Shown here: piece after piece, positions 1-64,000 of the stretch | Position numbering within the stretch: the stretch's first letter is position 1 | How the letters are laid out: every line of letters starts with the position of its first letter | NCBI GenBank assembly: GCA_025363315.1 | Contig: JANYED010000167.1 | Location: 8,348-72,347 of the forward strand | Length of the DNA stretch: 64,000 nucleotides | Direction: 5' to 3' | DNA from: Polaromonas sp. | GTDB taxonomy: Bacteria > Pseudomonadota > Gammaproteobacteria > Burkholderiales > Burkholderiaceae_C | The notes under the pieces: model-generated | Database searches by the model: none | Told to the model about the DNA's origin: nothing | The model's input: the letters and a program-made list of their open reading frames with translations, nothing else | Translations under genes and position numbers: made by a program

Positions 1-1
1 T

Positions 2-160
2 CAAGTTTCTTCGCAAATCAAATTGATGAATGCAATTCGCCAGTTCACTGCAAACGATCTCGACTTCGTGATGATTACGCCGTACGGGATGTCCGCTGAG
101 TCGGTTATGTCCGATCAGATCGTCCCGGTGCTTTTGCTGACCAGGAGGACTAATCTATAA
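2..160 (+). CDS. 3' end of a gene truncated by the window edge, possibly a universal-stress-protein-like C-terminus
   Basis: Open frame from base 2 to TAA at 158-160: QVSSQIKLMNAIRQFTANDLDFVMITPYGMSAESVMSDQIVPVLLLTRRTNL*. The DxxVM...G.SAE.V...PVLL ending resembles USP C-termini (recollection, not searched). Confidence 0.35.
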   Translation, partial: QVSSQIKLMNAIRQFTANDLDFVMITPYGMSAESVMSDQIVPVLLLTRRTNL

Positions 161-204
161 AAACAAATCGTTCTTGACTTTCCTGCTACCCGGCTACGCG
201 CGCG

Positions 205-1482
205 TCAAAAACTCGTCGCAAACATCACCACCACCGCCACAGCCATAACAATAGTCGCTCCCCAGCCAAAGAACCTGTGGCGCGTGCTGATGGTGTATTT
301 CCCCATCAAACGTTTGGACTGCCCAATCCACATGAGCGCAGCCATGATGGGCACCGAAATAACGCCATTCACAATGGCGCTCCAGACCAGTGCCTTAATG
401 GGGTCAAGCTCAAAATAGCCCATCAGCGTGCCAATGCCAGTAGCGGCCACGATGATGAGGTAGAAACCTCTTGCTTCGTGAAACCCCTTGGACAGGCCAG
501 CCTTCCAACCGTAAAGCTCGCTAACGGCGAATGCGGCGGAGCCAGCCAACACAGGTACAGCAAGAAGTCCGGTACCAATGATTCCCAAAGCAAAGACCAC
601 GAACGCGAATTCGCCGGCAATGGGCCTCAAAGCTTCTGCCGCTTGCGCCGAAGTCTGAATATTCGTGACCCCTTTAAGATTCAATGTGACCGCAGTCGCT
701 ACAACGATGCATACGGCAACTACATTAGAAAAGGTCATACCGAAGAAAGTGTCTAACTTGATGCGCGACAACTGCTTGGCAGCATATTTGGGGTCGCTCT
801 TCAGCTTTTCCGCATCAGGCCTGCTGTGGCTGTCTTCTACCTCCTGCGAAGCCTGCCAGAAGAACAAGTATGGGCTGATGGTGGTTCCGAGTACCGCAAC
901 GATCATCGCGGCGTATTCCTTCAGAGATGAATCTGTCGGAAAAAACGTCCAGGGTTGCAATGACTCAGTTATTGCCTGGTGCCATGGAACAGATACGGTC
1001 AAAATAACCGCTACGTATGCAAACAGCGCCAGTGTGAGCCACTTGAGTATGCGAACTGTACGCTCGTAAGAAAAGAATATTTGGGTTGCGATACAGAGTG
1101 CACCGAAGCCTAGGACATATAACGTCTGGTTACCGCCAGCCAGTAATCGGACGGCCTCGCCCATGGCACCAATATCAGCGGCAATGTTGATGGTGTTAGC
1201 GATCACCAACAAACTCACCAAACCGACAGTTAGCCAGCGGGGAAACAATTTGTTGATGTTTGACGCCAAGCCTTCGCCCGTGACCCAGCCAATTCTGGCT
1301 GAAAGCATCTGAATGCCAATCATCAGCGGCGTAGTCAGCAGCAGAGTCCAGACCAGTCCGAATCGAAACTGGGAACCGGCTTGGGAATAAGTGGCAATGC
1401 CGCTTGGATCGTCATCTACTGCGCCCGTAATAAGGCCAGGGCCGAGTCGTCGGAAAATCTTTTGTGCAGTTTGAGTCACCAT
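205..1482 (-). CDS. NRAMP/SLC11-superfamily divalent metal transporter (non-canonical DDDPSG / GTTISPY type)
   Basis: 425 aa, about 11 hydrophobic segments, N-terminal GPGLITGAVDDDPSGIATYSQAG and TM6 LGTTISPYLFFWQ motifs. Confidence 0.85.
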   Translation of the reverse strand: MVTQTAQKIFRRLGPGLITGAVDDDPSGIATYSQAGSQFRFGLVWTLLLTTPLMIGIQMLSARIGWVTGEGLASNINKLFPRWLTVGLVSLLVIANTINIAADIGAMGEAVRLLAGGNQTLYVLGFGALCIATQIFFSYERTVRILKWLTLALFAYVAVILTVSVPWHQAITESLQPWTFFPTDSSLKEYAAMIVAVLGTTISPYLFFWQASQEVEDSHSRPDAEKLKSDPKYAAKQLSRIKLDTFFGMTFSNVVAVCIVVATAVTLNLKGVTNIQTSAQAAEALRPIAGEFAFVVFALGIIGTGLLAVPVLAGSAAFAVSELYGWKAGLSKGFHEARGFYLIIVAATGIGTLMGYFELDPIKALVWSAIVNGVISVPIMAALMWIGQSKRLMGKYTISTRHRFFGWGATIVMAVAVVVMFATSF

Positions 1483-1514
1483 GGTTGATCCCTTTTTCCA
1501 TCCGCAGGTCGGGG

Positions 1515-2093
1515 TTAATTACCTAAATAGAAGTCGACTTTAAACAAAGTCAAAACACCCATGATGGCAAATATTACCGCTGCAATTGAGTGAACAAGCT
1601 TCATGGGTATTTTCTTGGAGAAGCGGTCCCCGACAAACACTGCGGGAACATCAGCGATCAGCATGCCCAGCGTGGTGCCGATCACGACCATCAACGGATT
1701 CGGAAAGTGCGCAGCCATGGCGACTGTGGCAATCTGCGTCTTGTCGCCCGTCTCTGCCAAAAAGAACGTCACCAGCGTGGCACCAAATACTCCCAGGTGG
1801 TTGGCGACGTGTGTCTCTTCATCTTCAATTTTGTCCGGAATCATGGTCCATACCGCCATGCCGAGAAATGACACCCCGACAACCCAACGTAAAACCTCAG
1901 GGGTCAGCATGGAGGTGATCCAGGCGCCCAATGCACCAGCCAGACCATGATTAACCAGGGTTGCGCAAAGAATCGCCGCAATGATGGGAAGGGGTTTCTT
2001 GAATCTCGCAGCCAGAACGAAGGCGAGAAGCTGTGTCTTGTCGCCAATCTCAGCCAGAGCTACAACGCCCATTGAAGTGAACAGAGCTTCCAT
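1515..2093 (-). CDS. TMEM165/GDT1 (UPF0016) family putative Mn2+ exporter, MneA-like
   Basis: 192 aa with the two family motifs LAEIGDKTQ and LAETGDKTQ; directly downstream of a yybP-ykoY-like RNA. Confidence 0.92.
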   Translation of the reverse strand: MEALFTSMGVVALAEIGDKTQLLAFVLAARFKKPLPIIAAILCATLVNHGLAGALGAWITSMLTPEVLRWVVGVSFLGMAVWTMIPDKIEDEETHVANHLGVFGATLVTFFLAETGDKTQIATVAMAAHFPNPLMVVIGTTLGMLIADVPAVFVGDRFSKKIPMKLVHSIAAVIFAIMGVLTLFKVDFYLGN

Positions 2094-2154
2094 TTATAAA
2101 TTACCGGGCAAGGCAAAAAGGCAATTAACTACGTGCTCACCGGCCAAACCTGAA

Positions 2155-2275
2155 GCTACATGGTCAAAGGTCTTGCCAAATTGCAAAGCCATTTCGACAC
2201 GATTGGTGAAGTCAAGTGTGTTGACGCAGAGGCAATCGATGATCTGAAGTCCAGTTTCTCCCCAGAAACGCTTTA
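2155..2275 (-). ncRNA. yybP-ykoY manganese riboswitch
   Basis: Minus strand reads ...UUUCUGGGGAGAAACU...CGUCAACACAC...UUGGCAAGACCUUUGACCA..., carrying the GGGGAG, CGUCAAC and GGCAAGACC blocks of proteobacterial yybP-ykoY RNAs. It sits in the 5' UTR of a UPF0016 gene, the known context. Boundaries approximate. Confidence 0.85.
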
Positions 2276-2284
2276 ACAGAAGCA

Positions 2285-3445
2285 TCAATTCGCCGTCAGT
2301 TGCATCAAAGCTTGAATGCCCATGAGGACTGCAACAAACGCCATTAATCCGCTTGAGAAATATGGCACTTTGCGGGCCAGATCACTGAACTTACCGTTGC
2401 CAAAGCGTTTTCCAACCTGGCGCGCGCCCCAAGCAGCTATGACACCAACGCCTACCATTGAAATAGCTAAACCAAAGCTAAAACTCGCAACCATGACAGC
2501 GCCTAACGTGAATCGCTTCAGATGCAGGCAAATTATCAGTATGGTCACTGATGCGGGGCATGGCACCAAACCACCCGTCAAGCCAAACATCGCAATCTGC
2601 CCTGTCGTTACTTTCTGACCGACGAAGCGACGTTTGATATCTTCCGCATGGGCACGCTCATGGGCGTCTTGGTAGGTGCCATCACCTCCCAGCAGGTCGT
2701 CACTCACGTCATGATGGTGCGGGTGATGGTGCGGGTGGTCATGATCACCATGGGCGTGGTCATCTTCGTAAAATTTGACTTCAAAACGATGTGTGTGGTC
2801 CCCATGTCCCATACTCAAAACCGCTTCAAATTCGTGCGGCTCAGGGACTTCCTGAGGCGACTCCAAATAGCTGCCAGTGGCTTTGAGTTCAAAAGTCTGC
2901 TTGGTACCGTCCGGGCGAACAGTTTCGATGAATACTGAATCGTGGTCATGGAAGGGCTCGCTTTCCATGGAAGAGTCATAGGCGTGAAGGCGAAACCGGG
3001 GCGGCATTCCTGTCTCAAAAACCTCCAGTTCGACGAATCCATGTCCCGTATTGATGATCTTGCCGCCATGTGGTGCACGTTGCTGTGCTTTTGCCGCCAA
3101 CTCGTCACGCCGCGTACGCATAAACATCCACACGGATACGGCGAGCACCACCACGGCAGAAAGAAGCATGAAATAGGGTTCTGCCCGTTCAGCAATCAAT
3201 TCGTTTCCGAACTTCAATGCCACTGCCGCTAGCGCCCAAACAACCAGCGAATGGGAGAATGCAGCGCAAAGTCCGAGCAAGGCGGCTTGTCCAACGGAAC
3301 CCTTAACCGCGATGATGAACGACGCCATCATTGTTTTAGAGTGTCCAGGCTCAAGACCATGCAAAGCCCCAAGCAAAATGGCTGTGGGGACGAAGACCCA
3401 CAAGTTCGTGGCCCCTTGTTGGATGAGTTCTGCGATGGGTGGCAT
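2285..3445 (-). CDS. rcnA: Nickel/cobalt efflux transporter RcnA (NicO family) with enlarged His-rich loop
   Basis: LGALHGLEPGHSKTMMA motif, His-rich HAHGDHDHPHHHPHHHD, QDAHERAHA and GGLVPCPAS motifs; divergent from an RcnR-family gene. Confidence 0.9.
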   Translation of the reverse strand: MPPIAELIQQGATNLWVFVPTAILLGALHGLEPGHSKTMMASFIIAVKGSVGQAALLGLCAAFSHSLVVWALAAVALKFGNELIAERAEPYFMLLSAVVVLAVSVWMFMRTRRDELAAKAQQRAPHGGKIINTGHGFVELEVFETGMPPRFRLHAYDSSMESEPFHDHDSVFIETVRPDGTKQTFELKATGSYLESPQEVPEPHEFEAVLSMGHGDHTHRFEVKFYEDDHAHGDHDHPHHHPHHHDVSDDLLGGDGTYQDAHERAHAEDIKRRFVGQKVTTGQIAMFGLTGGLVPCPASVTILIICLHLKRFTLGAVMVASFSFGLAISMVGVGVIAAWGARQVGKRFGNGKFSDLARKVPYFSSGLMAFVAVLMGIQALMQLTAN

Positions 3446-3489
3446 TGGAGTGATTAAGTCTGGAAAAAGTGCGCTAAGCGCAGACGCCG

Positions 3490-3509
3490 ATACTATACCC
3501 CAGTATAAT
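3490..3509. promoter_or_regulatory. RcnR-type operator overlapping a TATAAT -10 hexamer
   Basis: ATACT-ATACCCC-AGTAT: TACT-N7-AGTA inverted repeat with a C-tract, matching the TACT-G6-N-AGTA RcnR operator architecture. TATAAT at 3504-3509; lies between divergent rcnA and rcnR. Confidence 0.8.
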
Positions 3510-3534
3510 ATATTGATGAAAAGGAAGATGACAA

Positions 3535-3810
3535 ATGGCGCACACGATCAAAGGCAAGGCCAAACTACTCACCCGCGTGCGACGCATTCGCGGGCAGTCA
3601 GATGCATTGGAAAAGGCGCTTGAAGCGGAGGCGGATTGCGCAGCGGTATTGCAGCAGATCGCAGCTATCCGTGGTGCAGTCAATGGTCTTATGTCAGAAG
3701 TTCTGGAACATCACTTGCGCGATCACCTGGGTGCAGGCGCTGTTGATGCCGCCAAAAGGGAGCAAGACCTTGAAGAAGTCGTTGCGGTGCTGAAGTCTTA
3801 TCTCAAGTAG
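3535..3810 (+). CDS. rcnR: RcnR/CsoR/FrmR family metal-sensing repressor
   Basis: 91 aa; MAHT N-terminus, RVRRIRGQ, DCAAVLQQIAAIRGAVNGLM, HHLRDH, C-terminal SYLK. Confidence 0.9.
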   Translation: MAHTIKGKAKLLTRVRRIRGQSDALEKALEAEADCAAVLQQIAAIRGAVNGLMSEVLEHHLRDHLGAGAVDAAKREQDLEEVVAVLKSYLK

Positions 3811-3857
3811 TCGATATTGAAAGGCGTGGACATTTTGATTCTCTGGCGTTACGCCAA

Positions 3858-5147
3858 CTATGACAAAAGCTCAGCGAGCTTATTGCCGAGGCGATTCCAG
3901 GCTTCGCGCTTCTCTTCCGCATAGTCGTACGTTTGGTAGGTGCGTATCAGTTTGCTTGGCTCCACATGATTCAGAACGCGCTCAATAATTGCCGGTACAA
4001 CTTTGATCGACTGCATTAACGTAGCTCCGGTCCTGCGCAAGTCATGTGGAACCCAGTCGCCGCCGGTTAGCAATAGTGCGTCGGAGTTCTTCGTCCTGTT
4101 TTTCATGGGCTTGCGACCTTGACCAGCCATTTGTCTGTCGCGTATTTGTTTGGTCGTAGATTTGGCACAGACAAAAGTTTTTCCGGTGGTGTCTGGAAAG
4201 CACCATACCTTACTGTCGGCTTGTTTCTTCAGCGCATTGAACTGGTTAATGGAAAAATCAGACAGGTAAATGGTGTGAGCTTTGCCATTTTTTGAATGTT
4301 CTTTTGGAATCACCCATTCCTTTTTCTTGAAGTCCACATGCTCCCATCGAGCTTGAATAACCTCGCTGATCCGGCAACAGCACGACAGCATTAGCCATAT
4401 CGCGATCTGACTCTTCGGCATCAACCCCGAGTCTGGCAATTTCCGAGCAAGTTCACAAATTTCATCCTCGCTCAAAGCTCTGGTTCGCTCACCGCCCTCG
4501 TACTCACGTGGAAGTATCTTGTCTTTCCGAAGATCAATTTCGTCCGTTGGGTTCTCAAAAAGAGTCTTCCAAGCGCGCTTTCGAGCGGCCCAGCGGAACA
4601 TCTGCTTTATGTCGGCAAAGAGTGCAACTGCAGTACGAAGTGATCCACGTTTTACAACCTCGCGTAATATTTTTTCAATATGCTCGGGGTGTACCTTGCC
4701 GAGTTGGTAGTCGCCAATAGTTGGAAAGACGTCGCGTTTGAAAGACCGCTGTAGCTCCTTACCACCATCTTTCCGATCAACAGTTTTGACCCACTCGTCG
4801 AAAAGATCCTGGAGGGTCTTCTCATGTGATTTGGCATGTGCGATGCGCTCCAGTTCCGCTTTTCTTTCTTCATCGACTTTGACTTGAATGTCGATACCCT
4901 TGCGTGCGAGTGATCGAATAAGAGTTGCTTCTTCGCGCGCCTCCTTGAGCCCGAGTCGGCCGTCACCGTCACCGTAGAGTTCTGGCAACCGGTACTGGCG
5001 CTCTTTGCCATCCAGCATGTACCTGACCAGCCAACTCTTGGCGCCATCTGTAGCTATCCGCAGTTGTAAGCCATCGCCGTCGGTCAGTTTGTATGGCTTA
5101 TCTTTCGGCCGCGCGTTGTCGATTTGCTTTACAGTCAGGTTACCCAT
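3858..5147 (-). CDS. P4-like tyrosine integrase with N-terminal arm-binding domain
   Basis: Probable start MGNLTVKQI at 5147. Arm-binding-type N-terminus (KPYKLTDGDGLQLRI...KSW) and catalytic R (CCRISE), K (SKNGK), HxxR (HDLRR), H (LNH) and Y (TYQTY) all present. Confidence 0.93.
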   Translation of the reverse strand: MGNLTVKQIDNARPKDKPYKLTDGDGLQLRIATDGAKSWLVRYMLDGKERQYRLPELYGDGDGRLGLKEAREEATLIRSLARKGIDIQVKVDEERKAELERIAHAKSHEKTLQDLFDEWVKTVDRKDGGKELQRSFKRDVFPTIGDYQLGKVHPEHIEKILREVVKRGSLRTAVALFADIKQMFRWAARKRAWKTLFENPTDEIDLRKDKILPREYEGGERTRALSEDEICELARKLPDSGLMPKSQIAIWLMLSCCCRISEVIQARWEHVDFKKKEWVIPKEHSKNGKAHTIYLSDFSINQFNALKKQADSKVWCFPDTTGKTFVCAKSTTKQIRDRQMAGQGRKPMKNRTKNSDALLLTGGDWVPHDLRRTGATLMQSIKVVPAIIERVLNHVEPSKLIRTYQTYDYAEEKREAWNRLGNKLAELLS

Positions 5148-5180
5148 AATCAGTTCCAAGGGGTCGGGGAAAATGCTTCC

Positions 5181-5200
5181 GTGTCCGAACGGTGTCCGAA
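5181..5200 (+). repeat. Direct repeat GTGTCCGAA x2 (11-bp period), likely integrase arm-type binding sites
   Basis: gtgtccgaa at 5181-5189 and 5192-5200, between the integrase start and the att site. Function inferred from position. Confidence 0.5.
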
Positions 5201-5317
5201 AAAACATCGGCTTTTATTGGATTATGCTGGATTTCGCTGAACGATGTCACTTCCTAAGTTGTTGATTTAATTGAATAAATGGATTTTGTTGAATGTTGCT
5301 GGACAATCAAAAAAATT

Positions 5318-5363
5318 GCTACGAACCAAGGGGTCGTGGGTTCAATTCCTGCCAGCCGCACCA
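5318..5363 (+). other. att site: duplicated 3' 46 bp of tRNA-Arg(ACG), not a complete tRNA
   Basis: GCTACGAACCAAGGGGTCGTGGGTTCAATTCCTGCCAGCCGCACCA = anticodon loop (ACG), T-arm and CCA; upstream sequence has no D-arm or 5' acceptor strand. Confidence 0.9.
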
Positions 5364-5382
5364 GAATTAACGTTCTAGAACC

Positions 5383-5419
5383 ATAGCTTAGAGGCTTACC
5401 CCTCTAGGCTATTTTTTTT
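5383..5419 (+). terminator. Intrinsic terminator left behind the displaced tRNA 3' end
   Basis: Stem ATAGCTTAGAGG / CCTCTAGGCTAT followed by a T-tract. Confidence 0.8.
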
Positions 5420-5437
5420 GCTGTCCTGATAGCAGGC

Positions 5438-5491
5438 GCTATTGAATCAGGAGCTGCTCGCGCCCGAATTTATTGGGCTTGGGCCCTAAAA
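5438..5491 (+). repeat. 54-bp dispersed motif, copy 1 (intergenic)
   Basis: gctat tgaatca ggagc tgct cgcgc ccg aatttat tgggct tgggccctaaaa. Confidence 0.9.
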
Positions 5492-5557
5492 CATACCTAA
5501 AGACGGCTGAACCGTCAAAAAAAATTCAAAATCAGCGCGTTTTGTAAAAAAGTAGCC

Positions 5558-5611
5558 AAAACCGCCTAAAACCTAATATTTACGGGCGCGAGCAGCTACC
5601 AAATTAATAGT
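5558..5611 (-). repeat. 54-bp motif, copy 2 (intergenic, inverted relative to copy 1)
   Basis: Reverse complement: actat taatttg gtagc tgct cgcgc ccg taatatt aggttt taggcggttttg. Confidence 0.85.
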
Positions 5612-5673
5612 CGGTGGCATATCATGACGACTGAAACTTTTCTGCGGTGCTGCAGTGCAAGCGCCGCCACACC

Positions 5674-6243
5674 ATGAACAAAGCCTTCACCAAAGAAACC
5701 GATTCAGACGACGACGACCTGGCTTTGCCGCCGCTGCTGCAGGGCGGTAAAAATTACATCACGCCTGCTGGCTATGCGCGTTTGCGGGGTGAATTGCTTA
5801 ACCTGATGGATGTTGAACGGCCCAAAATCGTCGATGTGGTGCACTGGGCGGCCAGCAACGGAGACCGGTCTGAAAACGGTGACTACCTGTACGGCAAAAA
5901 GCGCCTCCGCGAGATTGACCGGCGTATCCGGTTTTTAACCCAGCGGCTGGAAATTGCCGAAATCACCGATCCGTCGATTCACCACGGCAAAAACCAGGTG
6001 TTTTTTGGCTGCACGGTGACTTATGAGGATGATGTGGCCACTGAGCGCAGCGTCACGATTTTGGGCATTGACGAGGCGGACACGTTGGCCGGGCAGGTCA
6101 GCTGGGTGTCGCCGGTGGCGCGGGTGCTGCTCAAAGCGCGGGTCGGTGACGAAGTCAGTTTGCAAACGCCAGAAGGTGTGCGGGTTTTAAGCGTGATCAG
6201 CGTGAACTACCCCACGCCAGGCGCTACAACGCCAACTGATTAA
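5674..6243 (+). CDS. greB: Transcription elongation factor GreB
   Basis: MNKAFTKE start; WAASNGDRSENGDYLYGKKRLREIDRRIRFL; VSWVSPVARVLL. Confidence 0.95.
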   Translation: MNKAFTKETDSDDDDLALPPLLQGGKNYITPAGYARLRGELLNLMDVERPKIVDVVHWAASNGDRSENGDYLYGKKRLREIDRRIRFLTQRLEIAEITDPSIHHGKNQVFFGCTVTYEDDVATERSVTILGIDEADTLAGQVSWVSPVARVLLKARVGDEVSLQTPEGVRVLSVISVNYPTPGATTPTD

Positions 6244-6254
6244 ACGCCAGCTAA

Positions 6255-8525
6255 TTAAACGCCCGGTTTTGCCCGCTGCACCCGCAGCACCGACGCCGTG
6301 CGTTTGACGTTGCGCAGTACGGTAGCCAGGTGCGCCCTGTCGCGCACCGCAATGCCAAATTTCAGTTCGGTCGCGTCTTGCGCACGCTCCTGGCCCATGT
6401 TGACGTGAGTGATGTCAGCCTCAGCCGTGGCCAGCGCGGCAGCCACCCGGGCCAGCACGCCTTTACCGTTAGTGACTGTGATCAGCAGCGCGGTTTCAAA
6501 CAGCCGCGTGGGCTCGTCAGACCAGTCCACGGCAATAAAGCGTTCACTGTCGCGGTGCTGCAAGCGCTTGGCCACCGCGCAGTCGTCCGTGTGCACCACT
6601 AGGCCTTCACCGCGGCCGAGGTAACCCAAAATGCCGTCGCCTGGTATCGGCTTGCAGCACAGCGCAAACTGCACAGAAGCGCCCTCGCTGCCGTCCAGCA
6701 CCAGCGAGCCTTGCGACACCGATTCATGCGCCGTGTATCGCTCCCGGCTGAGCAGCAGGGCGTTGGGTTTTTCGCCTCTTTCAGCCAGCAATACCACAAT
6801 GCGCTTGGCCACCATGCTGGCAATGCGCTTGCCCAATCCCACATCGGTCAGCAAGTCAGCCCGCGAGCGGTTGCCGCTAAAGCGCAAGATTTTGTCCCAC
6901 AGCGGGCGGTCTGCCTTGCTGTCTTCTGGCAGCTTTTCGATGCCTTCGGCGCGCAGCGCCTGGGTCAGCATTTTTTCGCCCAGCTCTTGTGATTCAGCCA
7001 GCGCCATGGTTTTAAGGTGGTGGCGAATTTTTGAGCGTGCCTTGCCGGTTCTGACAAAACTGAGCCAGCCGGGGTTGGGGCTGGCCACCGTCGAGGTGAT
7101 GATTTCAATCACGTCACCGTTGTGCAGTTCAGACCGCAGCGGCACCTGCTCGCCATTGACTTTGGCCGCGACCGAGCGGTTGCCAATGTCGCTGTGAATG
7201 GCATAGGCAAAGTCGACGATGGTGGCGCCGCGCGGCATCGCCATGATCTGGCCTTTCGGCGTAAAAACGTAAACCGCATCGGGGAAGAGATCAATCTTGA
7301 CGTGGTCCCAAAACTCGGCAGCGTCGCGTGTTTCATGTTGAATGTCGAGCAACGACTGCAGCCACTGCGACCCCAGCCGCTGCGAGGCGTCACTGTTCGG
7401 GTCTTTGGCCTTGTACAGCCAGTGCGCGGCCACGCCTGATTCAGCCACCACATGCATGGCCTCGGTACGCATTTGAAATTCAATGTTGGTGCCAAACGGG
7501 CCCACCAGCGTGGTGTGCAGCGACTGGTAGCCGTTGATTTTGGGGATCGCAATGTAGTCCTTGAACTTGCCCGGCAGCGGCTTGTAATGCTGGTGCAGCA
7601 CGCCCATGGCGGTGTAGCAGGCGTTCAGCCGATCAACAATCACGCGAAAGCCGTAAATGTCTGTGACCTGCGCAAACGACAGATGCTTTTCATCCATTTT
7701 GCGGTAGACGGAATACAGCGTTTTTTCACGCCCCGAGATTTGCACGCCGATGTTCTCAAGTGCAAATGCCGACTCAACCTCAGCCTGCACACGTTTGATG
7801 ACATCGCGCCTGCGGCCACGCGCTTTGAGCAGGGCTTTGCGCAGCACCTGATAGCGCCACGGGTGCAGGTGCTGAAACGACAGCTCTTGCAGCTCGCGGT
7901 AAGTGGTGTTTAGGCCGAGGCGGTGGGCGATGGGGGCATATATGTCGAGTGTTTCGCGTGAAATACGCGCCCACTTTTCACGCGGCGCGTCGCCCAGGGT
8001 TCGCATGTTGTGGGTGCGGTCGGCCAGCTTGATCAAAATCACCCGCACATCGCGCGCCATGGCCAGCAGCATTTTTCTGAAAGACTCGGCCTGGTTTTCT
8101 TCTCTGGTGTTGAACTCCAGCTTTTCCAGCTTTGTCAGGCCATCAACCAGTTCGGCCACCGGCGCGCCAAAGCGTTCTATCAACTCAGGCTTGGTCACGC
8201 CGCAATCTTCAATCGCGTCGTGCAGCAGCGCGGCCATTAGTGCTTGCGCGTCCAGCTTCCATTCAGCGCACTGCAGGGCCACAGCAATTGGGTGGGTGAT
8301 GTAAGGCTCGCCGCTGTTGCGCAGCTGGCCCAGGTGCGCCTCGTCAGCAAAACGGTAGGCGCGGCGGATGTTGTCCACATCCTCGGGGCTCATGTAGTCA
8401 AGTTTGGCGGTAAGCGCGGCAAAGCTGGCAGCAGCGGCGTTGGCGGCTGCAGGCGTGGTCTTGGGTGCAGGCTTGGCGGGTCGGGCTCGCTTGACCGGCG
8501 GGGTGGGAGGAAGCAGGGCGCTCAT
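6255..8525 (-). CDS. spoT: Bifunctional (p)ppGpp synthetase/hydrolase SpoT
   Basis: HD hydrolase (AALLHDAIED), synthetase (YQSLHT, EFQMRT), TGS, CC and ACT regions; downstream of gmk-rpoZ. Confidence 0.96.
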   Translation of the reverse strand: MSALLPPTPPVKRARPAKPAPKTTPAAANAAAASFAALTAKLDYMSPEDVDNIRRAYRFADEAHLGQLRNSGEPYITHPIAVALQCAEWKLDAQALMAALLHDAIEDCGVTKPELIERFGAPVAELVDGLTKLEKLEFNTREENQAESFRKMLLAMARDVRVILIKLADRTHNMRTLGDAPREKWARISRETLDIYAPIAHRLGLNTTYRELQELSFQHLHPWRYQVLRKALLKARGRRRDVIKRVQAEVESAFALENIGVQISGREKTLYSVYRKMDEKHLSFAQVTDIYGFRVIVDRLNACYTAMGVLHQHYKPLPGKFKDYIAIPKINGYQSLHTTLVGPFGTNIEFQMRTEAMHVVAESGVAAHWLYKAKDPNSDASQRLGSQWLQSLLDIQHETRDAAEFWDHVKIDLFPDAVYVFTPKGQIMAMPRGATIVDFAYAIHSDIGNRSVAAKVNGEQVPLRSELHNGDVIEIITSTVASPNPGWLSFVRTGKARSKIRHHLKTMALAESQELGEKMLTQALRAEGIEKLPEDSKADRPLWDKILRFSGNRSRADLLTDVGLGKRIASMVAKRIVVLLAERGEKPNALLLSRERYTAHESVSQGSLVLDGSEGASVQFALCCKPIPGDGILGYLGRGEGLVVHTDDCAVAKRLQHRDSERFIAVDWSDEPTRLFETALLITVTNGKGVLARVAAALATAEADITHVNMGQERAQDATELKFGIAVRDRAHLATVLRNVKRTASVLRVQRAKPGV

Positions 8526-8601
8526 GCCTTAAATGTATCGCGCAGCGTGGTCAATTTGAAGCGAATGGCCTTTGTATGACATGAGGGCATGCCCAGAAAG
8601 C

Positions 8602-8628
8602 AAAAAAGCACCGGCTAGCGGTGCTTTT
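8602..8628. terminator. Hairpin terminator between rpoZ and spoT
   Basis: AAAAAAGCACCG-GCTAG-CGGTGCTTTT; gives a 3' U-tract on the minus strand. Confidence 0.7.
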
Positions 8629-8665
8629 GATGCGGGTCGCGCGAATTCGCGTGGGGTGTCGCGAT

Positions 8666-8869
8666 TTAGCCCGGGACTTTTTTCAGCATTTCCAGGCCCA
8701 CTTTGCCTTCGGCGATTTCGCGCAGGGCAGTGACGGCGGGCTTGTTTTTGCTATCAATTTTGGCGGTGTGACCTTGGCTCAGCATGCGTGCGCGATAAGT
8801 GGCAGCCAAAACCAGCTGAAAGCGATTCGGGATTTTTGCGAGGCAGTCTTCAACAGTGATGCGGGCCAT
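8666..8869 (-). CDS. rpoZ: RNA polymerase omega subunit
   Basis: [10 protein letters not shown]...[16 protein letters not shown]...ALREIAEG. Confidence 0.97.
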
Positions 8870-8905
8870 GGGGTTCTCCGGGTGGGGTCAAAATGCAGGT
8901 CATGC

Positions 8906-9526
8906 TTAAACAATATGCAAGGCTTTGAAGGTTTCAGCTCTGGCAATGCGCTGGGCTGCAAACTTCAGCCGCTGGGCGTGCACAATGGTTTTCAGGTCGA
9001 AAACGGCACGTTCAAACAACTCATTGATTATAACGAAGTCAAATTCCCGCGCCTGGGCCATCTCGGTGGCGGCGTTTTCAAGCCGCAGCTCAATGACGTC
9101 GGCAGCGTCTTCACCCCGCCGCTGCAGGCGCGAACGCAGCTCTTCCCAGCTGGGCGGCAAGATAAAAATCAGCACTGCGTTGGCAAATATCCGCTTGATG
9201 TTGATCGCGCCCTGAAAGTCGATTTCCAGAATCACATCCGCGCCATGGGCCACCCGCTCTTCAATCGCCTGGCGCGATGTGCCGTAGCGCTGGCCGTGCA
9301 CATGTGCCCATTCCAGGAACGAATTGCGCAGCACCATGGCGTCAAATTCGTCGGGCGAGATGAAAAAGTACTCGCGGCCATGCTTTTCCTGGCCGCGCGG
9401 CGCGCGTGTGGTGTGCGACACCGCCGGTTGCACCCGTGAGTCGATCTCCATCAGGGCCTTGACCAGGCTTGACTTGCCCGCGCCGCTGGGCGCTGCCACA
9501 ACAAATAAGTTACCAGGATAGTCCAT
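8906..9526 (-). CDS. gmk: Guanylate kinase
   Basis: [10 protein letters not shown]-loop, [31 protein letters not shown]. Confidence 0.97.
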
Positions 9527-9550
9527 ATCGTTTTGTTTTTGGTGGCGTGG

Positions 9551-10468
9551 TTATTCGATATTTTGTACTTGCTCGCGAATCTGCTCGATCAGCACCTTCA
9601 TGTCGACCGAAATTCTCGTCAGTTCGAGCGACGCGGATTTCGAGCCCAGCGTATTGGCCTCGCGGTGCAGTTCCTGAATCAAAAAATCAAGCCGTTTGCC
9701 CAGCTCGCCGCCGCCTTCCAGCAGGCGGTCAATCTCGTCCAGATGCGACGCCAGGCGCGTGACTTCTTCAGCCACGTCAATGCGGATGGCAAAGCTGGTT
9801 GCCTCCGTCAGCGCCCGGTCAGTGGCGGATTCCGGCGTGCTGGACACATCAGCCAGCGCCATCGCGTCTTTGAAGCGTTCTAAAAACTTTGCTTTTTGCT
9901 GCTCGACCAGCTTGGGCACCAGCGGCACAACCTGCGCTGACAAAGCGCGCAGCTGGGCGGTGCGGTCCGTCAGCATGTCTTTGAGCCGGCTGCCTTCCCG
10001 CTGCCTGGCTGACAGCAAATCTTTCAGTGCTTTTTGGGCGAGCTTGAGCAGTTCCTCGCTGTGGTCATGTGGCTTTTTGTCTTCATTGGTGGCAATGCGC
10101 AGCACATCTGCCACGCTGAGTAGGGTGGCCTGCGGAAGCCACGACTTGATGGTGTCTTCCAACGAACCGAGGCGCTGCAGCGTGCTGGCAGAAGGCGGCT
10201 GCAAGCTGCTGGTAGAGCTGCCCGTCAGTGCCACGCGGAGCTCGACTTTGCCGCGTTTAAGCTTGGCCAAAAGCAGCTCACGCAGCGCAGGTTCCATCTG
10301 GCGCAGCTCGTCGGGCAGGCGGAACGCCAGGTCTAAAAAGCGGCTGTTGACCGAGCGGATCTCCACGCCCAAATGCGCATGCAAATGCTGTTGGGACGCC
10401 TCGTCGGAGCCGCTGCTGGTGCTGCTCGACTGGACGGCTGCGTAGCCCGTCATGCTGTAAACTGACAT
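9551..10468 (-). CDS. yicC: YicC/YloC family endoribonuclease
   Basis: SMTGYA, EIRSVNSRFLDL, GKRLDFLIQELHREANTLGSK, EQIREQVQNIE. Confidence 0.93.
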   Translation of the reverse strand: MSVYSMTGYAAVQSSSTSSGSDEASQQHLHAHLGVEIRSVNSRFLDLAFRLPDELRQMEPALRELLLAKLKRGKVELRVALTGSSTSSLQPPSASTLQRLGSLEDTIKSWLPQATLLSVADVLRIATNEDKKPHDHSEELLKLAQKALKDLLSARQREGSRLKDMLTDRTAQLRALSAQVVPLVPKLVEQQKAKFLERFKDAMALADVSSTPESATDRALTEATSFAIRIDVAEEVTRLASHLDEIDRLLEGGGELGKRLDFLIQELHREANTLGSKSASLELTRISVDMKVLIEQIREQVQNIE

Positions 10469-10546
10469 GAGATTGAGAAGCTTTCAGTAAAAACAGGATT
10501 CCAAGAGCAGGATCGGGTGGGTTTCACCTCTGCACATTTTCAAATT

Positions 10547-11554
10547 ATGTCAAAGGTCAAACCAGCTCCCCTGCCACCCGACACCGTCATTGGTGGTTAC
10601 CGCGTGGTGCGCAAATTGTCGGCTGGCGGCTTTGGAGTAGTTTACTTGGCGGTGGACAACGAAGGCCAGCAGGTTGCCATCAAGGAATACCTGCCGTCGT
10701 CTCTGGCGGGGCGGCCACCGGGCGAATTGCTGCCGCAGGTGCAGCCCGACAAGCTGTCGCTGTACCGTCTGGGCTTAAAGAGTTTTTTTGAAGAAGGCCG
10801 CTCGCTGGCGCAAATTTCTCACGGCTCGGTTGTCAGCGTGTTGAATTTTTTTCGTGAGAACGAAACCGTCTACATGGTGATGAATTACCTGGAAGGCGGC
10901 ACGCTGCAGGACTTCATCATCACCGCGCGTGAGCTTAAAAAACAAAAAGTCTTTCGCGAATCCACCATCCGTTCACTGTTTGATGAAATCTTGCGCGGCC
11001 TGCGCATCGTGCACCAGCACAAGATGCTGCACTTGGACATCAAACCGGCCAATATTTTTATCACCGACGACAACCGGGCGGTACTGATTGACTTTGGCGC
11101 CGCGCGCGAGGTGCTGAGCAAGGAAGGCAACTTCATTCGCCCGATGTACACGCCCGGCTTTGCCGCGCCAGAGATGTACCGGCGCGATTCGTCGATGGGC
11201 CCGTGGACCGACATTTACGCGATTGGTGCCTGTATTTACGCCACCATGCAGGGCTACCCGCCAAACGACGCGCCGCAGCGGTTGGAAAAAGACCGGCTGT
11301 CGCTGGCCTTGTCGCGTTTGCGCGGCGTGTATTCAGACAATTTGATCGAGGTGGTGGAGTGGTGCATGTCGCTTGATCCCCTGTCGCGCCCGCAGTCGGT
11401 GTTTGCACTGCAAAAAGAGCTCAGCCGCGAGGGCGAGCGCCGTTACACAAAACTCAGCGTCGGTGAAAAAGTCAGGCTGCAGTTCGACAACATGGTTTCT
11501 GACACCAAAAAAACCGCAAAGAGAGCGGCTAACGCCGTGACCCGCTTTAAATGA
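10547..11554 (+). CDS. Soluble Hanks-type Ser/Thr protein kinase
   Basis: Probable start MSKVKPAP. LSAGGFGVVY, VAIKEY, HLDIKPANIF, DFG, APE and DIYAIG motifs; no transmembrane segment. Confidence 0.93.
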   Translation: MSKVKPAPLPPDTVIGGYRVVRKLSAGGFGVVYLAVDNEGQQVAIKEYLPSSLAGRPPGELLPQVQPDKLSLYRLGLKSFFEEGRSLAQISHGSVVSVLNFFRENETVYMVMNYLEGGTLQDFIITARELKKQKVFRESTIRSLFDEILRGLRIVHQHKMLHLDIKPANIFITDDNRAVLIDFGAAREVLSKEGNFIRPMYTPGFAAPEMYRRDSSMGPWTDIYAIGACIYATMQGYPPNDAPQRLEKDRLSLALSRLRGVYSDNLIEVVEWCMSLDPLSRPQSVFALQKELSREGERRYTKLSVGEKVRLQFDNMVSDTKKTAKRAANAVTRFK

Positions 11555-12453
11555 AATTCTCTGTCTTTCAGGTCAGCCGCCGCGGCGGGCGGGAAAAAAA
11601 TGAAGACCGCATGGGTTACTGCTACGCCCGTGAATCCGGCTTGTTTGTGCTGGCCGACGGCATGGGCGGCCACCCGGAAGGCGAAGTCGCGGCCCAGCTG
11701 GCGCTGCAAACCATTTCAGCTATCTACCAAAAAGAAGCGCGTCCATCCATCAAGGACACAACAGAATTCTTGTCGACCGCATTGATGGCGGCGCACCACC
11801 AGATCGTTCGCTACGCGAGCGAAAAAGGCATGCTGGACACGCCGCGCACCACGCTGGTAGCTTGCATTTTGCAAGGTGCGGGTGCCACCTGGGTGCACTG
11901 CGGCGACTCGCGGCTGTACGTGGTGCGCGACGGTGAACTGCTGACCCGCACGCGCGACCACTCTTATTTCGAGCAGCAACACGCGGGCGGCTCCCGCTTT
12001 GAGCACATCAACCGCAATATCTTATTCACCTGCCTCGGCTCGCCGACCAAGCCAGTGTTTGACGTCACCGGCCCGGTGATCTTGCAGCAGGGCGATAAAT
12101 TGTTGCTGTGTTCGGACGGATTGTGGGGCAGCTTGTCTGACGATGAAATTGTCAAACATCTCGCGGGTAAGGGTGTGTCCGACGCCGTACCCGACTTGGT
12201 TGAAAACGCCCTGCGCGTGGGCGGCGAGCAAAGCGACAACGTGACCGTGCTGGCCATGGAATGGGAAACGCCCGACGCTTTTGAGTCGACACGCGGTATA
12301 TCTACCGACAGTATTTCTGACGGCGTGTTTGCGTCCACCATTCAGGCCGGCTGGATGGATTCGTTTGTGGACGATCTGGACGAGGCGTCCATTGAGCGTT
12401 CGATTGCCGAGATCAATGAGGCGATTCGCCGATCGGCAGCCCGCAAAGCCTGA
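11551..12453 (+). CDS. PP2C-family Ser/Thr phosphatase
   Basis: NEDR, LADGMGGH, HCGDSRLY, LLCSDGLW and DNVT motifs; 4-bp overlap with the kinase stop. Confidence 0.93.
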   Translation: MKFSVFQVSRRGGREKNEDRMGYCYARESGLFVLADGMGGHPEGEVAAQLALQTISAIYQKEARPSIKDTTEFLSTALMAAHHQIVRYASEKGMLDTPRTTLVACILQGAGATWVHCGDSRLYVVRDGELLTRTRDHSYFEQQHAGGSRFEHINRNILFTCLGSPTKPVFDVTGPVILQQGDKLLLCSDGLWGSLSDDEIVKHLAGKGVSDAVPDLVENALRVGGEQSDNVTVLAMEWETPDAFESTRGISTDSISDGVFASTIQAGWMDSFVDDLDEASIERSIAEINEAIRRSAARKA

Positions 12454-12543
12454 ACTCCGTCCCCGAGCGAAGCGCTGTCTGTGTTACTTGAGCGCCAACT
12501 CCATGCCAACTGCCATAACCCTGACCCCACGAAAGTACACGCC

Positions 12544-13281
12544 ATGAGCACCTTTGAACGAAGCAGCGCGCGCGCCGCCAACGCCCTGCGCCCTGTGCGC
12601 ATCACCCGCCACTACACCGCGTATGCCGAGGGCTCGGTGCTGATTGAATTTGGTGGCACCAAGGTGCTTTGTACCGCGTCGGTTGAAGAAAAAGTGCCCG
12701 GCCACAAAAAAGGCAGCGGCAAAGGCTGGGTAACGGCTGAATACGGCATGCTGCCGCGCGCCACCCACACCAGATCCGACCGTGAAGCCGCCCGCGGCAA
12801 GCAAAGCGGCCGTACGCAGGAGATCCAGCGCCTGATTGGCCGATCACTGCGCACAGTGTTTGACTTGAAAAAGCTTGGCGAACGCACGATTTACCTTGAC
12901 TGCGACGTGATTCAGGCCGACGGCGGCACGCGCACCGCAGCGATTACCGGTGCGTTTGTGGCGGCGCAAGATGCGGTGAACAAACTCATTGCGGATGGAA
13001 AGCTCAAGGAAACACCGATCACCAGCCATGTGGCCGCTATTTCAGTAGGCATTGTTCAGGGCACGCCGCTGCTTGATTTGGAATATACCGAGGACTCCGC
13101 CTGCGACACCGACATGAATGTGGTGATGACCGGCGAAGGCAATTTTGTCGAAGTGCAGGGTACGGCTGAAGGCGCCGCTTTCACGCGCGCCGAGATGGAC
13201 GTGCTCTTGGGTCTGGCTGAAAAAGGCATCCGTGAGCTGGTCGGCATGCAAAAAAAGTCGTTGTCTTTTGCTATTAATTAA
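12544..13281 (+). CDS. rph: Ribonuclease PH
   Basis: Probable start [62 protein letters not shown]. Confidence 0.96.
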
Positions 13282-13323
13282 ATAGCTGCTTGCGCCCAAA
13301 TTCATTGGGCTGCAGCCGTATTT
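13270..13323 (+). repeat. 54-bp motif, copy 3; supplies the last codons and stop of rph and fills the rph-rdgB gap
   Basis: gctat taattaa atagc tgct tgcgc cca aattcat tgggct gcagccgtattt; rph TAA is at 13279-13281. Confidence 0.9.
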
Positions 13324-13327
13324 GACT

Positions 13328-13933
13328 ATGAAAATTATTTTAGCGTCGAACAACCAGGGCAAGCTGGCCGAGCTGCAAGCCATGTTTGAACCACTGGGTC
13401 TGCAGTTGCTTCGTCAAGCTGACTTGGGTATTGGTGAGGCTGACGAGCCGTTTCGCACCTTTGTTGAAAACGCTTTGGCCAAAGCCCGCCACGCAGCGCA
13501 CGCCAGCGGCTTGCCTGCTGTGGCTGACGACGCCGGTTTGTGTGTCGACGCCTTTGGCGGCTTGCCGGGTGTGGACACCGCTTTTTATGCGACACAGTTT
13601 GGCTACGCCAAAGGCGACGACAACAACGTCAAGGCGCTGTTGGAGCAGATGGCTGTGATTAACAACCGGCGCGCGGCACTGGTCAGCACGCTGGTGGCGG
13701 TGCGTTCGGTTGACGACCCCGAGCCGCTGATAGCGGTGGGCCGTGTGGTGGGTGAAATTACCCGCGAACCGTTGGGCAGCAATGGTTTTGGGTTTGACCC
13801 CGTGATGTTTATCCCCGAGTTTGGCAAAACTTTTGCGCAGCTGCCGGTCGATGTAAAAAACGCCAACAGCCATCGGGGAAAGGCCGCGCGGTTGATGAGC
13901 GCACTGATGCAAGAGCGCTGGTTGCAAGCGTAA
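13328..13933 (+). CDS. rdgB: RdgB/HAM1 non-canonical purine NTP pyrophosphatase
   Basis: LASNNQGKLAE, TFVENALAKAR, ADDAGL, GFGFDP, KNANSHRGKA. Confidence 0.95.
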   Translation: MKIILASNNQGKLAELQAMFEPLGLQLLRQADLGIGEADEPFRTFVENALAKARHAAHASGLPAVADDAGLCVDAFGGLPGVDTAFYATQFGYAKGDDNNVKALLEQMAVINNRRAALVSTLVAVRSVDDPEPLIAVGRVVGEITREPLGSNGFGFDPVMFIPEFGKTFAQLPVDVKNANSHRGKAARLMSALMQERWLQA

Positions 13934-13949
13934 ACGCCGCGTTCTATCC

Positions 13950-15218
13950 ATGCCCCAGCAAGACATTCAGCACTACATGCGTCCTGGCACGCTGCAGCTC
14001 AAAAGCTTGCCGCCCCTGTCGCTGTATGTGCATTTGCCGTGGTGTATTAAAAAATGCCCGTATTGCGATTTCAATTCACATGAACTGGCCCCCACAGTCG
14101 CGCACGCTGTGTCGCTCCCTGCCCCCCGAGGGGGCGTCGCCAGCTTGGGGCGGCCCGGCGCCGGCGCAGTTGGCGGGCTACTTGAGCAGCGCTATATCGA
14201 CGCGCTGATCGCCGACCTGGAATCATCACTTCCGCTGATTTGGGGCCGCACTGTGCACAGCATATTCATCGGCGGCGGCACGCCCAGCTTGTTTTCGCCT
14301 GCTGCCATTGACCGGCTGCTGGCTGATATTCGAGCACGCGTCAAGCTCAATGCCGACTGCGAAATCACGCTGGAGGCGAACCCCGGCACGTTTGAAAAAG
14401 ACCGCTTCAAAGCTTTCAGAAGCGCCGGTGTCAATCGCCTGTCCATCGGTGTGCAAAGCTTCAATGACCAGCACCTCAGGGCGCTGGGCCGCGTGCATGA
14501 CCGTGCCCAGGCGATTGCGGCGGTTGAAGAAGCCGCACAGGCGTTTGATACCTTCAACCTGGACATCATGTACGCGCTGCCGGGCCAGACGCTGCAACAT
14601 TTAGAGCAGGACATGCAAGTGGCGCTTGGGCTGCAGCCCCCTCACATCTCCATCTATCACCTGACGATTGAGCCCAACACCTACTTTGCCAAGTTTCCGC
14701 CGGCCATACCTGAAGAAGACATGGCGTACGACATGCTCGACAAAATCACCGAGATGACCGAGGCCAAAGGTTTGGCGCGCTATGAAATATCCGCCTACGC
14801 CAAACCCGGCCACCGCTGCTTTCACAACACCAACTACTGGCAGTTTGGCGACTACCTTGGCATAGGCGCTGGTGCGCACAGCAAGCTGAGTTTTGCGCAC
14901 CGCGTAGTACGGCAGGTGCGAGTGCGCGAGCCCACGCTGTACATTGACAAAGCATTGGCAGGCGATGCCGTCACAACCGACACAGAAGTCAGTCGGGCCG
15001 ACTTGCCGTTTGAGTTCATGCTCAATGCGCTGCGTTTGAAAGATGGTTTCAAACTGCAAGATTTCGTGGACAAAACAGGCCTGCCGTTCACTGCGATTGC
15101 CAAAGGTATGGATGAGGCTGAGCGTAAGGGCCTCATTGAACGGGATTTTGTCAACGTCAAACCCACGGTACGGGGCTTTGATTTTTTAAACGACCTACAG
15201 CAGCTTTTTTTGGCCTAA
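13950..15218 (+). CDS. hemW: Radical SAM heme chaperone HemW
   Basis: LYVHLPWCIKKCPYCDFNS, FIGGGTPS, LEANP, HNTNYW; conserved position after rph-rdgB. Confidence 0.92.
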   Translation: MPQQDIQHYMRPGTLQLKSLPPLSLYVHLPWCIKKCPYCDFNSHELAPTVAHAVSLPAPRGGVASLGRPGAGAVGGLLEQRYIDALIADLESSLPLIWGRTVHSIFIGGGTPSLFSPAAIDRLLADIRARVKLNADCEITLEANPGTFEKDRFKAFRSAGVNRLSIGVQSFNDQHLRALGRVHDRAQAIAAVEEAAQAFDTFNLDIMYALPGQTLQHLEQDMQVALGLQPPHISIYHLTIEPNTYFAKFPPAIPEEDMAYDMLDKITEMTEAKGLARYEISAYAKPGHRCFHNTNYWQFGDYLGIGAGAHSKLSFAHRVVRQVRVREPTLYIDKALAGDAVTTDTEVSRADLPFEFMLNALRLKDGFKLQDFVDKTGLPFTAIAKGMDEAERKGLIERDFVNVKPTVRGFDFLNDLQQLFLA

Positions 15219-15234
15219 CTGCTTGAGAGATGTT

Positions 15235-15456
15235 ATGGAAACCTCAAGCATTATTTTGCTGGTCGTCAGCGCATCCATCAGCTTTGCGCTTGGCAGAACG
15301 ATCATGCACTTTCGCAACAAAAAGAAAAAAGCCGCTGCGCAAAAGCTAACCGCGAAAGCCTTGCGCGACGCGCCGCCTGAGGTAGAGTCCAAAAACAAGA
15401 GCAAGCGCAAACGGCAACTCCAGCAGATCGAGAAATCAGGGAAAGACCGTGTTTAA
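15235..15456 (+). CDS. Small hypothetical protein, single N-terminal hydrophobic anchor plus basic tail
   Basis: METSSIILLVVSASISFALGRTIMHFRNKKKK...; AGAG upstream of ATG; fills the hemW-tRNA gap. Confidence 0.55.
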   Translation: METSSIILLVVSASISFALGRTIMHFRNKKKKAAAQKLTAKALRDAPPEVESKNKSKRKRQLQQIEKSGKDRV

Positions 15457-15487
15457 CGTGGACTCGTCGATGTGACGATGAGATGTG

Positions 15488-15577
15488 TGGCGGAAGCTGT
15501 GAGATTCGAACTCACGGAGGACTCGCATCCTCGGCAGTTTTCAAGACTGCTGCATTCAACCGCTCTGCCAAGCTTCC
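15488..15577 (-). tRNA. tRNA-Ser(TGA)
   Basis: Reverse complement GGAAGCTTGGCAGAGCGGTTGAATGCAGCAGTCTTGAAAACTGCCGAGGATGCGAGTCCTCCGTGAGTTCGAATCTCACAGCTTCCGCCA: TGA anticodon, long variable arm, T-loop, CCA. Confidence 0.97.
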
Positions 15578-15663
15578 GAGAACGACAGTTTAACAGCTTG
15601 GCTTAACGACACCCCATGCCTGAAGTTCGGCTGGTGATGGTCACTCACCTATTTTTAGGTGGG

Positions 15664-15717
15664 GTTTAAGCCGCTAGACCAATAGATACGGGCGCAAGCA
15701 GCTCATTAATTCATAGC
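15664..15717 (-). repeat. 54-bp motif, copy 4; supplies the stop of the hxlR-like gene
   Basis: Reverse complement: gctat gaattaa tgagc tgct tgcgc ccg tatctat tggtct agcggcttaaac. Confidence 0.9.
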
Positions 15718-16134
15718 GTCGGTTGCATTTTTCCGCGCAGTGAAAGCCGTGCGGGCGTCCAAAATGGTCTGACGGTGCTCGTCGGCCCATGTCCACACGC
15801 CGCAAAACGCTTCTCCCAGGCTGCGGCCCAGCGGCGTCAGTTCATATTCAACCCGGGGCGGCACCACGGGGAACACTTCTCGTAACACCAGCCCGTCAGC
15901 CTCCATCTGGCGCAAAGTTTTGGTCAGCATCTTCTGGCTTACGTCGCCTATCAGCTCGCCGAGCCGGGTAAAGCGCAGCTTGCCGTGCTCCTCTAGCGTC
16001 TCCAGGGCCAGCATGGTCCATTTGTCGGCTACGCGGCCAATGATGTCCCTGACCAGCGCCTACAGCTCGGGTTCAAGGGTATTAATCAGCGGCGGTTAGC
16101 CGGAAAGGGGATGTTGTGGACTGGGTTTGGGCAT
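15706..16134 (-). pseudogene. HxlR-family winged-helix regulator with two in-frame nonsense codons
   Basis: From ATG 16134: MPKPSPQHPLSG*PPLINTLEPEL*ALVRDIIGRVADKWTMLALE... (TAA at 16096-16098, TAG at 16060-16062). HxlR motifs ADKWT, VSQKMLTKTLRQME and PPRVEYELT are present. Confidence 0.8.
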
Positions 16135-16269
16135 GTGATTTGACACTCTCTTTTAAGTATGTATGCCACTTATTTGCGCCTACTTTTTTTTGGTTAGTGA
16201 AAGTTTTAACATCGCGTTCTTCGTTGATTCTTCATTGACATTCATCCATTTATCTTGAGGAAACCCATC

Positions 16270-17040
16270 ATGCAAATGAGCAACAACACCATTTTGATCA
16301 CGGGCGGCGCAAGCGGCATTGGCCGCGCGCTGGCTGAAGCTTTTCACGCGCTGGGTAACCAGGTCATCATTGCGGGCCGCCGCCAGGCGCTTCTGACCGA
16401 AGTCACAGCGGCTAACCCCGGCATGGCGTCGTTCGTGCTGGATGTGGCCAGCGCTCGCGACATTGAGCGCTTTGCCGAGCAAGTCAGACGCGACTATCCT
16501 GCGCTGAACGTCGTGATTCACAACGCAGGCGTCATGATGGCTGAGGATGTGCACAACCCATCGCTGGGCGCGGCCGAAGCCACCATCGCCACCAACCTGC
16601 TGGGGCCGATCCGATTGAACACGGCGCTACTGCCGCTGCTGCTCATGCAGCCTCAGGCCACTGTCATGACGGTCTCGTCGGGGCTGGCTTTTTTGCCGCT
16701 GGCGACCACGCCCACCTACAGCGCGACCAAGGCGGCGATTCATTCATACACCCAGTCGCTGCGTTACCAGCTCAAGGCCACGAATGTGCAGGTGCTGGAG
16801 CTGGCCCCGCCGTACGTGCAAACCGAACTGATGGGAGCCCAGCAGGCCAGTGACCCGCACGCCATGCCGCTCATGGAATTCATTGCCGAGGTGATGGGCT
16901 TTTTGACCAGCGCACCGGGTGCAACCGAGATTCTGGTCGAACGGGTCAAGCCCTTGCGCTTTGCCGAAGCGAATGGCGGATACGACGGGTTTTTTAAAAC
17001 CTTCAATGACGGCATGGCGGCCGCTGGTGTGGGCAAGTAA
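16270..17040 (+). CDS. Short-chain dehydrogenase/reductase (DltE-like)
   Basis: TGGASGIG, HNAG, SS and YSATK catalytic motifs; GAGG RBS before ATG 16270; divergent from the hxlR-like gene. Confidence 0.92.
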   Translation: MQMSNNTILITGGASGIGRALAEAFHALGNQVIIAGRRQALLTEVTAANPGMASFVLDVASARDIERFAEQVRRDYPALNVVIHNAGVMMAEDVHNPSLGAAEATIATNLLGPIRLNTALLPLLLMQPQATVMTVSSGLAFLPLATTPTYSATKAAIHSYTQSLRYQLKATNVQVLELAPPYVQTELMGAQQASDPHAMPLMEFIAEVMGFLTSAPGATEILVERVKPLRFAEANGGYDGFFKTFNDGMAAAGVGK

Positions 17041-17049
17041 ATAGGTAAT

Positions 17050-17103
17050 AAAAATGCCACCAGACCAATAAATACGGGTGCTAGCAGCTCCGCTATTAAT
17101 AGC
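17050..17103 (-). repeat. 54-bp motif, copy 5 (intergenic)
   Basis: Reverse complement: gctat taatagc ggagc tgct agcac ccg tatttat tggtct ggtggcattttt. Confidence 0.85.
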
Positions 17104-17163
17104 AGCTGCCGGGTTTTCGAAAATCTGTTGGCAGCAGAGCGCCGCGCCCCCTAACATTGCTGT

Positions 17164-18072
17164 ATGACCACTGGGCCAGCGCCACCAACATCGACAACCG
17201 CCAGTGAGCCAGCCGCACCAGTGCAGCGCATCATCAAGGTACGGCGAGACTACAACAGCTGGGTGGCCGGCAAGACGATGGAAGACTATGCGCTGCGCTT
17301 TACCCCAAAGCGTTTTCGCAAATGGTCGGAGTAGCGGGTGGCCAACACCGCGTTTGGTGCGGCGTCATTTTTGATTCTGGAGGCCGTGGGCTTTACGCTG
17401 CTGGTAAGGTACGGTTTGAAGAAAACGTTTTGGGCGATTCTGGCGACCAGCCTCATCATTTTCATGGCGGGTTTGCCTATCAGCATTTACGCTGCGCGCT
17501 ACGGTGTCGACATGGACTTGCTCACCCGGGGCGCGGGCTTTGGCTACATTGGCTCGACGCTTACCTCGCTGATTTACGCGTCGTTCACTTTTATCTTTTA
17601 TGCGCTTGAAGCCGCGGTGATGGCCTATGCGCTGGAACTGGCGCTGGGTATTCCGCCCAGCTGGGGCTACCTGATCTGCGCGCTACTGGTGATTCCGTTA
17701 GTGACTCACGGCGTGTCGGCCGTCAGCCGCCTGAGCCTTCGCCTTCACCTTCTTCAGCGCACCGATGACACGTTTGACGCGGGCGAGAGCGGCGGCGATT
17801 GGCTGATCGTGATACGCGAGACTTCTGAAGATGCGGTTGTTGAAGCCATGAGCCTGAGTTTCAAGCTGACCGCACGCGAAGCCGAGGTGTTGTATTGGGT
17901 GATCAAAGGCAAGATCAACCGCGACATTGCCGACATTTTGGGTGCGAGCCCCGCCACCGTCAAAAAGCACCCGAAGCGCGTCTATGCCAAGCTAGGTGTA
18001 GAGACACGTACGGCCGCTGCTGGCGTGGCGACGAATCGCCTCAGGCAGATCCATCCGCAGTTTGAGGGATAG
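17164..18072 (+). pseudogene. Deletion-fusion remnant: N-terminus of a permease-domain hybrid sensor kinase joined to the C-terminus of a LuxR-type response regulator
   Basis: RIIKVRRDYNSWV...EDYALRFTP...KWSE*RVANTAFG (TAG at 17332-17334), then DMDLLTRGAGFGYIGST. At about 17733 the frame switches to ...LTAREAEVLYWVIKGKINRDIADILGASPATVKKH, a LuxR HTH. Confidence 0.8.
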
Positions 18073-18272
18073 CGGTTATACTAATGGCCTGACACGCACC
18101 AGCGTTTCAAATCAAAGTTTGTGCTTTTTTGGCCCACACAGCTTTAAAGCTTACAAACACCAACCACTTTTTCTTGTACGCACGGCCGACAACCTTACGC
18201 ACACTTATGGTGTACCCAGTACGACTTTGCTCTGCTGTTGAATTGAAACCCCATCACCGTTGATGAAACCGC

Positions 18273-18300
18273 ACAACCCGGGCTACGCGGGTTGTTTATT
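18273..18300 (+). terminator. Terminator-like hairpin upstream of the infA-linked ORF
   Basis: ACAACCCG-GGCTACG-CGGGTTGT followed by TTATT. Confidence 0.5.
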
Positions 18301-18391
18301 GTTCAGCATTGATAAAGCACTTTGAGTGCAAATGCGCCCGCCGCACGCTTCGTAATTAAAACAGGCGCAGGCTTTTTTGAATTTGATTTTT

Positions 18392-18649
18392 ATGATGATG
18401 TCCCACAACACGCCACACCGCATGGCAGTCGGAAAATATTTGGTTTCGCCCCTTGCCAAGGCGCAAGGCGAAGGCCGCTACGCCGCATCGGTGTCCATCC
18501 GCTCAGGCAAAGGAAGCGCCACGCATGACCGCGTGATGCGCTTCACCGGTCTGTTCGACAGCGCCGCTTCGGCCCTGCAATACGCTACTGAGCACGCCCT
18601 CGGCTGGATCAACGAACGCCCAGAGTCGGCCTGCGCCTCAGGCGTTTAA
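18392..18649 (+). CDS. Hypothetical protein upstream of infA
   Basis: About 85-aa ORF (GKYLVSP...YAASVSIRSG.GS.THDRVMRF...F....A..YA) ending 33 bp before infA; exact start among 18392/18395/18398 uncertain. Confidence 0.65.
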   Translation: MMMSHNTPHRMAVGKYLVSPLAKAQGEGRYAASVSIRSGKGSATHDRVMRFTGLFDSAASALQYATEHALGWINERPESACASGV

Positions 18650-18682
18650 TTTCAGCTTTTAATTTTCGAGGACAATAAGTGC

Positions 18683-18964
18683 ATGGCTAAAGAAGAACTG
18701 ATTGAAATGCATGGGCTGGTTGATGAGGTCTTGCCCGACTCCCGTTTTCGCGTCACGCTGGACAACGGTCACAAATTGGTGGCCTACACGTCGGGCAAGA
18801 TGCGCAAAAATCACATCCGCATTTTGGCAGGTGACCAAGTGTCGCTCGAGCTGTCCCCGTATGACCTCAGCAAAGGCCGTATTACGTTTCGCCACATTGC
18901 GGGCCGCGGCCCTGGGCCTGGCGCCGGTCCCGGCGGCGGCGCACCGCAACGCGGCGCACGCTAG
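18683..18964 (+). CDS. infA: Translation initiation factor IF-1 with Gly/Pro-rich C-terminal tail
   Basis: MAKEELIEM...[14 protein letters not shown]...[31 protein letters not shown]; GAGG RBS upstream. Confidence 0.96.
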
Positions 18965-18971
18965 GTCTTAC

Positions 18972-19032
18972 CAGCTATGAAGCAGCTACTAAGCAGCTGT
19001 TCGGCAGCTATTTAACAGTTGTTTGCCAGCTT
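18972..19032. repeat. Six CAGYTN hexamers at exact 11-bp spacing
   Basis: cagcta 18972, cagcta 18983, cagctg 18994, cagcta 19005, cagttg 19016, cagctt 19027. Confidence 0.8.
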
Positions 19033-19035
19033 TCA

Positions 19036-19059
19036 AAAAGGCCCGTAATGGGCCTTTTC
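19036..19059. terminator. Bidirectional terminator between infA and dctA
   Basis: AAAAAGGCCC-GTAAT-GGGCCTTTT. Confidence 0.8.
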
Positions 19060-19088
19060 ACCATCTGCGCAGTCTGCAGCAACGCATG

Positions 19089-20444
19089 TCAAGTCGCCAT
19101 GTGCTCAGTCTTTTTGTCGAGCATGATTTCCGGCTCCTGGGCCTCAACCCAGGTTTCGTTGTTCAAACCTGCATGCAGGCGCTTGACGTCCAGTTCATCT
19201 GTCCACTTGGCGATAACCAGCGTGGCCACGCCGTTACCGATCAGGTTGGTCAGCGCCCTGGCTTCTGACATGAAGCGGTCAATCCCCAAAATCAGCGCCA
19301 GACCCGCTACCGGCACCGTGCCCACCGCTGAAAGGGTCGCGGCCAGGACGATAAAACCACTGCCCGTCACGCCCGCCGCGCCCTTTGACGTCAGCAGCAG
19401 AACCGCCAGCAGCGTGATCTCCTGCATCAACGTCATGGGGGTGTTGGTAGCTTGCGCAATAAACACGGCTGCCATCGTCAGGTAAATAGAGGTGCCGTCG
19501 AGATTGAACGAATAGCCGGTTGGAATCACCAAGCCGACCGTGGTCTTTTTAGCGCCCAGGTTTTCCATCTTCTCCATCATGCGCGGCAGCACCGACTCAG
19601 ACGAAGATGTGCCAAGAACAATCAGCAACTCCTCTTTGATGTATTTGATGAACTTCCAGATGCTAAAACCGTGCAGGCGCGCAATCGCGCCGAGCACCAC
19701 AAAAATAAAAATCAGACAGGTCAGGTAAAACGCTCCCATCAGTTTGCCAAGCGAAAACAGCGACCCCAAACCATATTTGCCGATGGTGAAAGCCATTGCG
19801 CCAAAAGCGCCGATGGGGGCGAGCTTCATGATGAAGCCGACAATGGCAAACAGCACGTGAGATATTTTTTCGATCACATCAAACACCAGCGTGCCGCGCC
19901 CGCCAAATCGGTGCAAGGCAAAACCAAACAGCACTGCAATCAGCAGCACCTGCAAAATTTCGCCTTTGGCAAAGGCATCGACCAGCGCGGTCGGGATGAT
20001 ATTTAAAAAAAAGTCAGTGGTGCCGACCATCTTGCCGGGGCCGGTATAGGCCGCAACGGCTTTGGTGTCCAGCGTTGAGACATCGACATTCATGCCGGTG
20101 CCAGGCTGAAACACATTGACCAGCACCAGGCCAATGACGAGTGCAAAGCTTGACACCACCTCAAAATACAGCAGCGCCAGCCCGCCGGTTTTACCGACTT
20201 TTTTCATGTCTTCCATGCCGGCAATACCCACCACCACGGTGCAAAAAATAATCGGCGCAATCATCATTTTGATAAGTTTGATGAAGCCGTCGCCCAGGGG
20301 TTTCATTTCTGCCCCTACTGCCGGGTAAAAGTACCCGAGCGTCACACCAATAACCACAGCGCAGATCACCTGCAGGTAAAGTGACCGGTAAAAGGGCGGT
20401 TTGGCTTGCGCGGTGTGGTCACTTGGGTTGGTCGCAATAGTCAT
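19089..20444 (-). CDS. dctA: C4-dicarboxylate/H+ symporter DctA
   Basis: [63 protein letters not shown]. Confidence 0.95.
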
Positions 20445-20586
20445 GGTGGTCTGGCATCATTTGGATGCTGCTTGTCAATGAACCTCCCCAATATAGACCT
20501 TTCGGGAGCGCATGTCTTGTGGAAACCCACAGCCTGCTATCGTCAGACTTGGCGGTGGCTATAAAGCATTTAATGAAAGATATCGT

Positions 20587-21078
20587 ATGAAAAAAATTCT
20601 CGGGATGTCGGCGCTGTCGCTGGCGACTGTTTTATTGCTGCTTTTCTGGTTGACGCGTGCAGGGGCCCAGCAAGTCGGTGAGGTCAACACGGTGTTCAAA
20701 TTGCTCAGCCCAAACGACAAAATCGTGGTGGATGCGTATGACGACCCCAAGGTGGCAGGCATTACCTGCTATGTTTCGCGCGCCAAAACTGGCGGCTACA
20801 AAGGCGCTCTCGGTTTGGCAGAAGACAAATCGGAAGCGTCCATCGCCTGCCGTCAAACCGGACCGATCACTTTTACCAAGCCGCTGGATGCGCAAGAGGA
20901 CGTGATGACCGAGCGTATTTCACTGGTGTTCAAAAAACTGCGCGTGGTGCGTATGGTGGACGCGCCGCGCAACACGTTGGTGTACCTGACCTACTCTGAT
21001 CGCCTCATCGAAGGGTCGCCGCAAAACAGTGTGACAGCTGTGCCAGTGGATCGAGCCAACAAAATCCCAGTGAAGTAG
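20587..21078 (+). CDS. creA: CreA family protein
   Basis: Signal peptide; [58 protein letters not shown]. Confidence 0.9.
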
Positions 21079-21171
21079 AACTTTCTTTACCGGACATTTA
21101 CGTGCGCGTTTCAGGCGCTACGCTGACGGTAAAAGCGTCGGTTGATAATTGAATTTTTCTGAGGATTCTTA

Positions 21172-22857
21172 ATGAACCCGCCTGACGAAGCGAAGCTTGT
21201 CCGCACCAACAGTCCAACTACCACGCCGTCCGTCAGGCCGATGAGCCGCCGCGCAAAGTGGACCGGTGCGGTAGTGGCTGTGCTGGTGTTGGCAGGTCTT
21301 GGTGGGCTGACTTGGTATCTGACGCGGCCTGCGGCGGCGCCTGGTGCAGCAACCGCAGCCGGTGGCTCTGGCGGCCCAGCCGGTCCGGGCGGTCCGGGCG
21401 GTCCGGGCGGGGGATTTGGCGGCGGCGGCCGGGGTGCCAGCACGGTTGGCGTGGCTATCGCTGAGCGAGCCAGCATCCCTATCACGCTTGATGCGCTGGG
21501 TACTGTCACGCCGTTGGCGACCAGCCGGGTTCGCTCGCAGGTGTCGGGCGTGTTGAACAGTGTGTTGTTTAAAGAAGGACAAATGGTGCGCGCCGGTGAG
21601 CTGCTGGCGACGCTCGATGCACGTCAGTTTGAGCTGGCGCTGGCGCAGGCAACAGGTCAACGCCAGCGGGACGCAGCGCAGCTCGACAGCGCCAAGGTGA
21701 CATTGCAGCGGTTCAAAACCCTGTTGAGCCAAGACTCGATTGCGCTGCAGGACGTTGACACTCAAGCCGCGCTGGTCAAGCAGCTTGAAGGCACGGTGAT
21801 GGTGGACACCGCAGCGGTGGGCGCGGCTCAGCTTAACCTGAGCTACACCCGCATCACCGCGCCTATCAGCGGCAGGGTGGGCCTGCGTACGGTAGATGTG
21901 GGCAACACCATCAGCAGCAGCGATGCCAACGGGGTTGCCATCATCACGCAAGTCATGCCGATGGACGTCGTGTTTTCAGTGCCGCAAGACCGTGTGGGCG
22001 ATGTGCTCAAAGCCGCAAAAAATGAGATGCTCGTCACAGCCCTTGACAGAACCCGGTCCAGCGCCTTGGGCAGCGGCACCTTTGCATCGCTTGACAATCA
22101 GATCGACACGACGACCGGAACGGTCAAAGCCAAAGCGCGCTTTGCCAATGCAGATCAAGCGCTGTTTGCCAATCAGTTTGTCAACATTCAGTTACTCATC
22201 AAATCTATCGACAACGCTGTTGTCGTGCCCGTGACGGCTGTACGTCTGGGCGGCAGCGGCGATTATGTGTTTGTATTGAACGCTGCTGAGCGCACCGTGT
22301 CGATCCGCCCTGTAGTGCGCGGTCCGGCCAGTGGTGAAAAAATAGTGATTTCGTCTGGCCTGAAAGCAGGCGAGCAGGTGATCACCGAAGGTGCAGACCG
22401 GCTCAAAGAAGGTTCACGCGTGAGCTTGGCCGGCGACGCACCGCGCGGCGGCGGCCGCCGTCAGGGGGCCAGCGCGCCACTGGGCGCACCCAGCGCTGCT
22501 GTTGCCGTACCGTCTGGCGCTGCGTCGCCCACCGAGCCGCAACGCGCTGCGCCCGCTGACAAACCAGTACCCGCGGCGCCGCCGGTGCGGGCTGCTCCCA
22601 GCACCAAAGCAGCGGCCGGCCCTTCCCCTGAGCAGCGCCAGCGCATGCTCGACCAGGTCAAAGACAACCCCGAGGCACTGGAACGCCGGAAAAAGTTTCT
22701 TGAAAAAATCGACAGTGGTGATCCAGAGGCGCTGCAACGCTGGCAAGGCATGCAGCAGCGCATGCAACAGGGGGGTGGCCAAGGCGGTAATCAAGGCGGT
22801 GGCCAAGGTTTTGGCCTAGGCGGTGGCGGTCAAGGCCGCGAGCGCCCCCCGCAATGA
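21172..22857 (+). CDS. mdtA: RND efflux periplasmic adaptor (MdtA/MuxA-like) with long C-terminal extension
   Basis: Single TM, LGTVTPL, VRSQVSG, ITAPISGRVGLR, DNQIDTTTGTVKAKARF; 561 aa. Confidence 0.9.
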   Translation: MNPPDEAKLVRTNSPTTTPSVRPMSRRAKWTGAVVAVLVLAGLGGLTWYLTRPAAAPGAATAAGGSGGPAGPGGPGGPGGGFGGGGRGASTVGVAIAERASIPITLDALGTVTPLATSRVRSQVSGVLNSVLFKEGQMVRAGELLATLDARQFELALAQATGQRQRDAAQLDSAKVTLQRFKTLLSQDSIALQDVDTQAALVKQLEGTVMVDTAAVGAAQLNLSYTRITAPISGRVGLRTVDVGNTISSSDANGVAIITQVMPMDVVFSVPQDRVGDVLKAAKNEMLVTALDRTRSSALGSGTFASLDNQIDTTTGTVKAKARFANADQALFANQFVNIQLLIKSIDNAVVVPVTAVRLGGSGDYVFVLNAAERTVSIRPVVRGPASGEKIVISSGLKAGEQVITEGADRLKEGSRVSLAGDAPRGGGRRQGASAPLGAPSAAVAVPSGAASPTEPQRAAPADKPVPAAPPVRAAPSTKAAAGPSPEQRQRMLDQVKDNPEALERRKKFLEKIDSGDPEALQRWQGMQQRMQQGGGQGGNQGGGQGFGLGGGGQGRERPPQ

Positions 22858-22864
22858 TGTGTCT

Positions 22865-25800
22865 ATGAATCCATCCAGTCCCTTTATTCTTCGTCCAGTC
22901 GCCACGTCGCTGTTGATGCTGGCGGTTGTGCTGGCCGGGTTGCTGGGCTTGAAGTTTTTGCCTTTGTCGGCGCTGCCGCAAGTTGACTACCCCACCATCC
23001 AGGTGCAAACGCTGTACCCGGGGGCCAGCCCCGAAGTCATGGCCCAAACGGTGTCCAGCCCACTGGAGCGCCAGTTTGGCCAAATGCCGGGCCTGCAGCG
23101 CATGAGTACCACCAGCGCGGCGGGTGTGTCTATCATCACACTGCAATTTGGCTTGGGTTTGGCGCTCGATATTGCCGAGCAGCAAGTGCAAGCCGCTATT
23201 AATGCAGGAGCATCTCTACTGCCCGCCGACTTGCCTGCGCCGCCGGTTTATGCCAAAATCAACCCAGCGGATGCGCCCGTCTTGACCCTGGCCGTCACGT
23301 CCGATACGCTGCCGCTGACCGAGGTGCAAAACCTGGTCAACACCCGCCTGGCCTTAAAAATCAGCCAGGTCAATGGTGTGGGTCTGGTCACGCTCAGCGG
23401 CGGGCAGCGGCCCGCAGTGCGCATCCAGGCTGACGTACGGGCGCTGGCGTCCTATGGTTTGGGGATGGACACTTTTCGCACAGCCATCACTGCGGCCAAT
23501 GCCAACGCCGCCAAGGGCAGCATTGACGGGCCAAGTCGGGCTTACAGCATCAATTCAAATGACCAATTGGTCACGGCACAGGACTATAAAAATTTGATCA
23601 TCGCTTACCGCAATGGCGCGGCGGTTCGTGTTTCCGATGTGGCTCAGGTGGTCAATGGTGCGGAAAACGTCAAACTGGGTGCCTGGTCAAACCTGACACC
23701 CGCCATTATCTTGAACGTGCAACGTCAGCCTGGTGCCAACGTGATTGCCACCGTGGACGCCATCAAGGCCCGCTTGCCTGAGTTGCAGTCGGGCTTGCCC
23801 GGCTCGCTCAGGGTGGATGTGCTGTCTGATCGCACCACCGGCATACGTGCATCTGTGATGCATGTGCAGATTGAACTGCTGCTGGCTGTGCTGCTCGTGG
23901 TGCTGGTTATCTTTGCTTTTCTGCACAGCCTGCGGGCCACCATCATCGCCAGCCTGGCGGTGCCGATTTCGTTGATTGGCACCTGCGGCGCCATGTACAT
24001 GCTGGGCTATAGCTTGAACAACCTGAGCCTGATGGCGCTGACGATTGCCACTGGCTTTGTGGTCGATGACGCGATTGTGATGATTGAAAACATCTCGCGT
24101 TATATCGAGGAGGGTTTGGCGCCTGTGGAGGCCGCTATCAAAGGCGCAGCACAAATCGGCTTCACGATTATTTCGCTCACTGTGTCGCTGATTGCGGTGT
24201 TGATTCCGCTGCTGTTTATGGGCGATGTCGTAGGGCGGTTGTTCAGGGAATTCGCCGTCACCCTGGCAATCACGATTTTGATTTCTGCGGTGGTTTCCTT
24301 AACACTAGTGCCGATGATGTCGGCACGCTGGTTAAAGAAGGGACCAGCCAAAACCAATGACAGCAAACTTCAACAATTTTTCAGCAACGTGATCAAGCGA
24401 TATGACCGCGGGTTGACTTGGGTTTTCAAACGCCAGGCTTTGACGCTGCTGGTTGCCTTTGCAACGCTTGTCGTCACGGGGCTGCTGTACATCGTCATTC
24501 CGAAAGGATTGTTCCCCACCCAGGACACCGGCCAGCTGCAGGCGCGCGTGCAAGCGGTGCAGTCCATCTCTTACGCCCGCATGGCCGAGCTCCAGCAAGC
24601 CGCCGCCAAAGCGATTCTTGAAGACCCCGATGTTGAAAATCTGTCGTCATTTGTGGGCGTGGATGCCGCCAACAACACCATGCTGCACACCGGCCGCATG
24701 TTGATCAACCTGAAAAAAGTCCGAACGACGGGACAACTTGCGACGATGCAACGACTGCAGGATCGCGTCAGCAAAGTTGCAGGTGTGACTCTGTACCTGC
24801 AGCCCACCCAAGACTTGACCATTGATGCCGAGGCCGGGCCCACGCAGTTTCGTGTGGCGATGGAAGGGTCGGACAACAAGGTGGTGGTGTTGTGGGCCAA
24901 AAAACTTGCCGCGCGCATGGCTGAGTTGAGCAGCCTGCGCCATGTCACCACCGATGCAGGCGCAACCGGGGCGTCGGTCTTTGTCACCGTTGACCGCGAC
25001 ACCGCATCCCGGCTCGGCATTGCCACCTCAACGATTGACGATGCGTTGTACAGCGCTTTCGGCCAGCGCATCGTGTCCACCATTTTTACCGAGACCAACC
25101 AGTACCGCGTGATTCTTGAAGCCCTGCCCAACCAGCTCACGAACGCGGCAATGCTGGGTAGCTTACAGATTAAAACCGCCTCTGGCGCAGCAGCGCCACT
25201 GGACAGTATTGCCACCATCACCGAGCGGCCTGCGCCGCTGCAAGTGACCAACGTTGACCAATTCCCCGCGACCACGCTTGGCTTTGACCTGGGGCCTGGT
25301 GTGGCGCTGGGCAAGGCGGTCGATGACATCAAGCGTGCAGCCAGAGACATTGCGTTGCCCGCCAGTGTGAGCCTGACTTTTCTGGGCGCATCTGGCGCTT
25401 ACGAAGCATCGCTGTCCAGCCAGCTGTGGTTGATTTTGGCGGCACTTGTGTGTGTGTACATCGTGTTGGGCGTGCTGTATGAAAGCTACATTCATCCGCT
25501 GACGATTTTGTCGACGCTGCCGTCAGCGGGTGTGGGCGCGCTGCTGGCGTTGATCGTCACCGGCAATGACTTGGGCGTGATAGGCATCATCGGGATTATT
25601 TTGTTGATTGGTATCGTCAAGAAAAACGCCATCATGATGATTGATTTTGCGATTGATGCGGAACGCACCCAGGGCAAGTCTGCGCAGGACGCGATTCATC
25701 AAGCGGCTTTGTTGCGCTTTCGTCCCATTTTGATGACGACTCTGGCGGCTTTGTTTGCTGCTGTGCCTTTGATGTTGGGATGGGGCGAGGGCGCTGAATT

Positions 25801-25927
25801 GCGCAGACCGCTTGGTTTGGCCATTTTTGGGGGGCTTGTGGTCAGTCAGGTGCTGACCCTATTCACGACGCCGGTTATTTATTTGGGGTTTGATCGGTTG
25901 GGGCGTAAATTGGGTCGTAAAGGCTAG
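22865..25927 (+). CDS. mdtB: RND efflux permease (MdtB/MuxB-like)
   Basis: Start MNPSSPFILRPVATSLLM; GFVVDDAIVMIENI, GIVKKNAIMMIDFA, RFRPILMTT. Confidence 0.93.
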   Translation: MNPSSPFILRPVATSLLMLAVVLAGLLGLKFLPLSALPQVDYPTIQVQTLYPGASPEVMAQTVSSPLERQFGQMPGLQRMSTTSAAGVSIITLQFGLGLALDIAEQQVQAAINAGASLLPADLPAPPVYAKINPADAPVLTLAVTSDTLPLTEVQNLVNTRLALKISQVNGVGLVTLSGGQRPAVRIQADVRALASYGLGMDTFRTAITAANANAAKGSIDGPSRAYSINSNDQLVTAQDYKNLIIAYRNGAAVRVSDVAQVVNGAENVKLGAWSNLTPAIILNVQRQPGANVIATVDAIKARLPELQSGLPGSLRVDVLSDRTTGIRASVMHVQIELLLAVLLVVLVIFAFLHSLRATIIASLAVPISLIGTCGAMYMLGYSLNNLSLMALTIATGFVVDDAIVMIENISRYIEEGLAPVEAAIKGAAQIGFTIISLTVSLIAVLIPLLFMGDVVGRLFREFAVTLAITILISAVVSLTLVPMMSARWLKKGPAKTNDSKLQQFFSNVIKRYDRGLTWVFKRQALTLLVAFATLVVTGLLYIVIPKGLFPTQDTGQLQARVQAVQSISYARMAELQQAAAKAILEDPDVENLSSFVGVDAANNTMLHTGRMLINLKKVRTTGQLATMQRLQDRVSKVAGVTLYLQPTQDLTIDAEAGPTQFRVAMEGSDNKVVVLWAKKLAARMAELSSLRHVTTDAGATGASVFVTVDRDTASRLGIATSTIDDALYSAFGQRIVSTIFTETNQYRVILEALPNQLTNAAMLGSLQIKTASGAAAPLDSIATITERPAPLQVTNVDQFPATTLGFDLGPGVALGKAVDDIKRAARDIALPASVSLTFLGASGAYEASLSSQLWLILAALVCVYIVLGVLYESYIHPLTILSTLPSAGVGALLALIVTGNDLGVIGIIGIILLIGIVKKNAIMMIDFAIDAERTQGKSAQDAIHQAALLRFRPILMTTLAALFAAVPLMLGWGEGAELRRPLGLAIFGGLVVSQVLTLFTTPVIYLGFDRLGRKLGRKG

Positions 25928-25938
25928 TTTTCCCTATG

Positions 25939-25992
25939 ATTTATGCCTCTAGACCAATGGATACGGGCGCGAGCAGCTTGTTAATTGATAGC
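25939..25992 (-). repeat. 54-bp motif, copy 6 (intergenic, between mdtB and mdtC)
   Basis: Reverse complement: gctat caattaa caagc tgct cgcgc ccg tatccat tggtct agaggcataaat. Confidence 0.9.
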
Positions 25993-26081
25993 GTGTTTAG
26001 CTTTGCGGAGTTTGCCGGGATTCGCCCAGCATGCTTGGAAGGGGCAACATTTCTCAAACAAAAGCGCAATCTGAGAAATAA

Positions 26082-29000
26082 ATGAACCTCTCAGAACCGT
26101 TCGTCCGCCGCCCAGTAGCCACAGTCCTGCTAACAGTAGGCTTGGCACTGTCCGGCATAGGTGCCTTCTTTGTCCTCCCGGTCTCACCGTTGCCGCAAGT
26201 CGACTTCCCCGTGATCACCGTCAGCGCCGCCATTCCCGGGGCCAGCCCAGACACCATGGCCAGCAGTGTCGCGACGCCACTGGAGCGTCGCCTGGGTGCA
26301 ATTTCGGGCGTCAACGAGATGACTTCGTCTAGCAGCAGCGGTCAGACGCGAATCAATTTGCAGTTTGACCTGAACCGCAAAATTGATGCTGCTGCCCGCG
26401 AAGTGCAGGGCGCTATCAACGCCAGCCGGGTCGACTTGCCCGCTGCGCTGCGCAGCAACCCGACGTATCGCAAAGCGAACCCGGCATCTGCGCCGATCAT
26501 GATTTTGGCGCTCACGTCCAAAACCCGCACGCCCGGGCAAATTTATGACGATGTGTCCAGCCTGTTGCAGCAAAAAATCGCACAGGTGCCTGGTGTGGGT
26601 GATGTGGAACTAGGTGGCGGCTCGTTGCCCGCGGTGCGGGTTGAATTGCTGCCTTTCGCATTGAACCGCTACGGTATCAGCATGGAAGACGTGCGGGCTG
26701 CGCTGCAAGCGTCCAACGCCAACCGGCCCAAGGGCGCGATTGAAGACGACCGCGACGGCAAGGGCAATCGTTTGCAGATTTATTCGGTCGGCAACACGGC
26801 TTCAGGCGGCTTGAAGGCGGCTGACTACAAAAATTTAACAGTTGGCGTGCGCAATGGCGCGTCAATCAGCCTGGGCGATGTTGCCAACGTGCGTGACGGT
26901 ACTGAAAACACCAACACCATTGGGCTGTTTAACGGCGACGCCGCCGTGATTGTGCTGATCACCCGCCAGCCGGGTGCCAACGTGATTGAAACAGTTGACG
27001 GTATACGCGCGTTGTTGCCTGAGCTGCAAGCCCAGCTGCCCAAAGACGTGAAGATGTCGGTAGCGTCTGACAGCACCAATTCCATTCGCTCGTCCCTGCG
27101 TGAAATTGAAATCACGCTGCTGATTTCAATCGTGCTGGTGGTGCTGGTGGTCAGCGCGTTTTTGCGCAGCGCACGTGCCACCTTCATTCCCGCAGCGGCC
27201 ACTGTGGTGTCGCTGCTGGGCACATTCAGCGTCATGTACCTGCTCGGTTTTAGTTTGAACAACCTGAGTCTGATGGCCCTGACAGTGGCGACTGGTTTTG
27301 TGGTCGATGATGCGATTGTGGTGCTGGAAAACACCAGCCGCCACATTGAAGCAGGCATGGACCGCTTCAAGGCTGCGCTGCTGGGGGCGCGTGAAGTCGG
27401 CTTTACCGTGCTGTCCATCAGCTTGTCGCTGGTGGCCGTGTTTATTCCACTGCTTTTCATGGGCGGGCAACTTGGACGACTGTTTCGTGAGTTTGCCGTC
27501 ACGCTGTCTGTTGCGGTGATGATCTCACTTGTCATATCGCTGACCACTACGCCGATGATGTGTGCCTGGCTGCTCAAGCCGCATTCCAAAACCAGTCCTG
27601 GACGCGTGTCAAGCTGGTTCGACAAACGATTTAAACAGGTCCTGCGCACTTATGAAGCCAGCCTCGATTGGGCATTGCACATGCGTTGGCTGATCATGCT
27701 GATCCTTGTATCGGTCGTGGGCATGAATGTGTATTTGTTCATCAAAATCCCGAAAGGGTTTTTTCCGCAGCAAGACAGTGGGCAAATCAACGGCGGCCTG
27801 CGTGCTGACCAGAGCATTTCGTTTCAGGCTACCCAGGGCAAGCTCAAAGAACTGGTGGACATCATTCGTGCCGACCCGGCGGTGGACACGGTGGTGGGCT
27901 TTACCGGCGGCGGCAGGGCTGGCGGCGGCTTTATGTTTGTTAACCTCAAGCCGCTTGCACAGCGGCTGGAAGGCATTGGCGGCCAGGCGGTAATTTCCCG
28001 TTTGCGGCCGCAATTGGCGCGGGTCACTGGCATCAGTTTGTTTTTAGGGCCGGTGCAAGACTTGCGCGGTGGTGGGCGGTCCAGCAACTCGACTTACCAG
28101 TACACGCTGAAAAGCGACAACGTAGCAGACTTGCGCAAATGGGCTGCACGGCTGGCTGATCAAATGAAAAGCCAGGTAGCGCTAACCGACGTCGACACCG
28201 ACCAGCAAGACAACGCAGTAGAGACCATGGTCACGGTTGACAAAGACAGCGCGTCACGCTTGGGCATTACTGCACGAGATATCGACAATGCTCTGTACAA
28301 CGGTTTTGGCCAAAGGCAGGTGGCGACGGTCTACAGTGACCTCAACCAATACAAAGTCATCATGGAAATTTCGCCGCGTTTCCGGCAAAGCCCGGAGTCG
28401 CTCAAAGACATTTACATTCCGGCGCGGGCTACCGGCGTGGGGGTGGCCAACGCGGCCGCGTTGGTCAACCCAGGGCTGCGCGACCAATCCACCGGCCAGG
28501 CATTAAGCCAGGGTAGCACCATGGTGCCGTTGTCAGCGATTGCGAAGTTTTCTGAAAGCGCCAAGGCATCGAGCGTCAACCATCAGGACGGCGAACTCGC
28601 GACCACGGTGTCGTACAACCTGGCTGAGGGTGCGACCCTGCAACAAGGCCAGGATGCCGTCAAACAGGCCGAGGCCGAAATTGGGCTGCCCAACAACGTG
28701 CGCGGCAGCTTTGAAGGCACCGCCAAAGCCGCGCAAGACTCGCAAGGCCAGCAGCCACTCCTTATTTTGGCGGCGCTGGTCGTCATCTATATCGTGTTGG
28801 GCGTTTTGTATGAAAGTCTGGTGCACCCCATCACTGTGTTGTCAACCCTGCCATCGGCAGGCGTGGGTGCGGTGCTGGCGTTGATGATCTTCAAGCTTGA
28901 TTTTTCCATCATTGCGTTGATTGGTGTCTTTCTGTTGATTGGCATCGTCAAGAAAAACGCGATTTTGATCATCGATTTTGCGATTGACGCTGAGCGTTCG

Positions 29001-29279
29001 CGCGGCCTGAGCGCGCTTGACGCTGTGCGCGAGGCTTGCGTGCTGCGCTTTCGCCCCATCCTCATGACCACGCTGGCCGCGGTACTGGGCGCCTTGCCAC
29101 TGGCCATTGGCTTTGGCGAGGGGGCCGAGCTGCGCCGCCCACTGGGCATTGCCATCATTGGCGGGCTGATTGCCAGCCAGTTGCTGACGCTTTTAACCAC
29201 ACCCGTTGTGTATGTGTTGATGGACAAGCTGCGCAGGCGCGGTGCGCATGAAGCACATCTGGCGCGGGCAAGTTCTTGA
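26082..29279 (+). CDS. mdtC: RND efflux permease (MdtC/MuxC-like)
   Basis: MNLSEPFVRRPVAT, GFVVDDAIVVLEN, GIVKKNAILIIDFA, RFRPILMTT. Confidence 0.93.
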   Translation: MNLSEPFVRRPVATVLLTVGLALSGIGAFFVLPVSPLPQVDFPVITVSAAIPGASPDTMASSVATPLERRLGAISGVNEMTSSSSSGQTRINLQFDLNRKIDAAAREVQGAINASRVDLPAALRSNPTYRKANPASAPIMILALTSKTRTPGQIYDDVSSLLQQKIAQVPGVGDVELGGGSLPAVRVELLPFALNRYGISMEDVRAALQASNANRPKGAIEDDRDGKGNRLQIYSVGNTASGGLKAADYKNLTVGVRNGASISLGDVANVRDGTENTNTIGLFNGDAAVIVLITRQPGANVIETVDGIRALLPELQAQLPKDVKMSVASDSTNSIRSSLREIEITLLISIVLVVLVVSAFLRSARATFIPAAATVVSLLGTFSVMYLLGFSLNNLSLMALTVATGFVVDDAIVVLENTSRHIEAGMDRFKAALLGAREVGFTVLSISLSLVAVFIPLLFMGGQLGRLFREFAVTLSVAVMISLVISLTTTPMMCAWLLKPHSKTSPGRVSSWFDKRFKQVLRTYEASLDWALHMRWLIMLILVSVVGMNVYLFIKIPKGFFPQQDSGQINGGLRADQSISFQATQGKLKELVDIIRADPAVDTVVGFTGGGRAGGGFMFVNLKPLAQRLEGIGGQAVISRLRPQLARVTGISLFLGPVQDLRGGGRSSNSTYQYTLKSDNVADLRKWAARLADQMKSQVALTDVDTDQQDNAVETMVTVDKDSASRLGITARDIDNALYNGFGQRQVATVYSDLNQYKVIMEISPRFRQSPESLKDIYIPARATGVGVANAAALVNPGLRDQSTGQALSQGSTMVPLSAIAKFSESAKASSVNHQDGELATTVSYNLAEGATLQQGQDAVKQAEAEIGLPNNVRGSFEGTAKAAQDSQGQQPLLILAALVVIYIVLGVLYESLVHPITVLSTLPSAGVGAVLALMIFKLDFSIIALIGVFLLIGIVKKNAILIIDFAIDAERSRGLSALDAVREACVLRFRPILMTTLAAVLGALPLAIGFGEGAELRRPLGIAIIGGLIASQLLTLLTTPVVYVLMDKLRRRGAHEAHLARASS

Positions 29280-29289
29280 AAGAGTGACC

Positions 29290-30696
29290 ATGCAGATACC
29301 TACCCACAGACTTATTTTTCCTGTCACGCTGACTTTGCTCATTGCAGGCTGTGCAGTGGGGCCTAAATACGAGCGACCTGCTGCGCCAGACGTTGGTGCT
29401 TACAAGGAAGCGGGCGACTGGATCAAAGCTGCGCCGGCTGATGCACTGGAGCGTGGGCCGTGGTGGCAAATGTTCAATGACCCGCTGCTCAATGACATGG
29501 TGGCTCGTGTTGAGGTGACGAATCAGAATGTGGCGGTGGCGGTGGCGGCTTATGAGCAGGCGCGTGCGCTGGTAGCTCAGCAGCGCGGCGCCATGTTCCC
29601 ATCGGTCACGCTGAATCTTGGCAGCACACGCTCTGGCAGTGGAGGCGGTACGGCAGGTTTGGTCGGCAGGAGCGGCAATAACTACCAAGCCAGCCTGGGC
29701 AGTACTTGGGAGCCCGACGTTTGGGGGCGATTGAGCGGTCTTGTCAATGGCGCGGCCGCATTGGCAGCAGCGAGCGATGCTGACCTGGCCACGGCCCGTC
29801 TGTCTGCTCAGGGGCAACTTGCGGTCAACTACCTGTCGCTACGCCAACAAGATGCGCAAATTGCCTTGCTTGCCAGCACACTGGCAGGTTATCAGCGTGC
29901 GCTGGAGATCACGCAAAACCGCTACAACGCAGGCATCGCTGCCAAGACCGATGTCTTGCAAGCCCAAACGCAACTGGCCAACGCTAAAGCTGATGAACTG
30001 AGCTTGCAGGGCAGCCGTGCTCAGCTAGAACACGCCATCGCAGTTCTGCTCGGTCAGCCGCCCGGCAATTTTGCGGTGGTTGTGCTGGCCGACTGGAAAT
30101 CTACCGTGCCGAATGTTCCAGTTGCGCTGCCGTCTACCCTGCTGCTGCGCAGGCCTGACATTGCGGCTGCCGAGCGCCGCGTGGCCAATGCCAATGCGCA
30201 AATCGGCGTTGCGCAAGTCGCCTACTACCCCAGCTTTAGTTTGAGCGCATCGGTGGGCTCGTCAGCCAGCCGCGTACCTAACCTCTTTACCGCGCCGACG
30301 GCATTGTGGTCACTCGGCTTGTCAGCAGCGCAGGCCATTTTCAGAGGCGGCGCAATAGACGCTCAAGTTGACGGCGCACGCGCCGCTTACGACCAAACTG
30401 TGGCGCGCTATCGCCAAGTGGTTCTGAGCGCTTTTCAAAACGTAGAAGACCAGTTGTCAGCCACCCGCGTGCTGCAAAGCCAGCAGGTGCTGCGCGCCGA
30501 GGCGTCTAGCGCGGCAGACCAAGTCGAGCAGCAGGTGCTAAACCGCTATCGCAGTGGGCAAGTTGGCTACACAGAGGTTATTACATCGCAAACTACCGCG
30601 CTGGCCGCGCGCCGTGCGTTGGTGCAGGCAACGGCTGATCGCCAAACGACCGCTGTGGCCTTGATTCAATCGCTAGGCGGTGGCTGGAACGACTGA
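29290..30696 (+). CDS. RND outer-membrane factor lipoprotein (OpmB/NodT-like)
   Basis: Start MQIPTHRL; lipobox LIAGC-AVGP; WEPDVWG, RRPDIAAAER, ALIQSLGGGW. Confidence 0.92.
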   Translation: MQIPTHRLIFPVTLTLLIAGCAVGPKYERPAAPDVGAYKEAGDWIKAAPADALERGPWWQMFNDPLLNDMVARVEVTNQNVAVAVAAYEQARALVAQQRGAMFPSVTLNLGSTRSGSGGGTAGLVGRSGNNYQASLGSTWEPDVWGRLSGLVNGAAALAAASDADLATARLSAQGQLAVNYLSLRQQDAQIALLASTLAGYQRALEITQNRYNAGIAAKTDVLQAQTQLANAKADELSLQGSRAQLEHAIAVLLGQPPGNFAVVVLADWKSTVPNVPVALPSTLLLRRPDIAAAERRVANANAQIGVAQVAYYPSFSLSASVGSSASRVPNLFTAPTALWSLGLSAAQAIFRGGAIDAQVDGARAAYDQTVARYRQVVLSAFQNVEDQLSATRVLQSQQVLRAEASSAADQVEQQVLNRYRSGQVGYTEVITSQTTALAARRALVQATADRQTTAVALIQSLGGGWND

Positions 30697-31851
30697 TGCA
30701 ACCGGGTAGCTGCCCGCCAGTAAAATGCCTTTGTCCACCGTATTGATATCTGTCTTGCCGCAAAACGCCATGGTCAGGTCGAGTTCTTTGTGAATGATCT
30801 GCAGCGCTTTGGTCACACCTTGCTCCCCCATCGCGCCTAGTGCATACAACCAGGCGCGGCCGATGTAAACGCCCTTCGCACCCAGGGCGACGGCTTTGAT
30901 CACGTCTTGCCCGCTGCGTATGCCGCCATCCATGTGCACTTCAATATCCTTGCCTACTGCGGCCACAATGCGGGGCAGGGCTCGGATGGATGACTCGGCA
31001 CCATCCAATTGTCTGCCGCCGTGGTTAGACACGATGAGTGCATCTGCACCGCTGTCAACGGCCAGGCGTGCGTCTTCTTCGTCTTGAATGCCCTTCAAAA
31101 TAATTTTGCCGCCCCAGCGTTTTTTGATCCATTCCACATCACCCCAATTAAGCGCCGGGTCAAACTGTTTGGCAGTCCAGTCGCTTAATGAACTCATGTC
31201 GTCAACGCCTTTGACGTGGCCCACGATGTTGCCAAAGCCGTGGCGCTTGGTACCCAGCATGCCCAGGCCCCAGCGCGGCTTGGTCGCCATGTTGATGATG
31301 TTCGGAAGGGTTAATTTGGGCGGCGCAGACAGGCCGTTTTTTAAGTCTTTGTGCCGCTGGCCCAAGATTTGCAAATCAAGCGTGATGACCAGGGCTGAGC
31401 AGTTGGCGGCTTTGGCCCGGTCGATCAGGCGCTCGATAAAGTCGCGGTCTTTTAAGACGTAAAGCTGAAACCAGAACGGGTGGCGGCCGGTGCTATCTGC
31501 CACATCTTCAAGCGAACAAATGCTCATGGTTGACAGGGTGAACGGTATGCCGAACTTTTTGGCGGCCCGCGCGCCACAAATTTCACCATCGGCGTGTTGC
31601 ATGCCGCTCATTCCGGTCGGCGCAATGGCCACAGGCATAGCGACGTTTTGGCCAATCATTTGGGTAGCCGTGCTGCGGCCTTCCATGTTGACAGCCACGC
31701 GCTGGCGGAATTTGATGGCCTGAAAGTCTGCCTCATTCGCTCGGTAAGTACCTTCTGTCCATGAGCCAGAATCGGCATAGTCGTAAAACATGCGCGGCAC
31801 GCGCGCCTTGTGCAGAATGCGCAAATCTTCTATGTTGGTGATGACGGTCAT
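30673..31851 (-). CDS. lldD: FMN-dependent alpha-hydroxy acid dehydrogenase (L-lactate dehydrogenase-like)
   Basis: FYDYADSG, WFQLY, SNHGGRQLD, DGGIRSGQD, GRAWLY; 24-bp 3' overlap with the OMF gene. Confidence 0.9.
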   Translation of the reverse strand: MTVITNIEDLRILHKARVPRMFYDYADSGSWTEGTYRANEADFQAIKFRQRVAVNMEGRSTATQMIGQNVAMPVAIAPTGMSGMQHADGEICGARAAKKFGIPFTLSTMSICSLEDVADSTGRHPFWFQLYVLKDRDFIERLIDRAKAANCSALVITLDLQILGQRHKDLKNGLSAPPKLTLPNIINMATKPRWGLGMLGTKRHGFGNIVGHVKGVDDMSSLSDWTAKQFDPALNWGDVEWIKKRWGGKIILKGIQDEEDARLAVDSGADALIVSNHGGRQLDGAESSIRALPRIVAAVGKDIEVHMDGGIRSGQDVIKAVALGAKGVYIGRAWLYALGAMGEQGVTKALQIIHKELDLTMAFCGKTDINTVDKGILLAGSYPVASVVPATA

Positions 31852-31938
31852 GGTGTTGTCTCAGTAGGTTTGGCTTGATACCCATGGTAGCGGGGCAAGC
31901 CAGCATGAGCAGTGAAAAGCGCTTTGGCAGTCGTGAAA

Positions 31939-34311
31939 TTATTTTAATGTTCCTGTCGACGCGGTTTTAACACCCGCACCGCGTACTTCAATTTTTACTT
32001 CGTCCAGCACCTTGCCGTTGCTGTCGATCAGTTGCACCACATGCCGTCCTGGCCAGGGCAGCCACTGTGCCTGCGCGCCGCGTGCAACAACTTTGCCCTC
32101 CATCCGCCAGCGCAGGTTACGCCCCTCGGCCTTGAAGCTGACGCGTTGGGCTTTGGACGGAATGTCTGGGTCCAGCGCAATAACCGTACCGGCTGTGGGG
32201 GCGATGATCTTGGGTTCGATTTCAGCTGAAAAAGTACTTTTTAATAGGTCTTTTGAGTCTGTAGCCCAATCAACACGGGCGCGAGCAGCTCCTGAATCAG
32301 TAGCAAACAGATTTTGTTCAGTACCTTTGATGAACCACTCAGTGCGCGCTGCCTCCAGCCCATCAAACGCCACGCGGCTTTGCATCAGCCCGGGCGGTGG
32401 CGTGGGCGCGCGGCTGGGTTGGGTGCGGTGCAGGTGATTCATCACCGCCGCCCAGATCGGCGCTGCTCCGCTTGTGCCGCTCACGTCCCACATGGGTGCG
32501 CCGCTGGCGTTGCCTACCCACACGCCTACTGTGTAGCGCTGCGAATAGCCGACGGCCCAGTTGTCGCGCATGTCTTTGCTGGTGCCGGTTTTAACGGCAG
32601 TCCAAAAGCGGGTGGCCAGCACACTGTCAGTGCCAAAGGTGCGGGCACGCGCCAGTGGGTCGGCCAGGATGTCGCTGACGATAAATGCCGCGCGTGGGTC
32701 GATGGCGGATTCGGGTACAGCCCTCACCCCCGCCCACTCCCGTGCACGGGAGTGGGGGCCAATCGGGGAAGTCTGGCTCCCTTTCACGTACGCGGGAGTG
32801 GGCAGGGGTGAGGGTGAAGCGAATTTAACTTCCCCAACCTGCCCCCCATTGGCCAGCGTCCGATAAGCATTCGTCAAATTCAGCAGAGACACTTCAGAAC
32901 TGCCCAATGCCAGGCTATAGCCGTAATAGTCGCCGCTCTCTTTAAGCGGCAGTCCTGCGCCCTTGAGCTGCCTGGCAAACGCATCAGGCGACAACATGAC
33001 CAGCGTGCGCACCGCTGGCACATTCAGCGACGCCCCCAGCGCGGTGCGGGTGCTGACCATGCCCTTGAACTGACGGTCATAGTTTTGCGGAATGTACAGG
33101 CCGCTGGCAGTGGGGATTTGCGTGGACGAGTCTTCCAGCAATGATGCGGCAGTGATGCGCTGCTCAGCAATGGCCTGAGCGTACAAAAAGGGCTTGAGAG
33201 TTGAGCCCGGTTGGCGCAGCGCCGTCACGCCATCAACGTCAGCGGCTTTGCTGAGTTCATTGGACGAGCCAACCCAGGCCAGTACTTCGCCCGTGCCGTT
33301 GTCGAGCACCAGCACAGCACCGTCCTCCACATGGCGGCCGCGTAGCTCCCGTAGCTGCTGCTGCAAGGTTTGGACGGCGAAGCGTTGGAGTGGGGCACGC
33401 AGGGTGGACTGGATTGATTTTGCGGAGCCCTCACCCCGCAAGGGGCGAGGAAGGAATTCAGGAACGCCACTCTTGCCCCCTCTCCCGCTGACGGGAGAGG
33501 GTCGAGGTGAGGGGGCCTGCAAAGCCACCAGCCGCTGTGCCAAGTGCGGCGCAAACCCCTCGCTAGCATCAAACGCCTTGTGCTGCAAAGCACCCGATAC
33601 AAATAAGTCCAGCGCGTCGCAGTCGGCTCTGGATTGCAAAAGTTTTAAAACGCCACAAGACCGCTGGCTGACCTGCGCCGCCTTCGCATTTGGCCCCCGC
33701 ACCAGTGCCGCAGCCACCGCCGCCTCACGCTCATCCAGCCCATGCGCCGCCTTGCCAAACAGCGTGCGACTCAACGCGTCAACCCCCACCAACTCACCCC
33801 TGAATGGCACCAGATTCAAGTACGCTTCCAGAATCTGGTCCTTGCGCCAGCGTGCTTCAAGGACTTGGGTTGACACGGTTTGGCCGATTTTTTGACCCAC
33901 GCTTCGGCCATTGGCACCTGCACGCAAATCATCGTCCAGCAGGCCAGCCAGTTGCATGCTGATGGTCGATGCACCGCGTGTTTTGGTGTTCCACAAGTTG
34001 GCCCATGCAGCGCTTGACACCGCCCGCCAGTCCACGCCGCTGTGTTCATAAAAGCGTTTGTCTTCGGACAACACCAGCGCCGTGCGCAGGGCAGGCGACA
34101 CGTCAGCCAACGCCACCCACTGGCCGCGCCGCACGGTGCTGTCAGTGCGCAGGCGCTGAATGACTTCCCCGTCCCGTGCCAAAATCAGCGTGTCAGACGG
34201 CTTGTAGTCCTGTTTGACACTGTCAAATGATGCTGTAGCCCAACAAATACGGGCGCAGCTAGCTATTAAATAAATAGCGATACATCCGGCCCTGACAGCA
34301 TTAAGCGTCAC
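31939..34311 (-). CDS. pbpC: Penicillin-binding protein 1C
   Basis: EDKRFYEH, GASTISMQLA, SxxK (STLK), SLN and KTG motifs; 4-bp overlap with the A2M gene; contains four in-frame repeat-derived segments. Confidence 0.93.
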   Translation of the reverse strand: MTLNAVRAGCIAIYLIASCARICWATASFDSVKQDYKPSDTLILARDGEVIQRLRTDSTVRRGQWVALADVSPALRTALVLSEDKRFYEHSGVDWRAVSSAAWANLWNTKTRGASTISMQLAGLLDDDLRAGANGRSVGQKIGQTVSTQVLEARWRKDQILEAYLNLVPFRGELVGVDALSRTLFGKAAHGLDEREAAVAAALVRGPNAKAAQVSQRSCGVLKLLQSRADCDALDLFVSGALQHKAFDASEGFAPHLAQRLVALQAPSPRPSPVSGRGGKSGVPEFLPRPLRGEGSAKSIQSTLRAPLQRFAVQTLQQQLRELRGRHVEDGAVLVLDNGTGEVLAWVGSSNELSKAADVDGVTALRQPGSTLKPFLYAQAIAEQRITAASLLEDSSTQIPTASGLYIPQNYDRQFKGMVSTRTALGASLNVPAVRTLVMLSPDAFARQLKGAGLPLKESGDYYGYSLALGSSEVSLLNLTNAYRTLANGGQVGEVKFASPSPLPTPAYVKGSQTSPIGPHSRAREWAGVRAVPESAIDPRAAFIVSDILADPLARARTFGTDSVLATRFWTAVKTGTSKDMRDNWAVGYSQRYTVGVWVGNASGAPMWDVSGTSGAAPIWAAVMNHLHRTQPSRAPTPPPGLMQSRVAFDGLEAARTEWFIKGTEQNLFATDSGAARARVDWATDSKDLLKSTFSAEIEPKIIAPTAGTVIALDPDIPSKAQRVSFKAEGRNLRWRMEGKVVARGAQAQWLPWPGRHVVQLIDSNGKVLDEVKIEVRGAGVKTASTGTLK
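32251..32304 (-). repeat. 54-bp motif, copy 7 (inside pbpC, encodes ATDSGAARARVDWATDSK)
   Basis: Reverse complement: gctac tgattca ggagc tgct cgcgc ccg tgttgat tgggct acagactcaaaa. Confidence 0.92.
32721..32814. repeat. GC-rich REP-like inverted doublet inside pbpC
   Basis: Arms ccctcacccccgcccactcccg (32721-32742) and cgggagtgggcaggggtgaggg (32793-32814), 21/22 complementary; internal hairpin CCCACTCCCGTGCACGGGAGTGGG. Confidence 0.88.
33427..33516. repeat. Second GC-rich REP-like inverted doublet inside pbpC
   Basis: Outer arms CCCTCACC / GGTGAGGG; internal hairpins CCTCACCCC-GCAA-GGGGCGAGG and CCCTCTCCCG-CTGA-CGGGAGAGGG. Confidence 0.85.
34225..34278 (-). repeat. 54-bp motif, copy 8 (inside the pbpC N-terminal anchor, AIYLIASCARICWATASF)
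   Basis: Reverse complement: gctat ttattta atagc tagc tgcgc ccg tatttgt tgggct acagcatcattt. Confidence 0.88.
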
Positions 34312-37300
34312 TTCACACCCCCCACCTTTACCCGCGCATTCGGTGCTTCGCCAAACATTTCGGGCGCGTACATCGCCTCTACGCGGCTTGGCGGCAGTGC
34401 AAAGTCGCCAACGTTGTTCAGGCGCATGGTGTATTGCATCTTGACAACGCCTTTAGGCAGGTACTCGTAATAGCTGCGAAAGGCTTCAAAGCTGCGCTCT
34501 TCAAAAGCTGGCCAGCCGGAGCCTGATTTCTTTTCCCCCTTGGTGGCTATTTCTGAATCACGACCCAGGCCGCTGCCCAAAATGGTTGCGCCGCCGGGAA
34601 TGGGGTCGGTAATCGCTACCCAGGTCATGTCGGCTGATGCATTGACCTCCAGCGTGATACGAACCACGTCGCCACGCGTGTAGATGCCCTTCACAGCTTG
34701 CTCTACCGGGTCCATCGTTTTCTTGATCTGGTAGCCCGCATTGAAGGGTTCTTTGAGCTGCACGGCGGCCAGCGATTGCAGTGTTAGCCACGGTCTGCCT
34801 GTGCCAGTGTGCGTCACGTTCAAGCTGTCTTTAGCCGCTGAAGCCGCTTTGGCCCACGTTAAAAACATCGTGTTGTTGCGCAGATTGCCAGGGGATGCAG
34901 GTGCGCCGAACATGGTGGTTTGGTTGGGTGCGCCGCCCGCATCTGTGGTCTTTACCCGGTCGACCTTGGCCCAGTCGACTTGAGCAGCCGCAGCGGTCAG
35001 CGCGGCCTTGGTTACGCCCGCAACCGGCGTGGCTTCAAACCTGGCAGAGAACTTGTCCAGAGCCAAGCCGCCCCACAAATTGGCGGTTGTCGTCAGCCAC
35101 GCACCTTTTTGCTGGCGGCCAATAAAGCCGTTGGCAAGGCGCCCGATGTCGTCTTTCCACGCCGCGTCGTCCATCACGGCCAGCATCAGGCGCGCGGTGT
35201 TGACGTCGCCATTGACCATCAGCCACCACCAGTAGTCGTCTTTTTCAGTGCTGAAAATCAGTTTGGTGCCCTGGTACGAAAGGCGTGATTTCAAAACCTG
35301 ATTCGCTTCGGCAATACGTTCCTCACGCTTCGGAACATCGCTCACACGCTTCAAAATGCTCAGCCAGTCAATCACCGCATTCGTCGGCCACTGGTTGGGC
35401 GCAATCGTGATGCTGCCGAGCATGCGGCCCTGTGCTTTACCGTAACGGGCAAGCGCTTCAAGTGCGGCGAGTTTGCGCACGTCCAGGTCTTTGCGTGGGC
35501 TCCAAAATTCGCGTTGAATACGGCCTTCAACAAACGCGATCAAGCCGCGCTCCATGGGTGCACGCACATCGTCTGGCAAAGCAAATGCGGGGTTGATGCT
35601 GGCCGCTTCGTGCGTGGCGGCCAGCAGATAAGCGGTCAGTGCATCGCTGCCGCGCGCAGCATCGCCATCACGCGGCGGAAAGTAATTGGCCAGGCCGTCA
35701 CTGTCCAGATAACCCGGGATTTGCCCAACTACCGACTGCCACAGTTTGCCGTCACGCAGGCCGACTGATTTGCTGGTTTTTTGTTCCAGGCAGGCAAACG
35801 GGTAGTTGGCAAACCAGTCACGCACGCCGTCCATACCATCAGCCAGTTTGGGTTGCAGCGACATCTTCAAACCGCCCCGACCTGGCAAGGCATCAGCAGG
35901 CGGGTTCACGTCGAGACTGAACGAACCGTCGACCTGAATCAGCGTGGCTTGCTGCACCGTGAGTGGCACAGCCGGGATGATGCGCTGGCGGGCTTTCAGG
36001 CCATCGCGCACCCCGCTTATCGTGTCTTTGGCTTCAATCTCCCAAAGAATCGCCTCTTGCCGCGTAAAGCCCAGTTGCCCGGGCGCTGTCACCGTCCATG
36101 CCACTTCACGCGCTTCACCTGCAGGAATATCAACAGTCTGCGGCTTCAATTCAAGCAGCGTCGCGCGCGGCGCCACCTCCACTTTCATCGCCGCCTTGGT
36201 CGTGTTACGCAGTGTGATTTGTGCGCGGAACTGATCGTCCTCTCGCACCAGCGGCGGCAAGCCGCTGATGATTTGCAAGTCTTGCGTGGCTTTGATGGAC
36301 GTTTGCCCAGTGCCGAACAAGCCTGTAGCCGCATCAGCCACCGCCACAATTTTGAATGTCGTCAGCGCATCATTGAGCGGCACAGTCACTACTGCCTGGC
36401 CATTCGCATCCAGTTGCACGCGGGGGTTCCACAGCAGCAGGGTGTCGAGCAGCTCGCGCGTGTTGCTTCGGCCACCGCCGCCGCCCGCTGCCACCGCTTT
36501 GCGGCCATAGTGCCTGCGGCCAATGATTTCCATTTGCGCGGTCGAGGTTTCAACGCCCCAGGCGCGGCGTTGCAGCATCGCGTCGAGCAATCCCCAGCTG
36601 CTGTTTGGCATCAGCTCCAGCAGGGCTTGGTCAACCGCAGCCAGTGCCACCTCTGCGTTGGCAGCAGGCTGGCCGCTGGGCAGCTTGACCTGAATCGTCA
36701 CTTTGGCTTGGCTGCGCACGGCGTAGCTTTCTTTGTCGGGCTTCACGCTCACGTCTAACTGATGCGCTTTGGTACCGACGCGGATTTCAGCAAGCCCCAG
36801 CCTGAAGGCAGGCTTGCTCAAATCAACCAGTGCAGTCGGCGCAACGTATTCGCGGCCTTCGTACCAAAAAGATGTCCACCACTCTTTAGGCGCTTTAAAC
36901 CCCCAGGTAAAAAAGCTGTACCAAGGCACTTCACGCAGGCGGCCACGCAGCGCCAGCACACTGACGTACACGTTCGGCCCCCAGCCTTCCTTGATTTTCA
37001 AGCTGATGGTCGGGTCTTGCCCATTGAGCTGCACGACTTGCGTGTCAATGATGCCTTCACGCTCAACCGCCACCAGCGCCGTTGCAAACCTGAAAGGCAT
37101 GCGTACCTGAAACTTGGCCACATCACCGGGTTGGTAGCTTTTTTTCTCGGGCAGCACGTCCATGCGGTCATGGTTTTCACCGCCAAACCACAGCTCGCCC
37201 TGCTTGGTCACGTACACCGAGCTGGCCGCCTGGATGGTGTTGCCATCTTTATCTTTGGCCGTCACGATGAGTTCGACTTCGCCTGCCTCGCCCAGTTTGG

Positions 37301-40292
37301 TTTCACACAGCAGCAGCCCGCGTGCATCGCTTTTGCCGCTGCACACACTGCCTAAATCCTTGATTTCAGTCTTGTTGTCGTAGGTGTAAAAGCCGCCCAC
37401 CATGCGCTTGCGGCTGGTGGTGACAATACGCGCCACGGCCTGCACTGTCAGTGCAATATCTGTAGCAGCGAGCCCCTTTAAATCAAGTGCTAGCGCCTGA
37501 AACTTGATTTTCTGGCTGCTCGACACCCAGCCCTCCGTTTTGATGCCCGCCACTACGCCTGAAGGCCACAACGTGCTCAAGCTTCGAATCGTTTGCACCT
37601 CGCCATTCGGGTCGGCATAGGTGGCTTCCAGCAGCAGCTCTTGCGGTTGTTTGGCAGTAGGTACATCAGAAATGGTGACTTTACCTGCACCGTTTTTGTT
37701 CAGCGTTAACGGCAACTTGTCAGCTATAACGCGCTGGTCTTGTGATGCCGTGGTTTCCTCTTCGCCTTGTGCATTGCCGGTTTGCTTGCCGCGCGGCGGG
37801 CTAAAGCTGAACTCTTCGTAGTCGCTATAGCTTAAATACTTGCCGCGCACCAGGGCTGACACACGCACGGGCAAGTTCACCGCGCCGCCGCCCGCTACAT
37901 AGTTGATTTGCACGTCGGCGGGTACGGACTTGACATTGACCAGCGCCTTTTTGTTGGTGGGCGTAACGCGCCCTTCAAGCACCGGCAAGCGAAACTCTTC
38001 CACTCTGAATTGGCCCGTGCTGATGTTGCCGTTGCTGCTATCGCTATCGCTGTCGCTGTCGTTATTTTTTTGCCTGTCGAGGTAGACCTGATAGATGCCA
38101 AGTTTGGCAGCGGGCGGTATGGCAAATGTGTTCTCGGCGCTTTGGCCACCCGTTGCGGTTTTGCGCCAATTGAGGGCTTGTTTGTACTGCTGTCCGCTAC
38201 CCACGTGGGTGACGATCAGCGTTTCGGGTAACACGCTGGCCAGGCCAAAACCTTTGCTGGTCTCGGTGCGCAAAATATGCTTCATCGACACGGTTTCGCC
38301 CGCTTTGAACAGCGTGCGGTCAAAAATGGTGTGGGCACGTTCGTCGGGCACGGGTTCGCGGCTGGTCGGCACGTTAAAACGCCACGGCTCGATGCCTTTG
38401 TGCCAATTGCTCCAGGTGAAGGCCAAATCATCTGCAGCCCGAGCGCTTATGAAATAAGCGCCATTGGTTTCTGACTCGCCGTCTGAATCACTGCCTGAAC
38501 TATTTCTGTAGCACTGCCCGGGGTCGGGCGACAAGCCGGTGAAGTTGGCAATACCTTGCGCGTTGGTAGTGGCCTTGGCAAGCTGCTTGCCGTTGCAGTC
38601 AGACACCGCCACTTGGGCGTTGGCAACCACCGTACCTTTGTCCAATGTGGTCACCCAGGCCATTGCGTTTTCTCGCCCCAGCTTGAAGTGCACCGCGAGG
38701 TTGGTGACCAGTGCGGATGTACGAACGTACATTGTCCTGGACGCGCCGTAGCGCTCGTCGAGCAACGAGCCTCCTAGTTTTTGCGACGCAATTTCCACCA
38801 CGTGAAAGCCAGGTGAAAGTGGAATACCCACCACCTCAAATGGACGTGGATCCGCGGCGACGGGTTTGGGTAAATCTAAGGTGGTAACTCCCGGCTGACT
38901 TTGCAACAGCGAGACGGTGCGCGATTGAACAGTGTCTTTGTCTCGCTTTTCGAGTACCTTCGGCAATACGCCTTTGACATCACGAATGGCCATGCGGCGC
39001 GGCACTTCATAGCTGTCGTAGCGCTGCACTTTGCGAAACCACGCAATGATTTCTGCATCCGTCTTGGGTTGTAGCCCGTTGACTTTTCCTGGGGTCAGGC
39101 CCTTGATCGGCAAGGCCGCTTCAACGTTGCGCAGCGTCACGGGCAGCAGCGCCATGTAACCAGGCTCGCCGTTATTTTCCGCGTACCGCTCCACAATGCC
39201 AAACGGTGCGGCCGCAAATTTTGCCAGCGGCGGCATCGCGCCGGTGGCTACCCTCAAAGGAAAGCTGTCAGCATTGTTCAGCGGCCGGCCTGATGCGTCT
39301 TTGAAGTCTTTGGGCAGCTCCAGCACATAGGGCGTGGATTCACTGAACAGCGGCTTGAAGGTGATGCTGTTCACCACGTCCGCTGCATCGCCTTCATTTT
39401 CAAACGTCGGCTTAAGCTTGTCTTTGCCGCCCGTCAAACGAATCGCCTCGGCCAGCTTGCGCGGCACCGGTGCGTTGAAGTTCAGGCTCATCGGCCGGAT
39501 GGGCAGACAGGCCGACTGGGCGTTTTCACGCTCGCAGTTGAAGCTGGCAGCAAACGGCTCGCGCACCTTGAAGTTGTAGCGCTTTTCAATGCTGTTGGGT
39601 ATACCGCTTGGCGTGCTGACACCTTTGCCGTAGACCAGTTGCATTTTGCTGGCGGGCGTGAGGCGGCGATTGCAGGTGAGGGCGGCAAACTTCAATGGCT
39701 CGGCGGCTGCGGCTTTGTCCAGCCCCTGCGACTTTAAAAGCGCATCACGCTCTTTGCCCTCAATCAGCTTGACGGGCACTCGCTCGCCCAGGCCCTCAAC
39801 GCTGCACCACACATTGTCTTGAATGCTTTTGAGCGTCGCCGCGCCATTGAGCTGAAGTAAAAAATACTGTTCTTCATCAATCCGCTCGCCACCAGAGGGT
39901 TGCAGGCTTTGAATAAACGGCCCGCTAGTATTGAATTTATAGCTACTTGCGCCCGTCAACAGGGCGCCAGAGGGCGATTTAAGCCCAGCACGCATCTGCA
40001 CATTGCAGTTCACACCCGGCGGTAAGTCGTTTTCAAACTCGAACGCCCATTCGCGGTCGCTGATCCAGCGGCCACTGCCTTTGCTGGCTTGTGCATCGCT
40101 GCAACTTAGCGTCAAAGGCGCAGGCGCTTTGGGGTCGCCAAAATTGACGGCGCTGTCGTCAAACTTGGCCACCACCTGGCGTATGCGCGCCACCTCGCCT
40201 TGCGGACTGAGGCTGGTGATTTGCAGCGCCTGCGTGGGAAGTGCTGCGGCCGCCATACCGGCGGCGATGAGTCTCAAAGTGATGGATAGCAA
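34308..40292 (-). CDS. Bacterial alpha-2-macroglobulin (YfhM-like)
   Basis: About 1990 aa; thioester motif YPFACLEQ; paired with pbpC. GAGGAG RBS 6 nt before TTG at 40292 suggests this start rather than 40340. Confidence 0.92.
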   Translation of the reverse strand: MLSITLRLIAAGMAAAALPTQALQITSLSPQGEVARIRQVVAKFDDSAVNFGDPKAPAPLTLSCSDAQASKGSGRWISDREWAFEFENDLPPGVNCNVQMRAGLKSPSGALLTGASSYKFNTSGPFIQSLQPSGGERIDEEQYFLLQLNGAATLKSIQDNVWCSVEGLGERVPVKLIEGKERDALLKSQGLDKAAAAEPLKFAALTCNRRLTPASKMQLVYGKGVSTPSGIPNSIEKRYNFKVREPFAASFNCERENAQSACLPIRPMSLNFNAPVPRKLAEAIRLTGGKDKLKPTFENEGDAADVVNSITFKPLFSESTPYVLELPKDFKDASGRPLNNADSFPLRVATGAMPPLAKFAAAPFGIVERYAENNGEPGYMALLPVTLRNVEAALPIKGLTPGKVNGLQPKTDAEIIAWFRKVQRYDSYEVPRRMAIRDVKGVLPKVLEKRDKDTVQSRTVSLLQSQPGVTTLDLPKPVAADPRPFEVVGIPLSPGFHVVEIASQKLGGSLLDERYGASRTMYVRTSALVTNLAVHFKLGRENAMAWVTTLDKGTVVANAQVAVSDCNGKQLAKATTNAQGIANFTGLSPDPGQCYRNSSGSDSDGESETNGAYFISARAADDLAFTWSNWHKGIEPWRFNVPTSREPVPDERAHTIFDRTLFKAGETVSMKHILRTETSKGFGLASVLPETLIVTHVGSGQQYKQALNWRKTATGGQSAENTFAIPPAAKLGIYQVYLDRQKNNDSDSDSDSSNGNISTGQFRVEEFRLPVLEGRVTPTNKKALVNVKSVPADVQINYVAGGGAVNLPVRVSALVRGKYLSYSDYEEFSFSPPRGKQTGNAQGEEETTASQDQRVIADKLPLTLNKNGAGKVTISDVPTAKQPQELLLEATYADPNGEVQTIRSLSTLWPSGVVAGIKTEGWVSSSQKIKFQALALDLKGLAATDIALTVQAVARIVTTSRKRMVGGFYTYDNKTEIKDLGSVCSGKSDARGLLLCETKLGEAGEVELIVTAKDKDGNTIQAASSVYVTKQGELWFGGENHDRMDVLPEKKSYQPGDVAKFQVRMPFRFATALVAVEREGIIDTQVVQLNGQDPTISLKIKEGWGPNVYVSVLALRGRLREVPWYSFFTWGFKAPKEWWTSFWYEGREYVAPTALVDLSKPAFRLGLAEIRVGTKAHQLDVSVKPDKESYAVRSQAKVTIQVKLPSGQPAANAEVALAAVDQALLELMPNSSWGLLDAMLQRRAWGVETSTAQMEIIGRRHYGRKAVAAGGGGGRSNTRELLDTLLLWNPRVQLDANGQAVVTVPLNDALTTFKIVAVADAATGLFGTGQTSIKATQDLQIISGLPPLVREDDQFRAQITLRNTTKAAMKVEVAPRATLLELKPQTVDIPAGEAREVAWTVTAPGQLGFTRQEAILWEIEAKDTISGVRDGLKARQRIIPAVPLTVQQATLIQVDGSFSLDVNPPADALPGRGGLKMSLQPKLADGMDGVRDWFANYPFACLEQKTSKSVGLRDGKLWQSVVGQIPGYLDSDGLANYFPPRDGDAARGSDALTAYLLAATHEAASINPAFALPDDVRAPMERGLIAFVEGRIQREFWSPRKDLDVRKLAALEALARYGKAQGRMLGSITIAPNQWPTNAVIDWLSILKRVSDVPKREERIAEANQVLKSRLSYQGTKLIFSTEKDDYWWWLMVNGDVNTARLMLAVMDDAAWKDDIGRLANGFIGRQQKGAWLTTTANLWGGLALDKFSARFEATPVAGVTKAALTAAAAQVDWAKVDRVKTTDAGGAPNQTTMFGAPASPGNLRNNTMFLTWAKAASAAKDSLNVTHTGTGRPWLTLQSLAAVQLKEPFNAGYQIKKTMDPVEQAVKGIYTRGDVVRITLEVNASADMTWVAITDPIPGGATILGSGLGRDSEIATKGEKKSGSGWPAFEERSFEAFRSYYEYLPKGVVKMQYTMRLNNVGDFALPPSRVEAMYAPEMFGEAPNARVKVGGVK
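39927..39980 (+). repeat. 54-bp motif, copy 9 (antisense inside A2M, KSPSGALLTGASSYKFNT)
   Basis: agtat tgaattt atagc tact tgcgc ccg tcaacag ggcgcc agagggcgattt. Confidence 0.82.
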
Positions 40293-40424
40293 GGTGGGCT
40301 CCTCAAAATTTGTCTTTTTTGACTCTCGAGAGTAGCTCAATTGAAAGCACTTTCGGTTACATCGCCTTGCAACAGGTTGCGACTTTTGCCCATGACAATC
40401 GGGCTTTGATTCAGAAGCTCCGGA

Positions 40425-41105
40425 ATGTTAAGTAAAACCTCGTTGAAACCCGTTGCCTCCTGTTTGTTGATGGTTGCCTTGACTTGCGCTTTGGTCGGCT
40501 GCGGCGGTGGAGCCGGTGATGCGCCAGGGCCCAACACAGCCGCGGGCAGTGGTGCCGCAACCAATGCTGTTGCACCGCTGCCGGTTCCCGTTGCTGCGGC
40601 CACGCCGCCCGCGGTCACGCTAACGCCTTTGTCGGTGGTGCCAGCCGTCTCTGCCAGCGACTTCAGCTGCGGTTTGAATGGTGCGGCGGGCATTGAGGCT
40701 GAAATCACGCAGCGGATGAACGCAGCCCGGGCTGCCGGTGCGGTGTGCGGCACCACGACGTATGCAGCCGCTGCCGCTTTGGTATGGAACAGCACGCTGC
40801 TGGCCGCAGCCAAAGGGCATTCAGCCGACATGGCACAAAAAAATTACTTTTCGCACACCAGTCAGGACGGCCGCACCGCTGGCCAGCGCATCACCACAGC
40901 GGGCTACAACTGGTCAGCGTACGGCGAAAACATTGCTGCGGGTCAAACCACGGTCGAGCAGGTCATGACAGGCTGGATCAACAGCCCCGGCCATTGCCAG
41001 AACCTGATGAACCCGAATTTCCGCGATGTGGCCGTGGCCTGCGTGCGCAACGACGCTGCCGACTATCGGCTTTATTGGACCATGGATTTGGGGCGCAGCC
41101 GCTGA
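40425..41105 (+). CDS. CAP/SCP-domain lipoprotein
   Basis: Lipobox LVGC; AAKGHSADMA, FSHTS, YGENIAAGQ, WINSPGHCQNLMNP, YWT. Confidence 0.9.
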   Translation: MLSKTSLKPVASCLLMVALTCALVGCGGGAGDAPGPNTAAGSGAATNAVAPLPVPVAAATPPAVTLTPLSVVPAVSASDFSCGLNGAAGIEAEITQRMNAARAAGAVCGTTTYAAAAALVWNSTLLAAAKGHSADMAQKNYFSHTSQDGRTAGQRITTAGYNWSAYGENIAAGQTTVEQVMTGWINSPGHCQNLMNPNFRDVAVACVRNDAADYRLYWTMDLGRSR

Positions 41106-41128
41106 GGTGGGACGGCTAAAAGGTCATC

Positions 41129-42547
41129 TCAAACGGGCTGTGCCAGCCGCGCCCGATGCCGCGCAATCTGCGCCCGCACCTGCACCGGTGCGGTGCCGCC
41201 CAATGTACTGCGCGCGTTCAGAGAGCCGCGCAAGCTTAGGCACTCGTACACGTCTTTTTCTATTTTTCCGTTGAAGCCTTGCAGCACCTCCAGCGGCAGT
41301 TCTGACAAATCGACGTTATGCGACATGGCAGCTTTCACGGCGTGCGCCACGGCCTCATGCGCGTCCCTGAAGGGCAAGCCCTTTTTTACCATGTAGTCGG
41401 CCAAGTCAGTCGCTGTGGCGTAGCCGCACAACGCGGCTTGCTCCATCGCTTTGGGTTTGACGGTAATGCCTTTTACCATCTCGGCAAATATGCGCAGGGT
41501 GTCTTTAAGCGTGTCTACCGTGTCAAACAGCGGCTCTTTGTCTTCCTGGTTGTCCTTGTTGTAGGCCAGGGGCTGGCCCTTCATCAGCGTGATCAAGCCC
41601 ATCAAATGGCCAACGACACGGCCGGTTTTGCCGCGTGCCAGTTCGGGAACGTCCGGGTTCTTCTTCTGCGGCATGATGGACGAGCCGGTGGTGAAACGGT
41701 CCGGGATGTGAATGAAGCCAAAGTTTTGGCTCATCCACAAAATCAGCTCCTCGCTCATGCGGCTGATGTGTACCATGGCAATGGATGCAGCGGCGGTAAA
41801 TTCAATAGCAAAGTCGCGGTCACTCACCGCATCAAGCGAGTTTTGGCAAACGCAGGGCTGGCCGCTTTCATCGACCATGCCCAGTGTTTTGGCAACGCGT
41901 TCGCGGTCCAGCGGATAGCTGGTGCCGGCCAGCGCAGCAGCACCCAGCGGCAGAAAATTAACGCGTTTGCGCACCTCTGCCATGCGCGCCGCATCACGTG
42001 CAAACATTTCCACATAGGCCAGCATGTGGTGGCCAAAGCTGACGGGCTGCGCTACCTGCAGGTGGGTGAAGCCGGGCAGAATCACATCGACATTCGCTTC
42101 TGCAACATCGACGAGTGCTGTTTGCAGTGCTACCAACAAATCGTCAATCAGATCAATCTCACCGCGCAGCCACAGGCGCACATCAGTAGTGACCTGGTCG
42201 TTTCTGGATCGGCCAGTGTGCAGGCGCTTGCCCGCGTCGCCCATTAGCGCAGTCAGACGGGCTTCAATGTTCAGATGAACATCTTCCAGGTCAAGCTTCC
42301 ATTCAAAATCGCCCGATTCGATCTCGGCCGTGATTTTTGCCATGCCTTCTTTGATGGATGCATGGTCAGCCGCGTTGATGATCCCTTGCGCTGCCAGCAT
42401 GTCGGCGTGCGCCAGCGAGCCCGTGATGTCCGCTTTCCACAGGCGCTTGTCAAAAAATACACTCGACGTGTAGCGCTTGACCAGATCGCTCATGGGTTCA
42501 GAAAAGAGCGCCGACCAGGCTTGGGATTTTTTGTCGAATTGGTTCAC
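41129..42547 (-). CDS. argH: Argininosuccinate lyase
   Basis: [47 protein letters not shown]. Confidence 0.96.
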
Positions 42548-42713
42548 ATTAAACTTTCTGGAGCGTGCCCGTCGGCGACGTTGGGCTTGTTTGCAGCGCC
42601 GGGCAGTGCAATACTCCCACCAGCCTCTGTTATGCCATTCATTTTTACGTCACTCATTTTATCTGCCCCGCTTACACCAACATGCTAGCGCCACCGCCAC
42701 CGCCACCAGCACC

Positions 42714-43778
42714 ATGAAGCTTGCCCCGCCAGCATTTGCTGAATCTACCCTGCACGGCGGCCTGACGCCGCTGGACGATGGCGCGAGTCCGGTCCAGGCG
42801 GTGCTGATTCGACCCAACATGTTTGATGCTTGCCACGTCGGCGTAGTGCTGCGGGCTGTGTTGTTTGTTGAAAGCGTGGTCGGCGTGGGCGCCATGTTTG
42901 TGGCCAGCCAGCCGCTCGACTGGCTGCTTCGGTTTTCGTTGCTGACCGGCGGCGTGCTGCCCGCCACGCTGACCTGGCTGATAGCAGCTTGCGCTTTAAA
43001 AACGCGTCTGGCCCGGCTCAAGCCGGTTGTGCAATGGCTGGCAGGCGTCAGCTGGGGCGCTTTGGCAGGCTTGTACGGCTGCGGCTTGCTGGGTTTTATG
43101 GGTTTGCTGCAGCCCGCCCCGTGGTTTGCCAGTGCAGCAGCGGGCGCCTTGATCTCCAGCATGCTGCTTGCTGGGCTTTTTTGGCGGGCGCGGGCGCGCA
43201 CCCCGGCGGCCACCGCAGCCCGGCTGGCCGAGCTGCAATCGCGCATTCGCCCGCATTTTTTGTTCAACACCCTGAACAGCGCCATCGCGCTGGTGCGTGC
43301 GGAACCGCTTAAGGCCGAGGCGGTGCTGGAAGACTTGAGCGAGCTGTTTCGCAGCGCGCTGGCCGACCCGGCAGAGTCCGTCACGCTGAGCCAGGAAATT
43401 TCGCTGGCCCAGCGCTATCTGGAGATTGAGGAAATCCGTTTTGGCGAGCGTCTGCAAATCAGCTGGCACCTTGACGCCAACGCTATGCAGGCCAGGCTGC
43501 CACCGCTGCTGCTCCAGCCGCTGGTTGAAAACGCCATCAAGCATGGAGTAGAGCCAAGCGCTGCTGGGGCGCAGGTCAAAATCTCCACCGAACGGCGCGG
43601 CAGCACGGTGGTGGTCAAGGTCACCAACACCACACCGGCCGGCGTGGGTAGCCGTGGCCATGGGCTGGCCCTGGCCAATGTGCGAGAGCGTTTGCTGCTG
43701 CTGCATGATGTGCAGGCGCGCTTTCAAACGGTTTACAAAGACGGTGTTTTTCAGGTCCGGCTGGAATTACCCGTATGA
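42714..43778 (+). CDS. LytS/YehU-type (FimS/AlgZ-like) sensor histidine kinase
   Basis: Probable start MKLAPP; TM region then LQSRIRPHFLFNTLN, LLQPLVENAIKHG, GHGLALANVRERL. Confidence 0.88.
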   Translation: MKLAPPAFAESTLHGGLTPLDDGASPVQAVLIRPNMFDACHVGVVLRAVLFVESVVGVGAMFVASQPLDWLLRFSLLTGGVLPATLTWLIAACALKTRLARLKPVVQWLAGVSWGALAGLYGCGLLGFMGLLQPAPWFASAAAGALISSMLLAGLFWRARARTPAATAARLAELQSRIRPHFLFNTLNSAIALVRAEPLKAEAVLEDLSELFRSALADPAESVTLSQEISLAQRYLEIEEIRFGERLQISWHLDANAMQARLPPLLLQPLVENAIKHGVEPSAAGAQVKISTERRGSTVVVKVTNTTPAGVGSRGHGLALANVRERLLLLHDVQARFQTVYKDGVFQVRLELPV

Positions 43779-43788
43779 GCAGGCCCGT

Positions 43789-44529
43789 ATGAAACTGAGA
43801 GTGCTGCTGGTGGATGACGAAGCGCTGGCCAGAGCCCGGCTGCGCGTTCTGCTGGCCGACTGCCATGCCCCCGCAGCCGCCGTGGTGGCAGAAGCCGGTG
43901 ATGCCGCGCAGGCCATGGTCGCCATCCGGCAGCATGCGCTCGATGTGGTGTTGCTTGACGTGCGCATGCCCGGCATCAGTGGCGTGCAACTGGCGCAGGC
44001 GATTGCCGGGCTGCCCCAGCCACCGGCCGTGGTGTTCGTCACCGCGCATGCAGAGCACGCGGTGCAGGCCTTTGAAGTCGAAGCGGTGGATTACCTGACC
44101 AAACCGGTGCGGTTGGAACGATTGCAGCAAGCGCTACAAAAAGTGGAGCGGCTAGCCAATATTAACGCTGGGCTGCAGCCAGATTTATCAGGTGAAGTGC
44201 TGATCATTCAAGACCGCGGCCGCACCGAGCGCGTGCCACTGGCCGAGGTCTTGTACCTCAAAGCCGAGCTCAAATACATCACCGTGCGGACCGCCAGGCA
44301 GAGCTACATTCTGGATGGTGCGTTAAATGAGCTGGAAGAAAAGTACGCCGCCCACTTCATGCGCGTCCACCGCAATGCTTTGATTGCGCGCCGCGCGGTG
44401 CGGGCACTCGTCAAGCATTTTGACGATGAAGAAGGTGAAGGCTGGGCGGTACGACTCAGCGGCATTGACGAGCTTCTGGCGGTGTCGCGTCGCCAGCTCA
44501 GCGCAGTGCGCGAAGCCATTGCCAGCTGA
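43789..44529 (+). CDS. LytTR-family response regulator (AlgR-like)
   Basis: LVDDE, LLDVRMPG, FVTAH, DYLTKP receiver; LytTR domain with AELKY and RVHRNALI. Confidence 0.92.
   Translation: MKLRVLLVDDEALARARLRVLLADCHAPAAAVVAEAGDAAQAMVAIRQHALDVVLLDVRMPGISGVQLAQAIAGLPQPPAVVFVTAHAEHAVQAFEVEAVDYLTKPVRLERLQQALQKVERLANINAGLQPDLSGEVLIIQDRGRTERVPLAEVLYLKAELKYITVRTARQSYILDGALNELEEKYAAHFMRVHRNALIARRAVRALVKHFDDEEGEGWAVRLSGIDELLAVSRRQLSAVREAIAS
44133..44186 (+). repeat. 54-bp motif, copy 10 (degenerate, in the REC-LytTR linker)
   Basis: gctac aaaaagt ggagc ggct agcca ata ttaacgc tgggct gcagccagattt; aligns ungapped to copy 15. Confidence 0.72.
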
Positions 44530-44530
44530 T

Positions 44531-44562
44531 GGCAAGCCTCGCAGCATCGCGAGGCTTTGCCC
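44531..44562. terminator. Hairpin downstream of the LytTR regulator
   Basis: GGCAAGCCTCGC-AGCATC-GCGAGGCTTTGCC; no clear U-tract. Confidence 0.4.
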
Positions 44563-44808
44563 ACAGCGATTGGAACAGCTTGCGGCCCTGTGTGGGCTGA
44601 AAACTGATACACCGGCGCTGCAGGGATGGGTCTGAAAGGCTTCGTCCTACAGCTTGTTGAGGGCCGCCATGTTTGAATACATGGGTAAACATTACATGGG
44701 TTGCCGCTTCGCAAATTCTGCTGCCTAAAACATTCAGGACCATCTTGGATCGTGCCGGAAAACGGGGTTACCCGACTCGGCAGCCAGCCCGCCAGTACAG
44801 GAGACTGC

Positions 44809-46050
44809 ATGACACCCGACCCAACTGTTGCCGCTGACGCCATTCCCAGCGTCATTCCCGCCATTGTTCCAAGCCCCGCTCCAGACTCGGTAGCCGCAGC
44901 AGCTGCCAAGGCGCAGTCAGAGCCCGCGCCTGGCGAAAGACAGCCCTTTTTACTGCACATGCCGGTCAGCATACGCAGCGTGTCGCTGGTGGTGCTGGCA
45001 GCGTTTGCCGGGCTGTTTGTGCTGCACTGGGCCAAGGCGGTGTTTATTCCGCTCATGCTGGGCCTCGTTTTCAGCTACGCGCTGTCGCCGCTGGTCAACT
45101 GGATGGAGAACAAGCGCGTGCCGCGCTGGCTGGGTGCTGCGGTCTTGCTGCTAAGCATTCTGGCGGCGGCTGGCAGCACTTCCTATGCCCTGGCTGATGA
45201 AGCCGTCAAGCTGGTGGAATCGCTCCCGGCTGCTGCGCAAAAATTCCGCGAATCGATCAAGTCGCGGCGCGACAGACCAGCCAGCACGCTGGAGACCATG
45301 CAAAAAGCAGCCACACAAATAGAGCAGGCCGCGCAAGACGGCAGCCCGCCCCCAGCCGCCAACAACCGCGGCGCGATACGCGTGGTGGTAGAGCCGTCAC
45401 GCTTTAACATCAAGGACTATCTGTGGACGGGCACCCTCGGCCTGGTCGCGCTGCTGGGTCAGTTCACCGTGGTGGTTTTTTTGACCTATTTCCTGATGGT
45501 GTCGGGCAATACCTTCCGGCGCAAGCTGATCAAACTGGCCGGGCCGTCGCTCAGCAGCAAAAAAATCACGCTGCAGGCCCTGGATGAAATTACTGGGCAA
45601 ATTCAGCGCTACCTGCAGGTACAGCTTTTTACCAGTGCGCTGGTGGGCGTGCTGAGCGGCCTGGCCCTCGGCGCTCTCGGGCTTGAAAACGCGGCGGTGT
45701 GGGGTATTGCTGCCGGAGTGCTGAACCTGGTGCCGTATGTGGGCTCCCTGGTCACGGCCGTTGCTTCAGCGGGGGTGGCGTTTTTACAGTTTGGCTCCTT
45801 GAACATGGCGCTGCTGGTGGGCGGCGTGTCGTTGCTGATCCACACCATCGTGGGCAATCTGCTCACGCCGTGGCTCACCAGCCGCGCCAGCCGCATGAAC
45901 CCGGTGGCCGTGTTTGTCGGCCTGCTGGCCTGGGGCTGGCTGTGGGGCGTGTGGGGTTTGCTGCTCGGCATTCCCATCCTGATGATTGTGAAGGCGGTAT
46001 GCGACCGGGTGGACGACCTCAAACCGGTGGGTGAGTTTTTGGGGTCTTGA
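44809..46050 (+). CDS. AI-2E (PerM) family transporter
   Basis: Probable start MTPDPTV after GGAG; multiple TMs, LNLVPYVG, MNPVAVF, GLLLGIP. Confidence 0.88.
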   Translation: MTPDPTVAADAIPSVIPAIVPSPAPDSVAAAAAKAQSEPAPGERQPFLLHMPVSIRSVSLVVLAAFAGLFVLHWAKAVFIPLMLGLVFSYALSPLVNWMENKRVPRWLGAAVLLLSILAAAGSTSYALADEAVKLVESLPAAAQKFRESIKSRRDRPASTLETMQKAATQIEQAAQDGSPPPAANNRGAIRVVVEPSRFNIKDYLWTGTLGLVALLGQFTVVVFLTYFLMVSGNTFRRKLIKLAGPSLSSKKITLQALDEITGQIQRYLQVQLFTSALVGVLSGLALGALGLENAAVWGIAAGVLNLVPYVGSLVTAVASAGVAFLQFGSLNMALLVGGVSLLIHTIVGNLLTPWLTSRASRMNPVAVFVGLLAWGWLWGVWGLLLGIPILMIVKAVCDRVDDLKPVGEFLGS

Positions 46051-46065
46051 ACCGCGTCGTCAAGT

Positions 46066-46119
46066 GCTCCTGAATCAGGAGCTGCTTGTACCCGTCTATG
46101 TTGGTCTAGCGGCACTTTA
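46066..46119 (+). repeat. 54-bp motif, copy 11 (intergenic)
   Basis: gctcc tgaatca ggagc tgct tgtac ccg tctatgt tggtct agcggcacttta. Confidence 0.85.
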
Positions 46120-46169
46120 TATCCTTGCGCCTTGTCGCTGCCTTGCATGATCCGGCTCGGGCAGCACGT

Positions 46170-46334
46170 CGGCCAACGCTGACGATCACATCAGCGTTAA
46201 CGGCCGATCACAATGCCAAGTTCTCAACTGTATTGACCCATAGCGCTGGCGAGGTTACACACGCTTTAGCAGTTTTGACGCAAGAGTTGTGTGTTTTTGA
46301 TGTCTGGGCAACCAACGATGGACGGCCAGGTTGA
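46170..46334 (+). pseudogene. Possible degenerate immunoglobulin-like domain gene remnant
   Basis: Frame reads TLTITSALTADHNAKFSTVLTHSAGEVTHALAVLT, similar to the I-set pattern TLTI..A...D.G..Y.V.V.N.AG.V....A.LT (recollection); no credible start codon. Confidence 0.4.
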
Positions 46335-46459
46335 CACGACGCTGTTTTAGGCTTCAAAGCGTGTCGGGCTAGCCTTGCAGGCGCTTGGCGCTGCAGCAAC
46401 TGCCCCAAAGTGAACGAGACCCAATCACGCTGAACTGACGGCAGCGCTTTGATGAACTT

Positions 46460-46513
46460 GATATGAATTCAATAGCAGCACGCGCTGCTATCCATTGGCT
46501 CACAGCATTATGT
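46460..46513 (+). repeat. 54-bp motif, copy 12 (degenerate, intergenic)
   Basis: gatat gaattca atagc agca cgcgc tgc tatccat tggctc acagcattatgt. Confidence 0.7.
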
Positions 46514-46527
46514 TTATAGGCAGAACG

Positions 46528-47811
46528 TCAGCATAACTGCTGCGAAATCACGGTTTTTTCTATCAGCCGGTCATCGCCGAGCGTGATGAGTGCAAAGAGC
46601 AGCTCATCGAGGTTGTTTGCGCGGGCGGCTTTGCGGGCCAGCAGGGGTGTGGCCTGCGGGTTGACGATGACAAAGTCAGCCTCGCAGCCCGGTTGCAGGT
46701 TGCCGACCACGCCCGCCAAGCCCATGGCCTGGGCGGCACCTGCCGTGTGTTGCCACCACAGCTGCTGCGGCTTAATCGACAGGCCGGGTTTGGTGGCCCC
46801 TTCCCGGCCCACGTAATACGCGGCCAACATGGTGTGAAACGGGCTGAACGACGTGCCGCCGCCCACGTCGCTGGCCAGGCCGTAAGAAAAACCCGCCTGG
46901 TCGGCCGCGCGATAGTCAAAATAGCCGCTGCCCAAAAAGAGGTTGCTGGTCGGGCTGACCGCGGCAGCTGTGCCCGTGCTTCGCATCAAGGCGCGGTCGT
47001 CATCGTCAATATGAATGCAGTGGGCGTACACGGCTTTGGGCCGCAGCAGACCAAATTGTTCGTACACGCTGAGGTAGCTGCGAGCCTTCGGGTACAGGCG
47101 TTTGACCCAGGCGATTTCATCCTTGTTCTCCGCCACGTGGGACTGAATCCACACGTCTGGATACTTGGCTGCCAGCACGCCCGCGCCCTGCAATTGCGCC
47201 GCGCTGCTGGTCGGTACAAAGCGTGGGGTGATCGCATAACCCAGCCGGTCAATGCCGTGCCATTTGTTGATCAGGGCTTCAGTATCGACGAGACTCTGCT
47301 TTGTTTCATCACGCAGGCCGTCGGGGGCGTTTTGGTCCATCAGTACCTTGCCAGCCACCATGCGCAAACTTTGCTTTCGCGCCTCGCCCAGCAGTGCGTC
47401 AACAGATTGTCGGTGTGATGTGGCAAAAGTGAGCGCGGTTGTCACGCCATTGCGAAGCAGTTCTGCTATGAAGAACGTAGCTGCTTGCGCACAGTATTCG
47501 GGCGCTGCAAAGCGCTTTTCTTCTGGAAAGGTGTGGTTCTTCAGCCACGGCAGCAAGCCGTCAGCGGGCAAGCCCATCACGTCTGTCTGCGGGAAGTGGA
47601 TGTGCATGTCTACAAAACCAGGGGCGATGATGCGGCCGGGCAGGTGTTCAACCGGCAAGTCGGGGTAGCTCGAACGCAAGCTTTGAAAGCTGCCAATGGC
47701 CTGGACGACCTGGCGACCTTGTGTGTTGGGGCCTGCGACGAGCAGCCCGTCTTGTTCAAAAACGGCGTCGCGGCCCTTGAAGTGCAGCAGCGAGGCGCGG
47801 TAGGCTTTCAT
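46528..47811 (-). CDS. guaD: Guanine deaminase
   Basis: PGFVDMHIHFPQ, WLKNHTFPEE, AITPRF, QSHVAEN, AHCIH, SNLFLGSG, ASDVGGGTS. Confidence 0.93.
   Translation of the reverse strand: MKAYRASLLHFKGRDAVFEQDGLLVAGPNTQGRQVVQAIGSFQSLRSSYPDLPVEHLPGRIIAPGFVDMHIHFPQTDVMGLPADGLLPWLKNHTFPEEKRFAAPEYCAQAATFFIAELLRNGVTTALTFATSHRQSVDALLGEARKQSLRMVAGKVLMDQNAPDGLRDETKQSLVDTEALINKWHGIDRLGYAITPRFVPTSSAAQLQGAGVLAAKYPDVWIQSHVAENKDEIAWVKRLYPKARSYLSVYEQFGLLRPKAVYAHCIHIDDDDRALMRSTGTAAAVSPTSNLFLGSGYFDYRAADQAGFSYGLASDVGGGTSFSPFHTMLAAYYVGREGATKPGLSIKPQQLWWQHTAGAAQAMGLAGVVGNLQPGCEADFVIVNPQATPLLARKAARANNLDELLFALITLGDDRLIEKTVISQQLC
47465..47518 (+). repeat. 54-bp motif, copy 13 (antisense inside guaD, KRFAAPEYCAQAATFFIA)
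   Basis: gctat gaagaac gtagc tgct tgcgc aca gtattcg ggcgct gcaaagcgcttt. Confidence 0.82.
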
Positions 47812-47822
47812 CGTTCAAGGCA

Positions 47823-48197
47823 TCAGTTGGTCAAAGTGCAACTGTCACCCATGCCATCGCGCCACACCCGAACTGCAGCCAGGCCGGGCAAGCTGGGGGC
47901 TAAAGCGCGCCATATGTAGGCACACAGGTTCTCTAGCGTGGCCGTGCCCAGGCCGGGCACGTCGTCCAGCATGCGGTGGTCCAGCTGGGGGCGCAGCAGC
48001 TCAATGGCTGCGCGCACGCGGCCCAGGTCGAGCACCATGCCCGTGGCGGGGTCAGGCTGGCCGCTCAAGGTGACCTCGGCGTTGTAGGTGTGGCCGTGGA
48101 TGCGGCGGCTTGCCTCGGCCTGTGTGTCGGCTCCAGTTTCACGCTTGAGCGTGTGTGCGGCATCGAAATAAAAGCGTTGGCTGATTTGGTACGTCAT
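47823..48197 (-). CDS. queD: 6-carboxy-5,6,7,8-tetrahydropterin synthase
   Basis: FDAAHTL, IHGHTY, LDHRMLD, TLENL motifs; downstream of queE. Confidence 0.88.
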   Translation of the reverse strand: MTYQISQRFYFDAAHTLKRETGADTQAEASRRIHGHTYNAEVTLSGQPDPATGMVLDLGRVRAAIELLRPQLDHRMLDDVPGLGTATLENLCAYIWRALAPSLPGLAAVRVWRDGMGDSCTLTN

Positions 48198-48225
48198 CTG
48201 AAAGCCTTCAGCAATTGCCTGTCAT

Positions 48226-48861
48226 TTAGCGAATGCCAGTCAGTTTGTGGGTTTGCAGGCTGAGTCGCCACGCCGGGCGCTGCATGCAAAGTGCAATGCA
48301 ATCGCTGAGATTAGCCGCTTTCAGCACGTTGTCCATCGGCTGCAAATAGCGATGGGTGAATTGGGCGGCTTCAAGCTCTGTCAGATGAAATGCAATTTGC
48401 GGCCACACCACTTTCAGCTCATTGCCATGCCGCTGCACCCACGGCGCACCGGCTTTAGGGCTGACGCAAATCCAGTCGATGCCTGCTGGGGCGGTGATCG
48501 TGCCGTTGGTCTCCACCGCGATTTCAAAACCGCGCGCATGCAGCGCTTCAATCAAAGCCGCATCGACTTGCAGCAATGGCTCACCACCTGTCATCACAAC
48601 GAAACGATGCGCTTTGCCGGCGACAGGCCACTGCGCGGCGATTTGGTCGGCAAGCGCATCCGCATCAGCAAACTTGCCGCCGAGCGTGCCGTCCGTCCCC
48701 ACAAAATCGGTATCGCAAAAATTGCAGATCGCGCTGGCGCGGTCTTGCTCGCGGCCAGACCACAAATTGCAGCCCGCAAAGCGGCAAAACACTGCTGGGC
48801 GACCTGCGTTAGCGCCTTCGCCTTGCAGGGTGTAAAAAATTTCTTTGACTTGATAGCTCAT
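48226..48861 (-). CDS. queE: 7-carboxy-7-deazaguanine synthase (CX14CX2C type)
   Basis: KEIFYTLQGEG, GC-NLWSGREQDRASAI-C-NF-C (CX14CX2C, as in Burkholderia QueE), TGGEP, ETNG, VSPK, SLQTHK. Confidence 0.95.
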   Translation of the reverse strand: MSYQVKEIFYTLQGEGANAGRPAVFCRFAGCNLWSGREQDRASAICNFCDTDFVGTDGTLGGKFADADALADQIAAQWPVAGKAHRFVVMTGGEPLLQVDAALIEALHARGFEIAVETNGTITAPAGIDWICVSPKAGAPWVQRHGNELKVVWPQIAFHLTELEAAQFTHRYLQPMDNVLKAANLSDCIALCMQRPAWRLSLQTHKLTGIR

Positions 48862-48893
48862 AACAAGCTCCATGCCGCAATAGGCAGAGCGGT

Positions 48894-48924
48894 GAGGTTT
48901 TTATACATGGTAGTCCTCTACATG
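48894..48924 (-). ncRNA. Candidate preQ1 class I riboswitch aptamer
   Basis: RNA CAUG-UAGAGGACUAC-CAUG-UAUAAAAA-CCUC: 4-bp P1, loop starting with U and ending in AC, A-rich linker, and 3' CCUC pairing with loop GAGG (H-type pseudoknot); 32 nt upstream of the queE ATG. Confidence 0.55.
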
Positions 48925-48986
48925 GCGCCGAGAAATTGAATTTGAGTTGCTTGTCGGGCGGCAAGCGACTCGATAAGTTTAAAGCC

Positions 48987-50027
48987 TCACGCAAATGTGG
49001 CGAAACAGGCGTCCAGCTGGTCGATGTATCGGCGCTTGGCCGATGCGTCAATGAAGCTGGCTTCAAAACTGTTGCGCGCCAAGGTGTACGCCTGCTGCGC
49101 TTGCAAGCCTGTGGCCACAAACGTTTGTGTGAAGTTGTCATTCATGTAGCCGCCAAAGTAAGCCGGGTCGTCTGAATTGACAGTCACCGCCAAGCCGGTA
49201 TCCAGCAAATGCTTGATGTTATGGCTGGCCAGATCAGGAAACACGCAGAGCTTGAGGTTGGACAGTGGGCACACCGTCAGTGCAATGCGATCTGTCGCCA
49301 AACGCTGCAGCAGCGCGGCGTCTTTGCTGGACTGCACGCCATGGTCAATGCGCTCGACTTTGAGTACATCCAGCGCCGTCCACACATAAGCTGGCGGGCC
49401 TTCTTCACCAGCATGGGCAACGAGGTGAAAGCCCAGCTCCCGGCAACGCGCAAACACACGTGCAAACTTTTCGGGCGGATTGCCGACTTCGCCCGAATCA
49501 AGCCCAATACCGATGATTTTGTCCCTGTACGGCAGCGCTTGCTCCAGCGTTTCAAACGCTTCTTGCTCGCTGAGATGCCGCAAAAAGCACATGATGAGCG
49601 AGCCGTTCACGCCCAGCTCGGCTTGCGCATCCACACACGCACGATGTAGCCCGTTGATGACCACATCCATGCTCACGCCGCGCGCGGTGTGCGTTTGCGG
49701 GTCAAAAAACAGCTCGGCATGAATCACGTTGTCTGCAGCAGCCCTGACAAAGTAAGCGCTCGCCATGTCGTAAAAGTCCTGCTCTTTCAGCAGCACACTG
49801 GCCCCGGCATAATAAATGTCAAGAAAGCTTTGGAGATTGGTGAAGGCGTAGGCTTGACGAAGCTCTGCAACGCTGCTGTAGGGAATGGTGATGTTGTTGC
49901 GCTGGGCCAGTGCGAAGATCAGCTCCGGCTCCAGGGAGCCTTCAATGTGAATATGCAACTCCGCCTTGGGCATGGTCCTCAGCAAGTCAGGCAAGCGGTT
50001 TGCGGCAACGGGTTTGACGTGATTCAT
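48987..50027 (-). CDS. add: Adenosine/adenine deaminase
   Basis: Probable start MNHVKP; PKAELHIHIEGSLEP, AHAGEE, RIDHG, CPLSN, NSDDP. Confidence 0.92.
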   Translation of the reverse strand: MNHVKPVAANRLPDLLRTMPKAELHIHIEGSLEPELIFALAQRNNITIPYSSVAELRQAYAFTNLQSFLDIYYAGASVLLKEQDFYDMASAYFVRAAADNVIHAELFFDPQTHTARGVSMDVVINGLHRACVDAQAELGVNGSLIMCFLRHLSEQEAFETLEQALPYRDKIIGIGLDSGEVGNPPEKFARVFARCRELGFHLVAHAGEEGPPAYVWTALDVLKVERIDHGVQSSKDAALLQRLATDRIALTVCPLSNLKLCVFPDLASHNIKHLLDTGLAVTVNSDDPAYFGGYMNDNFTQTFVATGLQAQQAYTLARNSFEASFIDASAKRRYIDQLDACFATFA

Positions 50028-50044
50028 TTGAACTCCAACAAAGA

Positions 50045-50068
50045 AAAAAGGCCGCAACAAAGCGGCCT
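50045..50068 (-). terminator. Intrinsic terminator after the BMP lipoprotein gene
   Basis: Minus strand AAGGCCGC-TTTGTT-GCGGCCTT followed by TTTT. Confidence 0.75.
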
Positions 50069-50088
50069 TGGCTAGACAAACCGGAATC

Positions 50089-51258
50089 TTACTTCTTGTC
50101 AGCGCCTGGCACTTTACCCTCAACGCCTTTGACGTACGTTTTCAGGCCGCCCAAAAACTTGTCATCGGCAACCGTGTCCTTGGCAATCAACTCTTTACCC
50201 GTGTTATCCATGATCGGGCCTTTCCAGATCATGAACGTGCCGTCTTTCAGGCCCGCTTTGATGTCGTTGATGCGTTTTTTGGTGTCGTCTGGCACGTCGC
50301 TAGCAACAGACACCATGTCAATCGTGCCTTCTTTTACGCCCCACCAGGTGCCCGTGCCGCCAGTCCATTTGCCTTCGAGTGCTTCGCCTACAGACTTCAC
50401 GTAGTACGGGCCCCAGTTGATGATGGCCGAGCCCAAGTGCGCTTTCGGGCCGTAGGCGGTCATGTCCGAGTCCCAGCCAAACGCGCGCTTGCCCATTTTT
50501 TCAGCGGTTTGCAACACGGCCGATGAGTCGGTGTTTTGCATCAGCACATCAGCGCCGCCGTTGATCAGGGCAGTCGCGGCTTCGGTTTCTTTGGGCGGGT
50601 TGAACCACTCGTTGACCCACACCACTTTGGTTTTGATCTTCGGGTTGACCGACTGCGCACCCAGGGTGAAGCTGTTGATGTTGCGGATCACTTCAGGAAT
50701 GGGGATCGAGCCGACCACACCCACCGTACCGGTCTTGCTCATCTTGCCTGCAATCACGCCCGCCATGTACGCGCCTTCATAGGTGCGGCTGTCGAAGGTG
50801 CGCATGTTCTCGGCGGTTTTGTAGCCGGTGGCGTGTTCAAACTTCACCCCTTTGGTGTCAGCGGCGACTTTCAGCATCGGCTCCATGTAGCCAAAGGTGG
50901 TGCCAAAAATGATTTTATTGCCTTGTGCTGCCATGTCGCGCAGCACGCGCTCGGCATCGGCTGACTCGGGCACTTTTTCCACAAAACTGGTGACGACCTT
51001 GTCGCCGTAGGCTTTTTCAACTTCTTTGCGGGCGTTGTCATGGGCAAACGTCCAGCCGCCGTCACCGACAGGGCCGACGTATGCAAAAGCGACTTTCAGG
51101 GGCTCAGCTTTTGGCGCAGGCGCTGACGCGGCAGGTGCAGGTGCTGGCGCTACAGCCACTGGTTTGACGTCTTCTTTTTTCCCACAACCAACCAGGGCCG
51201 CGGCAGCCACCGCCGTCAGGGCCGTCATCGTGAAGTAACGTTTTTGCAGGTTTGTCAT
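50089..51258 (-). CDS. BMP-family ABC transporter substrate-binding lipoprotein (purine/nucleoside)
   Basis: Probable start MTNLQKR; lipobox LVGC; VGPVGDGGWTFAH, FGTTFGYM, PIPEVIRNINSF. Confidence 0.9.
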   Translation of the reverse strand: MTNLQKRYFTMTALTAVAAAALVGCGKKEDVKPVAVAPAPAPAASAPAPKAEPLKVAFAYVGPVGDGGWTFAHDNARKEVEKAYGDKVVTSFVEKVPESADAERVLRDMAAQGNKIIFGTTFGYMEPMLKVAADTKGVKFEHATGYKTAENMRTFDSRTYEGAYMAGVIAGKMSKTGTVGVVGSIPIPEVIRNINSFTLGAQSVNPKIKTKVVWVNEWFNPPKETEAATALINGGADVLMQNTDSSAVLQTAEKMGKRAFGWDSDMTAYGPKAHLGSAIINWGPYYVKSVGEALEGKWTGGTGTWWGVKEGTIDMVSVASDVPDDTKKRINDIKAGLKDGTFMIWKGPIMDNTGKELIAKDTVADDKFLGGLKTYVKGVEGKVPGADKK

Positions 51259-51463
51259 GTCGTGTCGCTTTCGTTGTAAAAAGTAGGAAAAAAGAAAACA
51301 ATAATGTTGACGCAAGGCTCCATTTAATTGCGCTGGATACCAGGCTAGCTGCCAGTACCGCATCATATAAAAAACTCGATGCTATGTATATAAATATGGG
51401 CGCTCTTGCCGGGTAAGCTTTCAGTGATAAACGGAATACCTCTGCAACTATACATAAGCAAAC

Positions 51464-52882
51464 TTGATGCCAGCCACACCTTCACAAGCCAACACGCTGC
51501 TGATCCATCGCGCTGACGCGCTAGCCACCCTGCACGATACAGGCAGCCAGTACAAGGATGCCAGTCTGCTGATTGAGGGCAACGCGATTGCGTGGGTTGG
51601 CCGGGCAGCCGACTTGCCAGCGGGCGCGTTGGCATCGGCTGGCGACGTCATTGATGCCAGAGGCTGTGTGGTGGTGCCAGGGCTGATCAACACGCACCAC
51701 CACATGTTTCAGTCACTCACCCGGGCAGTGCCTGCGGCGCAAAATGCGGAGCTTTTTGGCTGGCTGAAGGCGTTGTATCCGATATGGGCCAGGCTGACCC
51801 CTGAGATGGTGAACGTGTCAACCCAAATCGCCATGGCCGAGCTGCTGCTGTCGGGCTGCACAACGTCGTCAGATCATTTGTACATCTACCCGAACGGCGT
51901 GCGGCTGGACGACAGCATTGAGGCCGCCGCGCGTATTGGCATGCGCTTTCATGCCACGCGCGGGGCGATGAGCGTCGGCGAAAGCGCGGGTGGCCTTCCG
52001 CCAGACAACCTGGTTGAAAACGAGGCGGCCATCCTCACTGATACTCAGCGGTTGATTGAACGTTATGACGACAAAGGTCGCTACGCGATGCTGCGGGTTG
52101 CCGCTGCGCCATGCTCACCATTTAGCGTCAGCACCAGTTTGATGCGCGAGTCTGCCGTGCTGGCAAGATCGTTAGGCGCGCGCATGCATACGCATCTGGC
52201 TGAAAACGACCACGACGTGGCCTACAGCCTTGAAAAGTTTGGCATGACACCGGCACAATACGCCGAGTCACTGGGCTGGCTGGGCAGCGATGTGTGGCAT
52301 GCCCACTGCGTCAAGCTGGACGCGCATGGCATAGGGCGCTTTGCCGCCACCGGCACAGGCGTCGCGCATTGCCCGTGCAGCAACATGCGCCTGGCGTCTG
52401 GCATTGCCCCTGTCCGCCGCATGCTGGATGCGGGTGTTGCGGTGGGCCTGGGTGTTGACGGCAGCGCCAGCAACGACGCTGCGCATTTGCTGAACGAAGC
52501 ACGGCAGGCCATGCTGCTGGCGCGGGTCGGCCGCTCGCTGGAGCCGTTTGGCTGCGATGCAGGCCCGCGCGAAATGGGTGCGATGGACGCGCTACACATG
52601 GCAACCCGTGGCGGTGCAAAAGTGCTGGGCCGCAGTGATATTGGCATGCTCGCACCGGGAATGGCCGCGGACGTGGCGATTTACGACACCCGCACGCTGG
52701 GCTTTGCCGGTGGCGCGGTTCATGACCCGATAGGCGCTTTGATGTTTTGCGTCAGCGCCAATGCGGCTTACACCATCGTTAATGGCAAAGTCGTGGTGCG
52801 CAATGGGCAACTGACGACGGTGGATTTGGGGCCGTTGATAGAGCGGCACAACCAGTTGGCCGTGCAACTTGTCAACACGTAA
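51464..52882 (+). CDS. 8-oxoguanine deaminase-like amidohydrolase
   Basis: PGLINTHHHMFQSLTRA, SSDHLY, APCSPF, HTHLAE, HCPCSNMRLASG, GVDGSASND. Confidence 0.88.
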   Translation: MMPATPSQANTLLIHRADALATLHDTGSQYKDASLLIEGNAIAWVGRAADLPAGALASAGDVIDARGCVVVPGLINTHHHMFQSLTRAVPAAQNAELFGWLKALYPIWARLTPEMVNVSTQIAMAELLLSGCTTSSDHLYIYPNGVRLDDSIEAAARIGMRFHATRGAMSVGESAGGLPPDNLVENEAAILTDTQRLIERYDDKGRYAMLRVAAAPCSPFSVSTSLMRESAVLARSLGARMHTHLAENDHDVAYSLEKFGMTPAQYAESLGWLGSDVWHAHCVKLDAHGIGRFAATGTGVAHCPCSNMRLASGIAPVRRMLDAGVAVGLGVDGSASNDAAHLLNEARQAMLLARVGRSLEPFGCDAGPREMGAMDALHMATRGGAKVLGRSDIGMLAPGMAADVAIYDTRTLGFAGGAVHDPIGALMFCVSANAAYTIVNGKVVVRNGQLTTVDLGPLIERHNQLAVQLVNT

Positions 52883-52888
52883 GGCTCT

Positions 52889-53809
52889 TCAACTGCCCGG
52901 ATAAAAGGGCTTGCCAATCGACGTCGGCATGTTCACCCGTATCCACAGCGGGTTGCGTGAGATCAGCACCAGCACCACGATGGTGGACAGGTAGGGCAGC
53001 ATGGTTAAAAACTGCGGCGGCACGCTGACACCCACGCCCTGCAGATGAAACTGCAGCATCGTCACGCCGCCAAATAGATAAGCTCCCAGGAGCACGCGCG
53101 CCGGCCGCCAGGTGGCAAAGGTCGTCAGCGCCAAGGCTATCCAGCCTTTGCCGGCAATCATGCCTTCGACCCACAGCGGGGTGTACACCACCGACACATA
53201 GGCACCCGCCAGCCCGCACAGCGCGCCGCCCGCCACTACAGCGGCCAGCCGGATGCGGCGCACTGGGTAGCCCAGCGCGTGGGCAGACTCAGGGCTTTCG
53301 CCGACCGAGCGCAGCACCAGCCCGGCTCGGGTTGAGCCTAAAAACCAGATCAAGCCCACGGCAATCCCGACCGCGATGTAGACCATCGGGTGCTGCCTGA
53401 AAAGCGCAACGCCTAAAAACGGAATGTCGCTTAAAAAAGGCAGCGCATGTTGCGTTTGTTCAGGCAGCTTTTCCTGCACATACTTGATGCCCACGAAGGC
53501 TGAAAAACCGGCTCCAAACAAACTCAGTGCCAATCCTGTTGCATATTGGTTCGTGTTGAGCCAGATCACCAGCACACCAAAAACAGCCGCCAGCAGCGCG
53601 CCCGCCGTCATGCCCGCCGCAAAGCCCAGCCAGGTGCTGCCGGTGTGCACCACAGCGGCAAAACCCGCAATGGCGGCGCACAGCATCATGCCTTCAGCGC
53701 CCAAATTTACAATGCCAGCTTTTTCATTCACGAGCAAGCCGAGTGCGGCAATGGCCAGCACCGTGCCAGCAGACAGCGTGGCAGCCAAAAGCAATGCCAT
53801 TGAATCCAT
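52889..53809 (-). CDS. Nucleoside/purine ABC transporter permease
   Basis: NLGAEGMML, NQYATGLAL, LRSVGESP, GKGWIALAL. Confidence 0.9.
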   Translation of the reverse strand: MDSMALLLAATLSAGTVLAIAALGLLVNEKAGIVNLGAEGMMLCAAIAGFAAVVHTGSTWLGFAAGMTAGALLAAVFGVLVIWLNTNQYATGLALSLFGAGFSAFVGIKYVQEKLPEQTQHALPFLSDIPFLGVALFRQHPMVYIAVGIAVGLIWFLGSTRAGLVLRSVGESPESAHALGYPVRRIRLAAVVAGGALCGLAGAYVSVVYTPLWVEGMIAGKGWIALALTTFATWRPARVLLGAYLFGGVTMLQFHLQGVGVSVPPQFLTMLPYLSTIVVLVLISRNPLWIRVNMPTSIGKPFYPGS

Positions 53810-54890
53810 CAGTTGGCTCCTTGGGGTTTCAAAGCAACAGTCTTGGAAAATCGCAGCCGGTACACCATCAACGTGTCACAAGCCAGCAGGTTAAATAGCA
53901 GCAAACCCTGAAACACACCGGTGAGCGACTTGGGCAGGCCCAGGCGCGACTGCGCCAGCTCGCCGCCAATGTAAAACATGCTCATCAGAAGAGCTGAAAA
54001 CACCACACCCAGCGGGTGAAGCCGCCCCACAAACGCCACAATGATCGCCGCAAAGCCGTAGCCCGCAGGCACATACGGCGTGAGCTGGCCAATCGGTCCG
54101 GCCACTTCAAGTGCGCCCGCCAAACCTGCCGCACCGCCTGACACCAGCAGGGCCGTCCACAGCGCGCGGCGTGACGAAAACCCGGCATAGCGCGCCGCAG
54201 CCGGAGCCAGGCCGCTGACTTCTTGCTTAAAACCCGCATAAGTGCGAAACAAAAACAGCCACAGGCCCAGCACCCCCAACGCCGCCAGCACAATGCCGAC
54301 GTTGACGCGCGAGCCTTGCATCAGTCGCGGGATTTGCGTGACCGCCTCAAACGTTTTGGTTTGCGGAAAGTTATAGCCATTCGGGTCCTTCCACGGGCCA
54401 AACACCAGATAGCTGAGTACCATATCGGCCACATACACCAGCATCAGGCTGACCAAAATTTCGCTGGCATTAAACCGGTCGCGCAGCAGCGCCGTGACGC
54501 CGCCCCACACCATGCCGCCCAGCACGCCCGCCACCAAAATCGCCGGGATGATCCACGGCCCGGTGTCTTTTTCAGCCAGCAGCGCCACGCCGCCAGCAGC
54601 CACCGCCCCCATCACAAACTGGCCCTCCGCACCAATGTTCCACACGTTCGATCGAAAGCACACCGACAAGCCCAGCGCGATGATGAGCAGCGGTGTGGCC
54701 TTGACCATCAGCTCGCTCAGCGCATTGGCGGACTTGATGGGTTCCCAAAAAAATACCGTCAGGCCTTTGACCGGGTCTTTGCCCAACAGCATGAACAACA
54801 GCACACCGATGACCACCGTCACACCAAGCGCCAGCAGCGGCGAAGCGTAGGTCCAAAACTTTGACGGCTCAGGCCGGGCTTCAAGTTTGA

Positions 54891-54894
<4 letters not shown>
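53809..54894 (-). CDS. Nucleoside/purine ABC transporter permease
   Basis: WNIGAEGQ, NASEILVSLML, GYGFAAIIVAFVGRLHP. Confidence 0.9.
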
Positions 54895-56495
<1,601 letters not shown>

Positions 56496-56523
56496 GTTGG
56501 TGAGTTCGTGTTTTCAGGGTATG

Positions 56524-56577
56524 TTTTAAGGCTGCAGCACAATATATTCGGGCGCGAGCAGCTATGATTTTCGTAGC
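56524..56577 (-). repeat. 54-bp motif, copy 14; supplies the last codons and stop of the LysR gene
   Basis: Reverse complement: gctac gaaaatc atagc tgct cgcgc ccg aatatat tgtgct gcagccttaaaa; TAG at 56562-56564. Confidence 0.9.
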
Positions 56578-57503
56578 GTTGTGGCGACCGATTTGATGCG
56601 TTCACGCAGCCACTTGGACGCATTCGACGCATGCGTTCGCTCGTGCCACAGCTGGTAGTACATCATGCGCGGAAACTCAATCGGGCTGGGCAAAATACGC
56701 AGTGGCAGCAGTTTGGCAAAGCGCTCGCAGTACTGCCGCCCGGTTGTCATCACCAGCAAGCTGGACGCCACCATCGACGGCATCAGGCCAAAGTGCGGGC
56801 AACGCACTGTAATGTTGCGTTGCAAGCCCAGCGTGGCGAGGTGTTCGTCAATCACGCCTTTTGCGCCCGGGTGGGTGGCGGTCGGCGCAATGTGCTCGGC
56901 CTCCAGCCAGCGCGCCAGGTTTTTCGGGTCCCACTTGCGGCGCACCGCAGGGTGGTCTTTGGCGACCATGCACACCACCTCGTCGCCAAACAGGCGCCCC
57001 ATGTGCAGATCGTCCGGCAGGTCCGCCCAGTTGCCAATCACGATGTCGACCTGACCCTGCGCCAAATGGGTGCGGTAATCAGACTCGGCCGACAGCGACT
57101 GGATGTCTATGTGGCAGCGCGGCGCCTGCGCCTTGATTTGTGCCACCAATTGCGGCAAGAACAAAGGGTCGAGGTAGTCGCTAGCTGCTATTTTGAAGGT
57201 GACTTGCGCGGTGGCCACGTCAAAGCCCTTGGCGTCGCTGAAGAGCATGCCGGCTGACCGCAAAATATGAGCCGAAGGCTCCAGCATGCGCAGCCCGGCG
57301 TCGGTCGGTACCATGCCGCTGCCTGAGCGCACCAGAATCGGGTCGCCCGCCAGCTCGCGCAGGCGCTTAAGCGCAGCGCTGACGGCACTTTGGTACATGC
57401 CCAGGCGCATGGCGGCGCGCGACACACTGCGTTCGGTAAGCACGGTATTCAAGACCTTGATGAGATGAAAATCTATCTTGTCGAAAAGTGCCTGGTCTTT
57501 CAT
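56562..57503 (-). CDS. LysR-family transcriptional regulator
   Basis: N-terminal HTH (ERSVSRAAMRLGMYQSAVSAALKRLRE..GDPILVR), FKIAASDY; divergent from xdhA. Confidence 0.92.
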   Translation of the reverse strand: MKDQALFDKIDFHLIKVLNTVLTERSVSRAAMRLGMYQSAVSAALKRLRELAGDPILVRSGSGMVPTDAGLRMLEPSAHILRSAGMLFSDAKGFDVATAQVTFKIAASDYLDPLFLPQLVAQIKAQAPRCHIDIQSLSAESDYRTHLAQGQVDIVIGNWADLPDDLHMGRLFGDEVVCMVAKDHPAVRRKWDPKNLARWLEAEHIAPTATHPGAKGVIDEHLATLGLQRNITVRCPHFGLMPSMVASSLLVMTTGRQYCERFAKLLPLRILPSPIEFPRMMYYQLWHERTHASNASKWLRERIKSVATTLRKS

Positions 57504-57574
57504 ATGCCTTTGTTCATAGCCTCGATATGGTTTTCAGTATGCAAGTAGCGCGCCTGCTGTCTTACCCTGCCAGA

Positions 57575-59104
57575 ATGTCTAGCATGTCCAGTATGTCATT
57601 ACCCCCGGTTTCTTCTGTCAGCGTGCACTCGGTTCGCTTTTTAAAAGCGGGGCACATGGTGTCTCTGCGCAATGTACCACCCAGCCGCACGCTGCTGGAG
57701 GTGCTGCGCGAAGAGCTGGGCAGTACCGCCACCAAAGAAGGCTGCGGTGAGGGCGACTGCGGTGCCTGTACGGTGGTGTTGGGTGAAAAGGTCGACGGTA
57801 AGCTGATCTTCAAGGCCGTGAACAGCTGCATCCGGCTGGCGCATTCGGTCGACGGCATGGCGGTCTGGACGGCTGAGGACATCGCCTCAGTCGATGGTCA
57901 GCTTCACCCGGCTCAAGAGGCGATGGTGCAGTGCCATGGTTCGCAATGTGGCTTTTGCACGCCCGGCTTTGTGATGAGCATGTTTGCGATGTACCAAAAC
58001 CACGTCTGCAAAGGCCAGACCATCACGCGTGAGCTGGCTCAAACCGAGCTGTCTGGCAACCTGTGCCGCTGCACCGGATACAGGCCGATTCTGGACGCTG
58101 CTCAGCAGATGGCAGCTCTTCCCAAAGCGCTTGTGGATGAGCGCAGCGTGCTACAAAAATTAGAGCTGCTCGCGCCCGAATCTATTGGGCTTGAGGCTGA
58201 TTTGGCAGGTAAAATCGGGTATCAGTCGCCGGTTTCACTGTCTGCGCTGCTGCAAATGCGCTCCCAAAACCCTGGCGCGCAAATTGTGGCGGGCACCACC
58301 GATGTGGGGCTGTGGGTGACCAAGCAGCACCTCCAGTTTGACCAGATCATTGACGTGACGCGGGCAGCCGAGTTGCGGCGGATTGAAGACTATCCGCACC
58401 ATATCGCCATAGGCGCGGCCGTCACGCTGAACGATGCCTATGTCGCGTTGGTAAAAGGCAGGCCGCAGCTGCAGGGCTTTGCAGCGAGGTTTGCGGGCCT
58501 GTCGGTGCGCAATTCGGGCACGCTGGGGGGCAATGTGGCTGGCGGCTCGCCGATTGGCGATTCCATGCCGCTGCTGATTGCGTTGGGCGCCAGCGTGGTG
58601 CTGATGAGCCAAAAGAACGGAAAAACAAGCAGCCGTGAGTTTGCACTGGAGGACTTTTACACCGGCTACAAGCAAAACCAACTGGCCGCCGATGAAGTGC
58701 TGGCCTGGATCAAAGTGCCCAAGCCCACGCCGCATGAGTTCTTGCGCATCTACAAAATCTCCAAACGCTTTGACGACGATATCTCGGCCGTTTGCCTGGG
58801 GCTGAATTTGCAGATCGACAACGGCCACGTGGTGAAAGCGTCCATTGGCATTGGCGGTGTTGCGGCCACGCCGGTACGCGCTATTAAAACAGAAGCTGCT
58901 TGCGCCCGTAAATCATGGTCTAAAGCCACTGTGAACTATGCGATGACTGTCCTCAGGGGTGAGTTTTCACCGATCTCTGACATGCGTGCGTCCAGCGCCT
59001 ACCGCACGCAAGTGTTGGGTAACCTGCTCGAGCGCTTCTGGCATGAAAGCCAGGGCTTGCAGCACATCAACCTGCAGTCCTTCACCCTTGAGGCGGCTGT
59101 ATGA
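57575..59104 (+). CDS. xdhA: Xanthine dehydrogenase small subunit (2Fe-2S/FAD)
   Basis: KEGCGEGDCGACTV, QCGFCTPG, GNLCRCTGY, AGTTDVG, ISKRFDDDIS, SDMRAS; start at 57575, 57584 or 57593. Confidence 0.95.
   Translation: MSSMSSMSLPPVSSVSVHSVRFLKAGHMVSLRNVPPSRTLLEVLREELGSTATKEGCGEGDCGACTVVLGEKVDGKLIFKAVNSCIRLAHSVDGMAVWTAEDIASVDGQLHPAQEAMVQCHGSQCGFCTPGFVMSMFAMYQNHVCKGQTITRELAQTELSGNLCRCTGYRPILDAAQQMAALPKALVDERSVLQKLELLAPESIGLEADLAGKIGYQSPVSLSALLQMRSQNPGAQIVAGTTDVGLWVTKQHLQFDQIIDVTRAAELRRIEDYPHHIAIGAAVTLNDAYVALVKGRPQLQGFAARFAGLSVRNSGTLGGNVAGGSPIGDSMPLLIALGASVVLMSQKNGKTSSREFALEDFYTGYKQNQLAADEVLAWIKVPKPTPHEFLRIYKISKRFDDDISAVCLGLNLQIDNGHVVKASIGIGGVAATPVRAIKTEAACARKSWSKATVNYAMTVLRGEFSPISDMRASSAYRTQVLGNLLERFWHESQGLQHINLQSFTLEAAV
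58150..58203 (+). repeat. 54-bp motif, copy 15 (inside the xdhA Fe-S/FAD linker, LQKLELLAPESIGLEADL)
   Basis: gctac aaaaatt agagc tgct cgcgc ccg aatctat tgggct tgaggctgattt. Confidence 0.92.
58880..58933 (+). repeat. 54-bp motif, copy 16 (inside the xdhA C-terminal domain, AIKTEAACARKSWSKATV)
   Basis: gctat taaaaca gaagc tgct tgcgc ccg taaatca tggtct aaagccactgtg. Confidence 0.9.
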
Positions 59105-61563
59105 GCGCAGCCAGATACAGCCCCATCAGCCCCATCAGCTCCATCAGCCCCATCAGCCCCGATGCAGTGGCGGACCCGGATGTGACGGCGCCAGACGCGC
59201 ATGCGGATGAGACGCCTGCCCACGACAGCACTGTGCGGCTGGCCGAGGCATCAGCTGAGCCTATCGTAAAGGCAGCTGTGACTGCTGCGGGCCAGTCCCG
59301 GTTTCATGAAAGCGCGCGCGCTCAGGTGGCCGGTGCCGCGAGCTACGTTGACGATATTCCTGAAATCAAAGGCACGCTGTATGCCGCGCCAATTCTTTCT
59401 ACCGTTGCCCACGGCAAGCTGCTGGGCGTGGACTGCACAGCGGCGCTGGCGATGCCGGGTGTCGTGGATGTGATCTTGCCTGCTGACATTCCTGGCGAGC
59501 AACTGCTGGCCACCTTTGCCCACGATGAACCGGTGTTTGCGCACCGGGTTGTCGAGCATGTTGGCCAGGTCATTGGCGCGGTGGTGGCTAACAGTGTGAT
59601 GCAAGCCCGACGTGCTGCGCGCGCCGTGGTGTGCCGCATTGAGGCCTTGCCCGCTTTGTTGAATGTGCACGACGCGCTGAAGGCCAAAAGCTTTGTGTTG
59701 CCGCCAGTCACCGTCAAGCGCGGCGATGCCAGCAAGGCTTTGAAGTCAGCGCAGTACACCCTGCACGGTCAGCTGGAAGTCGGCGGACAAGAGCACTTTT
59801 ACCTCGAAGGGCAGGTGGCCTATGCGGTGCCGCAAGAACAAAACCAATGGTTGATTTACGCCAGCACCCAGCACCCGGGCGAGGTGCAGCACTGGGTGGC
59901 GCATGCCCTGGGCATTGAGAACCACCGGGTGGTGGTGGAATGTCGGCGCATGGGTGGCGGCTTTGGCGGCAAAGAAACGCAGGCCGGGCATATGGCGGTG
60001 TGGGCGGCGATTGCGGCGCATAAATTAAAGCGGCCAGTCAAATTGCGGCTTGACAGGGACGACGACTTTTTAATCACCGGCAAGCGCCACCCGTTTGCCT
60101 ACGATTACAGCGTGGGGTTTGACGACACCGGCCGCATCACTGGCCTCCAAATGACAATGCTGGCCAACTGCGGCTTCAGCGCTGACCTGTCGGGCCCGGT
60201 AGCTGACCGCGCTATTTTTCACGTCGACAACGCCTACTTTTTGCAAGACGTGGACATCACCTCTTACCGCCTGAAAACCCATACCCAAAGCCATACCGCG
60301 TTTCGCGGCTTCGGCGGGCCACAGGGCATGATCGTGATTGAAAACATCATGGGTGACATTGCCCGCAAGCTGGGCTTGGACGCGCTGGATGTGCGCAAAC
60401 GCAACCTGTATGGCATCGGCGAGCGGGACGTGACGCATTACCAAATGAAAGTTGAAGACAATATCCTTGGGCCGCTGCTCTCAAAACTGGAGCGGACAGC
60501 GGACTACCGAAAACGCCAAACCACTATTGCCGCCTGGAACAAGCAAAGCCCCGTCATCAAACGCGGGCTGGCCATCACGCCCGTGAAGTTCGGCATCTCT
60601 TTCACGGCCACCTTGTTCAACCAGGCGGGCGCCCTGGTGCATGTGTATCTGGACGGCAGTGTGCAGGTCAACCACGGCGGCACTGAAATGGGGCAGGGCC
60701 TGAACACCAAAGTCTGCCAGATTGTGGCGGACGAGCTGGGCGTGGCGTTTGACTGCGTACTGGCCACGGCCAGCGACACCAGCAAAGTGCCCAACGCATC
60801 AGCCACTGCGGCATCTGCAGGCACCGACCTGAACGCGCGCGCCGCGCAATATGCGGCCAGGCACGTGCGTGACAACCTGGCGCAATTTGTGAGCGGCCTG
60901 GACAACTGCGGCGCGGGCGCAGTACGCTTTGCAGGCGGGCGCGTCAGCACGCCAAACAATGCACGATTGTTTGTTGATGTAGTCAAGCTGGCGTACGCTA
61001 ATCGGGTCCAGTTGTGGTCAGACGGCTTTTACCGAACACCCAAAATCCACTACGACAAAACCACGCTCACCGGCCGGCCGTTTTACTATTTTGCCTATGG
61101 CGCGGCGTGTACCGAGGTGGCCATCGACACGCTGACGGGTGAGTCGCGCGTACTCAAAGTTGATATCCTGCACGACGTGGGCACGTCCATTAACCCGGCC
61201 ATCGACATTGGGCAGATCGAAGGCGGCTTTGTGCAGGGCATGGGCTGGCTGACGACCGAGCAACTGGTGTGGAACGACAAAGGCCTGCTGACAACACACG
61301 CCCCGAGCACCTACAAAATCCCCGCAACGGGCGATATCCCTGCGCATCTCAAAGTTGACCTATGGCCAGAGCCAAACCGGGAAGACAACGTCTACGGCAG
61401 CAAGGCCGTGGGCGAGCCGCCTTTCATGCTGGCCATCAGTGTGTATGAGGCGATGAAAGCGGCGGTTGCGGCGGCGTCCGGTAACCAGGCGCGCATCGCG
61501 TTGAAGGCACCCGCCACGGCTGAAAATGTGCTGAGCAGTTTGTCAGCATCGCACAGCGCTTGA
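59101..61563 (+). CDS. xdhB: Xanthine dehydrogenase molybdopterin-binding subunit
   Basis: GGQEHFYLEG, RRMGGGFGGKE, AFRGFGGPQG, GGTEMGQG, IDIGQIEGG, SKAVGEPP; 4-bp overlap with xdhA. Confidence 0.95.
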   Translation: MSAARYSPISPISSISPISPDAVADPDVTAPDAHADETPAHDSTVRLAEASAEPIVKAAVTAAGQSRFHESARAQVAGAASYVDDIPEIKGTLYAAPILSTVAHGKLLGVDCTAALAMPGVVDVILPADIPGEQLLATFAHDEPVFAHRVVEHVGQVIGAVVANSVMQARRAARAVVCRIEALPALLNVHDALKAKSFVLPPVTVKRGDASKALKSAQYTLHGQLEVGGQEHFYLEGQVAYAVPQEQNQWLIYASTQHPGEVQHWVAHALGIENHRVVVECRRMGGGFGGKETQAGHMAVWAAIAAHKLKRPVKLRLDRDDDFLITGKRHPFAYDYSVGFDDTGRITGLQMTMLANCGFSADLSGPVADRAIFHVDNAYFLQDVDITSYRLKTHTQSHTAFRGFGGPQGMIVIENIMGDIARKLGLDALDVRKRNLYGIGERDVTHYQMKVEDNILGPLLSKLERTADYRKRQTTIAAWNKQSPVIKRGLAITPVKFGISFTATLFNQAGALVHVYLDGSVQVNHGGTEMGQGLNTKVCQIVADELGVAFDCVLATASDTSKVPNASATAASAGTDLNARAAQYAARHVRDNLAQFVSGLDNCGAGAVRFAGGRVSTPNNARLFVDVVKLAYANRVQLWSDGFYRTPKIHYDKTTLTGRPFYYFAYGAACTEVAIDTLTGESRVLKVDILHDVGTSINPAIDIGQIEGGFVQGMGWLTTEQLVWNDKGLLTTHAPSTYKIPATGDIPAHLKVDLWPEPNREDNVYGSKAVGEPPFMLAISVYEAMKAAVAAASGNQARIALKAPATAENVLSSLSASHSA
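59118..59162 (+). repeat. 9-bp tandem repeat (CAGCCCCAT) x5 in the xdhB 5' end
   Basis: cagccccat cagccccat cagctccat cagccccat cagccccga(t), encoding SPISPISSISPISP. Confidence 0.85.
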
Positions 61564-61719
61564 CGCCCTGCCTAACCCTTTCACTAAACCAGTGCATAGG
61601 CCGGTGTACAAGCTGGTGCACAACTCATGTCAGCTTTTAAACGCCCCGCGACGCGCTAACATAGGCCGTCAGCTTGGCGCTGTGATTAAAGCCTGCGGGA
61701 GGCCGAAAGTAGAAATAGT

Positions 61720-61735
61720 TGGCACGATCCATGCT
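61720..61735 (+). promoter_or_regulatory. Candidate sigma54 (-24/-12) promoter for the porin gene
   Basis: TGGCAC-GATCC-ATGCT with the canonical 10-nt GG/GC spacing, about 110 bp upstream of ATG 61845. Confidence 0.6.
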
Positions 61736-61844
61736 GGAATGGCTTCAGTGAGTTTTGTCTAAAAACGTCACGTTGACTTGTCGGGTTTCGTTTTGCTGTT
61801 TTACTTTTCAAACTTTAATCATCAACTTTTAAAGAAAGCCACCC

Positions 61845-62681
61845 ATGAAAAATATGCCAAAACTAGCAGCACTCCTCGCCGCGCTAATTGGTTCAACAGT
61901 CGCTTCTACTACTGCCCAAGCTGCAGATTTTGCGGTTAACTCCATTGGCTATCGTTATGCGCCCAGCCAGTCTGAGCCCGGCGTGACCGACAAGGTCTCC
62001 AAAAACATTTTTACCTTTACACACTTCAGCGTTGACTCTTTGGGTACCAACTTTTTTACCATTGACTTGCTGAAATCTTCGTCGAAAGACCCCGCCAACG
62101 GCGGCGCGCAGGGTGCGCAGGAATGGTACGGGTTTTACCAGCGTAACTTTTCATTGAGCTCCATGACGGGTAACAAGAACGGCTACGGTTTTGCCAAAGA
62201 CGTAAGCTTGACCGCGCGCTTTGATGCAGGCAGCAAAAACACAACCTTTGCACCATCACCGCTGAAATTGTGGCTGGGTGTAGAGGCTGCCTTGCCGGTC
62301 AGTGCAGGCTTCTGGAACGTGGGTGTTTCGGCTTATAAAGAAACCAACAACAACGGCATCGTTGGCAAGTCGGTGTCGTTCAAAGTGGCGCCGGCGCTGA
62401 CCAGTGCCTGGGCGATTCCCGTCGGCGGTATTGGCACCTTTGGCGGTTTCCTCGGCATCGTTGGCCCCAAAGGCAAGGACGGCTTTGGCGCCGAGACGAA
62501 AACTGAAACACTACTCCAGGCCAAATTCATGTTTGATGTGATGGGCCCCAAAAGTGGTTTGACTGCTGGTGTAGGCGTGGAGTACTGGAACAACAAGTTC
62601 GGCTGCGACAACAGCACCAACTTTGTGAAGAACTCCTGCCGGGCCACCACCCCCCTGTTGCTGGTTGAGTACAAGCTGTAA
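61845..62681 (+). CDS. Outer-membrane beta-barrel, Tsx-like nucleoside/nucleobase channel (putative)
   Basis: Signal peptide (AQA/ADF), alternating aromatic beta-strands, SEPG..DKVSK and EYWNNKFG, C-terminal EYKL; adjacent to purine-utilisation genes. Confidence 0.65.
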   Translation: MKNMPKLAALLAALIGSTVASTTAQAADFAVNSIGYRYAPSQSEPGVTDKVSKNIFTFTHFSVDSLGTNFFTIDLLKSSSKDPANGGAQGAQEWYGFYQRNFSLSSMTGNKNGYGFAKDVSLTARFDAGSKNTTFAPSPLKLWLGVEAALPVSAGFWNVGVSAYKETNNNGIVGKSVSFKVAPALTSAWAIPVGGIGTFGGFLGIVGPKGKDGFGAETKTETLLQAKFMFDVMGPKSGLTAGVGVEYWNNKFGCDNSTNFVKNSCRATTPLLLVEYKL

Positions 62682-62708
62682 TCAGCACGTTTGTGAGTCT
62701 CCTTTTCA

Positions 62709-62740
62709 GGCCAGTGATTTATTTCACTGGCCATTTTTTT
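62709..62740. terminator. Terminator between the convergent porin and NRAMP genes
   Basis: GGCCAGTGA-TTTATT-TCACTGGCC followed by ATTTTTTT. Confidence 0.75.
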
Positions 62741-62742
62741 GT

Positions 62743-64000
62743 CTACACCGGTCTGAACAGATCCCACATCATCATCACCACTGCAAAGCCCATAACGCCG
62801 ACGCCGCCCCAGCCAAACCAGCGGGTTTTAACGCCTGAGGTAAAGCTGCCCATGACCTCTGTTTTGCCTGCCAGCAGCATCATGCCGGCCATGATGGGTG
62901 CAGCCACCACGCCGTTGATCACAGCGCTCCAGTAAAGCGCTTTCATCGGGTCTATCGGCGTAAAGTCAAGCCCGGTGCCGACGATGGTGGCCACCGCGAT
63001 GATGGCGTAAAAGCGCTTGGCCTCAAACCATTGCCGTTCCAGACCGTCAGGCCAGTCAAAGGCCTCGGCCACTGCATAGGCAGCCGAAGATGCAAGCACT
63101 GGCACCGCCAGCATGCCGGTCGCAATGATGCCGCCAGCAAACAGCGCAAAGGCAAAGTCCCCAGCCAGCGGGCGCAGCGCTTGTGCGGCCTGTGCAGCGG
63201 TTGTTACATCGCGAATGCCCGCTCCGTACAGCACCACGCCACCCAGTACCATGATGAAAAACGCCACGGCGTTTGAAAAGATCATCCCGACGTAGGTGTC
63301 ACGCTTGACGCGCTTCAAGTCATGGCGAATTGCTCGGTCAGTACCACGTCCCTTGCCTTTTAACCGCAACTCTTCGACCTCTTGCGACGCTTGCCAGAAA
63401 AACAGGTACGGTGAAATCGTGGTGCCCAGCAGCGCCACAATCATCATCCAGTAACCCGACGTCCATTGCAGTTTGGGAATCACCAGGTCATGCAGCACGC
63501 GGCCCCAAGGCACATCGACCAGAAACACGGCGATGACGTAAGCAAACAAAAACAGCGTGAGCCATTTCAGAATGGGTGCCAGCTTGCGATACGGCACAAA
63601 CACCTGCAGTAGCACCGTCAACACGCCAAACACCACCGCGTGAAAGTGCGCGCCACCGCCCACCACCAATTGCAGGGCTTCGCCCATGGCGGCAATGTCG
63701 GCCGCAATGTTGATCGTGTTGGCCACCACCAGCAAAAAGACCATCGTCATTAAAAAAGAGCGCGGCGTGTGGTCGCGCAAGTTGGCGGCCACCCCTTTGC
63801 CGGTGACCCGGCCAATCCGCGCGCTGACCAGTTGAATCGCAATCATGAACGGCAGCGACAAAAATACTGTCCAGAGCAGCCCGGTGCCAAACTGCGCGCC
63901 GGCCTGGGTATAGGTGGTAATGCCTGATGGGTCGTCATCAGCCGCACCGGTAACGATGCCCGGGCCGACATGGCGTAAGAATGACGGAAGATATTGACGC
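62743..64000 (-). CDS. Second NRAMP-superfamily transporter, 5' end outside the window
   Basis: Frame is open to the window edge: ...FLRHVGPGIVTGAADDDPSGITTYTQAG... and LGTTISPYLFFWQASQEVEE; paralog of 205..1482. Confidence 0.88.
   Translation of the reverse strand, partial: RQYLPSFLRHVGPGIVTGAADDDPSGITTYTQAGAQFGTGLLWTVFLSLPFMIAIQLVSARIGRVTGKGVAANLRDHTPRSFLMTMVFLLVVANTINIAADIAAMGEALQLVVGGGAHFHAVVFGVLTVLLQVFVPYRKLAPILKWLTLFLFAYVIAVFLVDVPWGRVLHDLVIPKLQWTSGYWMMIVALLGTTISPYLFFWQASQEVEELRLKGKGRGTDRAIRHDLKRVKRDTYVGMIFSNAVAFFIMVLGGVVLYGAGIRDVTTAAQAAQALRPLAGDFAFALFAGGIIATGMLAVPVLASSAAYAVAEAFDWPDGLERQWFEAKRFYAIIAVATIVGTGLDFTPIDPMKALYWSAVINGVVAAPIMAGMMLLAGKTEVMGSFTSGVKTRWFGWGGVGVMGFAVVMMMWDLFRPV

Follow-up and report, generated by a model that had tools for sequence, protein, structure and literature searches.

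The stretch of DNA that we analyzed, 64,000 nucleotides of a Polaromonas chromosome and referred to here as the window, holds an integrative island and, among other genes, pbpC, xdhA, a pair of AcrB-family genes and an ABC-ATPase/LysR gene pair. Between and within these genes a dispersed DNA repeat of 55–68 bases occurs at a density of about 1 per 5 kb (Table 1). The initial annotation had listed 16 copies, and all 16 positions do carry the layout it described, with an imperfect palindrome, a core, a second weak inverted pair and an A/T-rich end in ungapped register. As evidenced by an nhmmer scan of the window with an HMM built from 12 copies, 12 of them are very strong (E 6e-18 to 1e-13), three are weak and degenerate (listed at 39927, E 2e-5; 47465, E 3e-4; and 44133, E 6e-3), and the one listed at 46460 is unsupported as a motif copy (E 0.36). 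Two of the three weak copies, 39927 and 47465, recur at orthologous sites in related genomes. The distribution of scores in the window is bimodal, with values of 46–60 bits, then of 20 or less, and few intermediates. The core AGCTGCTYGCGCCCG, which is the commonest 12-mer in the window, has 13 matches at two or fewer mismatches versus 1.3 expected from shuffles, and none of 100 shuffles reached 13.

Table 1. Copies of the motif in the window, with nhmmer scores and local context.
Position	Strand	Copy	Support	Further observations
5436..5498	+	Strong, intergenic, left member of inverted pair	60.3 bits, E 6e-18	Just outside the integrative island, upstream of a greA/greB-like gene
5552..5611	-	Strong, intergenic, right member of inverted pair	46.8 bits, E 1e-13	
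13269..13329	+	Strong, between convergent genes	56.5 bits; gene map, Pfam	Overlaps the RNase PH gene (12481-13281) by its final 12 nt, provides its TAA stop
15658..15719	-	Strong, between tRNA-Ser(TGA) and HxlR-type regulator gene	57.9 bits	Overlaps 3' end of the HxlR-type regulator gene
17043..17104	-	Strong, few nt past stop of SDR gene (16255-17040)	52.0 bits	Orientation opposes transcription
25934..25994	-	Strong, 154-bp spacer between two AcrB-family genes	57.3 bits	Orientation opposes transcription
32247..32305	-	Strong, in pbpC, sense frame 0	56.5 bits; Pfam domains	Orthologous copy at L166 12009
34219..34280	-	Strong, in pbpC, sense frame 0	49.4 bits	Orthologous copies at L166 10036, L167 10031, L168 10033
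39929..39980	+	Weak, degenerate, antisense in alpha-2-macroglobulin gene	20.3 bits, E 2e-5	Orthologous copies at L166 3082-3116, L167 3693-3750
44131..44191	+	Weak, receiver/LytTR linker of response-regulator gene	12.3 bits, E 6e-3; Pfam	Shares reading frame with the xdhA linker copy
46064..46124	+	Strong, 14 nt past AI-2E transporter gene, convergent genes	47.0 bits	Orthologous copy at L123 584-641
46462..46513	+	Unsupported as copy	6.6 bits, E 0.36	
47464..47518	+	Weak, antisense in amidohydrolase gene	16.5 bits, E 3e-4	Orthologous weak copy at L123 1598-1625
56519..56578	-	Strong, ABC-ATPase/LysR spacer	52.5 bits	Left arm is the last 4 LysR codons; TAG of ATAGCT is the LysR stop
58148..58209	+	Strong, in xdhA, sense frame 1	57.0 bits	
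58878..58938	+	Strong, in xdhA CO_deh_flav_C domain, sense frame 0	51.1 bits	

The left edge of the motif is sharp and lies exactly at GCTA, as originally placed, with dozens of metagenome contigs whose match begins at 5438 and does not extend further left; in many contigs the match is confined to 5438-5479. The fixed length of 54 bp did not hold, as the right side fades and conservation continues to about position 66–68, ending in an A-rich tail. About 35 informative positions are spread over 55–68 bp, in which GC-rich blocks alternate with A/T tracts where AA and TT are interchangeable, and the spacers, formerly thought free in sequence, are constrained to an A/T-rich composition. The outer GCT...AGC of the proposed palindrome stands, but at its inner positions pairing is no more frequent than expected from column composition. 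CT-N11-AG is invariant, and beyond this we find nothing behind the earlier ideas of a recombinase core or of T-N11-A.

Contrary to the supposed indifference to gene boundaries, eight of the 12 strong copies are mostly intergenic, versus approximately 7% of the native DNA (binomial P = 2e-7). Copies lie at about 0–35 bp from gene 3' ends, whichever way they point, and are over-represented after gene ends and between convergent genes; several of them provide the stop codon for the gene that precedes them. In tandem spacers their orientation is neutral to transcription (7 co-oriented, 7 opposed), and no coincidence of copies with terminator-like or promoter-like sites was seen. The distance between copies is irregular and ranges from 0.1 to 11.8 kb. 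Use of four reading frames had been reported for intragenic copies, but the four strong ones, two in xdhA and two in pbpC, occupy only two sense frames, the same two in which the consensus is stop-free, and the antisense cases are weak copies. The absence of copies from the island is real but not significant, with 0 found versus 1.1 expected (P(0) = 0.33).

At each of the four strong coding copies, motif-less homologues have the same length, so that, judged from the alignments, these copies are not insertions. In pbpC, the copy at 32247..32305 encodes ATDSGAARARVDWATDSK, in the stretch that links the transpeptidase domain to the C-terminal domain, where orthologues are of the same length with a gap of at most 2 aa, and the one at 34219..34280 encodes AIYLIASCARICWATASF, an N-terminal hydrophobic segment that is probably a signal peptide and whose length is likewise unchanged in orthologues. 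The first xdhA copy encodes VLQKLELLAPESIGLEADL, in a linker that joins the Fe-S domain to the FAD domain; 120 of 120 orthologues have this site, and its rare codons CTA CAA AAA TTA are kept even in relatives of 66% GC. The second encodes AIKTEAACARKSWSKATV within the conserved CO_deh_flav_C domain, and its alignment with R. capsulatus XdhA (1jro_A) is free of gaps. Here, relatives at 58–69% identity have RAxQTEAALxGQPWT in GC-rich codons and at the same length, while the low-GC Polaromonas clade has GCT ATT AAA ACA GAA GCT GCT TGC GCC CGT. In a codon alignment of 43 rows from xdhA loci the functional Glu and Trp codons are retained, and the conserved Gly becomes Arg, His or Tyr or remains Gly. 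GC-rich ancestral codons became the AT-rich motif here without an indel. No half-built intermediates were seen at this site, so that replacement of a single patch is indistinguishable from many substitutions. In nearly all relatives, a PWM built without the xdhA copies ranked the motif-less outgroup site among the top 0.1–5% of positions in the gene that holds it, and by this measure the site was pre-adapted, resembling the motif before the copy was formed.

The initial annotation had placed the constraint on DNA rather than on peptide, and codon usage in xdhA agrees. Where pairs of sequences share the amino acid, the fraction of identical codons is 0.89–0.91 over the first ten motif codons versus 0.67 in the rest of the gene, and synonymous identity over all motif codons is 0.79–0.91 versus the same 0.67. 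GC3 is 0.24–0.51 in motif codons and 0.68 elsewhere, and the linker copy stays AT-rich in its codons within genomes of GC3 0.84. The AT-richness of the motif codons and their conservation at synonymous sites support a constraint that acts on DNA and not on the peptide.

The motif is linear and not a fold. Across copies we found no base-pair covariation, candidate helices pairing exactly as composition predicts, and the pairs of highest mutual information are neighboring AA/TT tracts. RNAalifold returned 0 pairs for a consensus fold, and in Rfam only a tRNA rose above gathering thresholds, with nothing on the copies even at E<=1, so the RNA structure considered earlier was not recovered. As single-stranded DNA, the copies have a mean z of about -0.7; nine of the 12 fold no better than shuffles, and three fall below -2 (z = -3.6, -4.1 and -2.3). 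Neither target-site duplications nor terminal inverted repeats were detected at the copies, in keeping with the earlier judgement that they resemble a recognition site and not a recent MITE. Among 40 window ORFs scanned against Pfam no transposase family was matched and no RAYT was seen, the linked gene that had been suggested. Searches of 72,556 plasmids and of 50,697 phage records gave no match, though these collections may simply lack low-GC Polaromonas replicons, and the core pattern had no exact match in 2.9 million viral contigs. The att remnant of the neighboring integrase island is a tmRNA/tRNA-like 3' fragment and not the motif. In L127/L130, a 143-bp MITE is inserted in one motif copy.

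The presumed genome-wide system is lineage-wide: many Polaromonas MAGs contain full-length copies, and GC-rich relatives contain variants, in which the right half is a good palindrome, e.g. AGCGCTT-N7-AAGCGCT. Loose ends and 10–20x depth in copy-holding bins point to many more copies in the same populations. Orthologous sites retain their copies even between genera, with lineage 'dialects', as at the ABC/LysR spacer and xdhA linker sites: the spacer copy is found at the same site in L121, L124, L126, L131 and L145, and in dialect form in L135, L147, L149, L151, L154 and L159. That no description was known is nearly right. A motif survey of 2017 lists ATAGCT(N)22CAAAAG with 125 copies in P. naphthalenivorans CJ2 (PMC5217627), which by its sequence is the present motif in the same register, corresponding to positions 12–17 and 40–45; copies L058 6015 and L127 6313 carry CAAAAG at positions 40–45. 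The survey also gives GCTTAT(N)5AAGCG with 114 copies in Acidovorax ebreus, which matches the palindrome in the right half of the GC-rich dialect (L146), and reports the same preference for gene-proximal spacers and convergent gene pairs. The motif is on record but uncharacterized there, listed among 'potential novel motifs' without its full unit, origin, comparative analysis or mechanism.

The motif replaces existing sequence in place without indels, is constrained at the DNA level, persists at orthologous sites and forms dialects, and it is neither a jumping element nor an RNA. We infer that a protein reads it on duplex DNA and, tentatively and with less than even confidence, suggest that it accumulates in place and is most like an uptake signal sequence, driven by a bias in uptake or recombination rather than by selection on each site. 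It would then be a recognition sequence on double-stranded DNA, chromosomal in Polaromonas and with variant dialects in related Comamonadaceae. Copies would not transpose but form in place and at constant length, through base substitutions or possibly the replacement of short patches, where the sequence already resembles the motif and tolerates it, as in post-gene spacers, interdomain linkers, the N-terminal hydrophobic segment of PbpC and one conserved-domain stretch, and once formed they would long be maintained by constraint on the DNA itself. Biased fixation would be the likeliest driving force, by analogy with uptake signal sequences in Pasteurellaceae and Neisseriaceae: when DNA passes from cell to cell within the lineage, better-matching DNA would be favored at some step, for which uptake or recombination in natural transformation is the most plausible candidate, and matches would accumulate wherever protein and regulatory constraints permit. 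Against an uptake signal stand the greater length, lower density and more intergenic placement of the motif, the bimodal scores, the fact that per-site selection would yield the same comparative picture, and that to our knowledge natural transformation has not been demonstrated for Polaromonas. Our literature search for uptake sequences in Comamonadaceae found no paper.

Of the three options raised initially, an uptake-sequence-like drive and a protein site survive, while a REP/RAYT-like mobile repeat does not. For the protein site the in-place origin would be the same, with ordinary selection maintaining each copy for a chromosome-organizing or DNA-topology protein that is needed where transcription units end, a possibility that we regard as rather doubtful. 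Candidate readers would be a nucleoid-associated protein, gyrase, topoisomerase IV or a transcription roadblock; a role of gyrase or topoisomerase IV has been proposed for REP/BIME of E. coli. The proximity to gene 3' ends and the excess between convergent genes fit such a site, as do GC-rich blocks with interchangeable AA/TT tracts, which suggest bendability over base identity, the two sites kept across genera and a length sufficient for a multi-contact footprint. Nevertheless, at each of roughly 800–1000 sites selection would have to be so strong as to override the conserved Gly of XdhA and rewrite the signal-peptide-like segment of PbpC. Growth at a gene's best pre-existing match suggests that number or density matters and not the particular place, spacing is irregular, and we know of no chromosome-organizing or topology protein that reads the motif. 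A REP/REPIN- or MITE-like repeat, spread by a transposase such as RAYT and homogenized by gene conversion, with the coding copies as old in-frame insertions, is improbable. It would account for a dispersed, mainly extragenic family near gene 3' ends, for the inverted pair at 5436/5552 and a 225-bp inverted doublet found twice in L095, for the right-half palindrome of GC-rich relatives and for the MITE-bearing copy, since such repeats attract mobile DNA. For the coding copies, however, it is already contradicted by the unchanged length of motif-less homologues, and the lack of duplications, inverted repeats, compensatory change in any arm and Pfam transposase matches, the shuffle-like folding of most copies and a persistence across genera unlike the fast turnover of REPs also oppose it. 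Copies directly past stop codons and the three that fold well might indicate an RNA element in transcripts, i.e. a terminator, 3'-UTR stabilizer or small RNA, yet in view of the Rfam, RNAalifold and covariation results, the 7:7 orientation and the lack of coincidence with terminator-like or promoter-like sites, this is very improbable. Chance or a compositional artefact of codon usage has in its favor only that the peptides read in the two coding frames are unremarkable; it is already refuted by E-values to 6e-18, by the excess of core matches over shuffles, by the predominance of non-coding copies and by motif codons that oppose the genomic GC3 bias.

Among known repeats, the beta-proteobacterial repeat element BRE is reported from Polaromonas and other Comamonadaceae, with some intragenic copies, but at about 90 bp, 69% GC and in tandem arrays of variable copy number (PMC3110155) it is a different family. 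Rickettsia palindromic elements and Correia elements share with the motif that a repeat is translated within proteins, but they lengthen the host protein and have inverted-repeat ends, whereas here length is unchanged and such ends and target-site duplications are missing. REP/REPIN sequences are likewise short dispersed repeats near gene 3' ends, with occasional inverted doublets, and hot spots for insertion; they are, however, extragenic hairpins of quick turnover with a linked RAYT gene, in contrast to a motif with no conserved hairpin, a third of its strong copies in coding sequence, cross-genus persistence and no RAYT seen. HIP1 (GCGATCGC) of cyanobacteria, Chi, KOPS and other over-represented oligomers are 8-mers that spread in place by substitution and are kept at orthologous coding and non-coding sites. 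The motif resembles them in both respects, but is a long, asymmetric, composite unit.

The USS of Pasteurellaceae and the DUS of Neisseriaceae have, like the motif, a genome-wide distribution in both orientations, in spacers as well as genes, and an in-place origin. A USS is a GC-rich core flanked by A/T tracts. Known uptake signals have cores of 9–12 bp and a total of about 30 bp, and the motif is not only longer but 4–5 times sparser; we know of no demonstration of sequence-specific uptake in its host family. Its intergenic share is 67% of strong copies, compared to 35–66% for three uptake sequences (PMC2817400). Within genes, uptake sequences show a comparable reading-frame bias and a preference for poorly conserved positions, and they are absent from genes without homologues in relatives (PMC2817400). 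Lineage dialects, known from Neisseriaceae uptake sequences (PMC3630211), are common to both.

The observation of the initial annotation, a repeat with one fixed layout at 16 positions, is real and stronger than could be known at the time. All 16 positions show that layout in one ungapped register. An HMM trained on 12 window copies recovered the same 12 at E values of 6e-18 to 1e-13 and gave weak matches at 39929 (E 2e-5), 47464 (E 3e-4) and 44131 (E 6e-3), and the count stands at 12 strong and three weak copies, with the position at 46462 (E 0.36) not accepted. In the window, with a GC content of 57.6%, the core AGCTGCTYGCGCCCG is the commonest 12-mer and has 13 matches at up to two mismatches, compared to 1.3 in shuffles. 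Drawn from 58 distinct copies, those of the window together with others at related loci, the consensus GCTAttaAtt.ag.AGCTGCTTGCGCCCGTATttATTGGgCTA.AGgC.tA.tt.A....t.AAa begins sharply at GCTA and fades to the right at about position 66-68, the left edge at 5438 being confirmed by metagenome contigs. The conserved unit spans 55-68 bp and consists of a 15-bp core and further conserved blocks. The 12 strong copies in 58.6 kb are split 5 on the plus and 7 on the minus strand, an over-representation in both orientations within the window that is also a mark of the uptake sequences USS and DUS. Copy density in four related loci (L121, L123, L166 and L167) is similar. Metagenome contigs contain dozens more copies in the same populations, and the depth of copy-holding bins is 10-20x baseline; note that SNPs from these runs are confounded by multi-copy mapping. 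The source names of PbpC and XdhA homologues identify the window as Polaromonas DNA. This DNA was found in metagenome assemblies alone, from sediment, rock and aquatic sources or without a label, and the public runs carrying it were of metagenome DNA or, in one case, of unknown type, with no RNA run found. A scan of genome contigs with the 15-mer core returned mostly chance matches in unrelated high-GC genomes, and full-length copies were seen there only in Polaromonas MAGs and one Burkholderiales MAG.

With respect to genes, the motif had been described as largely indifferent to their boundaries, and this is not the case: 8 of the 12 strong copies lie for the most part in spacers between genes, which make up only about 7% of native DNA (P = 2e-7), and 4 are wholly intragenic. 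Among 27 spacer copies for which both neighbors were called, 9 lie between convergent, 14 between tandem and 4 between divergent genes, nearly all of them within 0-35 bp of a gene 3' end. Several copies supply the stop codon of the gene, either with the TAG of ATAGCT or with a TAA in the A/T spacer. Orientation within the tandem spacers is balanced, with 7 copies along and 7 against transcription. The end of an integrative island in the first 5.4 kb has no copy, with only 1.1 expected. A second Nramp gene, at 62743-63861, duplicates the function of the island one. tRNA-Ser(TGA) is preceded, at a distance of 80 nt, by a motif copy on the same strand.

Features of the window referred to in the text
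Feature	Coordinates	Strand	Remark
End of integrative island	1-5419		right end; lower GC (0.50-0.52)
Nramp metal transporter gene	205-1482	-	island
GDT1 metal transporter gene	1515-2093	-	island
NicO metal transporter gene	2285-3445	-	island
Tyrosine integrase gene	3858-5207	-	island
att remnant	5300-5366		tmRNA/tRNA-like 3' end, ...GGGTTCAATTCCTGCCAGCCGCACCA; Rfam tmRNA E 0.13
Hairpin and T-run	5383-5419		after att remnant
tRNA-Ser(TGA)	15488-15577	-	sole RNA gene called in window
pbpC	31939-34311	-	two strong copies
xdhA	57488-59104		two strong copies

Two strong copies lie in xdhA and two in pbpC, and they give the decisive result. The C-terminal copy of xdhA, situated within the CO_deh_flav_C domain, encodes AIKTEAACARKSWSKATV and aligns without gaps to the solved XdhA of R. 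capsulatus. A codon alignment of xdhA loci with 43 rows shows RAxQTEAALxGQPWT, in GC-rich codons and at exactly equal length, for relatives with 58-69% identity and a GC content of 63-72%, and at the same site the low-GC Polaromonas clade reads CGC GCT ATT AAA ACA GAA GCT GCT TGC GCC CGT/CAT ... TGG. The consensus is broken where the protein needs it, with GAA for Glu and TGG kept for Trp, and a conserved Gly has become Arg, His or Tyr or is still Gly. When the positions of each gene were ranked by a PWM from which the xdhA copies had been left out, the outgroup sequence here, which has no motif, came within the top 0.1-5% of its own gene for nearly all relatives, so that the motif grew at a pre-adapted place. 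The linker copy of xdhA, VLQKLELLAPESIGLEADL, is present in 120 of 120 orthologues, and the linker in motif-less relatives is of similar length. At both pbpC copies the orthologues are equal in length with a gap of at most 2 aa; one copy encodes an N-terminal hydrophobic segment, probably a signal peptide (AIFLIAACARICWATASF), and the other a linker (INSGAARARIDWATG) with the distant counterpart VNSAAGD--ARPAKA. These alignments show the coding copies to be replacements of sequence of equal length, not insertions. Only two of the six frames of the consensus are free of stops, and these are the ones used by the four strong coding copies, the antisense intragenic cases being degenerate. Among the related loci compared, no orthologous intergenic site polymorphic for the motif was found.

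Codon usage points to a constraint at the level of DNA, as the initial annotation had proposed. For the Polaromonas-like clade, pairs with the same amino acid have identical codons in 0.79-0.91 of cases within the motif, versus 0.67 in the rest of xdhA, and in 0.89-0.91 within the first ten codons of each xdhA copy, ratios that are approximate as the set has some near-duplicate sequences. GC3 is 0.24-0.51 in motif codons versus 0.68 elsewhere, and these AT-rich codons are kept even in distant relatives with a GC3 of 0.84, where the linker copy still reads CTA CAA AAA TTA (GC3 0.57).

Sites also persist. Other species have copies at the corresponding positions in the ABC/LysR and AI-2E/amidohydrolase spacers, in pbpC, in A2M and at the weak amidohydrolase copy. 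GC-rich relatives keep the left half and the core (GCTACGAAAAGAATAGCTGCTTG...) and have a different right half, often a palindrome such as GCGCTTG-N5-CAAGCGC; the GC-rich Polaromonas strain SP1 has a single weak copy in 22 kb. Lineage-specific dialects and conservation of orthologous sites are thus both present, as in USS and DUS. Note that genes of purine salvage and catabolism form a cluster at 46528-61563 that is syntenic among the Polaromonas loci compared, with two amidohydrolases, PTPS, radical-SAM, adenosine deaminase, a Bmp/ABC nucleoside transporter, a LysR regulator and xdhAB.

In two metagenome strains (L127 and L130, about 8990-9135) a motif copy directly behind xdhB carries at its CTAG a MITE of about 143 bp with TIRs AGGGAyCCTCTGCAyAACTC, which is missing from a third, otherwise near-identical strain (L157, about 8975-8985), so that other mobile DNA can land in the motif. 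In the related locus L095 a 225-bp unit occurs twice, at 6476-6700 and 7613-7837, 1.1 kb apart and with 77% identity; it consists of two inverted motif copies around a center of about 100 bp that showed no repeat elsewhere in the sequences compared. The alpha-2-macroglobulin gene and pbpC overlap in the window (at about 34300), and two relatives have different small genes inserted between them (L166, 9052-9999; L167, 9369-10001): one has an NTP_transf_8 gene there, the other the toxin-antitoxin pair PrlF/PIN. This insertion point adjoins the pbpC copy that lies in the N-terminal, signal-peptide-like region. Metagenome contigs further join 5476 in the first copy to 5581 in the inverted second copy or to 9688. 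These joints are probably assembly-graph artefacts through the repeat, because the overlaps are only 21-30 nt, and inversion or deletion between copies may be an alternative.

The initial annotation had held the motif to be unlike a MITE, and we agree: a MITE would be a discrete insertion, versus coding copies that replace sequence of equal length, and among 42 copies there was no TIR signal, and at most one showed a flanking direct repeat of at least 4 bp at any offset. A REP/REPIN-RAYT mobile repeat, also suggested there, would be expected to have a conserved hairpin and strict extragenic placement. No conserved hairpin emerged, the intragenic strong copies and the equal-length coding sites speak against it, single-strand DNA folding was better than in shuffles for 3 of 12 copies and not for the other 9, and for the coding copies a REP/RAYT or MITE origin is contradicted. 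No transposase family was found in 40 window ORFs scanned against Pfam, and no motif in plasmid, phage and viral-contig collections, which may be without the right hosts. Neutral orientation (7:7 in tandem spacers) and the lack of a conserved structure contradict a structured RNA or intrinsic terminator. RNAalifold returned 0 pairs and no consensus structure for 38 copies, the covariation check that had been proposed gave nothing in the two palindromes or in a third candidate helix, with pairing only as composition predicts and adjacent AA/TT tracts as top mutual-information pairs, and no Rfam family matched motif copies at gathering thresholds in the whole window, the output (including E of up to 1 on 5300-5700) being limited to tRNA-Ser and a weak tmRNA 3' fragment. 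The speculation on a recombinase core site or a LysR T-N11-A box probably does not hold either: CT-N11-AG is the sole invariant part of the arms (50 of 50 copies), the att remnant by the integrase is the tmRNA/tRNA-like fragment and not the motif, and about one copy per 5 kb fits poorly with a regulator box. Scans for promoter-like and terminator-like sites showed no systematic overlap with copies, a sigma-54 site was dismissed by eye with 8 bases, not 10, between the GG and TTGC elements, the BRE known from Bordetella and Polaromonas belongs to another family, and Neisseria DUS dialects are absent from the window.

Uptake sequences are known to show frame bias, to favor positions of poor conservation and to build up following transfer (PMC2817400), and their dialects in Neisseriaceae have been described (PMC3630211). 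In-place origin, DNA-level constraint, neutral orientation, persistence and dialects, together with frame and position preferences in genes and enrichment in the unconstrained DNA after them, are traits of such sequences, and the indel-free coding copies at tolerant positions and in particular frames are likewise found for USS and DUS. We thus tentatively favor an uptake-sequence-like drive, by which copies would be built up in place, as the most likely mechanism, in keeping with the initial annotation, which had listed it as a possibility. Against this speak the length of 55-68 bp in place of a short core of 9-12 bp, a lower density and a stronger intergenic bias than in uptake sequences, and the lack of evidence for competence in Comamonadaceae, for which we found no literature on competence or uptake sequences. 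The main rival, selection for the binding site of a putative chromosome-organising or topology protein at gene ends, seems somewhat less likely to us, and the present data cannot separate it from an uptake-like drive. On a further-reaching reading, held with similar reserve, the environmental Comamonadaceae would be a third lineage that has independently come to use such a signal in natural transformation, for uptake or for preferred recombination; the motif would then be a bipartite recognition sequence of unusual length with genus-level dialects, and its drive would have the strength to rewrite conserved protein segments.

Two spaced motifs of a survey from 2017, neither of them characterised, are of interest here (PMC5217627). 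For ATAGCT(N)22CAAAAG it counts 125 copies in P. naphthalenivorans CJ2, of which 101 are intergenic, 18 are intragenic and 6 overlap the ends of genes, and for GCTTAT(N)5AAGCG 114 copies in Acidovorax ebreus. By sequence and register the former is the present motif, with CAAAAG at the matching register in two copies from related loci (L058, 6015; L127, 6313), and the latter matches the right half of its GC-rich dialect. A full-text literature search for the core sequence yielded no relevant paper. Annotation of the motif as a MITE or REP is to be avoided. Locally it biases codon and amino-acid composition, and it can be used as a lineage marker for binning Polaromonas DNA. It overrides residues of a conserved enzyme domain and of PbpC, there in the hydrophobic stretch at the N-terminus that is probably a signal peptide. 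If an uptake or recombination bias were true, a large family of ecological importance, for which no sequence-specific DNA exchange is known, would turn out to have it; if selection were true, the motif would mark an abundant and so far unrecognised DNA-binding system at gene ends. What is new is the length-neutral replacement in place, within conserved coding sequence, by a motif that is both long and composite. To our knowledge, the motifs so far known to accumulate in place are all short words, namely uptake sequences, HIP1, Chi and KOPS, and the present motif differs from these as a unit of 55-68 bp that accumulates in the same manner.

Follow-up and report, generated by a model that had tools for sequence, protein, structure and literature searches.

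Two unrelated repeat families fill four in-frame segments of a Polaromonas pbpC gene

How can a gene for a cell-wall enzyme hold four stretches of repetitive DNA and still read through in one frame? The question arises in a 64,000-nucleotide stretch of Polaromonas DNA (the window), part of a MAG (G000) of 386 contigs that is 95% complete. Here pbpC (penicillin-binding protein 1C) occupies positions 31939..34311 of the minus strand as a single open frame of 790 aa with a GTG start. Its product scores 588.8 bits against TIGR02073 PBP_1c, above the PbpC equivalog cut-off of 494.2, and has the transglycosylase, transpeptidase and BiPBP_C architecture of the family (Pfam: Transgly 48-223, Transpeptidase 331-602, BiPBP_C 696-774). 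The catalytic motifs are present (E83-D84, S370xxK373, S428xN430, K574TG576), and the residues concerned (EDxxFxxHxG; SxxK, SxN, KTG) are invariant or nearly so in alignments. The usual operon partner of pbpC is an alpha-2-macroglobulin gene; in the window such a gene (yfhM-like, 34308..40340, minus strand, 2010 aa) lies just upstream, its stop codon overlapping the pbpC start by 4 nt. Judged from its sequence, pbpC is an intact and probably working class A PBP gene. An earlier inspection of the letters alone (the sequence-only reading) had counted four in-frame repeat-derived segments of two unrelated families within an intact frame with its catalytic motifs. Each part of that account holds: all 790 codons are open, the motifs of both domains are in place, the doublets and motif hits share a single frame, and one family is of BoxC type while the other is a motif of about 65 bp, AT-richer than the BoxC doublets.

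The GC-rich segments are inverted doublets. Site 1 (33428..33515; nhmmer 65 bits) lies in the transglycosylase-transpeptidase linker, where its translation, APSPRPSPVSGRGGKSGVPEFLPRPLRGEGS, adds about 30 residues; site 2 (32721..32814; nhmmer 86.5 bits) follows the ANGG helix in a surface loop of the transpeptidase, and its translation, PSPLPTPAYVKGSQTSPIGPHSRAREWAGVRA, adds about 28. The two peptides first picked out by eye, APSPRPSPVSGRGG...PLRGEG in the linker and PSPLPTP...REWAGVR in the transpeptidase domain, sit where they had been placed, at about aa 266-296 and 499-530. Both doublets are in frame, with zero stops in the frame used. The arms at site 2 are 41 nt each (32721-32761 and 32774-32814) and 83% complementary, and the doublet contains a perfect 24-nt palindrome at 32733-32756; the site 1 doublet contains the hairpin CCCTCTCCCGCTGACGGGAGAGGG at 33478-33501. 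RNA folding energies for the two doublets are -76 kcal/mol (z -8.7) and -56 kcal/mol (z -3.6).

Comparison with a repeat known from E. coli provides a name for these elements. In strain K-12, BoxC/PIT/TMECO has 23 copies, all intergenic, with five paired sites, and its unit is CCCTCTCCC, a loop of 3-6 nt, GGGAGAGGG, a linker of 3-4 nt, and GGGTGAGGG (Holder et al. 2015, PMC4666352). Set against the TMECO sequences of Table 1 in that paper, both pbpC doublets match the three-block sequence, in which a pyrimidine block is followed, across the loop, by a purine block and, across the linker, by a second purine block. Site 1 reads CCCTCTCCC-GCTGAC-GGGAGAGGG-TCGA-GGTGAGGG (33478-33513), site 2 reads CCCACTCCC-GTGCAC-GGGAGTGGG with CCCTCACCCC (32733-32729 and flanks), and both stand in the tandem inverted-pair arrangement. 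By this match the GC-rich doublets are copies of the named BoxC / PIT / "intrastrand triplex motif" repeat. The elements studied here resemble E. coli BoxC also in being patchy among close relatives, in lying at unusually rearranged loci and in having no transposase nearby. An Rfam search returned no matches at the pbpC repeats. We also considered BRE, a GC-rich repeat of about 90 bp that is reported from Polaromonas and lies in part within coding sequences (Hot et al. 2011, PMC3110155), and rejected it as the name for the GC-rich element; its sequence (..GCCCCCTCGGGGGGCAGCAAGCCCGC..) differs and corresponds to neither pbpC family.

Across the MAG, nhmmer finds six BoxC copies, four full and two half. 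Unlike the E. coli copies, all six are translated, lying inside long ORFs of housekeeping genes: two in pbpC itself, the others in thrC, ligA, guaA and a radical-SAM gene. The sequence-only reading had also proposed a scan for a linked nuclease or transposase. A DUF559 gene was sought in the genome and is absent, as is any BoxC-flanked RAYT gene; in an assembly of 386 contigs, the absence of DUF559 and that of intergenic BoxC could partly reflect absent data. The number of core hairpins per Polaromonas genome ranges from 0 to 98, and the relative G008 carries BoxC both between and within genes.

If the doublets are additions to the protein, orthologues that lack them should be shorter at both sites, as the sequence-only reading had predicted, with indels of about 30 aa. 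They are. In the closest element-free orthologue (P0012/L033, 86% nt identity) the two sites measure 9 and 16 residues, compared with 39 and 44 in the protein of the window, and among 80 diverse PbpC representatives the medians are 9 and 17, so element-free orthologues are not equally long. At site 2, orthologues without the doublet have a 42-nt segment. The same reading had expected surface loops. An AlphaFold2 model of PbpC, confident when built on diverse representatives (pLDDT 88.8, against 47 with close homologues only), matches E. coli PBP1b 5hlb (Foldseek, E 1.9e-30) and places both BoxC segments in low-confidence coil. Its only internal low-confidence stretches, residues 271-300 (pLDDT 49-66), 501-530 (45-56) and 671-700, are the three internal repeat segments, the last being the linker with the C-terminal copy of the 65-bp motif (53-59). 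We sought target-site duplications at both BoxC sites and found no clean ones, and the flanks of filled and empty alleles differ; insertion is thus indistinguishable here from replacement of one allele by another through recombination.

Each site takes one of three states in 120 Polaromonas orthologues: empty, filled by BoxC, or filled by a second palindromic repeat. Site 1 requires at least 33 state changes and site 2 at least 24, counted on a rapidly built tree with 35 unsupported branches among 116 and liable to inflation by recombination; well-supported sister taxa also differ in state. There are two distinct BoxC junctions at site 1, and the elements vary in spacer length and unit structure. 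The sites are filled in sister genera as well, and the description of pbpC as a "repeat sink" is borne out by sites that either of two repeat families occupies in many lineages. Comparison with a 99.3%-identical relative shows the repeats changing fast: 11 of the 16 nucleotide differences fall within them, in 13% of the gene (p 4e-7). Six of the 16 lie in the site 2 doublet, including a compensatory pair (CCCACTCCC..GGGAGTGGG versus CCCTCTCCC..GGGAGAGGG). The repeat segments account for 10 non-synonymous changes and 1 synonymous change, and the rest of the gene for 1 and 4.

The second family has a different history. One copy of the ~65-bp motif (32241..32306, plus strand, read antisense by pbpC; nhmmer E 1.8e-17, 64.3 bits) encodes FATDSGAARARVDWATDSKDLLK between the transpeptidase and C-terminal domains; the other (34220..34280, plus strand; E 7e-10, 39.9 bits) supplies, as AIYLIASCARICWATASF, the membrane anchor or signal helix at the N-terminus, which AlphaFold2 models as a helix at residues 2-26. 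Both hits come from a profile built from the genome's own copies. Both are translated in one and the same frame (AIYLIASCARICWATAS and ATDSGAARARVDWATD). The placement of one copy in the anchor was right; the other had been assigned to the C-terminal domain and lies instead in the linker before BiPBP_C, for which the Pfam match starts at aa 696. This linker has 35 aa, where the median of the 80 diverse PbpCs is 15, and the copy amounts to an insertion of about 20 residues (about 60 nt) common to other Comamonadaceae genera, where the same position is filled by the motif variant of the genus concerned. The anchor copy is kept in most Polaromonas orthologues; in the rest its place is taken by an unrelated anchor that is just as long. 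The claim that repeats add peptide loops therefore stands for the doublets and fails for the anchor copy, which brings no change of length relative to orthologues lacking the motif.

Genome-wide, the profile gives 702 hits to the motif, 165 of them (roughly one fifth) covered by open frames of 250 aa or more, a count that, made without gene calls, takes in some shadow frames. A weak match within the neighbouring alpha-2-macroglobulin gene (39929-39984; profile search, E 1e-3) may be mentioned here as well. Linker copies in other genera match the repeats of the genome that carries them but not the G000 repeats, and the converse holds as well. Within genomes, the N- and C-terminal copies of pbpC co-vary (permutation p <= 4e-4). 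The genome-wide consensus is ..CTCAGGCAATAAATACCTGGGCTAGCGGCC.. in G019 and ..CTCGCGCCCGTATTTATTGGGCTACAGGC.. in G000, and in each genome both pbpC copies follow its own version. That both copies carry the variant of their own genome indicates concerted evolution. A genus-wide test for DNA-level constraint on the motif copies was negative: third-codon-position conservation of the motif segments is not above that of the rest of pbpC (5th-13th percentile), so whatever homogenisation there is operates inside lineages and does not reach across them. In a further relative (G056), a near-identical "copy" 7 kb from pbpC looked like recent copying, and we rejected it as such; it is a piece of the 3′ end of pbpC, duplicated next to a TnpB-like ORF. 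A literature search with core sequences of the motif gave no match. Like the DUS/USS dialects, the motif has hundreds of copies, many of them intragenic in permissive frames, and species-specific variants. It is not a short DUS-type sequence (about 9-12 nt): it measures 54-65 nt against 9-12 nt, its hairpin stem co-varies, and its loop is inverted between species.

Taken together, these observations suggest, with a probability that we would put at roughly 0.8, that two DNA-level processes, one acting through BoxC doublets and the other through the ~65-bp motif, have filled four tolerant places in pbpC. The four places would be the signal anchor, the transglycosylase-transpeptidase linker, the transpeptidase surface loop and the linker from the transpeptidase to the C-terminal domain. 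BoxC units of the form CCCTCTCCC-loop-GGGAGAGGG-linker-GGGTGAGGG, occurring as inverted pairs, would have landed in frame at the two middle places and been read as disordered loops rich in Pro, Ser and Gly. These loops are probably neutral passengers, gained and lost fast between relatives, and they accumulate changes faster than the remainder of pbpC does, in part by hairpin-templated changes. On this account the linker copy of the motif is an old insertion, and the anchor copy replaced an anchor of the same length. Both motif copies would be held in step with the current variant of the genome, probably by short-patch gene conversion, and these segments would for that reason be shaped by DNA-level drive and not by selection on the protein.

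The alternative that survives best accounts for the BoxC pattern by a few old insertions, one or two per site, with a patchwork created since then by homologous recombination of pbpC segments between Polaromonas lineages and occasional deletion. In its favour, most BoxC-filled alleles at site 1 share the junctions VA[LM][HQ]/APSP ... GEGS/A[NK]SI (boundaries at the slashes) and the empty ones share VAQTKGQSI, while filled alleles at site 2 share an FGEVKF flank that is missing from empty ones. The state changes are also fewer than with shuffled labels (33 versus 47 and 24 versus 35). Against this, two unrelated repeat families occur at each site, and the second BoxC junction at site 1, VAQTRG/VPPP..., lies inside "empty" allele sequence. 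Filled sites in sister genera and the variation in spacer length and unit structure likewise fit poorly with a few old insertions. We consider recombination as the whole explanation unlikely, though it deserves to be taken seriously.

It is improbable, in our view, that the repeats have been retained as adaptive loops that alter PbpC function, for instance membrane spacing or partner binding. The recurrence of a linker motif copy at the same place in several genera and the hydrophobic helix supplied by the anchor copy would suit such a role. The BoxC loops, on the other hand, come and go between near-identical relatives and are modelled as disordered, and the excess of non-synonymous changes is confined to the repeats (10 with 1 synonymous, against 1 with 4 elsewhere). 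Moreover, elements of the same kind lie in thrC, ligA and guaA, which encode unrelated enzymes. Still less probable is a decaying pbpC that collects repeats through lost selection. The gene is dispensable in E. coli, it is absent from 9 of 32 good-quality Polaromonas genomes, and one orthologue (G034) seems to have a frameshift at site 1; here, however, the 790-codon frame is open with complete catalytic motifs, outside the repeats the gene differs from that of the nearest relative by 4 synonymous changes and 1 non-synonymous one, its start codon is coupled to the alpha-2-macroglobulin gene that precedes it, and all domains are confidently modelled. Finally, Pro/Ser/Gly-rich linkers are common in secreted or membrane enzymes, but the notion that these are native low-complexity linkers resembling repeats by composition only is refuted, to the point of a negligible residual chance, by an inverted repeat that includes a perfect palindrome of 24 nt and folds far better than shuffles, by the base-for-base match to the three-block BoxC consensus, by recurrence of the element in four other genes and between genes in relatives, and by the lack of the doublets in close orthologues.

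The filling of tolerant places by repeats has a known counterpart in Rickettsia palindromic elements (RPE; PMC3733652), palindromic in-frame inserts of about 100 bp that add surface peptides to host genes that stay functional. The sequence-only reading had drawn this analogy, which is sound as to mode of action, the aspect compared, and not as to family membership: the host clade is unrelated, and so, probably, is the sequence family. Unlike RPE, moreover, two or three families have used the pbpC sites in turn. For protein engineers, these sites make up a natural map of where a class A PBP tolerates 20-30 extra residues, useful for tagging. For annotators and phylogeneticists they carry a caution, in that repeat-derived segments differ from ordinary protein sequence. 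The 65-bp motif, for its part, offers a clear case of concerted evolution extending into coding sequence.

Since the 1990s, BoxC or triplex-motif repeats have had the status of an orphan family, described as intergenic. Here BoxC is translated within essential enzymes, turns over at fixed sites, and tracks a DUF559 gene within one genus. That gene is found in 11 of 27 BoxC-positive and 0 of 34 BoxC-negative Polaromonas genomes (hypergeometric p 3e-5), and at 5 of 5 loci inspected in BoxC-rich relatives it is flanked on both sides by BoxC units no more than about 10-20 nt away. This bracketing of a nuclease gene in Polaromonas is unreported for BoxC in PMC4666352. The link is an association, read from gene content and position; we infer that the DUF559 (Vsr-like) nuclease is likely the mobilising or maintaining partner of BoxC. 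Since the window's genome has only six copies, all in housekeeping genes, and lacks the DUF559 gene, those copies look like relics, and they may have been protected because their removal requires a precise in-frame deletion. With BoxC bracketing DUF559 and turning over at fixed sites, how it spreads becomes directly testable.

A broader reading would join the two families, and we offer it tentatively, at a little under even odds: two DNA-level drives, in place of selection on the protein, would write parts of housekeeping proteins in this clade, the motif homogenising itself and BoxC being the non-autonomous form of a minimal DUF559 nuclease cassette. Motif copies fixed in genes, among them the pbpC anchor and linker, would be overwritten time and again by the current variant, flipped hairpin loop included, and the protein segments would shift along with the non-coding repeat. 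The cassette would repeatedly target, or be tolerated only at, a few loops, and where the nuclease is lost, gene-locked copies would survive.

A RAYT partner was considered too. The BoxC elements are like REP/REPIN sequences (Di Nocera et al. 2013, PMC3733652) in being short, GC-rich and hairpin-forming, in commonly pairing as inverted doublets, and in having some copies inside ORFs. Unlike in REPIN-RAYT systems, neither the two RAYT-like genes of G000 nor the seven examined in six BoxC-rich genomes have a BoxC hairpin within about 1.5 kb. The link was rejected for both families, the flanks of the two genes in G000 holding other repeats and neither BoxC nor the 65-bp motif. Those flanking the RAYT-like genes of G000 are GGGGTCAGATTCC.. 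and GGGGTCAGGTC.., and one of the RAYT genes surveyed has a single isolated arm-type 9-mer nearby.

The pbpC gene (31939-34311, minus strand), on contig C101 of an assembly of 386 contigs (G000; 3.57 Mb, 95% complete), is a single open frame of 790 codons whose GTG start shares 4 nt with the stop of a gene for a 2010-aa alpha-2-macroglobulin. Its product has Transgly, Transpeptidase and BiPBP_C domains, scores 588.8 bits against the curated PBP_1c model (cut-off 494.2), and has its closest database relatives in Polaromonas only; the predicted structure matches those of E. coli PBP1b and S. aureus PBP2. All catalytic residues are found, invariant or nearly so in two alignments. The sequence-only reading had described an intact gene with four in-frame repeat segments, and this is confirmed: the frame is open, the catalytic motifs are kept, and two GC-rich doublets and two copies of a ~65-bp motif are read in frame.

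The GC-rich doublets are real, and they are insertions. The doublet at site 1 (33428-33515), in the transglycosylase-transpeptidase linker, contains the hairpin CCCTCTCCCGCTGACGGGAGAGGG; that at site 2 (32721-32814), in a surface loop of the transpeptidase, has arms of 41 nt with 83% complementarity and includes a perfect 24-nt palindrome. RNA folding gives -56 kcal/mol (z -3.6) for site 1 and -76 kcal/mol (z -8.7) for site 2. In an alignment of 120 orthologues (686-855 aa), sites 1 and 2 hold 39 and 44 residues in the G000 protein versus 9 and 16 in P0012, the nearest orthologue without the elements (86% nucleotide identity); the medians in a diverse set of 80 PbpC proteins (about 35-56% identity) are 9 and 17. 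Indels of ~30 aa, predicted earlier for both sites, are thus seen in both comparisons. Surface loops had likewise been predicted, and the structure model agrees. In this AlphaFold2 model (second run, fed an alignment of diverse PbpC representatives; pLDDT 88.8, pTM 0.82), pLDDT drops below ~65 in just three internal stretches, 271-300, 501-530 and 671-700, and these are the internal repeat segments, both doublets included.

A literature search with two 9-mers of the doublets led to BoxC, also called PIT or TMECO, an "intrastrand triplex motif" (Holder et al. 2015, PMC4666352). The E. coli copies, CCCTCTCCC-TGT-GGGAGAGGG-CCG-GGGTGAGGG, agree block by block with the pbpC doublets and, like them, occur as tandem inverted pairs. 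The family counts 3610 copies across 262 proteobacterial genomes; it is patchily distributed, its flanks are unstable and it has no transposase associated with it (PMC4666352). Whereas the copies of E. coli K-12 are exclusively intergenic (PMC4666352), those of G000 all lie within long open frames. A profile search of the genome found no more than six copies, four full and two half, hosted by pbpC (two), thrC, ligA, guaA and a radical-SAM gene; NCBIfam equivalogs back the identities of thrC, ligA, guaA and pbpC, and their matches are interrupted at the inserts. Both ligA and guaA (contigs C163 and C262) carry one BoxC segment and one ~65-bp motif segment, the latter encoding ..AAQTIRARAAPELVA.. 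and ..AQLIRAQAATKNG.., respectively, so pbpC is not an isolated case but the most extreme example of a genome-wide pattern. Of 61 Polaromonas genomes, 34 have no core BoxC hairpin and the richest has 98, where the control count is ~0; one BoxC-rich relative, G008, has many intergenic doublets and some intragenic copies.

The sequence-only reading had also called for a search for a nuclease or transposase linked to the repeats. As partners, Y1 transposases of the RAYT type are ruled out: no BoxC hairpin lies near the RAYT-type genes of six BoxC-rich genomes, and the two RAYT-like genes of G000 (C257:412-1206 and C186:4526-5434; NCBIfam REP_Tyr_transpos, 82 and 78.5 bits) are each flanked by a different repeat of their own, of AATTGGGGTCAGATTCCAATT and GGGGTCAGGTCTG type. 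G000 therefore harbours four or more families of short repeats. For a nuclease, an association is seen in relatives. DUF559 (PF04480, E < 1e-20) is encoded by 11 of 27 hairpin-positive versus 0 of 34 hairpin-negative Polaromonas genomes (hypergeometric p 3e-5), and in all five loci read the gene (~315 nt) has a BoxC unit ~10-20 nt from each end, with the third block of the units pointing toward it. In two genomes (G047, G033), a full BoxC doublet (left unit, ~33-nt spacer, right unit) lies directly downstream of DUF559; this is the layout of the pbpC inserts, and the spacer begins GGCAAGA, as at pbpC site 1. The GC-rich elements belong to a known family but occur in a setting not described before: they are translated, recur at the same loops and, within the genus, are linked to DUF559. 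No DUF559 gene was found in G000, and we read its six BoxC copies as relics of a family no longer active there, with the caveat that this metagenome-assembled genome is 95% complete. Intergenic copies may have been freely deleted, while in-frame ones would be removable by precise deletion only, leaving intragenic survivors.

Among the 120 orthologues, site 1 is occupied by BoxC in 50, empty in 36, occupied by a second palindromic repeat in 21 and unclear in 13; the corresponding numbers for site 2 are 24, 71, 14 and 11. The second repeat, with arms GTTCGCCCTGAGCCTGTCGAAGGG / CCTTCGACAAGCTCAGCCCGAAC, encodes VRPEPVEG...ASTSSART. It is possible, though we consider it unlikely, that insertions were few and that the mosaic of filled and empty sites reflects allele exchange among lineages. 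Most filled alleles have common junctions, and comparison of filled with empty alleles reveals no target duplications at the BoxC sites, so recombination accounts for part of the mosaic. On a maximum-likelihood tree built with both sites masked, at least 33 (site 1) and 24 (site 2) state changes are needed, versus 47 and 35 with shuffled labels, and well-supported sisters differ in state: the G000 pair versus P0012/13, and P0066 (BoxC) versus P0104 (second repeat), each with support 97. Moreover, site 1 has two distinct BoxC junctions, and filled sites are also found in other genera of the family. With two repeat families per site and many changes of state, the earlier label of "repeat sink" is apt. 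In P0027, P0040 and P0032, the BoxC-derived site-2 loop is enlarged by tandem repetition (SRLREISPS x3-4, LSLSLSLS), and so the inserts can also act as minisatellites within coding sequence. The G034 gene (contig C4) has 37 nt at site 1, a length not divisible by 3, and falls into two open frames, of 396 and 513 aa; this pbpC is possibly frameshifted at a site that hosts repeats elsewhere.

The repeat segments evolve unlike the remainder of pbpC. Relative to a 99.3% identical allele (L090), the four segments account for 13% of the gene but for 11 of the 16 nucleotide differences (binomial p 4e-7). Ten of these 11 are non-synonymous, versus one non-synonymous and four synonymous elsewhere. Two of the differences concern bases that pair with each other (CCCACTCCC...GGGAGTGGG in G000 versus CCCTCTCCC...GGGAGAGGG in L090). 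Paired changes of this kind are expected under hairpin-templated mutation in quasi-palindromes.

The ~65-bp motif has ~175 copies in G000 by BLAST and 702 by profile, 13 of them in the window. Roughly between one fifth and one quarter of the copies (165) lie within open frames that are 250 aa or longer and extend 60 aa or more to each side. Because this criterion relied on open frames and not on gene calls, the number is an upper bound. Intragenic copies are mostly translated in two frames, AIxSGAARARIxWAT (open in the consensus) and AQxIRARAAPExIA. The pbpC copies, in the C-terminal linker (32241-32306) and the N-terminal anchor (34220-34280), score 64.3 and 39.9 bits. The linker region has 15 residues in diverse PbpCs versus ~35 in Polaromonas and sister genera, indicating that this copy arose as a ~60-nt insertion; anchor length is unchanged in orthologues without the motif, indicating a replacement.

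Related sequence occupies the same linker position in other Comamonadaceae genera. Linker DNA of one of them, g8, has 15-45 matches in the g8 genome and those allied to it but 0 in G000, whereas that of G000 has at least 40 in G000 and only short partial ones elsewhere. Within Polaromonas the motif centre comes in several versions, and a genome's N and C copies carry the same one (identity within versus between genomes, permutation p <= 4e-4, the genomes being related). The clearest case is G019, where 27 other copies give the consensus ...AATAGCTGCTCAGGCAATAAATACCTGGGCTAGCGGCC..., versus ...CAGGAGCTGCTCGCGCCCGTATTTATTGGGCTACAGGC... in G000; both pbpC copies have CAGGCAA in G019 and GCGCCCG in G000. 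Between the two genome-wide consensuses the hairpin loop is inverted (AATAAATA versus TATTTATT) with flanks in the same orientation, and the stem differs by compensatory changes (GCCC/GGGC versus CAGG/CCTG). Simple vertical descent cannot produce an orthologous intragenic copy that follows the variant of each genome; overwriting is required, for which gene conversion from other motif copies would be the simplest mechanism. Third-codon-position identity at motif copies is not raised across the genus, consistent with lineage-specific rewriting rather than shared constraint. The motif shows concerted evolution within coding sequence. Overall, the interpretation that repeat insertions add peptide segments to a cell-wall enzyme is supported. 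Two further motif occurrences were observed. A weak match (E 1e-3; 39929-39984) lies inside the alpha-2-macroglobulin gene and is translated as GLKSPSGALLTGASSYKFNT. In G056 (C1:3343300-3345400, about 1030-1230), part of the pbpC 3′ end is present a second time, 7 kb downstream of the complete gene and next to a TnpB-like open frame; the duplicated part contains the linker motif and ...EIELEVRGAGV.

Follow-up and report, generated by a model that had tools for sequence, protein, structure and literature searches.

Dispersed repeats in bacterial genomes are usually taken to multiply by insertion and to stay within intergenic DNA. Rickettsia palindromic elements are insertions that lengthen the host protein, and in cyanobacteria substitution imposes the 8-nt motif HIP1 on coding sequence. 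USS and DUS lie in permissive parts of core genes, where they are highly conserved and occur without indels; drive, recombination, or both have been proposed to explain them (PMC2397512).

Closer to the genome studied here, the spaced word pair ATAGCT(N)22CAAAAG has been described in Polaromonas naphthalenivorans CJ2 as a potential novel motif, with 81% of occurrences intergenic, 14% in genes, and 5% overlapping (PMC5217627). That report gives the word pair and these location percentages, with no anatomy, orthologue comparison, or statement on indels or origin. Given the shared word ATAGCT and the organism, the CJ2 motif probably belongs to the same family as the repeat that we describe below; a literature search by core sequence returned nothing relevant. 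The copies analyzed here depart from the usual picture: a long repeat lies inside genes without any indel, shapes their amino-acid sequence, and is conserved at synonymous sites.

A dispersed repeat family in the window

The window, by which we mean the whole 64-kb stretch of Polaromonas DNA that was analyzed, holds about 13 copies of a dispersed repeat of 50-80 nt (~1 per 5 kb). The repeat consists of GCTAT-N7-ATAGC followed by AGCTGCTYGCGCCCG, TATTGGGCT, AGGCC, and ATTTGA; the 5' palindrome differs in sequence between copies yet stays palindromic. We trained one nhmmer HMM on 8 clearly intergenic copies and a second on 13 copies, with which the copies in the window score 40-60 bits. Five of the 13 lie inside ORFs with Pfam domains. 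When the window was searched with the core 16-mer, allowing up to 3 mismatches, all 14 matches were either family members or the guaD site under study. The copies outside genes are:

5436-5501, plus strand: intergenic copy forming an inverted pair with 5551-5612, 60-63 bits
5551-5612, minus strand: intergenic copy, the partner of 5436-5501, 46-47 bits
13267-13334, plus strand: intergenic copy whose hairpin loop gives the TAA stop of ORF 12481-13281, 56 bits
15653-15720, minus strand: intergenic copy adjoining a tRNA gene, 57-62 bits
17039-17106, minus strand: intergenic copy abutting the stop of ORF 16255-17040, 50-56 bits
25928-25995, minus strand: intergenic copy abutting the stop of ORF 22823-25927, 56-59 bits
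46063-46130, plus strand: intergenic copy after ORF 44701-46050, 47-48 bits
46457-46522, plus strand: degenerate copy directly downstream of the guaD stop, 6-9 bits
56513-56580, minus strand: intergenic copy overlapping the stop of a LysR-type gene (56562-57503, Pfam), 51-54 bits

Many other loci also carry a repeat copy directly after the guaD stop (at about 11275-11376 in those sequences). Rfam searches, at the gathering threshold for the whole window and by E-value for 5380-5680, found no family for the repeat and only a tRNA. RNAalifold on 12 copies yielded no convincing consensus structure (-1 kcal/mol), the AT-rich 5' palindrome being visible by eye only. No pairing of a reverse transcriptase with a template repeat and adenine-specific differences, the mark of a diversity-generating retroelement, was noticed among the repeats of the window. 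We also considered concerted evolution, in which the loop of hairpin 2 would track the family variant of each genome, and set it aside as confounded by genome GC content.

The half-copy in guaD

The site under study lies within the guanine deaminase gene:

46528-47811, minus strand: guaD, guanine deaminase, 427 aa (NCBIfam NF006679, 585 bits; TIGR02967, 469 bits)
47464-47490, plus strand: repeat half-copy, made up of the 5' palindrome GCTAT-N7-GTAGC and the core TGCTTGCGC, antisense to guaD codons A108-A116
47491-47518, plus strand: rest of the 54-bp site, with weak gapped likeness to the 3' module of the repeat in identity and anchored tests

The protein matches E. coli GuaD (6OHB) with E=1e-107. 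The sequence at 47465-47518, GCTATGAAGAACGTAGCTGCTTGCGCACAGTATTCGGGCGCTGCAAAGCGCTTT, is antisense to guaD and spans the codons for residues K99-A116, KRFAAPEYCAQAATFFIA. The first-pass annotation had seen here a full 54-bp antisense copy that overwrote conserved GuaD codons. The copy is indeed antisense, but only its 5' 27 nt match the family, and few segments of GuaD are less conserved at the protein level (rank 396 of 410). Within the matching part, the palindrome GCTAT-GAAGAAC-GTAGC has the spacing seen in the family and forms four Watson-Crick pairs plus a T/G pair. The core, AGCTGCTTGCGC, is identical to AGCTGCTYGCGCCCG at 12 of 12 positions and then has ACA where the family has CCG, giving 2 mismatches against the family 16-mer.

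With the 8-copy HMM, only 47464-47490 aligned (model positions 3-29), at 17.6 bits and E=1.3e-4 for the window; the 13-copy HMM gave 16.0 bits. These values fall short of the minimum of 30 bits for a copy and of the 30-63 bits of accepted copies, held-out intragenic ones included. In register, the 5' 29 nt of the site show 19.7 identities compared to 21.3 between true copies, which is family-grade. The 3' 25 nt show 8.5 identities compared to 14.0 within the family and 6.1±1.5 for random sequence (P=0.07), and a gapped, anchored pairwise test of this half was likewise near random (P=0.03-0.08). The 3' module of the repeat (TAT.TATTGGKCT..AGGC with its ATTTGA tail) was not found at guaD, where the nhmmer alignment ends at model position 29.

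That only half the element is present, with a 3' half near random, raises the possibility that substitutions in a variable, alanine-rich helix (A-Q-A-A-T-F-F-I-A) spelled the 5' half of the repeat by chance and were then inherited, an explanation that we consider unlikely though worth serious weight. It must contend with the E-value for the window and with the nulls: the best score was 6.8 bits in reversed sequence (1.47 Mb) and 14.4 bits in triplet-shuffled sequence (5 x 1.47 Mb), so that nothing comparable to the half-match occurs in 8.8 Mb, and by these nulls the match exceeds chance. On a genome scale the chance explanation fares better; extrapolated to roughly 4.5 Mb, the E-value is about 0.01-0.03, which is non-negligible if many windows were screened.

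The match also depends on particular codons. Five motif-critical synonymous choices (GCG, CAA, GCA, GCT, and ATA), three of them rare codons, have a joint probability of 2.7e-4, and at the site all 150 synonymous recodings of GuaD fell short of 17.6 bits, the best scoring 13.8. This recoded-CDS null was used for the guaD site only, because its window-wide version, in which 30% of replicates reach 17.6 bits elsewhere than guaD, is contaminated by true intragenic copies. Since the match rests on rare synonymous codons, it belongs to the DNA level and does not simply follow from the peptide, a further point against chance. In addition, the same 64 kb contains a second match of equal strength in the alpha-2-macroglobulin gene (a2m) and strong copies in xdhA and pbpC, so relics inside genes are to be expected here.

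Could the half-copy have been inserted? In-frame insertion of a mobile element, similar to a Rickettsia palindromic element or a MITE and later trimmed, would have changed the length of the protein. A stretch of 57 aa covering the site is gap-free in 80 of 80 orthologues and against three solved structures, 6OHB (E. coli GuaD), 2OOD, and 2I9U, with EY and FFI in register. For guaD, these alignments refute insertion. They uphold the initial view that an 18-codon insertion is excluded; orthologues without the motif are not 18 aa shorter, and the E. coli peptide given at that stage, TERRYEDLEYAREMSAFFIKQ, is correct.

The orthologues also bear on the age of the site. At least 28 of the 80, from Polaromonas and Rhodoferax-labelled genomes, have the same state as the window, and several of these score higher. 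The two changes specific to the window, AAG and TTC, do not perfect the motif; higher scores go to orthologues that have retained AAA and TTT, the codons of the majority. The last changes that perfect the core, E to Q and V to A, are single substitutions (GAA to CAA and GTA to GCA) found separately in different orthologues (the AEAA and AQVA states). Both intermediates exist, which points to stepwise change rather than one block. Since orthologues share the state and point changes finished the core, guaD was not recently overwritten in this genome. The chance explanation gains from the same comparison, in that the ATAGCA...GCT...GCG backbone is common to Curvibacter- and Rhodoferax-type orthologues scoring below 10 bits, and two single substitutions complete the core.

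Synonymous divergence gives a similarly divided picture. Across all 77 orthologues it is not reduced at the site (0.49 compared to 0.42), in keeping with chance; among the 8-12 nearest orthologues it is lowered over the 18 codons (0.28 compared to 0.44, rank 6-7 of 410), which argues against chance. The reduction is only mild among 29 AQAA-type sequences, and the core is altered in two near relatives (L002 and L013), so any constraint on the site is weak. At the DNA level, the site belongs to the better conserved stretches in comparisons with most group-A orthologues, ranking 1-50 of 410 against 13 of the 22 compared and 88-197 against the other nine; against group-B orthologues it is among the most divergent stretches (rank 402-409 of 410). 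On its own, the guaD site is a modest example, and the testable one is the second copy in xdhA.

Copies inside xdhA, pbpC and the alpha-2-macroglobulin gene

Five further matches lie in coding sequence:

58147-58214, plus strand: xdhA copy 1, in the linker between the Fer2_2 and FAD domains, sense and in frame, 52.8 bits, outside the training set
58877-58944, plus strand: xdhA copy 2, in the CO_deh_flav_C domain, sense and in frame, no indel, 38.3 bits, outside the training set
32240-32307, minus strand: pbpC linker copy, between the transpeptidase and BiPBP_C, sense and in frame, 45.7 bits, outside the training set
34214-34281, minus strand: copy encoding the PbpC N-terminal signal anchor IAIYLIASCARICWATASF, 30.4 bits
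39924-39991, plus strand: copy antisense to the alpha-2-macroglobulin gene, in an N-terminal Ig-like domain, no indel, 17.2-39.9 bits

Copy 2 of xdhA, with scores ranging from 38 to 45 bits, is gap-free in 87 of 87 orthologues, with its W and T-V anchors in register, and against 1JRO (R. capsulatus XdhA), which again argues against insertion. It was derived once, in a monophyletic clade of 9 members, from the ancestral state RAVRTEAALTGQPWTQATV. A sequence with only the 5' half at this position (L131) was examined as an intermediate and rejected, as an NJ tree places it away from the copy-bearing clade. Synonymous divergence in copy 2 is 0.087-0.129 compared to a gene mean of 0.38, the lowest in the gene (rank 0-1 of about 480), and the only variation in the copy falls in the loop of hairpin 2, the part in which the family itself is variable. 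Copy 1 also ranks low in synonymous divergence (6-11 of about 480). The modal length of the stretch containing it is 63 aa, whether or not an orthologue carries the repeat; the linker occurs in forms of 63 aa and 67 aa, and the 4 extra codons of one clade match the family tail.

The a2m copy scores 17.2 bits (E=1.7e-4) with the 8-copy HMM and 39.9 bits with the 13-copy HMM, whose training included it; by eye, it resembles the family over its full length. The 60-residue stretch around it is 60 aa here, and about 140 diverse homologues, taken from a representative-protein search, have a mode of 60-61; a PDB sequence search with the a2m N-terminus found no solved structure. The peptide of the pbpC linker copy is present in 120 of 120 Polaromonas homologues, and the signal-anchor copy is conserved and indel-free in homologues. 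The repeat gives rise to a recurrent peptide, AA[C/R]ARxxW[A/S], in three unrelated proteins.

A separate, GC-rich repeat in pbpC (32721-32814) is an ordinary insertion of +28 aa, and in-frame insertions of it occur in pbpC as well as in xdhA orthologues. Since it adds 28 aa, the alignments do detect true insertions. BRE, a beta-proteobacterial repeat element of about 69% GC that is often tandem (PMC3110155), was considered as the identity of the GCTAT repeat and set apart by its description, not by sequence; in composition it is nearer to the GC-rich palindrome.

The in-frame behavior of the GC-rich repeat lends some plausibility to insertion for the GCTAT repeat, as do the extra tail-like codons in the xdhA linker and the location of some copies in linkers, such as that of pbpC, which could have accepted an insertion. 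Set against the gap-free alignments of guaD and xdhA copy 2, an inserted and later trimmed element is scarcely credible. Judging from the orthologue comparisons, copies of the repeat can arise inside coding sequence by replacement, without indels. The earlier suggestion of replacement within structured regions thus stands for xdhA copy 2, a2m, and the PbpC anchor, which are free of indels, and falls for an overwrite of guaD in this genome.

The conservation of these copies may instead reflect a function of the element that is under direct selection, such as that of a protein-binding palindrome or of a structured DNA or RNA signal required at intervals along the chromosome; selection would then recruit and maintain copies wherever they are tolerated, inside genes included. 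Synonymous-site conservation peaks in the xdhA copies and follows the family consensus, leaving the loop of hairpin 2 free to vary; palindromy is kept as the 5' palindrome changes in sequence; and different species retain intergenic copies in corresponding places, such as the one behind the guaD stop. Nevertheless, we found no function, binding factor, or Rfam family for the element, and the guaD half-copy is weakly constrained. Relative to genes, copies also run in either direction, which speaks against a role at the RNA level. As the main explanation, we judge selection improbable.

Origin of the intragenic copies and comparison with known systems

Our preferred explanation, to which we give about even odds, is that guaD contains an old, inherited assimilation of part of the repeat through a DNA-level process, with patch conversion or drive as the presumed mechanism. 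According to this model, a Comamonadaceae repeat that is normally 65-80 nt long, intergenic, and located at gene ends would have been written in part into guaD (the 5' palindrome and core, 27 nt) by nucleotide substitution, not inserted. Existing codons of a poorly constrained helix would have been changed, and only changes yielding a workable peptide would have survived, with protein-level selection acting as a filter on outcomes. The same DNA-level process may have produced the full copies without indels in xdhA, the alpha-2-macroglobulin gene, and the PbpC signal anchor, and in xdhA may keep them conserved at synonymous sites. Most likely it would be a molecular drive, through short-patch ectopic gene conversion from the many intergenic copies into segments already similar to them, and/or direct selection on the consensus positions of the repeat; the two are not mutually exclusive. 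In guaD, the process would have gone only half-way, in an ancestor common to many Polaromonas and Rhodoferax-labelled genomes.

The data establish the half-match with its significance, the lack of indels, the reliance on rare codons, the inheritance among orthologues, and the derived and conserved full copy in xdhA; from these we infer both the conversion or drive mechanism and the inclusion of guaD in the same process. Several observations weigh against them: the guaD match is half the element, at 17.6 bits compared to 30-63 for true copies; the last two core changes are ordinary single substitutions in separate lineages; and neither a donor copy nor a conversion tract nor a binding factor came to light. 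The broader proposal, that a long (50-80 nt), structured Comamonadaceae repeat gets into genes indel-free, through substitution or short-patch conversion, and is then held at synonymous sites, is one we advance tentatively, at slightly less than even confidence.

If this proposal is true, the repeat enters even folded domains and a signal peptide and is a long-motif analogue of USS, DUS, or HIP1, not a REP or MITE that inserts, and the guaD half-copy is an arrested or relaxed intermediate. If the phenomenon is general, a DNA-level force, conversion drive or another function, rivals protein constraint. This would bear on how repeat families homogenize, on how synonymous-site conservation and local bursts of amino-acid change are read, and on gene annotation in Comamonadaceae.

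The analogy with uptake sequences suggests one more explanation, that the element is itself a DNA uptake or recombination signal, gained like USS and DUS by substitution and biased transformation; we consider this very unlikely. USS have a GC-rich core with AT-rich flanks, and the resemblance of the repeat to this architecture counts in favor of an uptake role. So does the USS/DUS-like pattern of highly conserved copies without indels in permissive parts of core genes (PMC2397512). However, the unit of 50-80 nt, at ~40-60 bits, greatly exceeds the 9-12 nt of USS and DUS cores, and the 16-nt core never occurs without flanks among its matches in the window. The repeat density is also well below that of USS and DUS, which stands at ~1 per kb. 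A literature search found no paper on uptake specificity in Comamonadaceae.

Taken as a pattern, the likeness to Neisseria DUS and Pasteurellaceae USS lies in a repeat found in both orientations, in intergenic and intragenic positions, with conserved and indel-free intragenic copies. Substitution origin, a permissive region, and conservation are all clear for the xdhA copies; for guaD, the region is permissive and synonymous conservation is confined to the near clade. Unlike USS and DUS, the repeat has two palindromic modules in its 50-80 nt, a core that is never alone, and a lower density. In Nematomorpha mitochondrial genes, palindromes are likewise imposed on coding sequence by substitution and leave protein function intact (PMC6649704). 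Those palindromes are local inverted repeats, in contrast to copies of a dispersed family.

Like the RAYT-associated REP and BIME sequences, the repeat is short, multi-copy, and palindromic, mostly found at gene 3' ends and sometimes in inverted pairs (5436/5551). It is, however, longer than these and has a conserved non-palindromic core, and whereas REP are extragenic by definition, the guaD site and 5 of the 13 copies lie inside ORFs. With Rickettsia palindromic elements it shares the form of a dispersed palindromic repeat that is in frame in functional genes and translated. In contrast to those elements, the copies in guaD, xdhA (copy 2), a2m, and the PbpC signal anchor bring no change in length; it is the GC-rich repeat at 32721-32814 that behaves like a Rickettsia palindromic element, and the GCTAT repeat does not.

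The GCTAT repeat and the guaD neighbourhood

The window carries 13 clear copies of the GCTAT repeat, and copies are found in both orientations. The broad consensus, built on 70 distinct copies from the window and related loci, reads tGCTATtaAat.ag.AGCTGCTTGCGCCCGTat.tatTGGgCTagAGGCcgATTTgac...taAaa; an AT-rich 5' palindrome, GCT(N11)AGC and frequently GCTAT-N7-ATAGC, is followed by a GC-rich core, a second small hairpin region, and a tail. Rfam has no family matching the repeat. For P. naphthalenivorans, a motif-discovery study reports ATAGCT(N)22CAAAAG as an unexplained motif, with 81% of occurrences intergenic and 14% within genes (PMC5217627). Most copies abut or overlap stop codons: the TAA stop (13279-13281) of the ORF at 12481..13281 is the palindrome loop of the copy at 13267-13334, and the copy at 56513-56580 overlaps the 3' end of a LysR-type gene at 56562-56580. 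In many Polaromonas genomes, a copy directly follows the guaD stop codon at the equivalent position (loci L001-L060, ~11275-11376); the window's own copy there, 46457-46522, is degenerate (6-9 bits). The stretch at 44132-44191, with a gapped, weak, full-length likeness to the repeat (11-12 bits, E ~0.007-0.016), is probably a degenerate copy as well. Another copy (15653-15720) lies just upstream of a tRNA gene (15491-15577, minus strand; Rfam RF00005, 56 bits).

The guaD gene encodes a 427-aa guanine deaminase, identified by NCBIfam NF006679 (585 bits), TIGR02967 (469 bits), and its match to E. coli GuaD (6OHB, E=1e-107); its nearest homologues are from Polaromonas. The GC content of the window is 57.6%. 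A purine-catabolism neighbourhood spans 46528-62681 and includes:

46528..47811, minus strand, guaD
48987..50123, adenosine/adenine deaminase-like ORF
56562..57503, LysR-type regulator
57488..59104, xdhA
59101..61563, xdhB

Judged from sequence motifs, the ORFs at 47823..48197 and 48226..48873 resemble putative queD and queE. The guaD genes of three related loci titled Synechococcus sp. or Asaia bogorensis (L008, L043, L051) share 75-80% identity with the Polaromonas-type guaD of the window; these records are probably mislabelled metagenome bins.

The guaD site

The first-pass annotation reported a full 54-bp repeat copy antisense to guaD at 47465-47518 (plus strand GCTATGAAGAACGTAGCTGCTTGCGCACAGTATTCGGGCGCTGCAAAGCGCTTT), opposite codons K99-A116, KRFAAPEYCAQAATFFIA. 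An HMM trained on eight unambiguous intergenic copies only aligns 47464-47490 to model positions 3-29 with 17.6 bits (E=1.3e-4 for the window); true copies held out of this model score 30-53 bits. A 13-copy HMM gives 16.0 bits (E=4e-4).

Identities of the guaD site to the repeat family, in register
5' 29 nt: 19.7 vs family; family pairs 21.3
3' 25 nt: 8.5 vs family; family pairs 14.0; random 6.1+-1.5 (P=0.07)

Given that the 5' half is family-like and the 3' part is not clearly so (P=0.03-0.08 in an anchored gapped test), the site is a half-copy, not a full copy.

The half-match itself exceeds chance expectation. E-values from such small HMMs are approximate, and the empirical nulls agree with them: the top score is 6.8 bits for reversed real sequence (1.47 Mb) and 14.4 bits for triplet-shuffled sequence (5 x 1.47 Mb). 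Composition does not drive the match. It requires the codons GCG, CAA, GCA, GCT, and ATA (joint probability 2.7e-4), of which GCA, GCT, and ATA are rare (15%, 16%, and 7% usage), and none of 150 synonymous recodings of GuaD reached 17.6 bits at the site (maximum 13.8). The match is a DNA-level feature, no by-product of the peptide. We consider a chance resemblance to the repeat less likely than not, yet a serious rival reading.

The 57-aa stretch spanning the site has zero gaps in 80/80 orthologues (71-86% identical overall), in E. coli GuaD (6OHB), in Bradyrhizobium 2OOD, and in Clostridium 2I9U, and EY and FFI keep their register. This excludes an 18-codon insertion, as had been argued from an E. 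coli peptide whose quoted sequence proves correct, and we give insertion of the element next to no probability. The half-copy is significant and there is no indel, so the original observation is borne out in part. In contrast to the claim that conserved GuaD codons were overwritten, the protein segment is near the least conserved in GuaD, ranking 396 of 410 among 18-residue windows.

The motif-like state is not peculiar to the window's genome. Scores of >=10 bits are reached at no fewer than 28 of the 80 orthologous sites, Rhodoferax-labelled genomes included, and several orthologues exceed the window (L016 26.1, L003 20.8, L005 20.2, L077 19.6, L001 19.0). The window departs from the orthologue-majority codons at two places, AAG for AAA and TTC for TTT; because orthologues with AAA and TTT outscore it, these changes are not motif-perfecting. 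Curvibacter- and Rhodoferax-type orthologues read GCG GAA GTA GCT ... TTT TTC ATA GCA, one E to Q and one V to A substitution away from the 12-nt core (residues AQAA in the window). Both single-step states, AEAA and AQVA, are present in other orthologues, so that these last two steps were point changes made stepwise, not one block.

In pairwise same-amino-acid codon comparisons with rank statistics (not a codon model), synonymous divergence at the site is not reduced across all 77 sequences (0.49 vs 0.42) and is low in the 18-codon window among the 8-12 nearest (0.28 vs 0.44+-0.065, rank 6-7 of 410). At the site, identity to the window's DNA varies within one set of orthologues, group A, where 13 of 22 compared rank 1-50 of 410, including 6 of 10 Rhodoferax-like members (~71% identical overall), and the other nine rank 88-197. 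Against group B (L021, L022, L038, and L044, for example) it is very low, the site being among the most divergent stretches (rank 402-409). A site very divergent between groups and often well kept within one suggests either that group A is under an additional constraint or that the segment once changed in a burst.

Copies inside other genes

Five strong copies lie in frame within real genes (Pfam), namely xdhA, pbpC, and an alpha-2-macroglobulin gene (a2m):

58147-58214, xdhA copy 1, interdomain linker, 52.8 bits
58877-58944, xdhA copy 2, CO_deh_flav_C domain, 38.3 bits when kept out of training, encodes RAIKTEAACARKSWSKATV
39924-39991, antisense to gene, a2m copy, N-terminal Ig-like domain
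34214-34281, PbpC N-terminal copy, encodes signal anchor IAIYLIASCARICWATASF
32240-32307, PbpC linker copy

The position of xdhA copy 2 is gap-free in 87/87 orthologues from genomes and metagenomes and in R. capsulatus XdhA (1JRO). In 78 sequences the stretch has its ancestral state, RA[VR].TEAAL.GQPWT.ATV, of which R. capsulatus shows an echo. Only a monophyletic group of 9 has the repeat-like state (24-45 bits), with at least 2 nucleotides changed in 6 of 9 adjacent codons. Within this clade the copy has the gene's lowest synonymous divergence (0.087-0.129 vs 0.38+-0.09, rank 0-1 of ~480), and it varies mainly in the hairpin 2 loop, where the family itself varies. At this position the related locus L131, outside the copy-bearing clade in an NJ tree, has the repeat's 5' half only (GCTATCAAAACAGAAGCTGCT, 11 bits) and retains the ancestral L-A-G residues, a parallel to the guaD half-copy. 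The xdhA copy 1 stretch has a modal length of 63 aa in orthologues with or without a recognisable copy, with 4 extra codons in the window's clade; its synonymous divergence ranks 6-11 of ~480.

The a2m stretch is 60 aa in the window vs a mode of 60-61 in ~140 homologues (<=50% identity), and its peptide GLKSPSGALLTGASSYKFNT agrees with the repeat-family consensus. The PbpC signal anchor is conserved without indel in homologues. The linker copy, which each of the 120 retrieved homologues carries, may be an insertion or a replacement. Three sense copies in unrelated contexts share one reading frame and yield the peptide AA[C/R]ARxxW[A/S].

True insertions are detectable by these comparisons: a GC-rich palindrome in pbpC that is not a GCTAT repeat (32721-32814, arms CCCTCACCCCCGCCCACTCCCGTGCACGGGAGTGGG...) is an in-frame insertion, its stretch being 60 aa in the window vs 32 aa in 61/120 homologues. 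The xdhA genes of three related loci (L001, L079, L033) have Pro/Gly/Ala-rich inserts similar to it.

Replacement-type origin in folded protein regions is real for the repeat family at xdhA copy 2, a2m, and the PbpC signal anchor; at guaD, where the same was proposed, there is no recent overwrite. The earlier interpretation is partly supported.

Origin of the guaD site and likeness to uptake sequences

Our leading reading, which we put at about an even chance, is that the guaD site is an old, partial assimilation by the DNA-level process that would also lie behind xdhA copy 2, the a2m copy, and the PbpC signal anchor. One candidate mechanism is short-patch ectopic conversion, with many intergenic copies as donors and protein selection screening the products; the other is selection acting on the repeat's consensus positions. 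We found no donor copy or conversion tract in the 64-kb window and ~1.7 Mb of related loci that the data covered. Chance ranks second; direct functional selection on the element, which overlaps with partial assimilation, is a distinctly less probable third, and insertion comes last. Fourth, and very improbable, is a drive of the uptake-sequence type. The repeat's intragenic pattern is like that described for DUS and USS (PMC2397512), but unlike these it has a unit of 50-80 nt, and its core never stands alone in the window.
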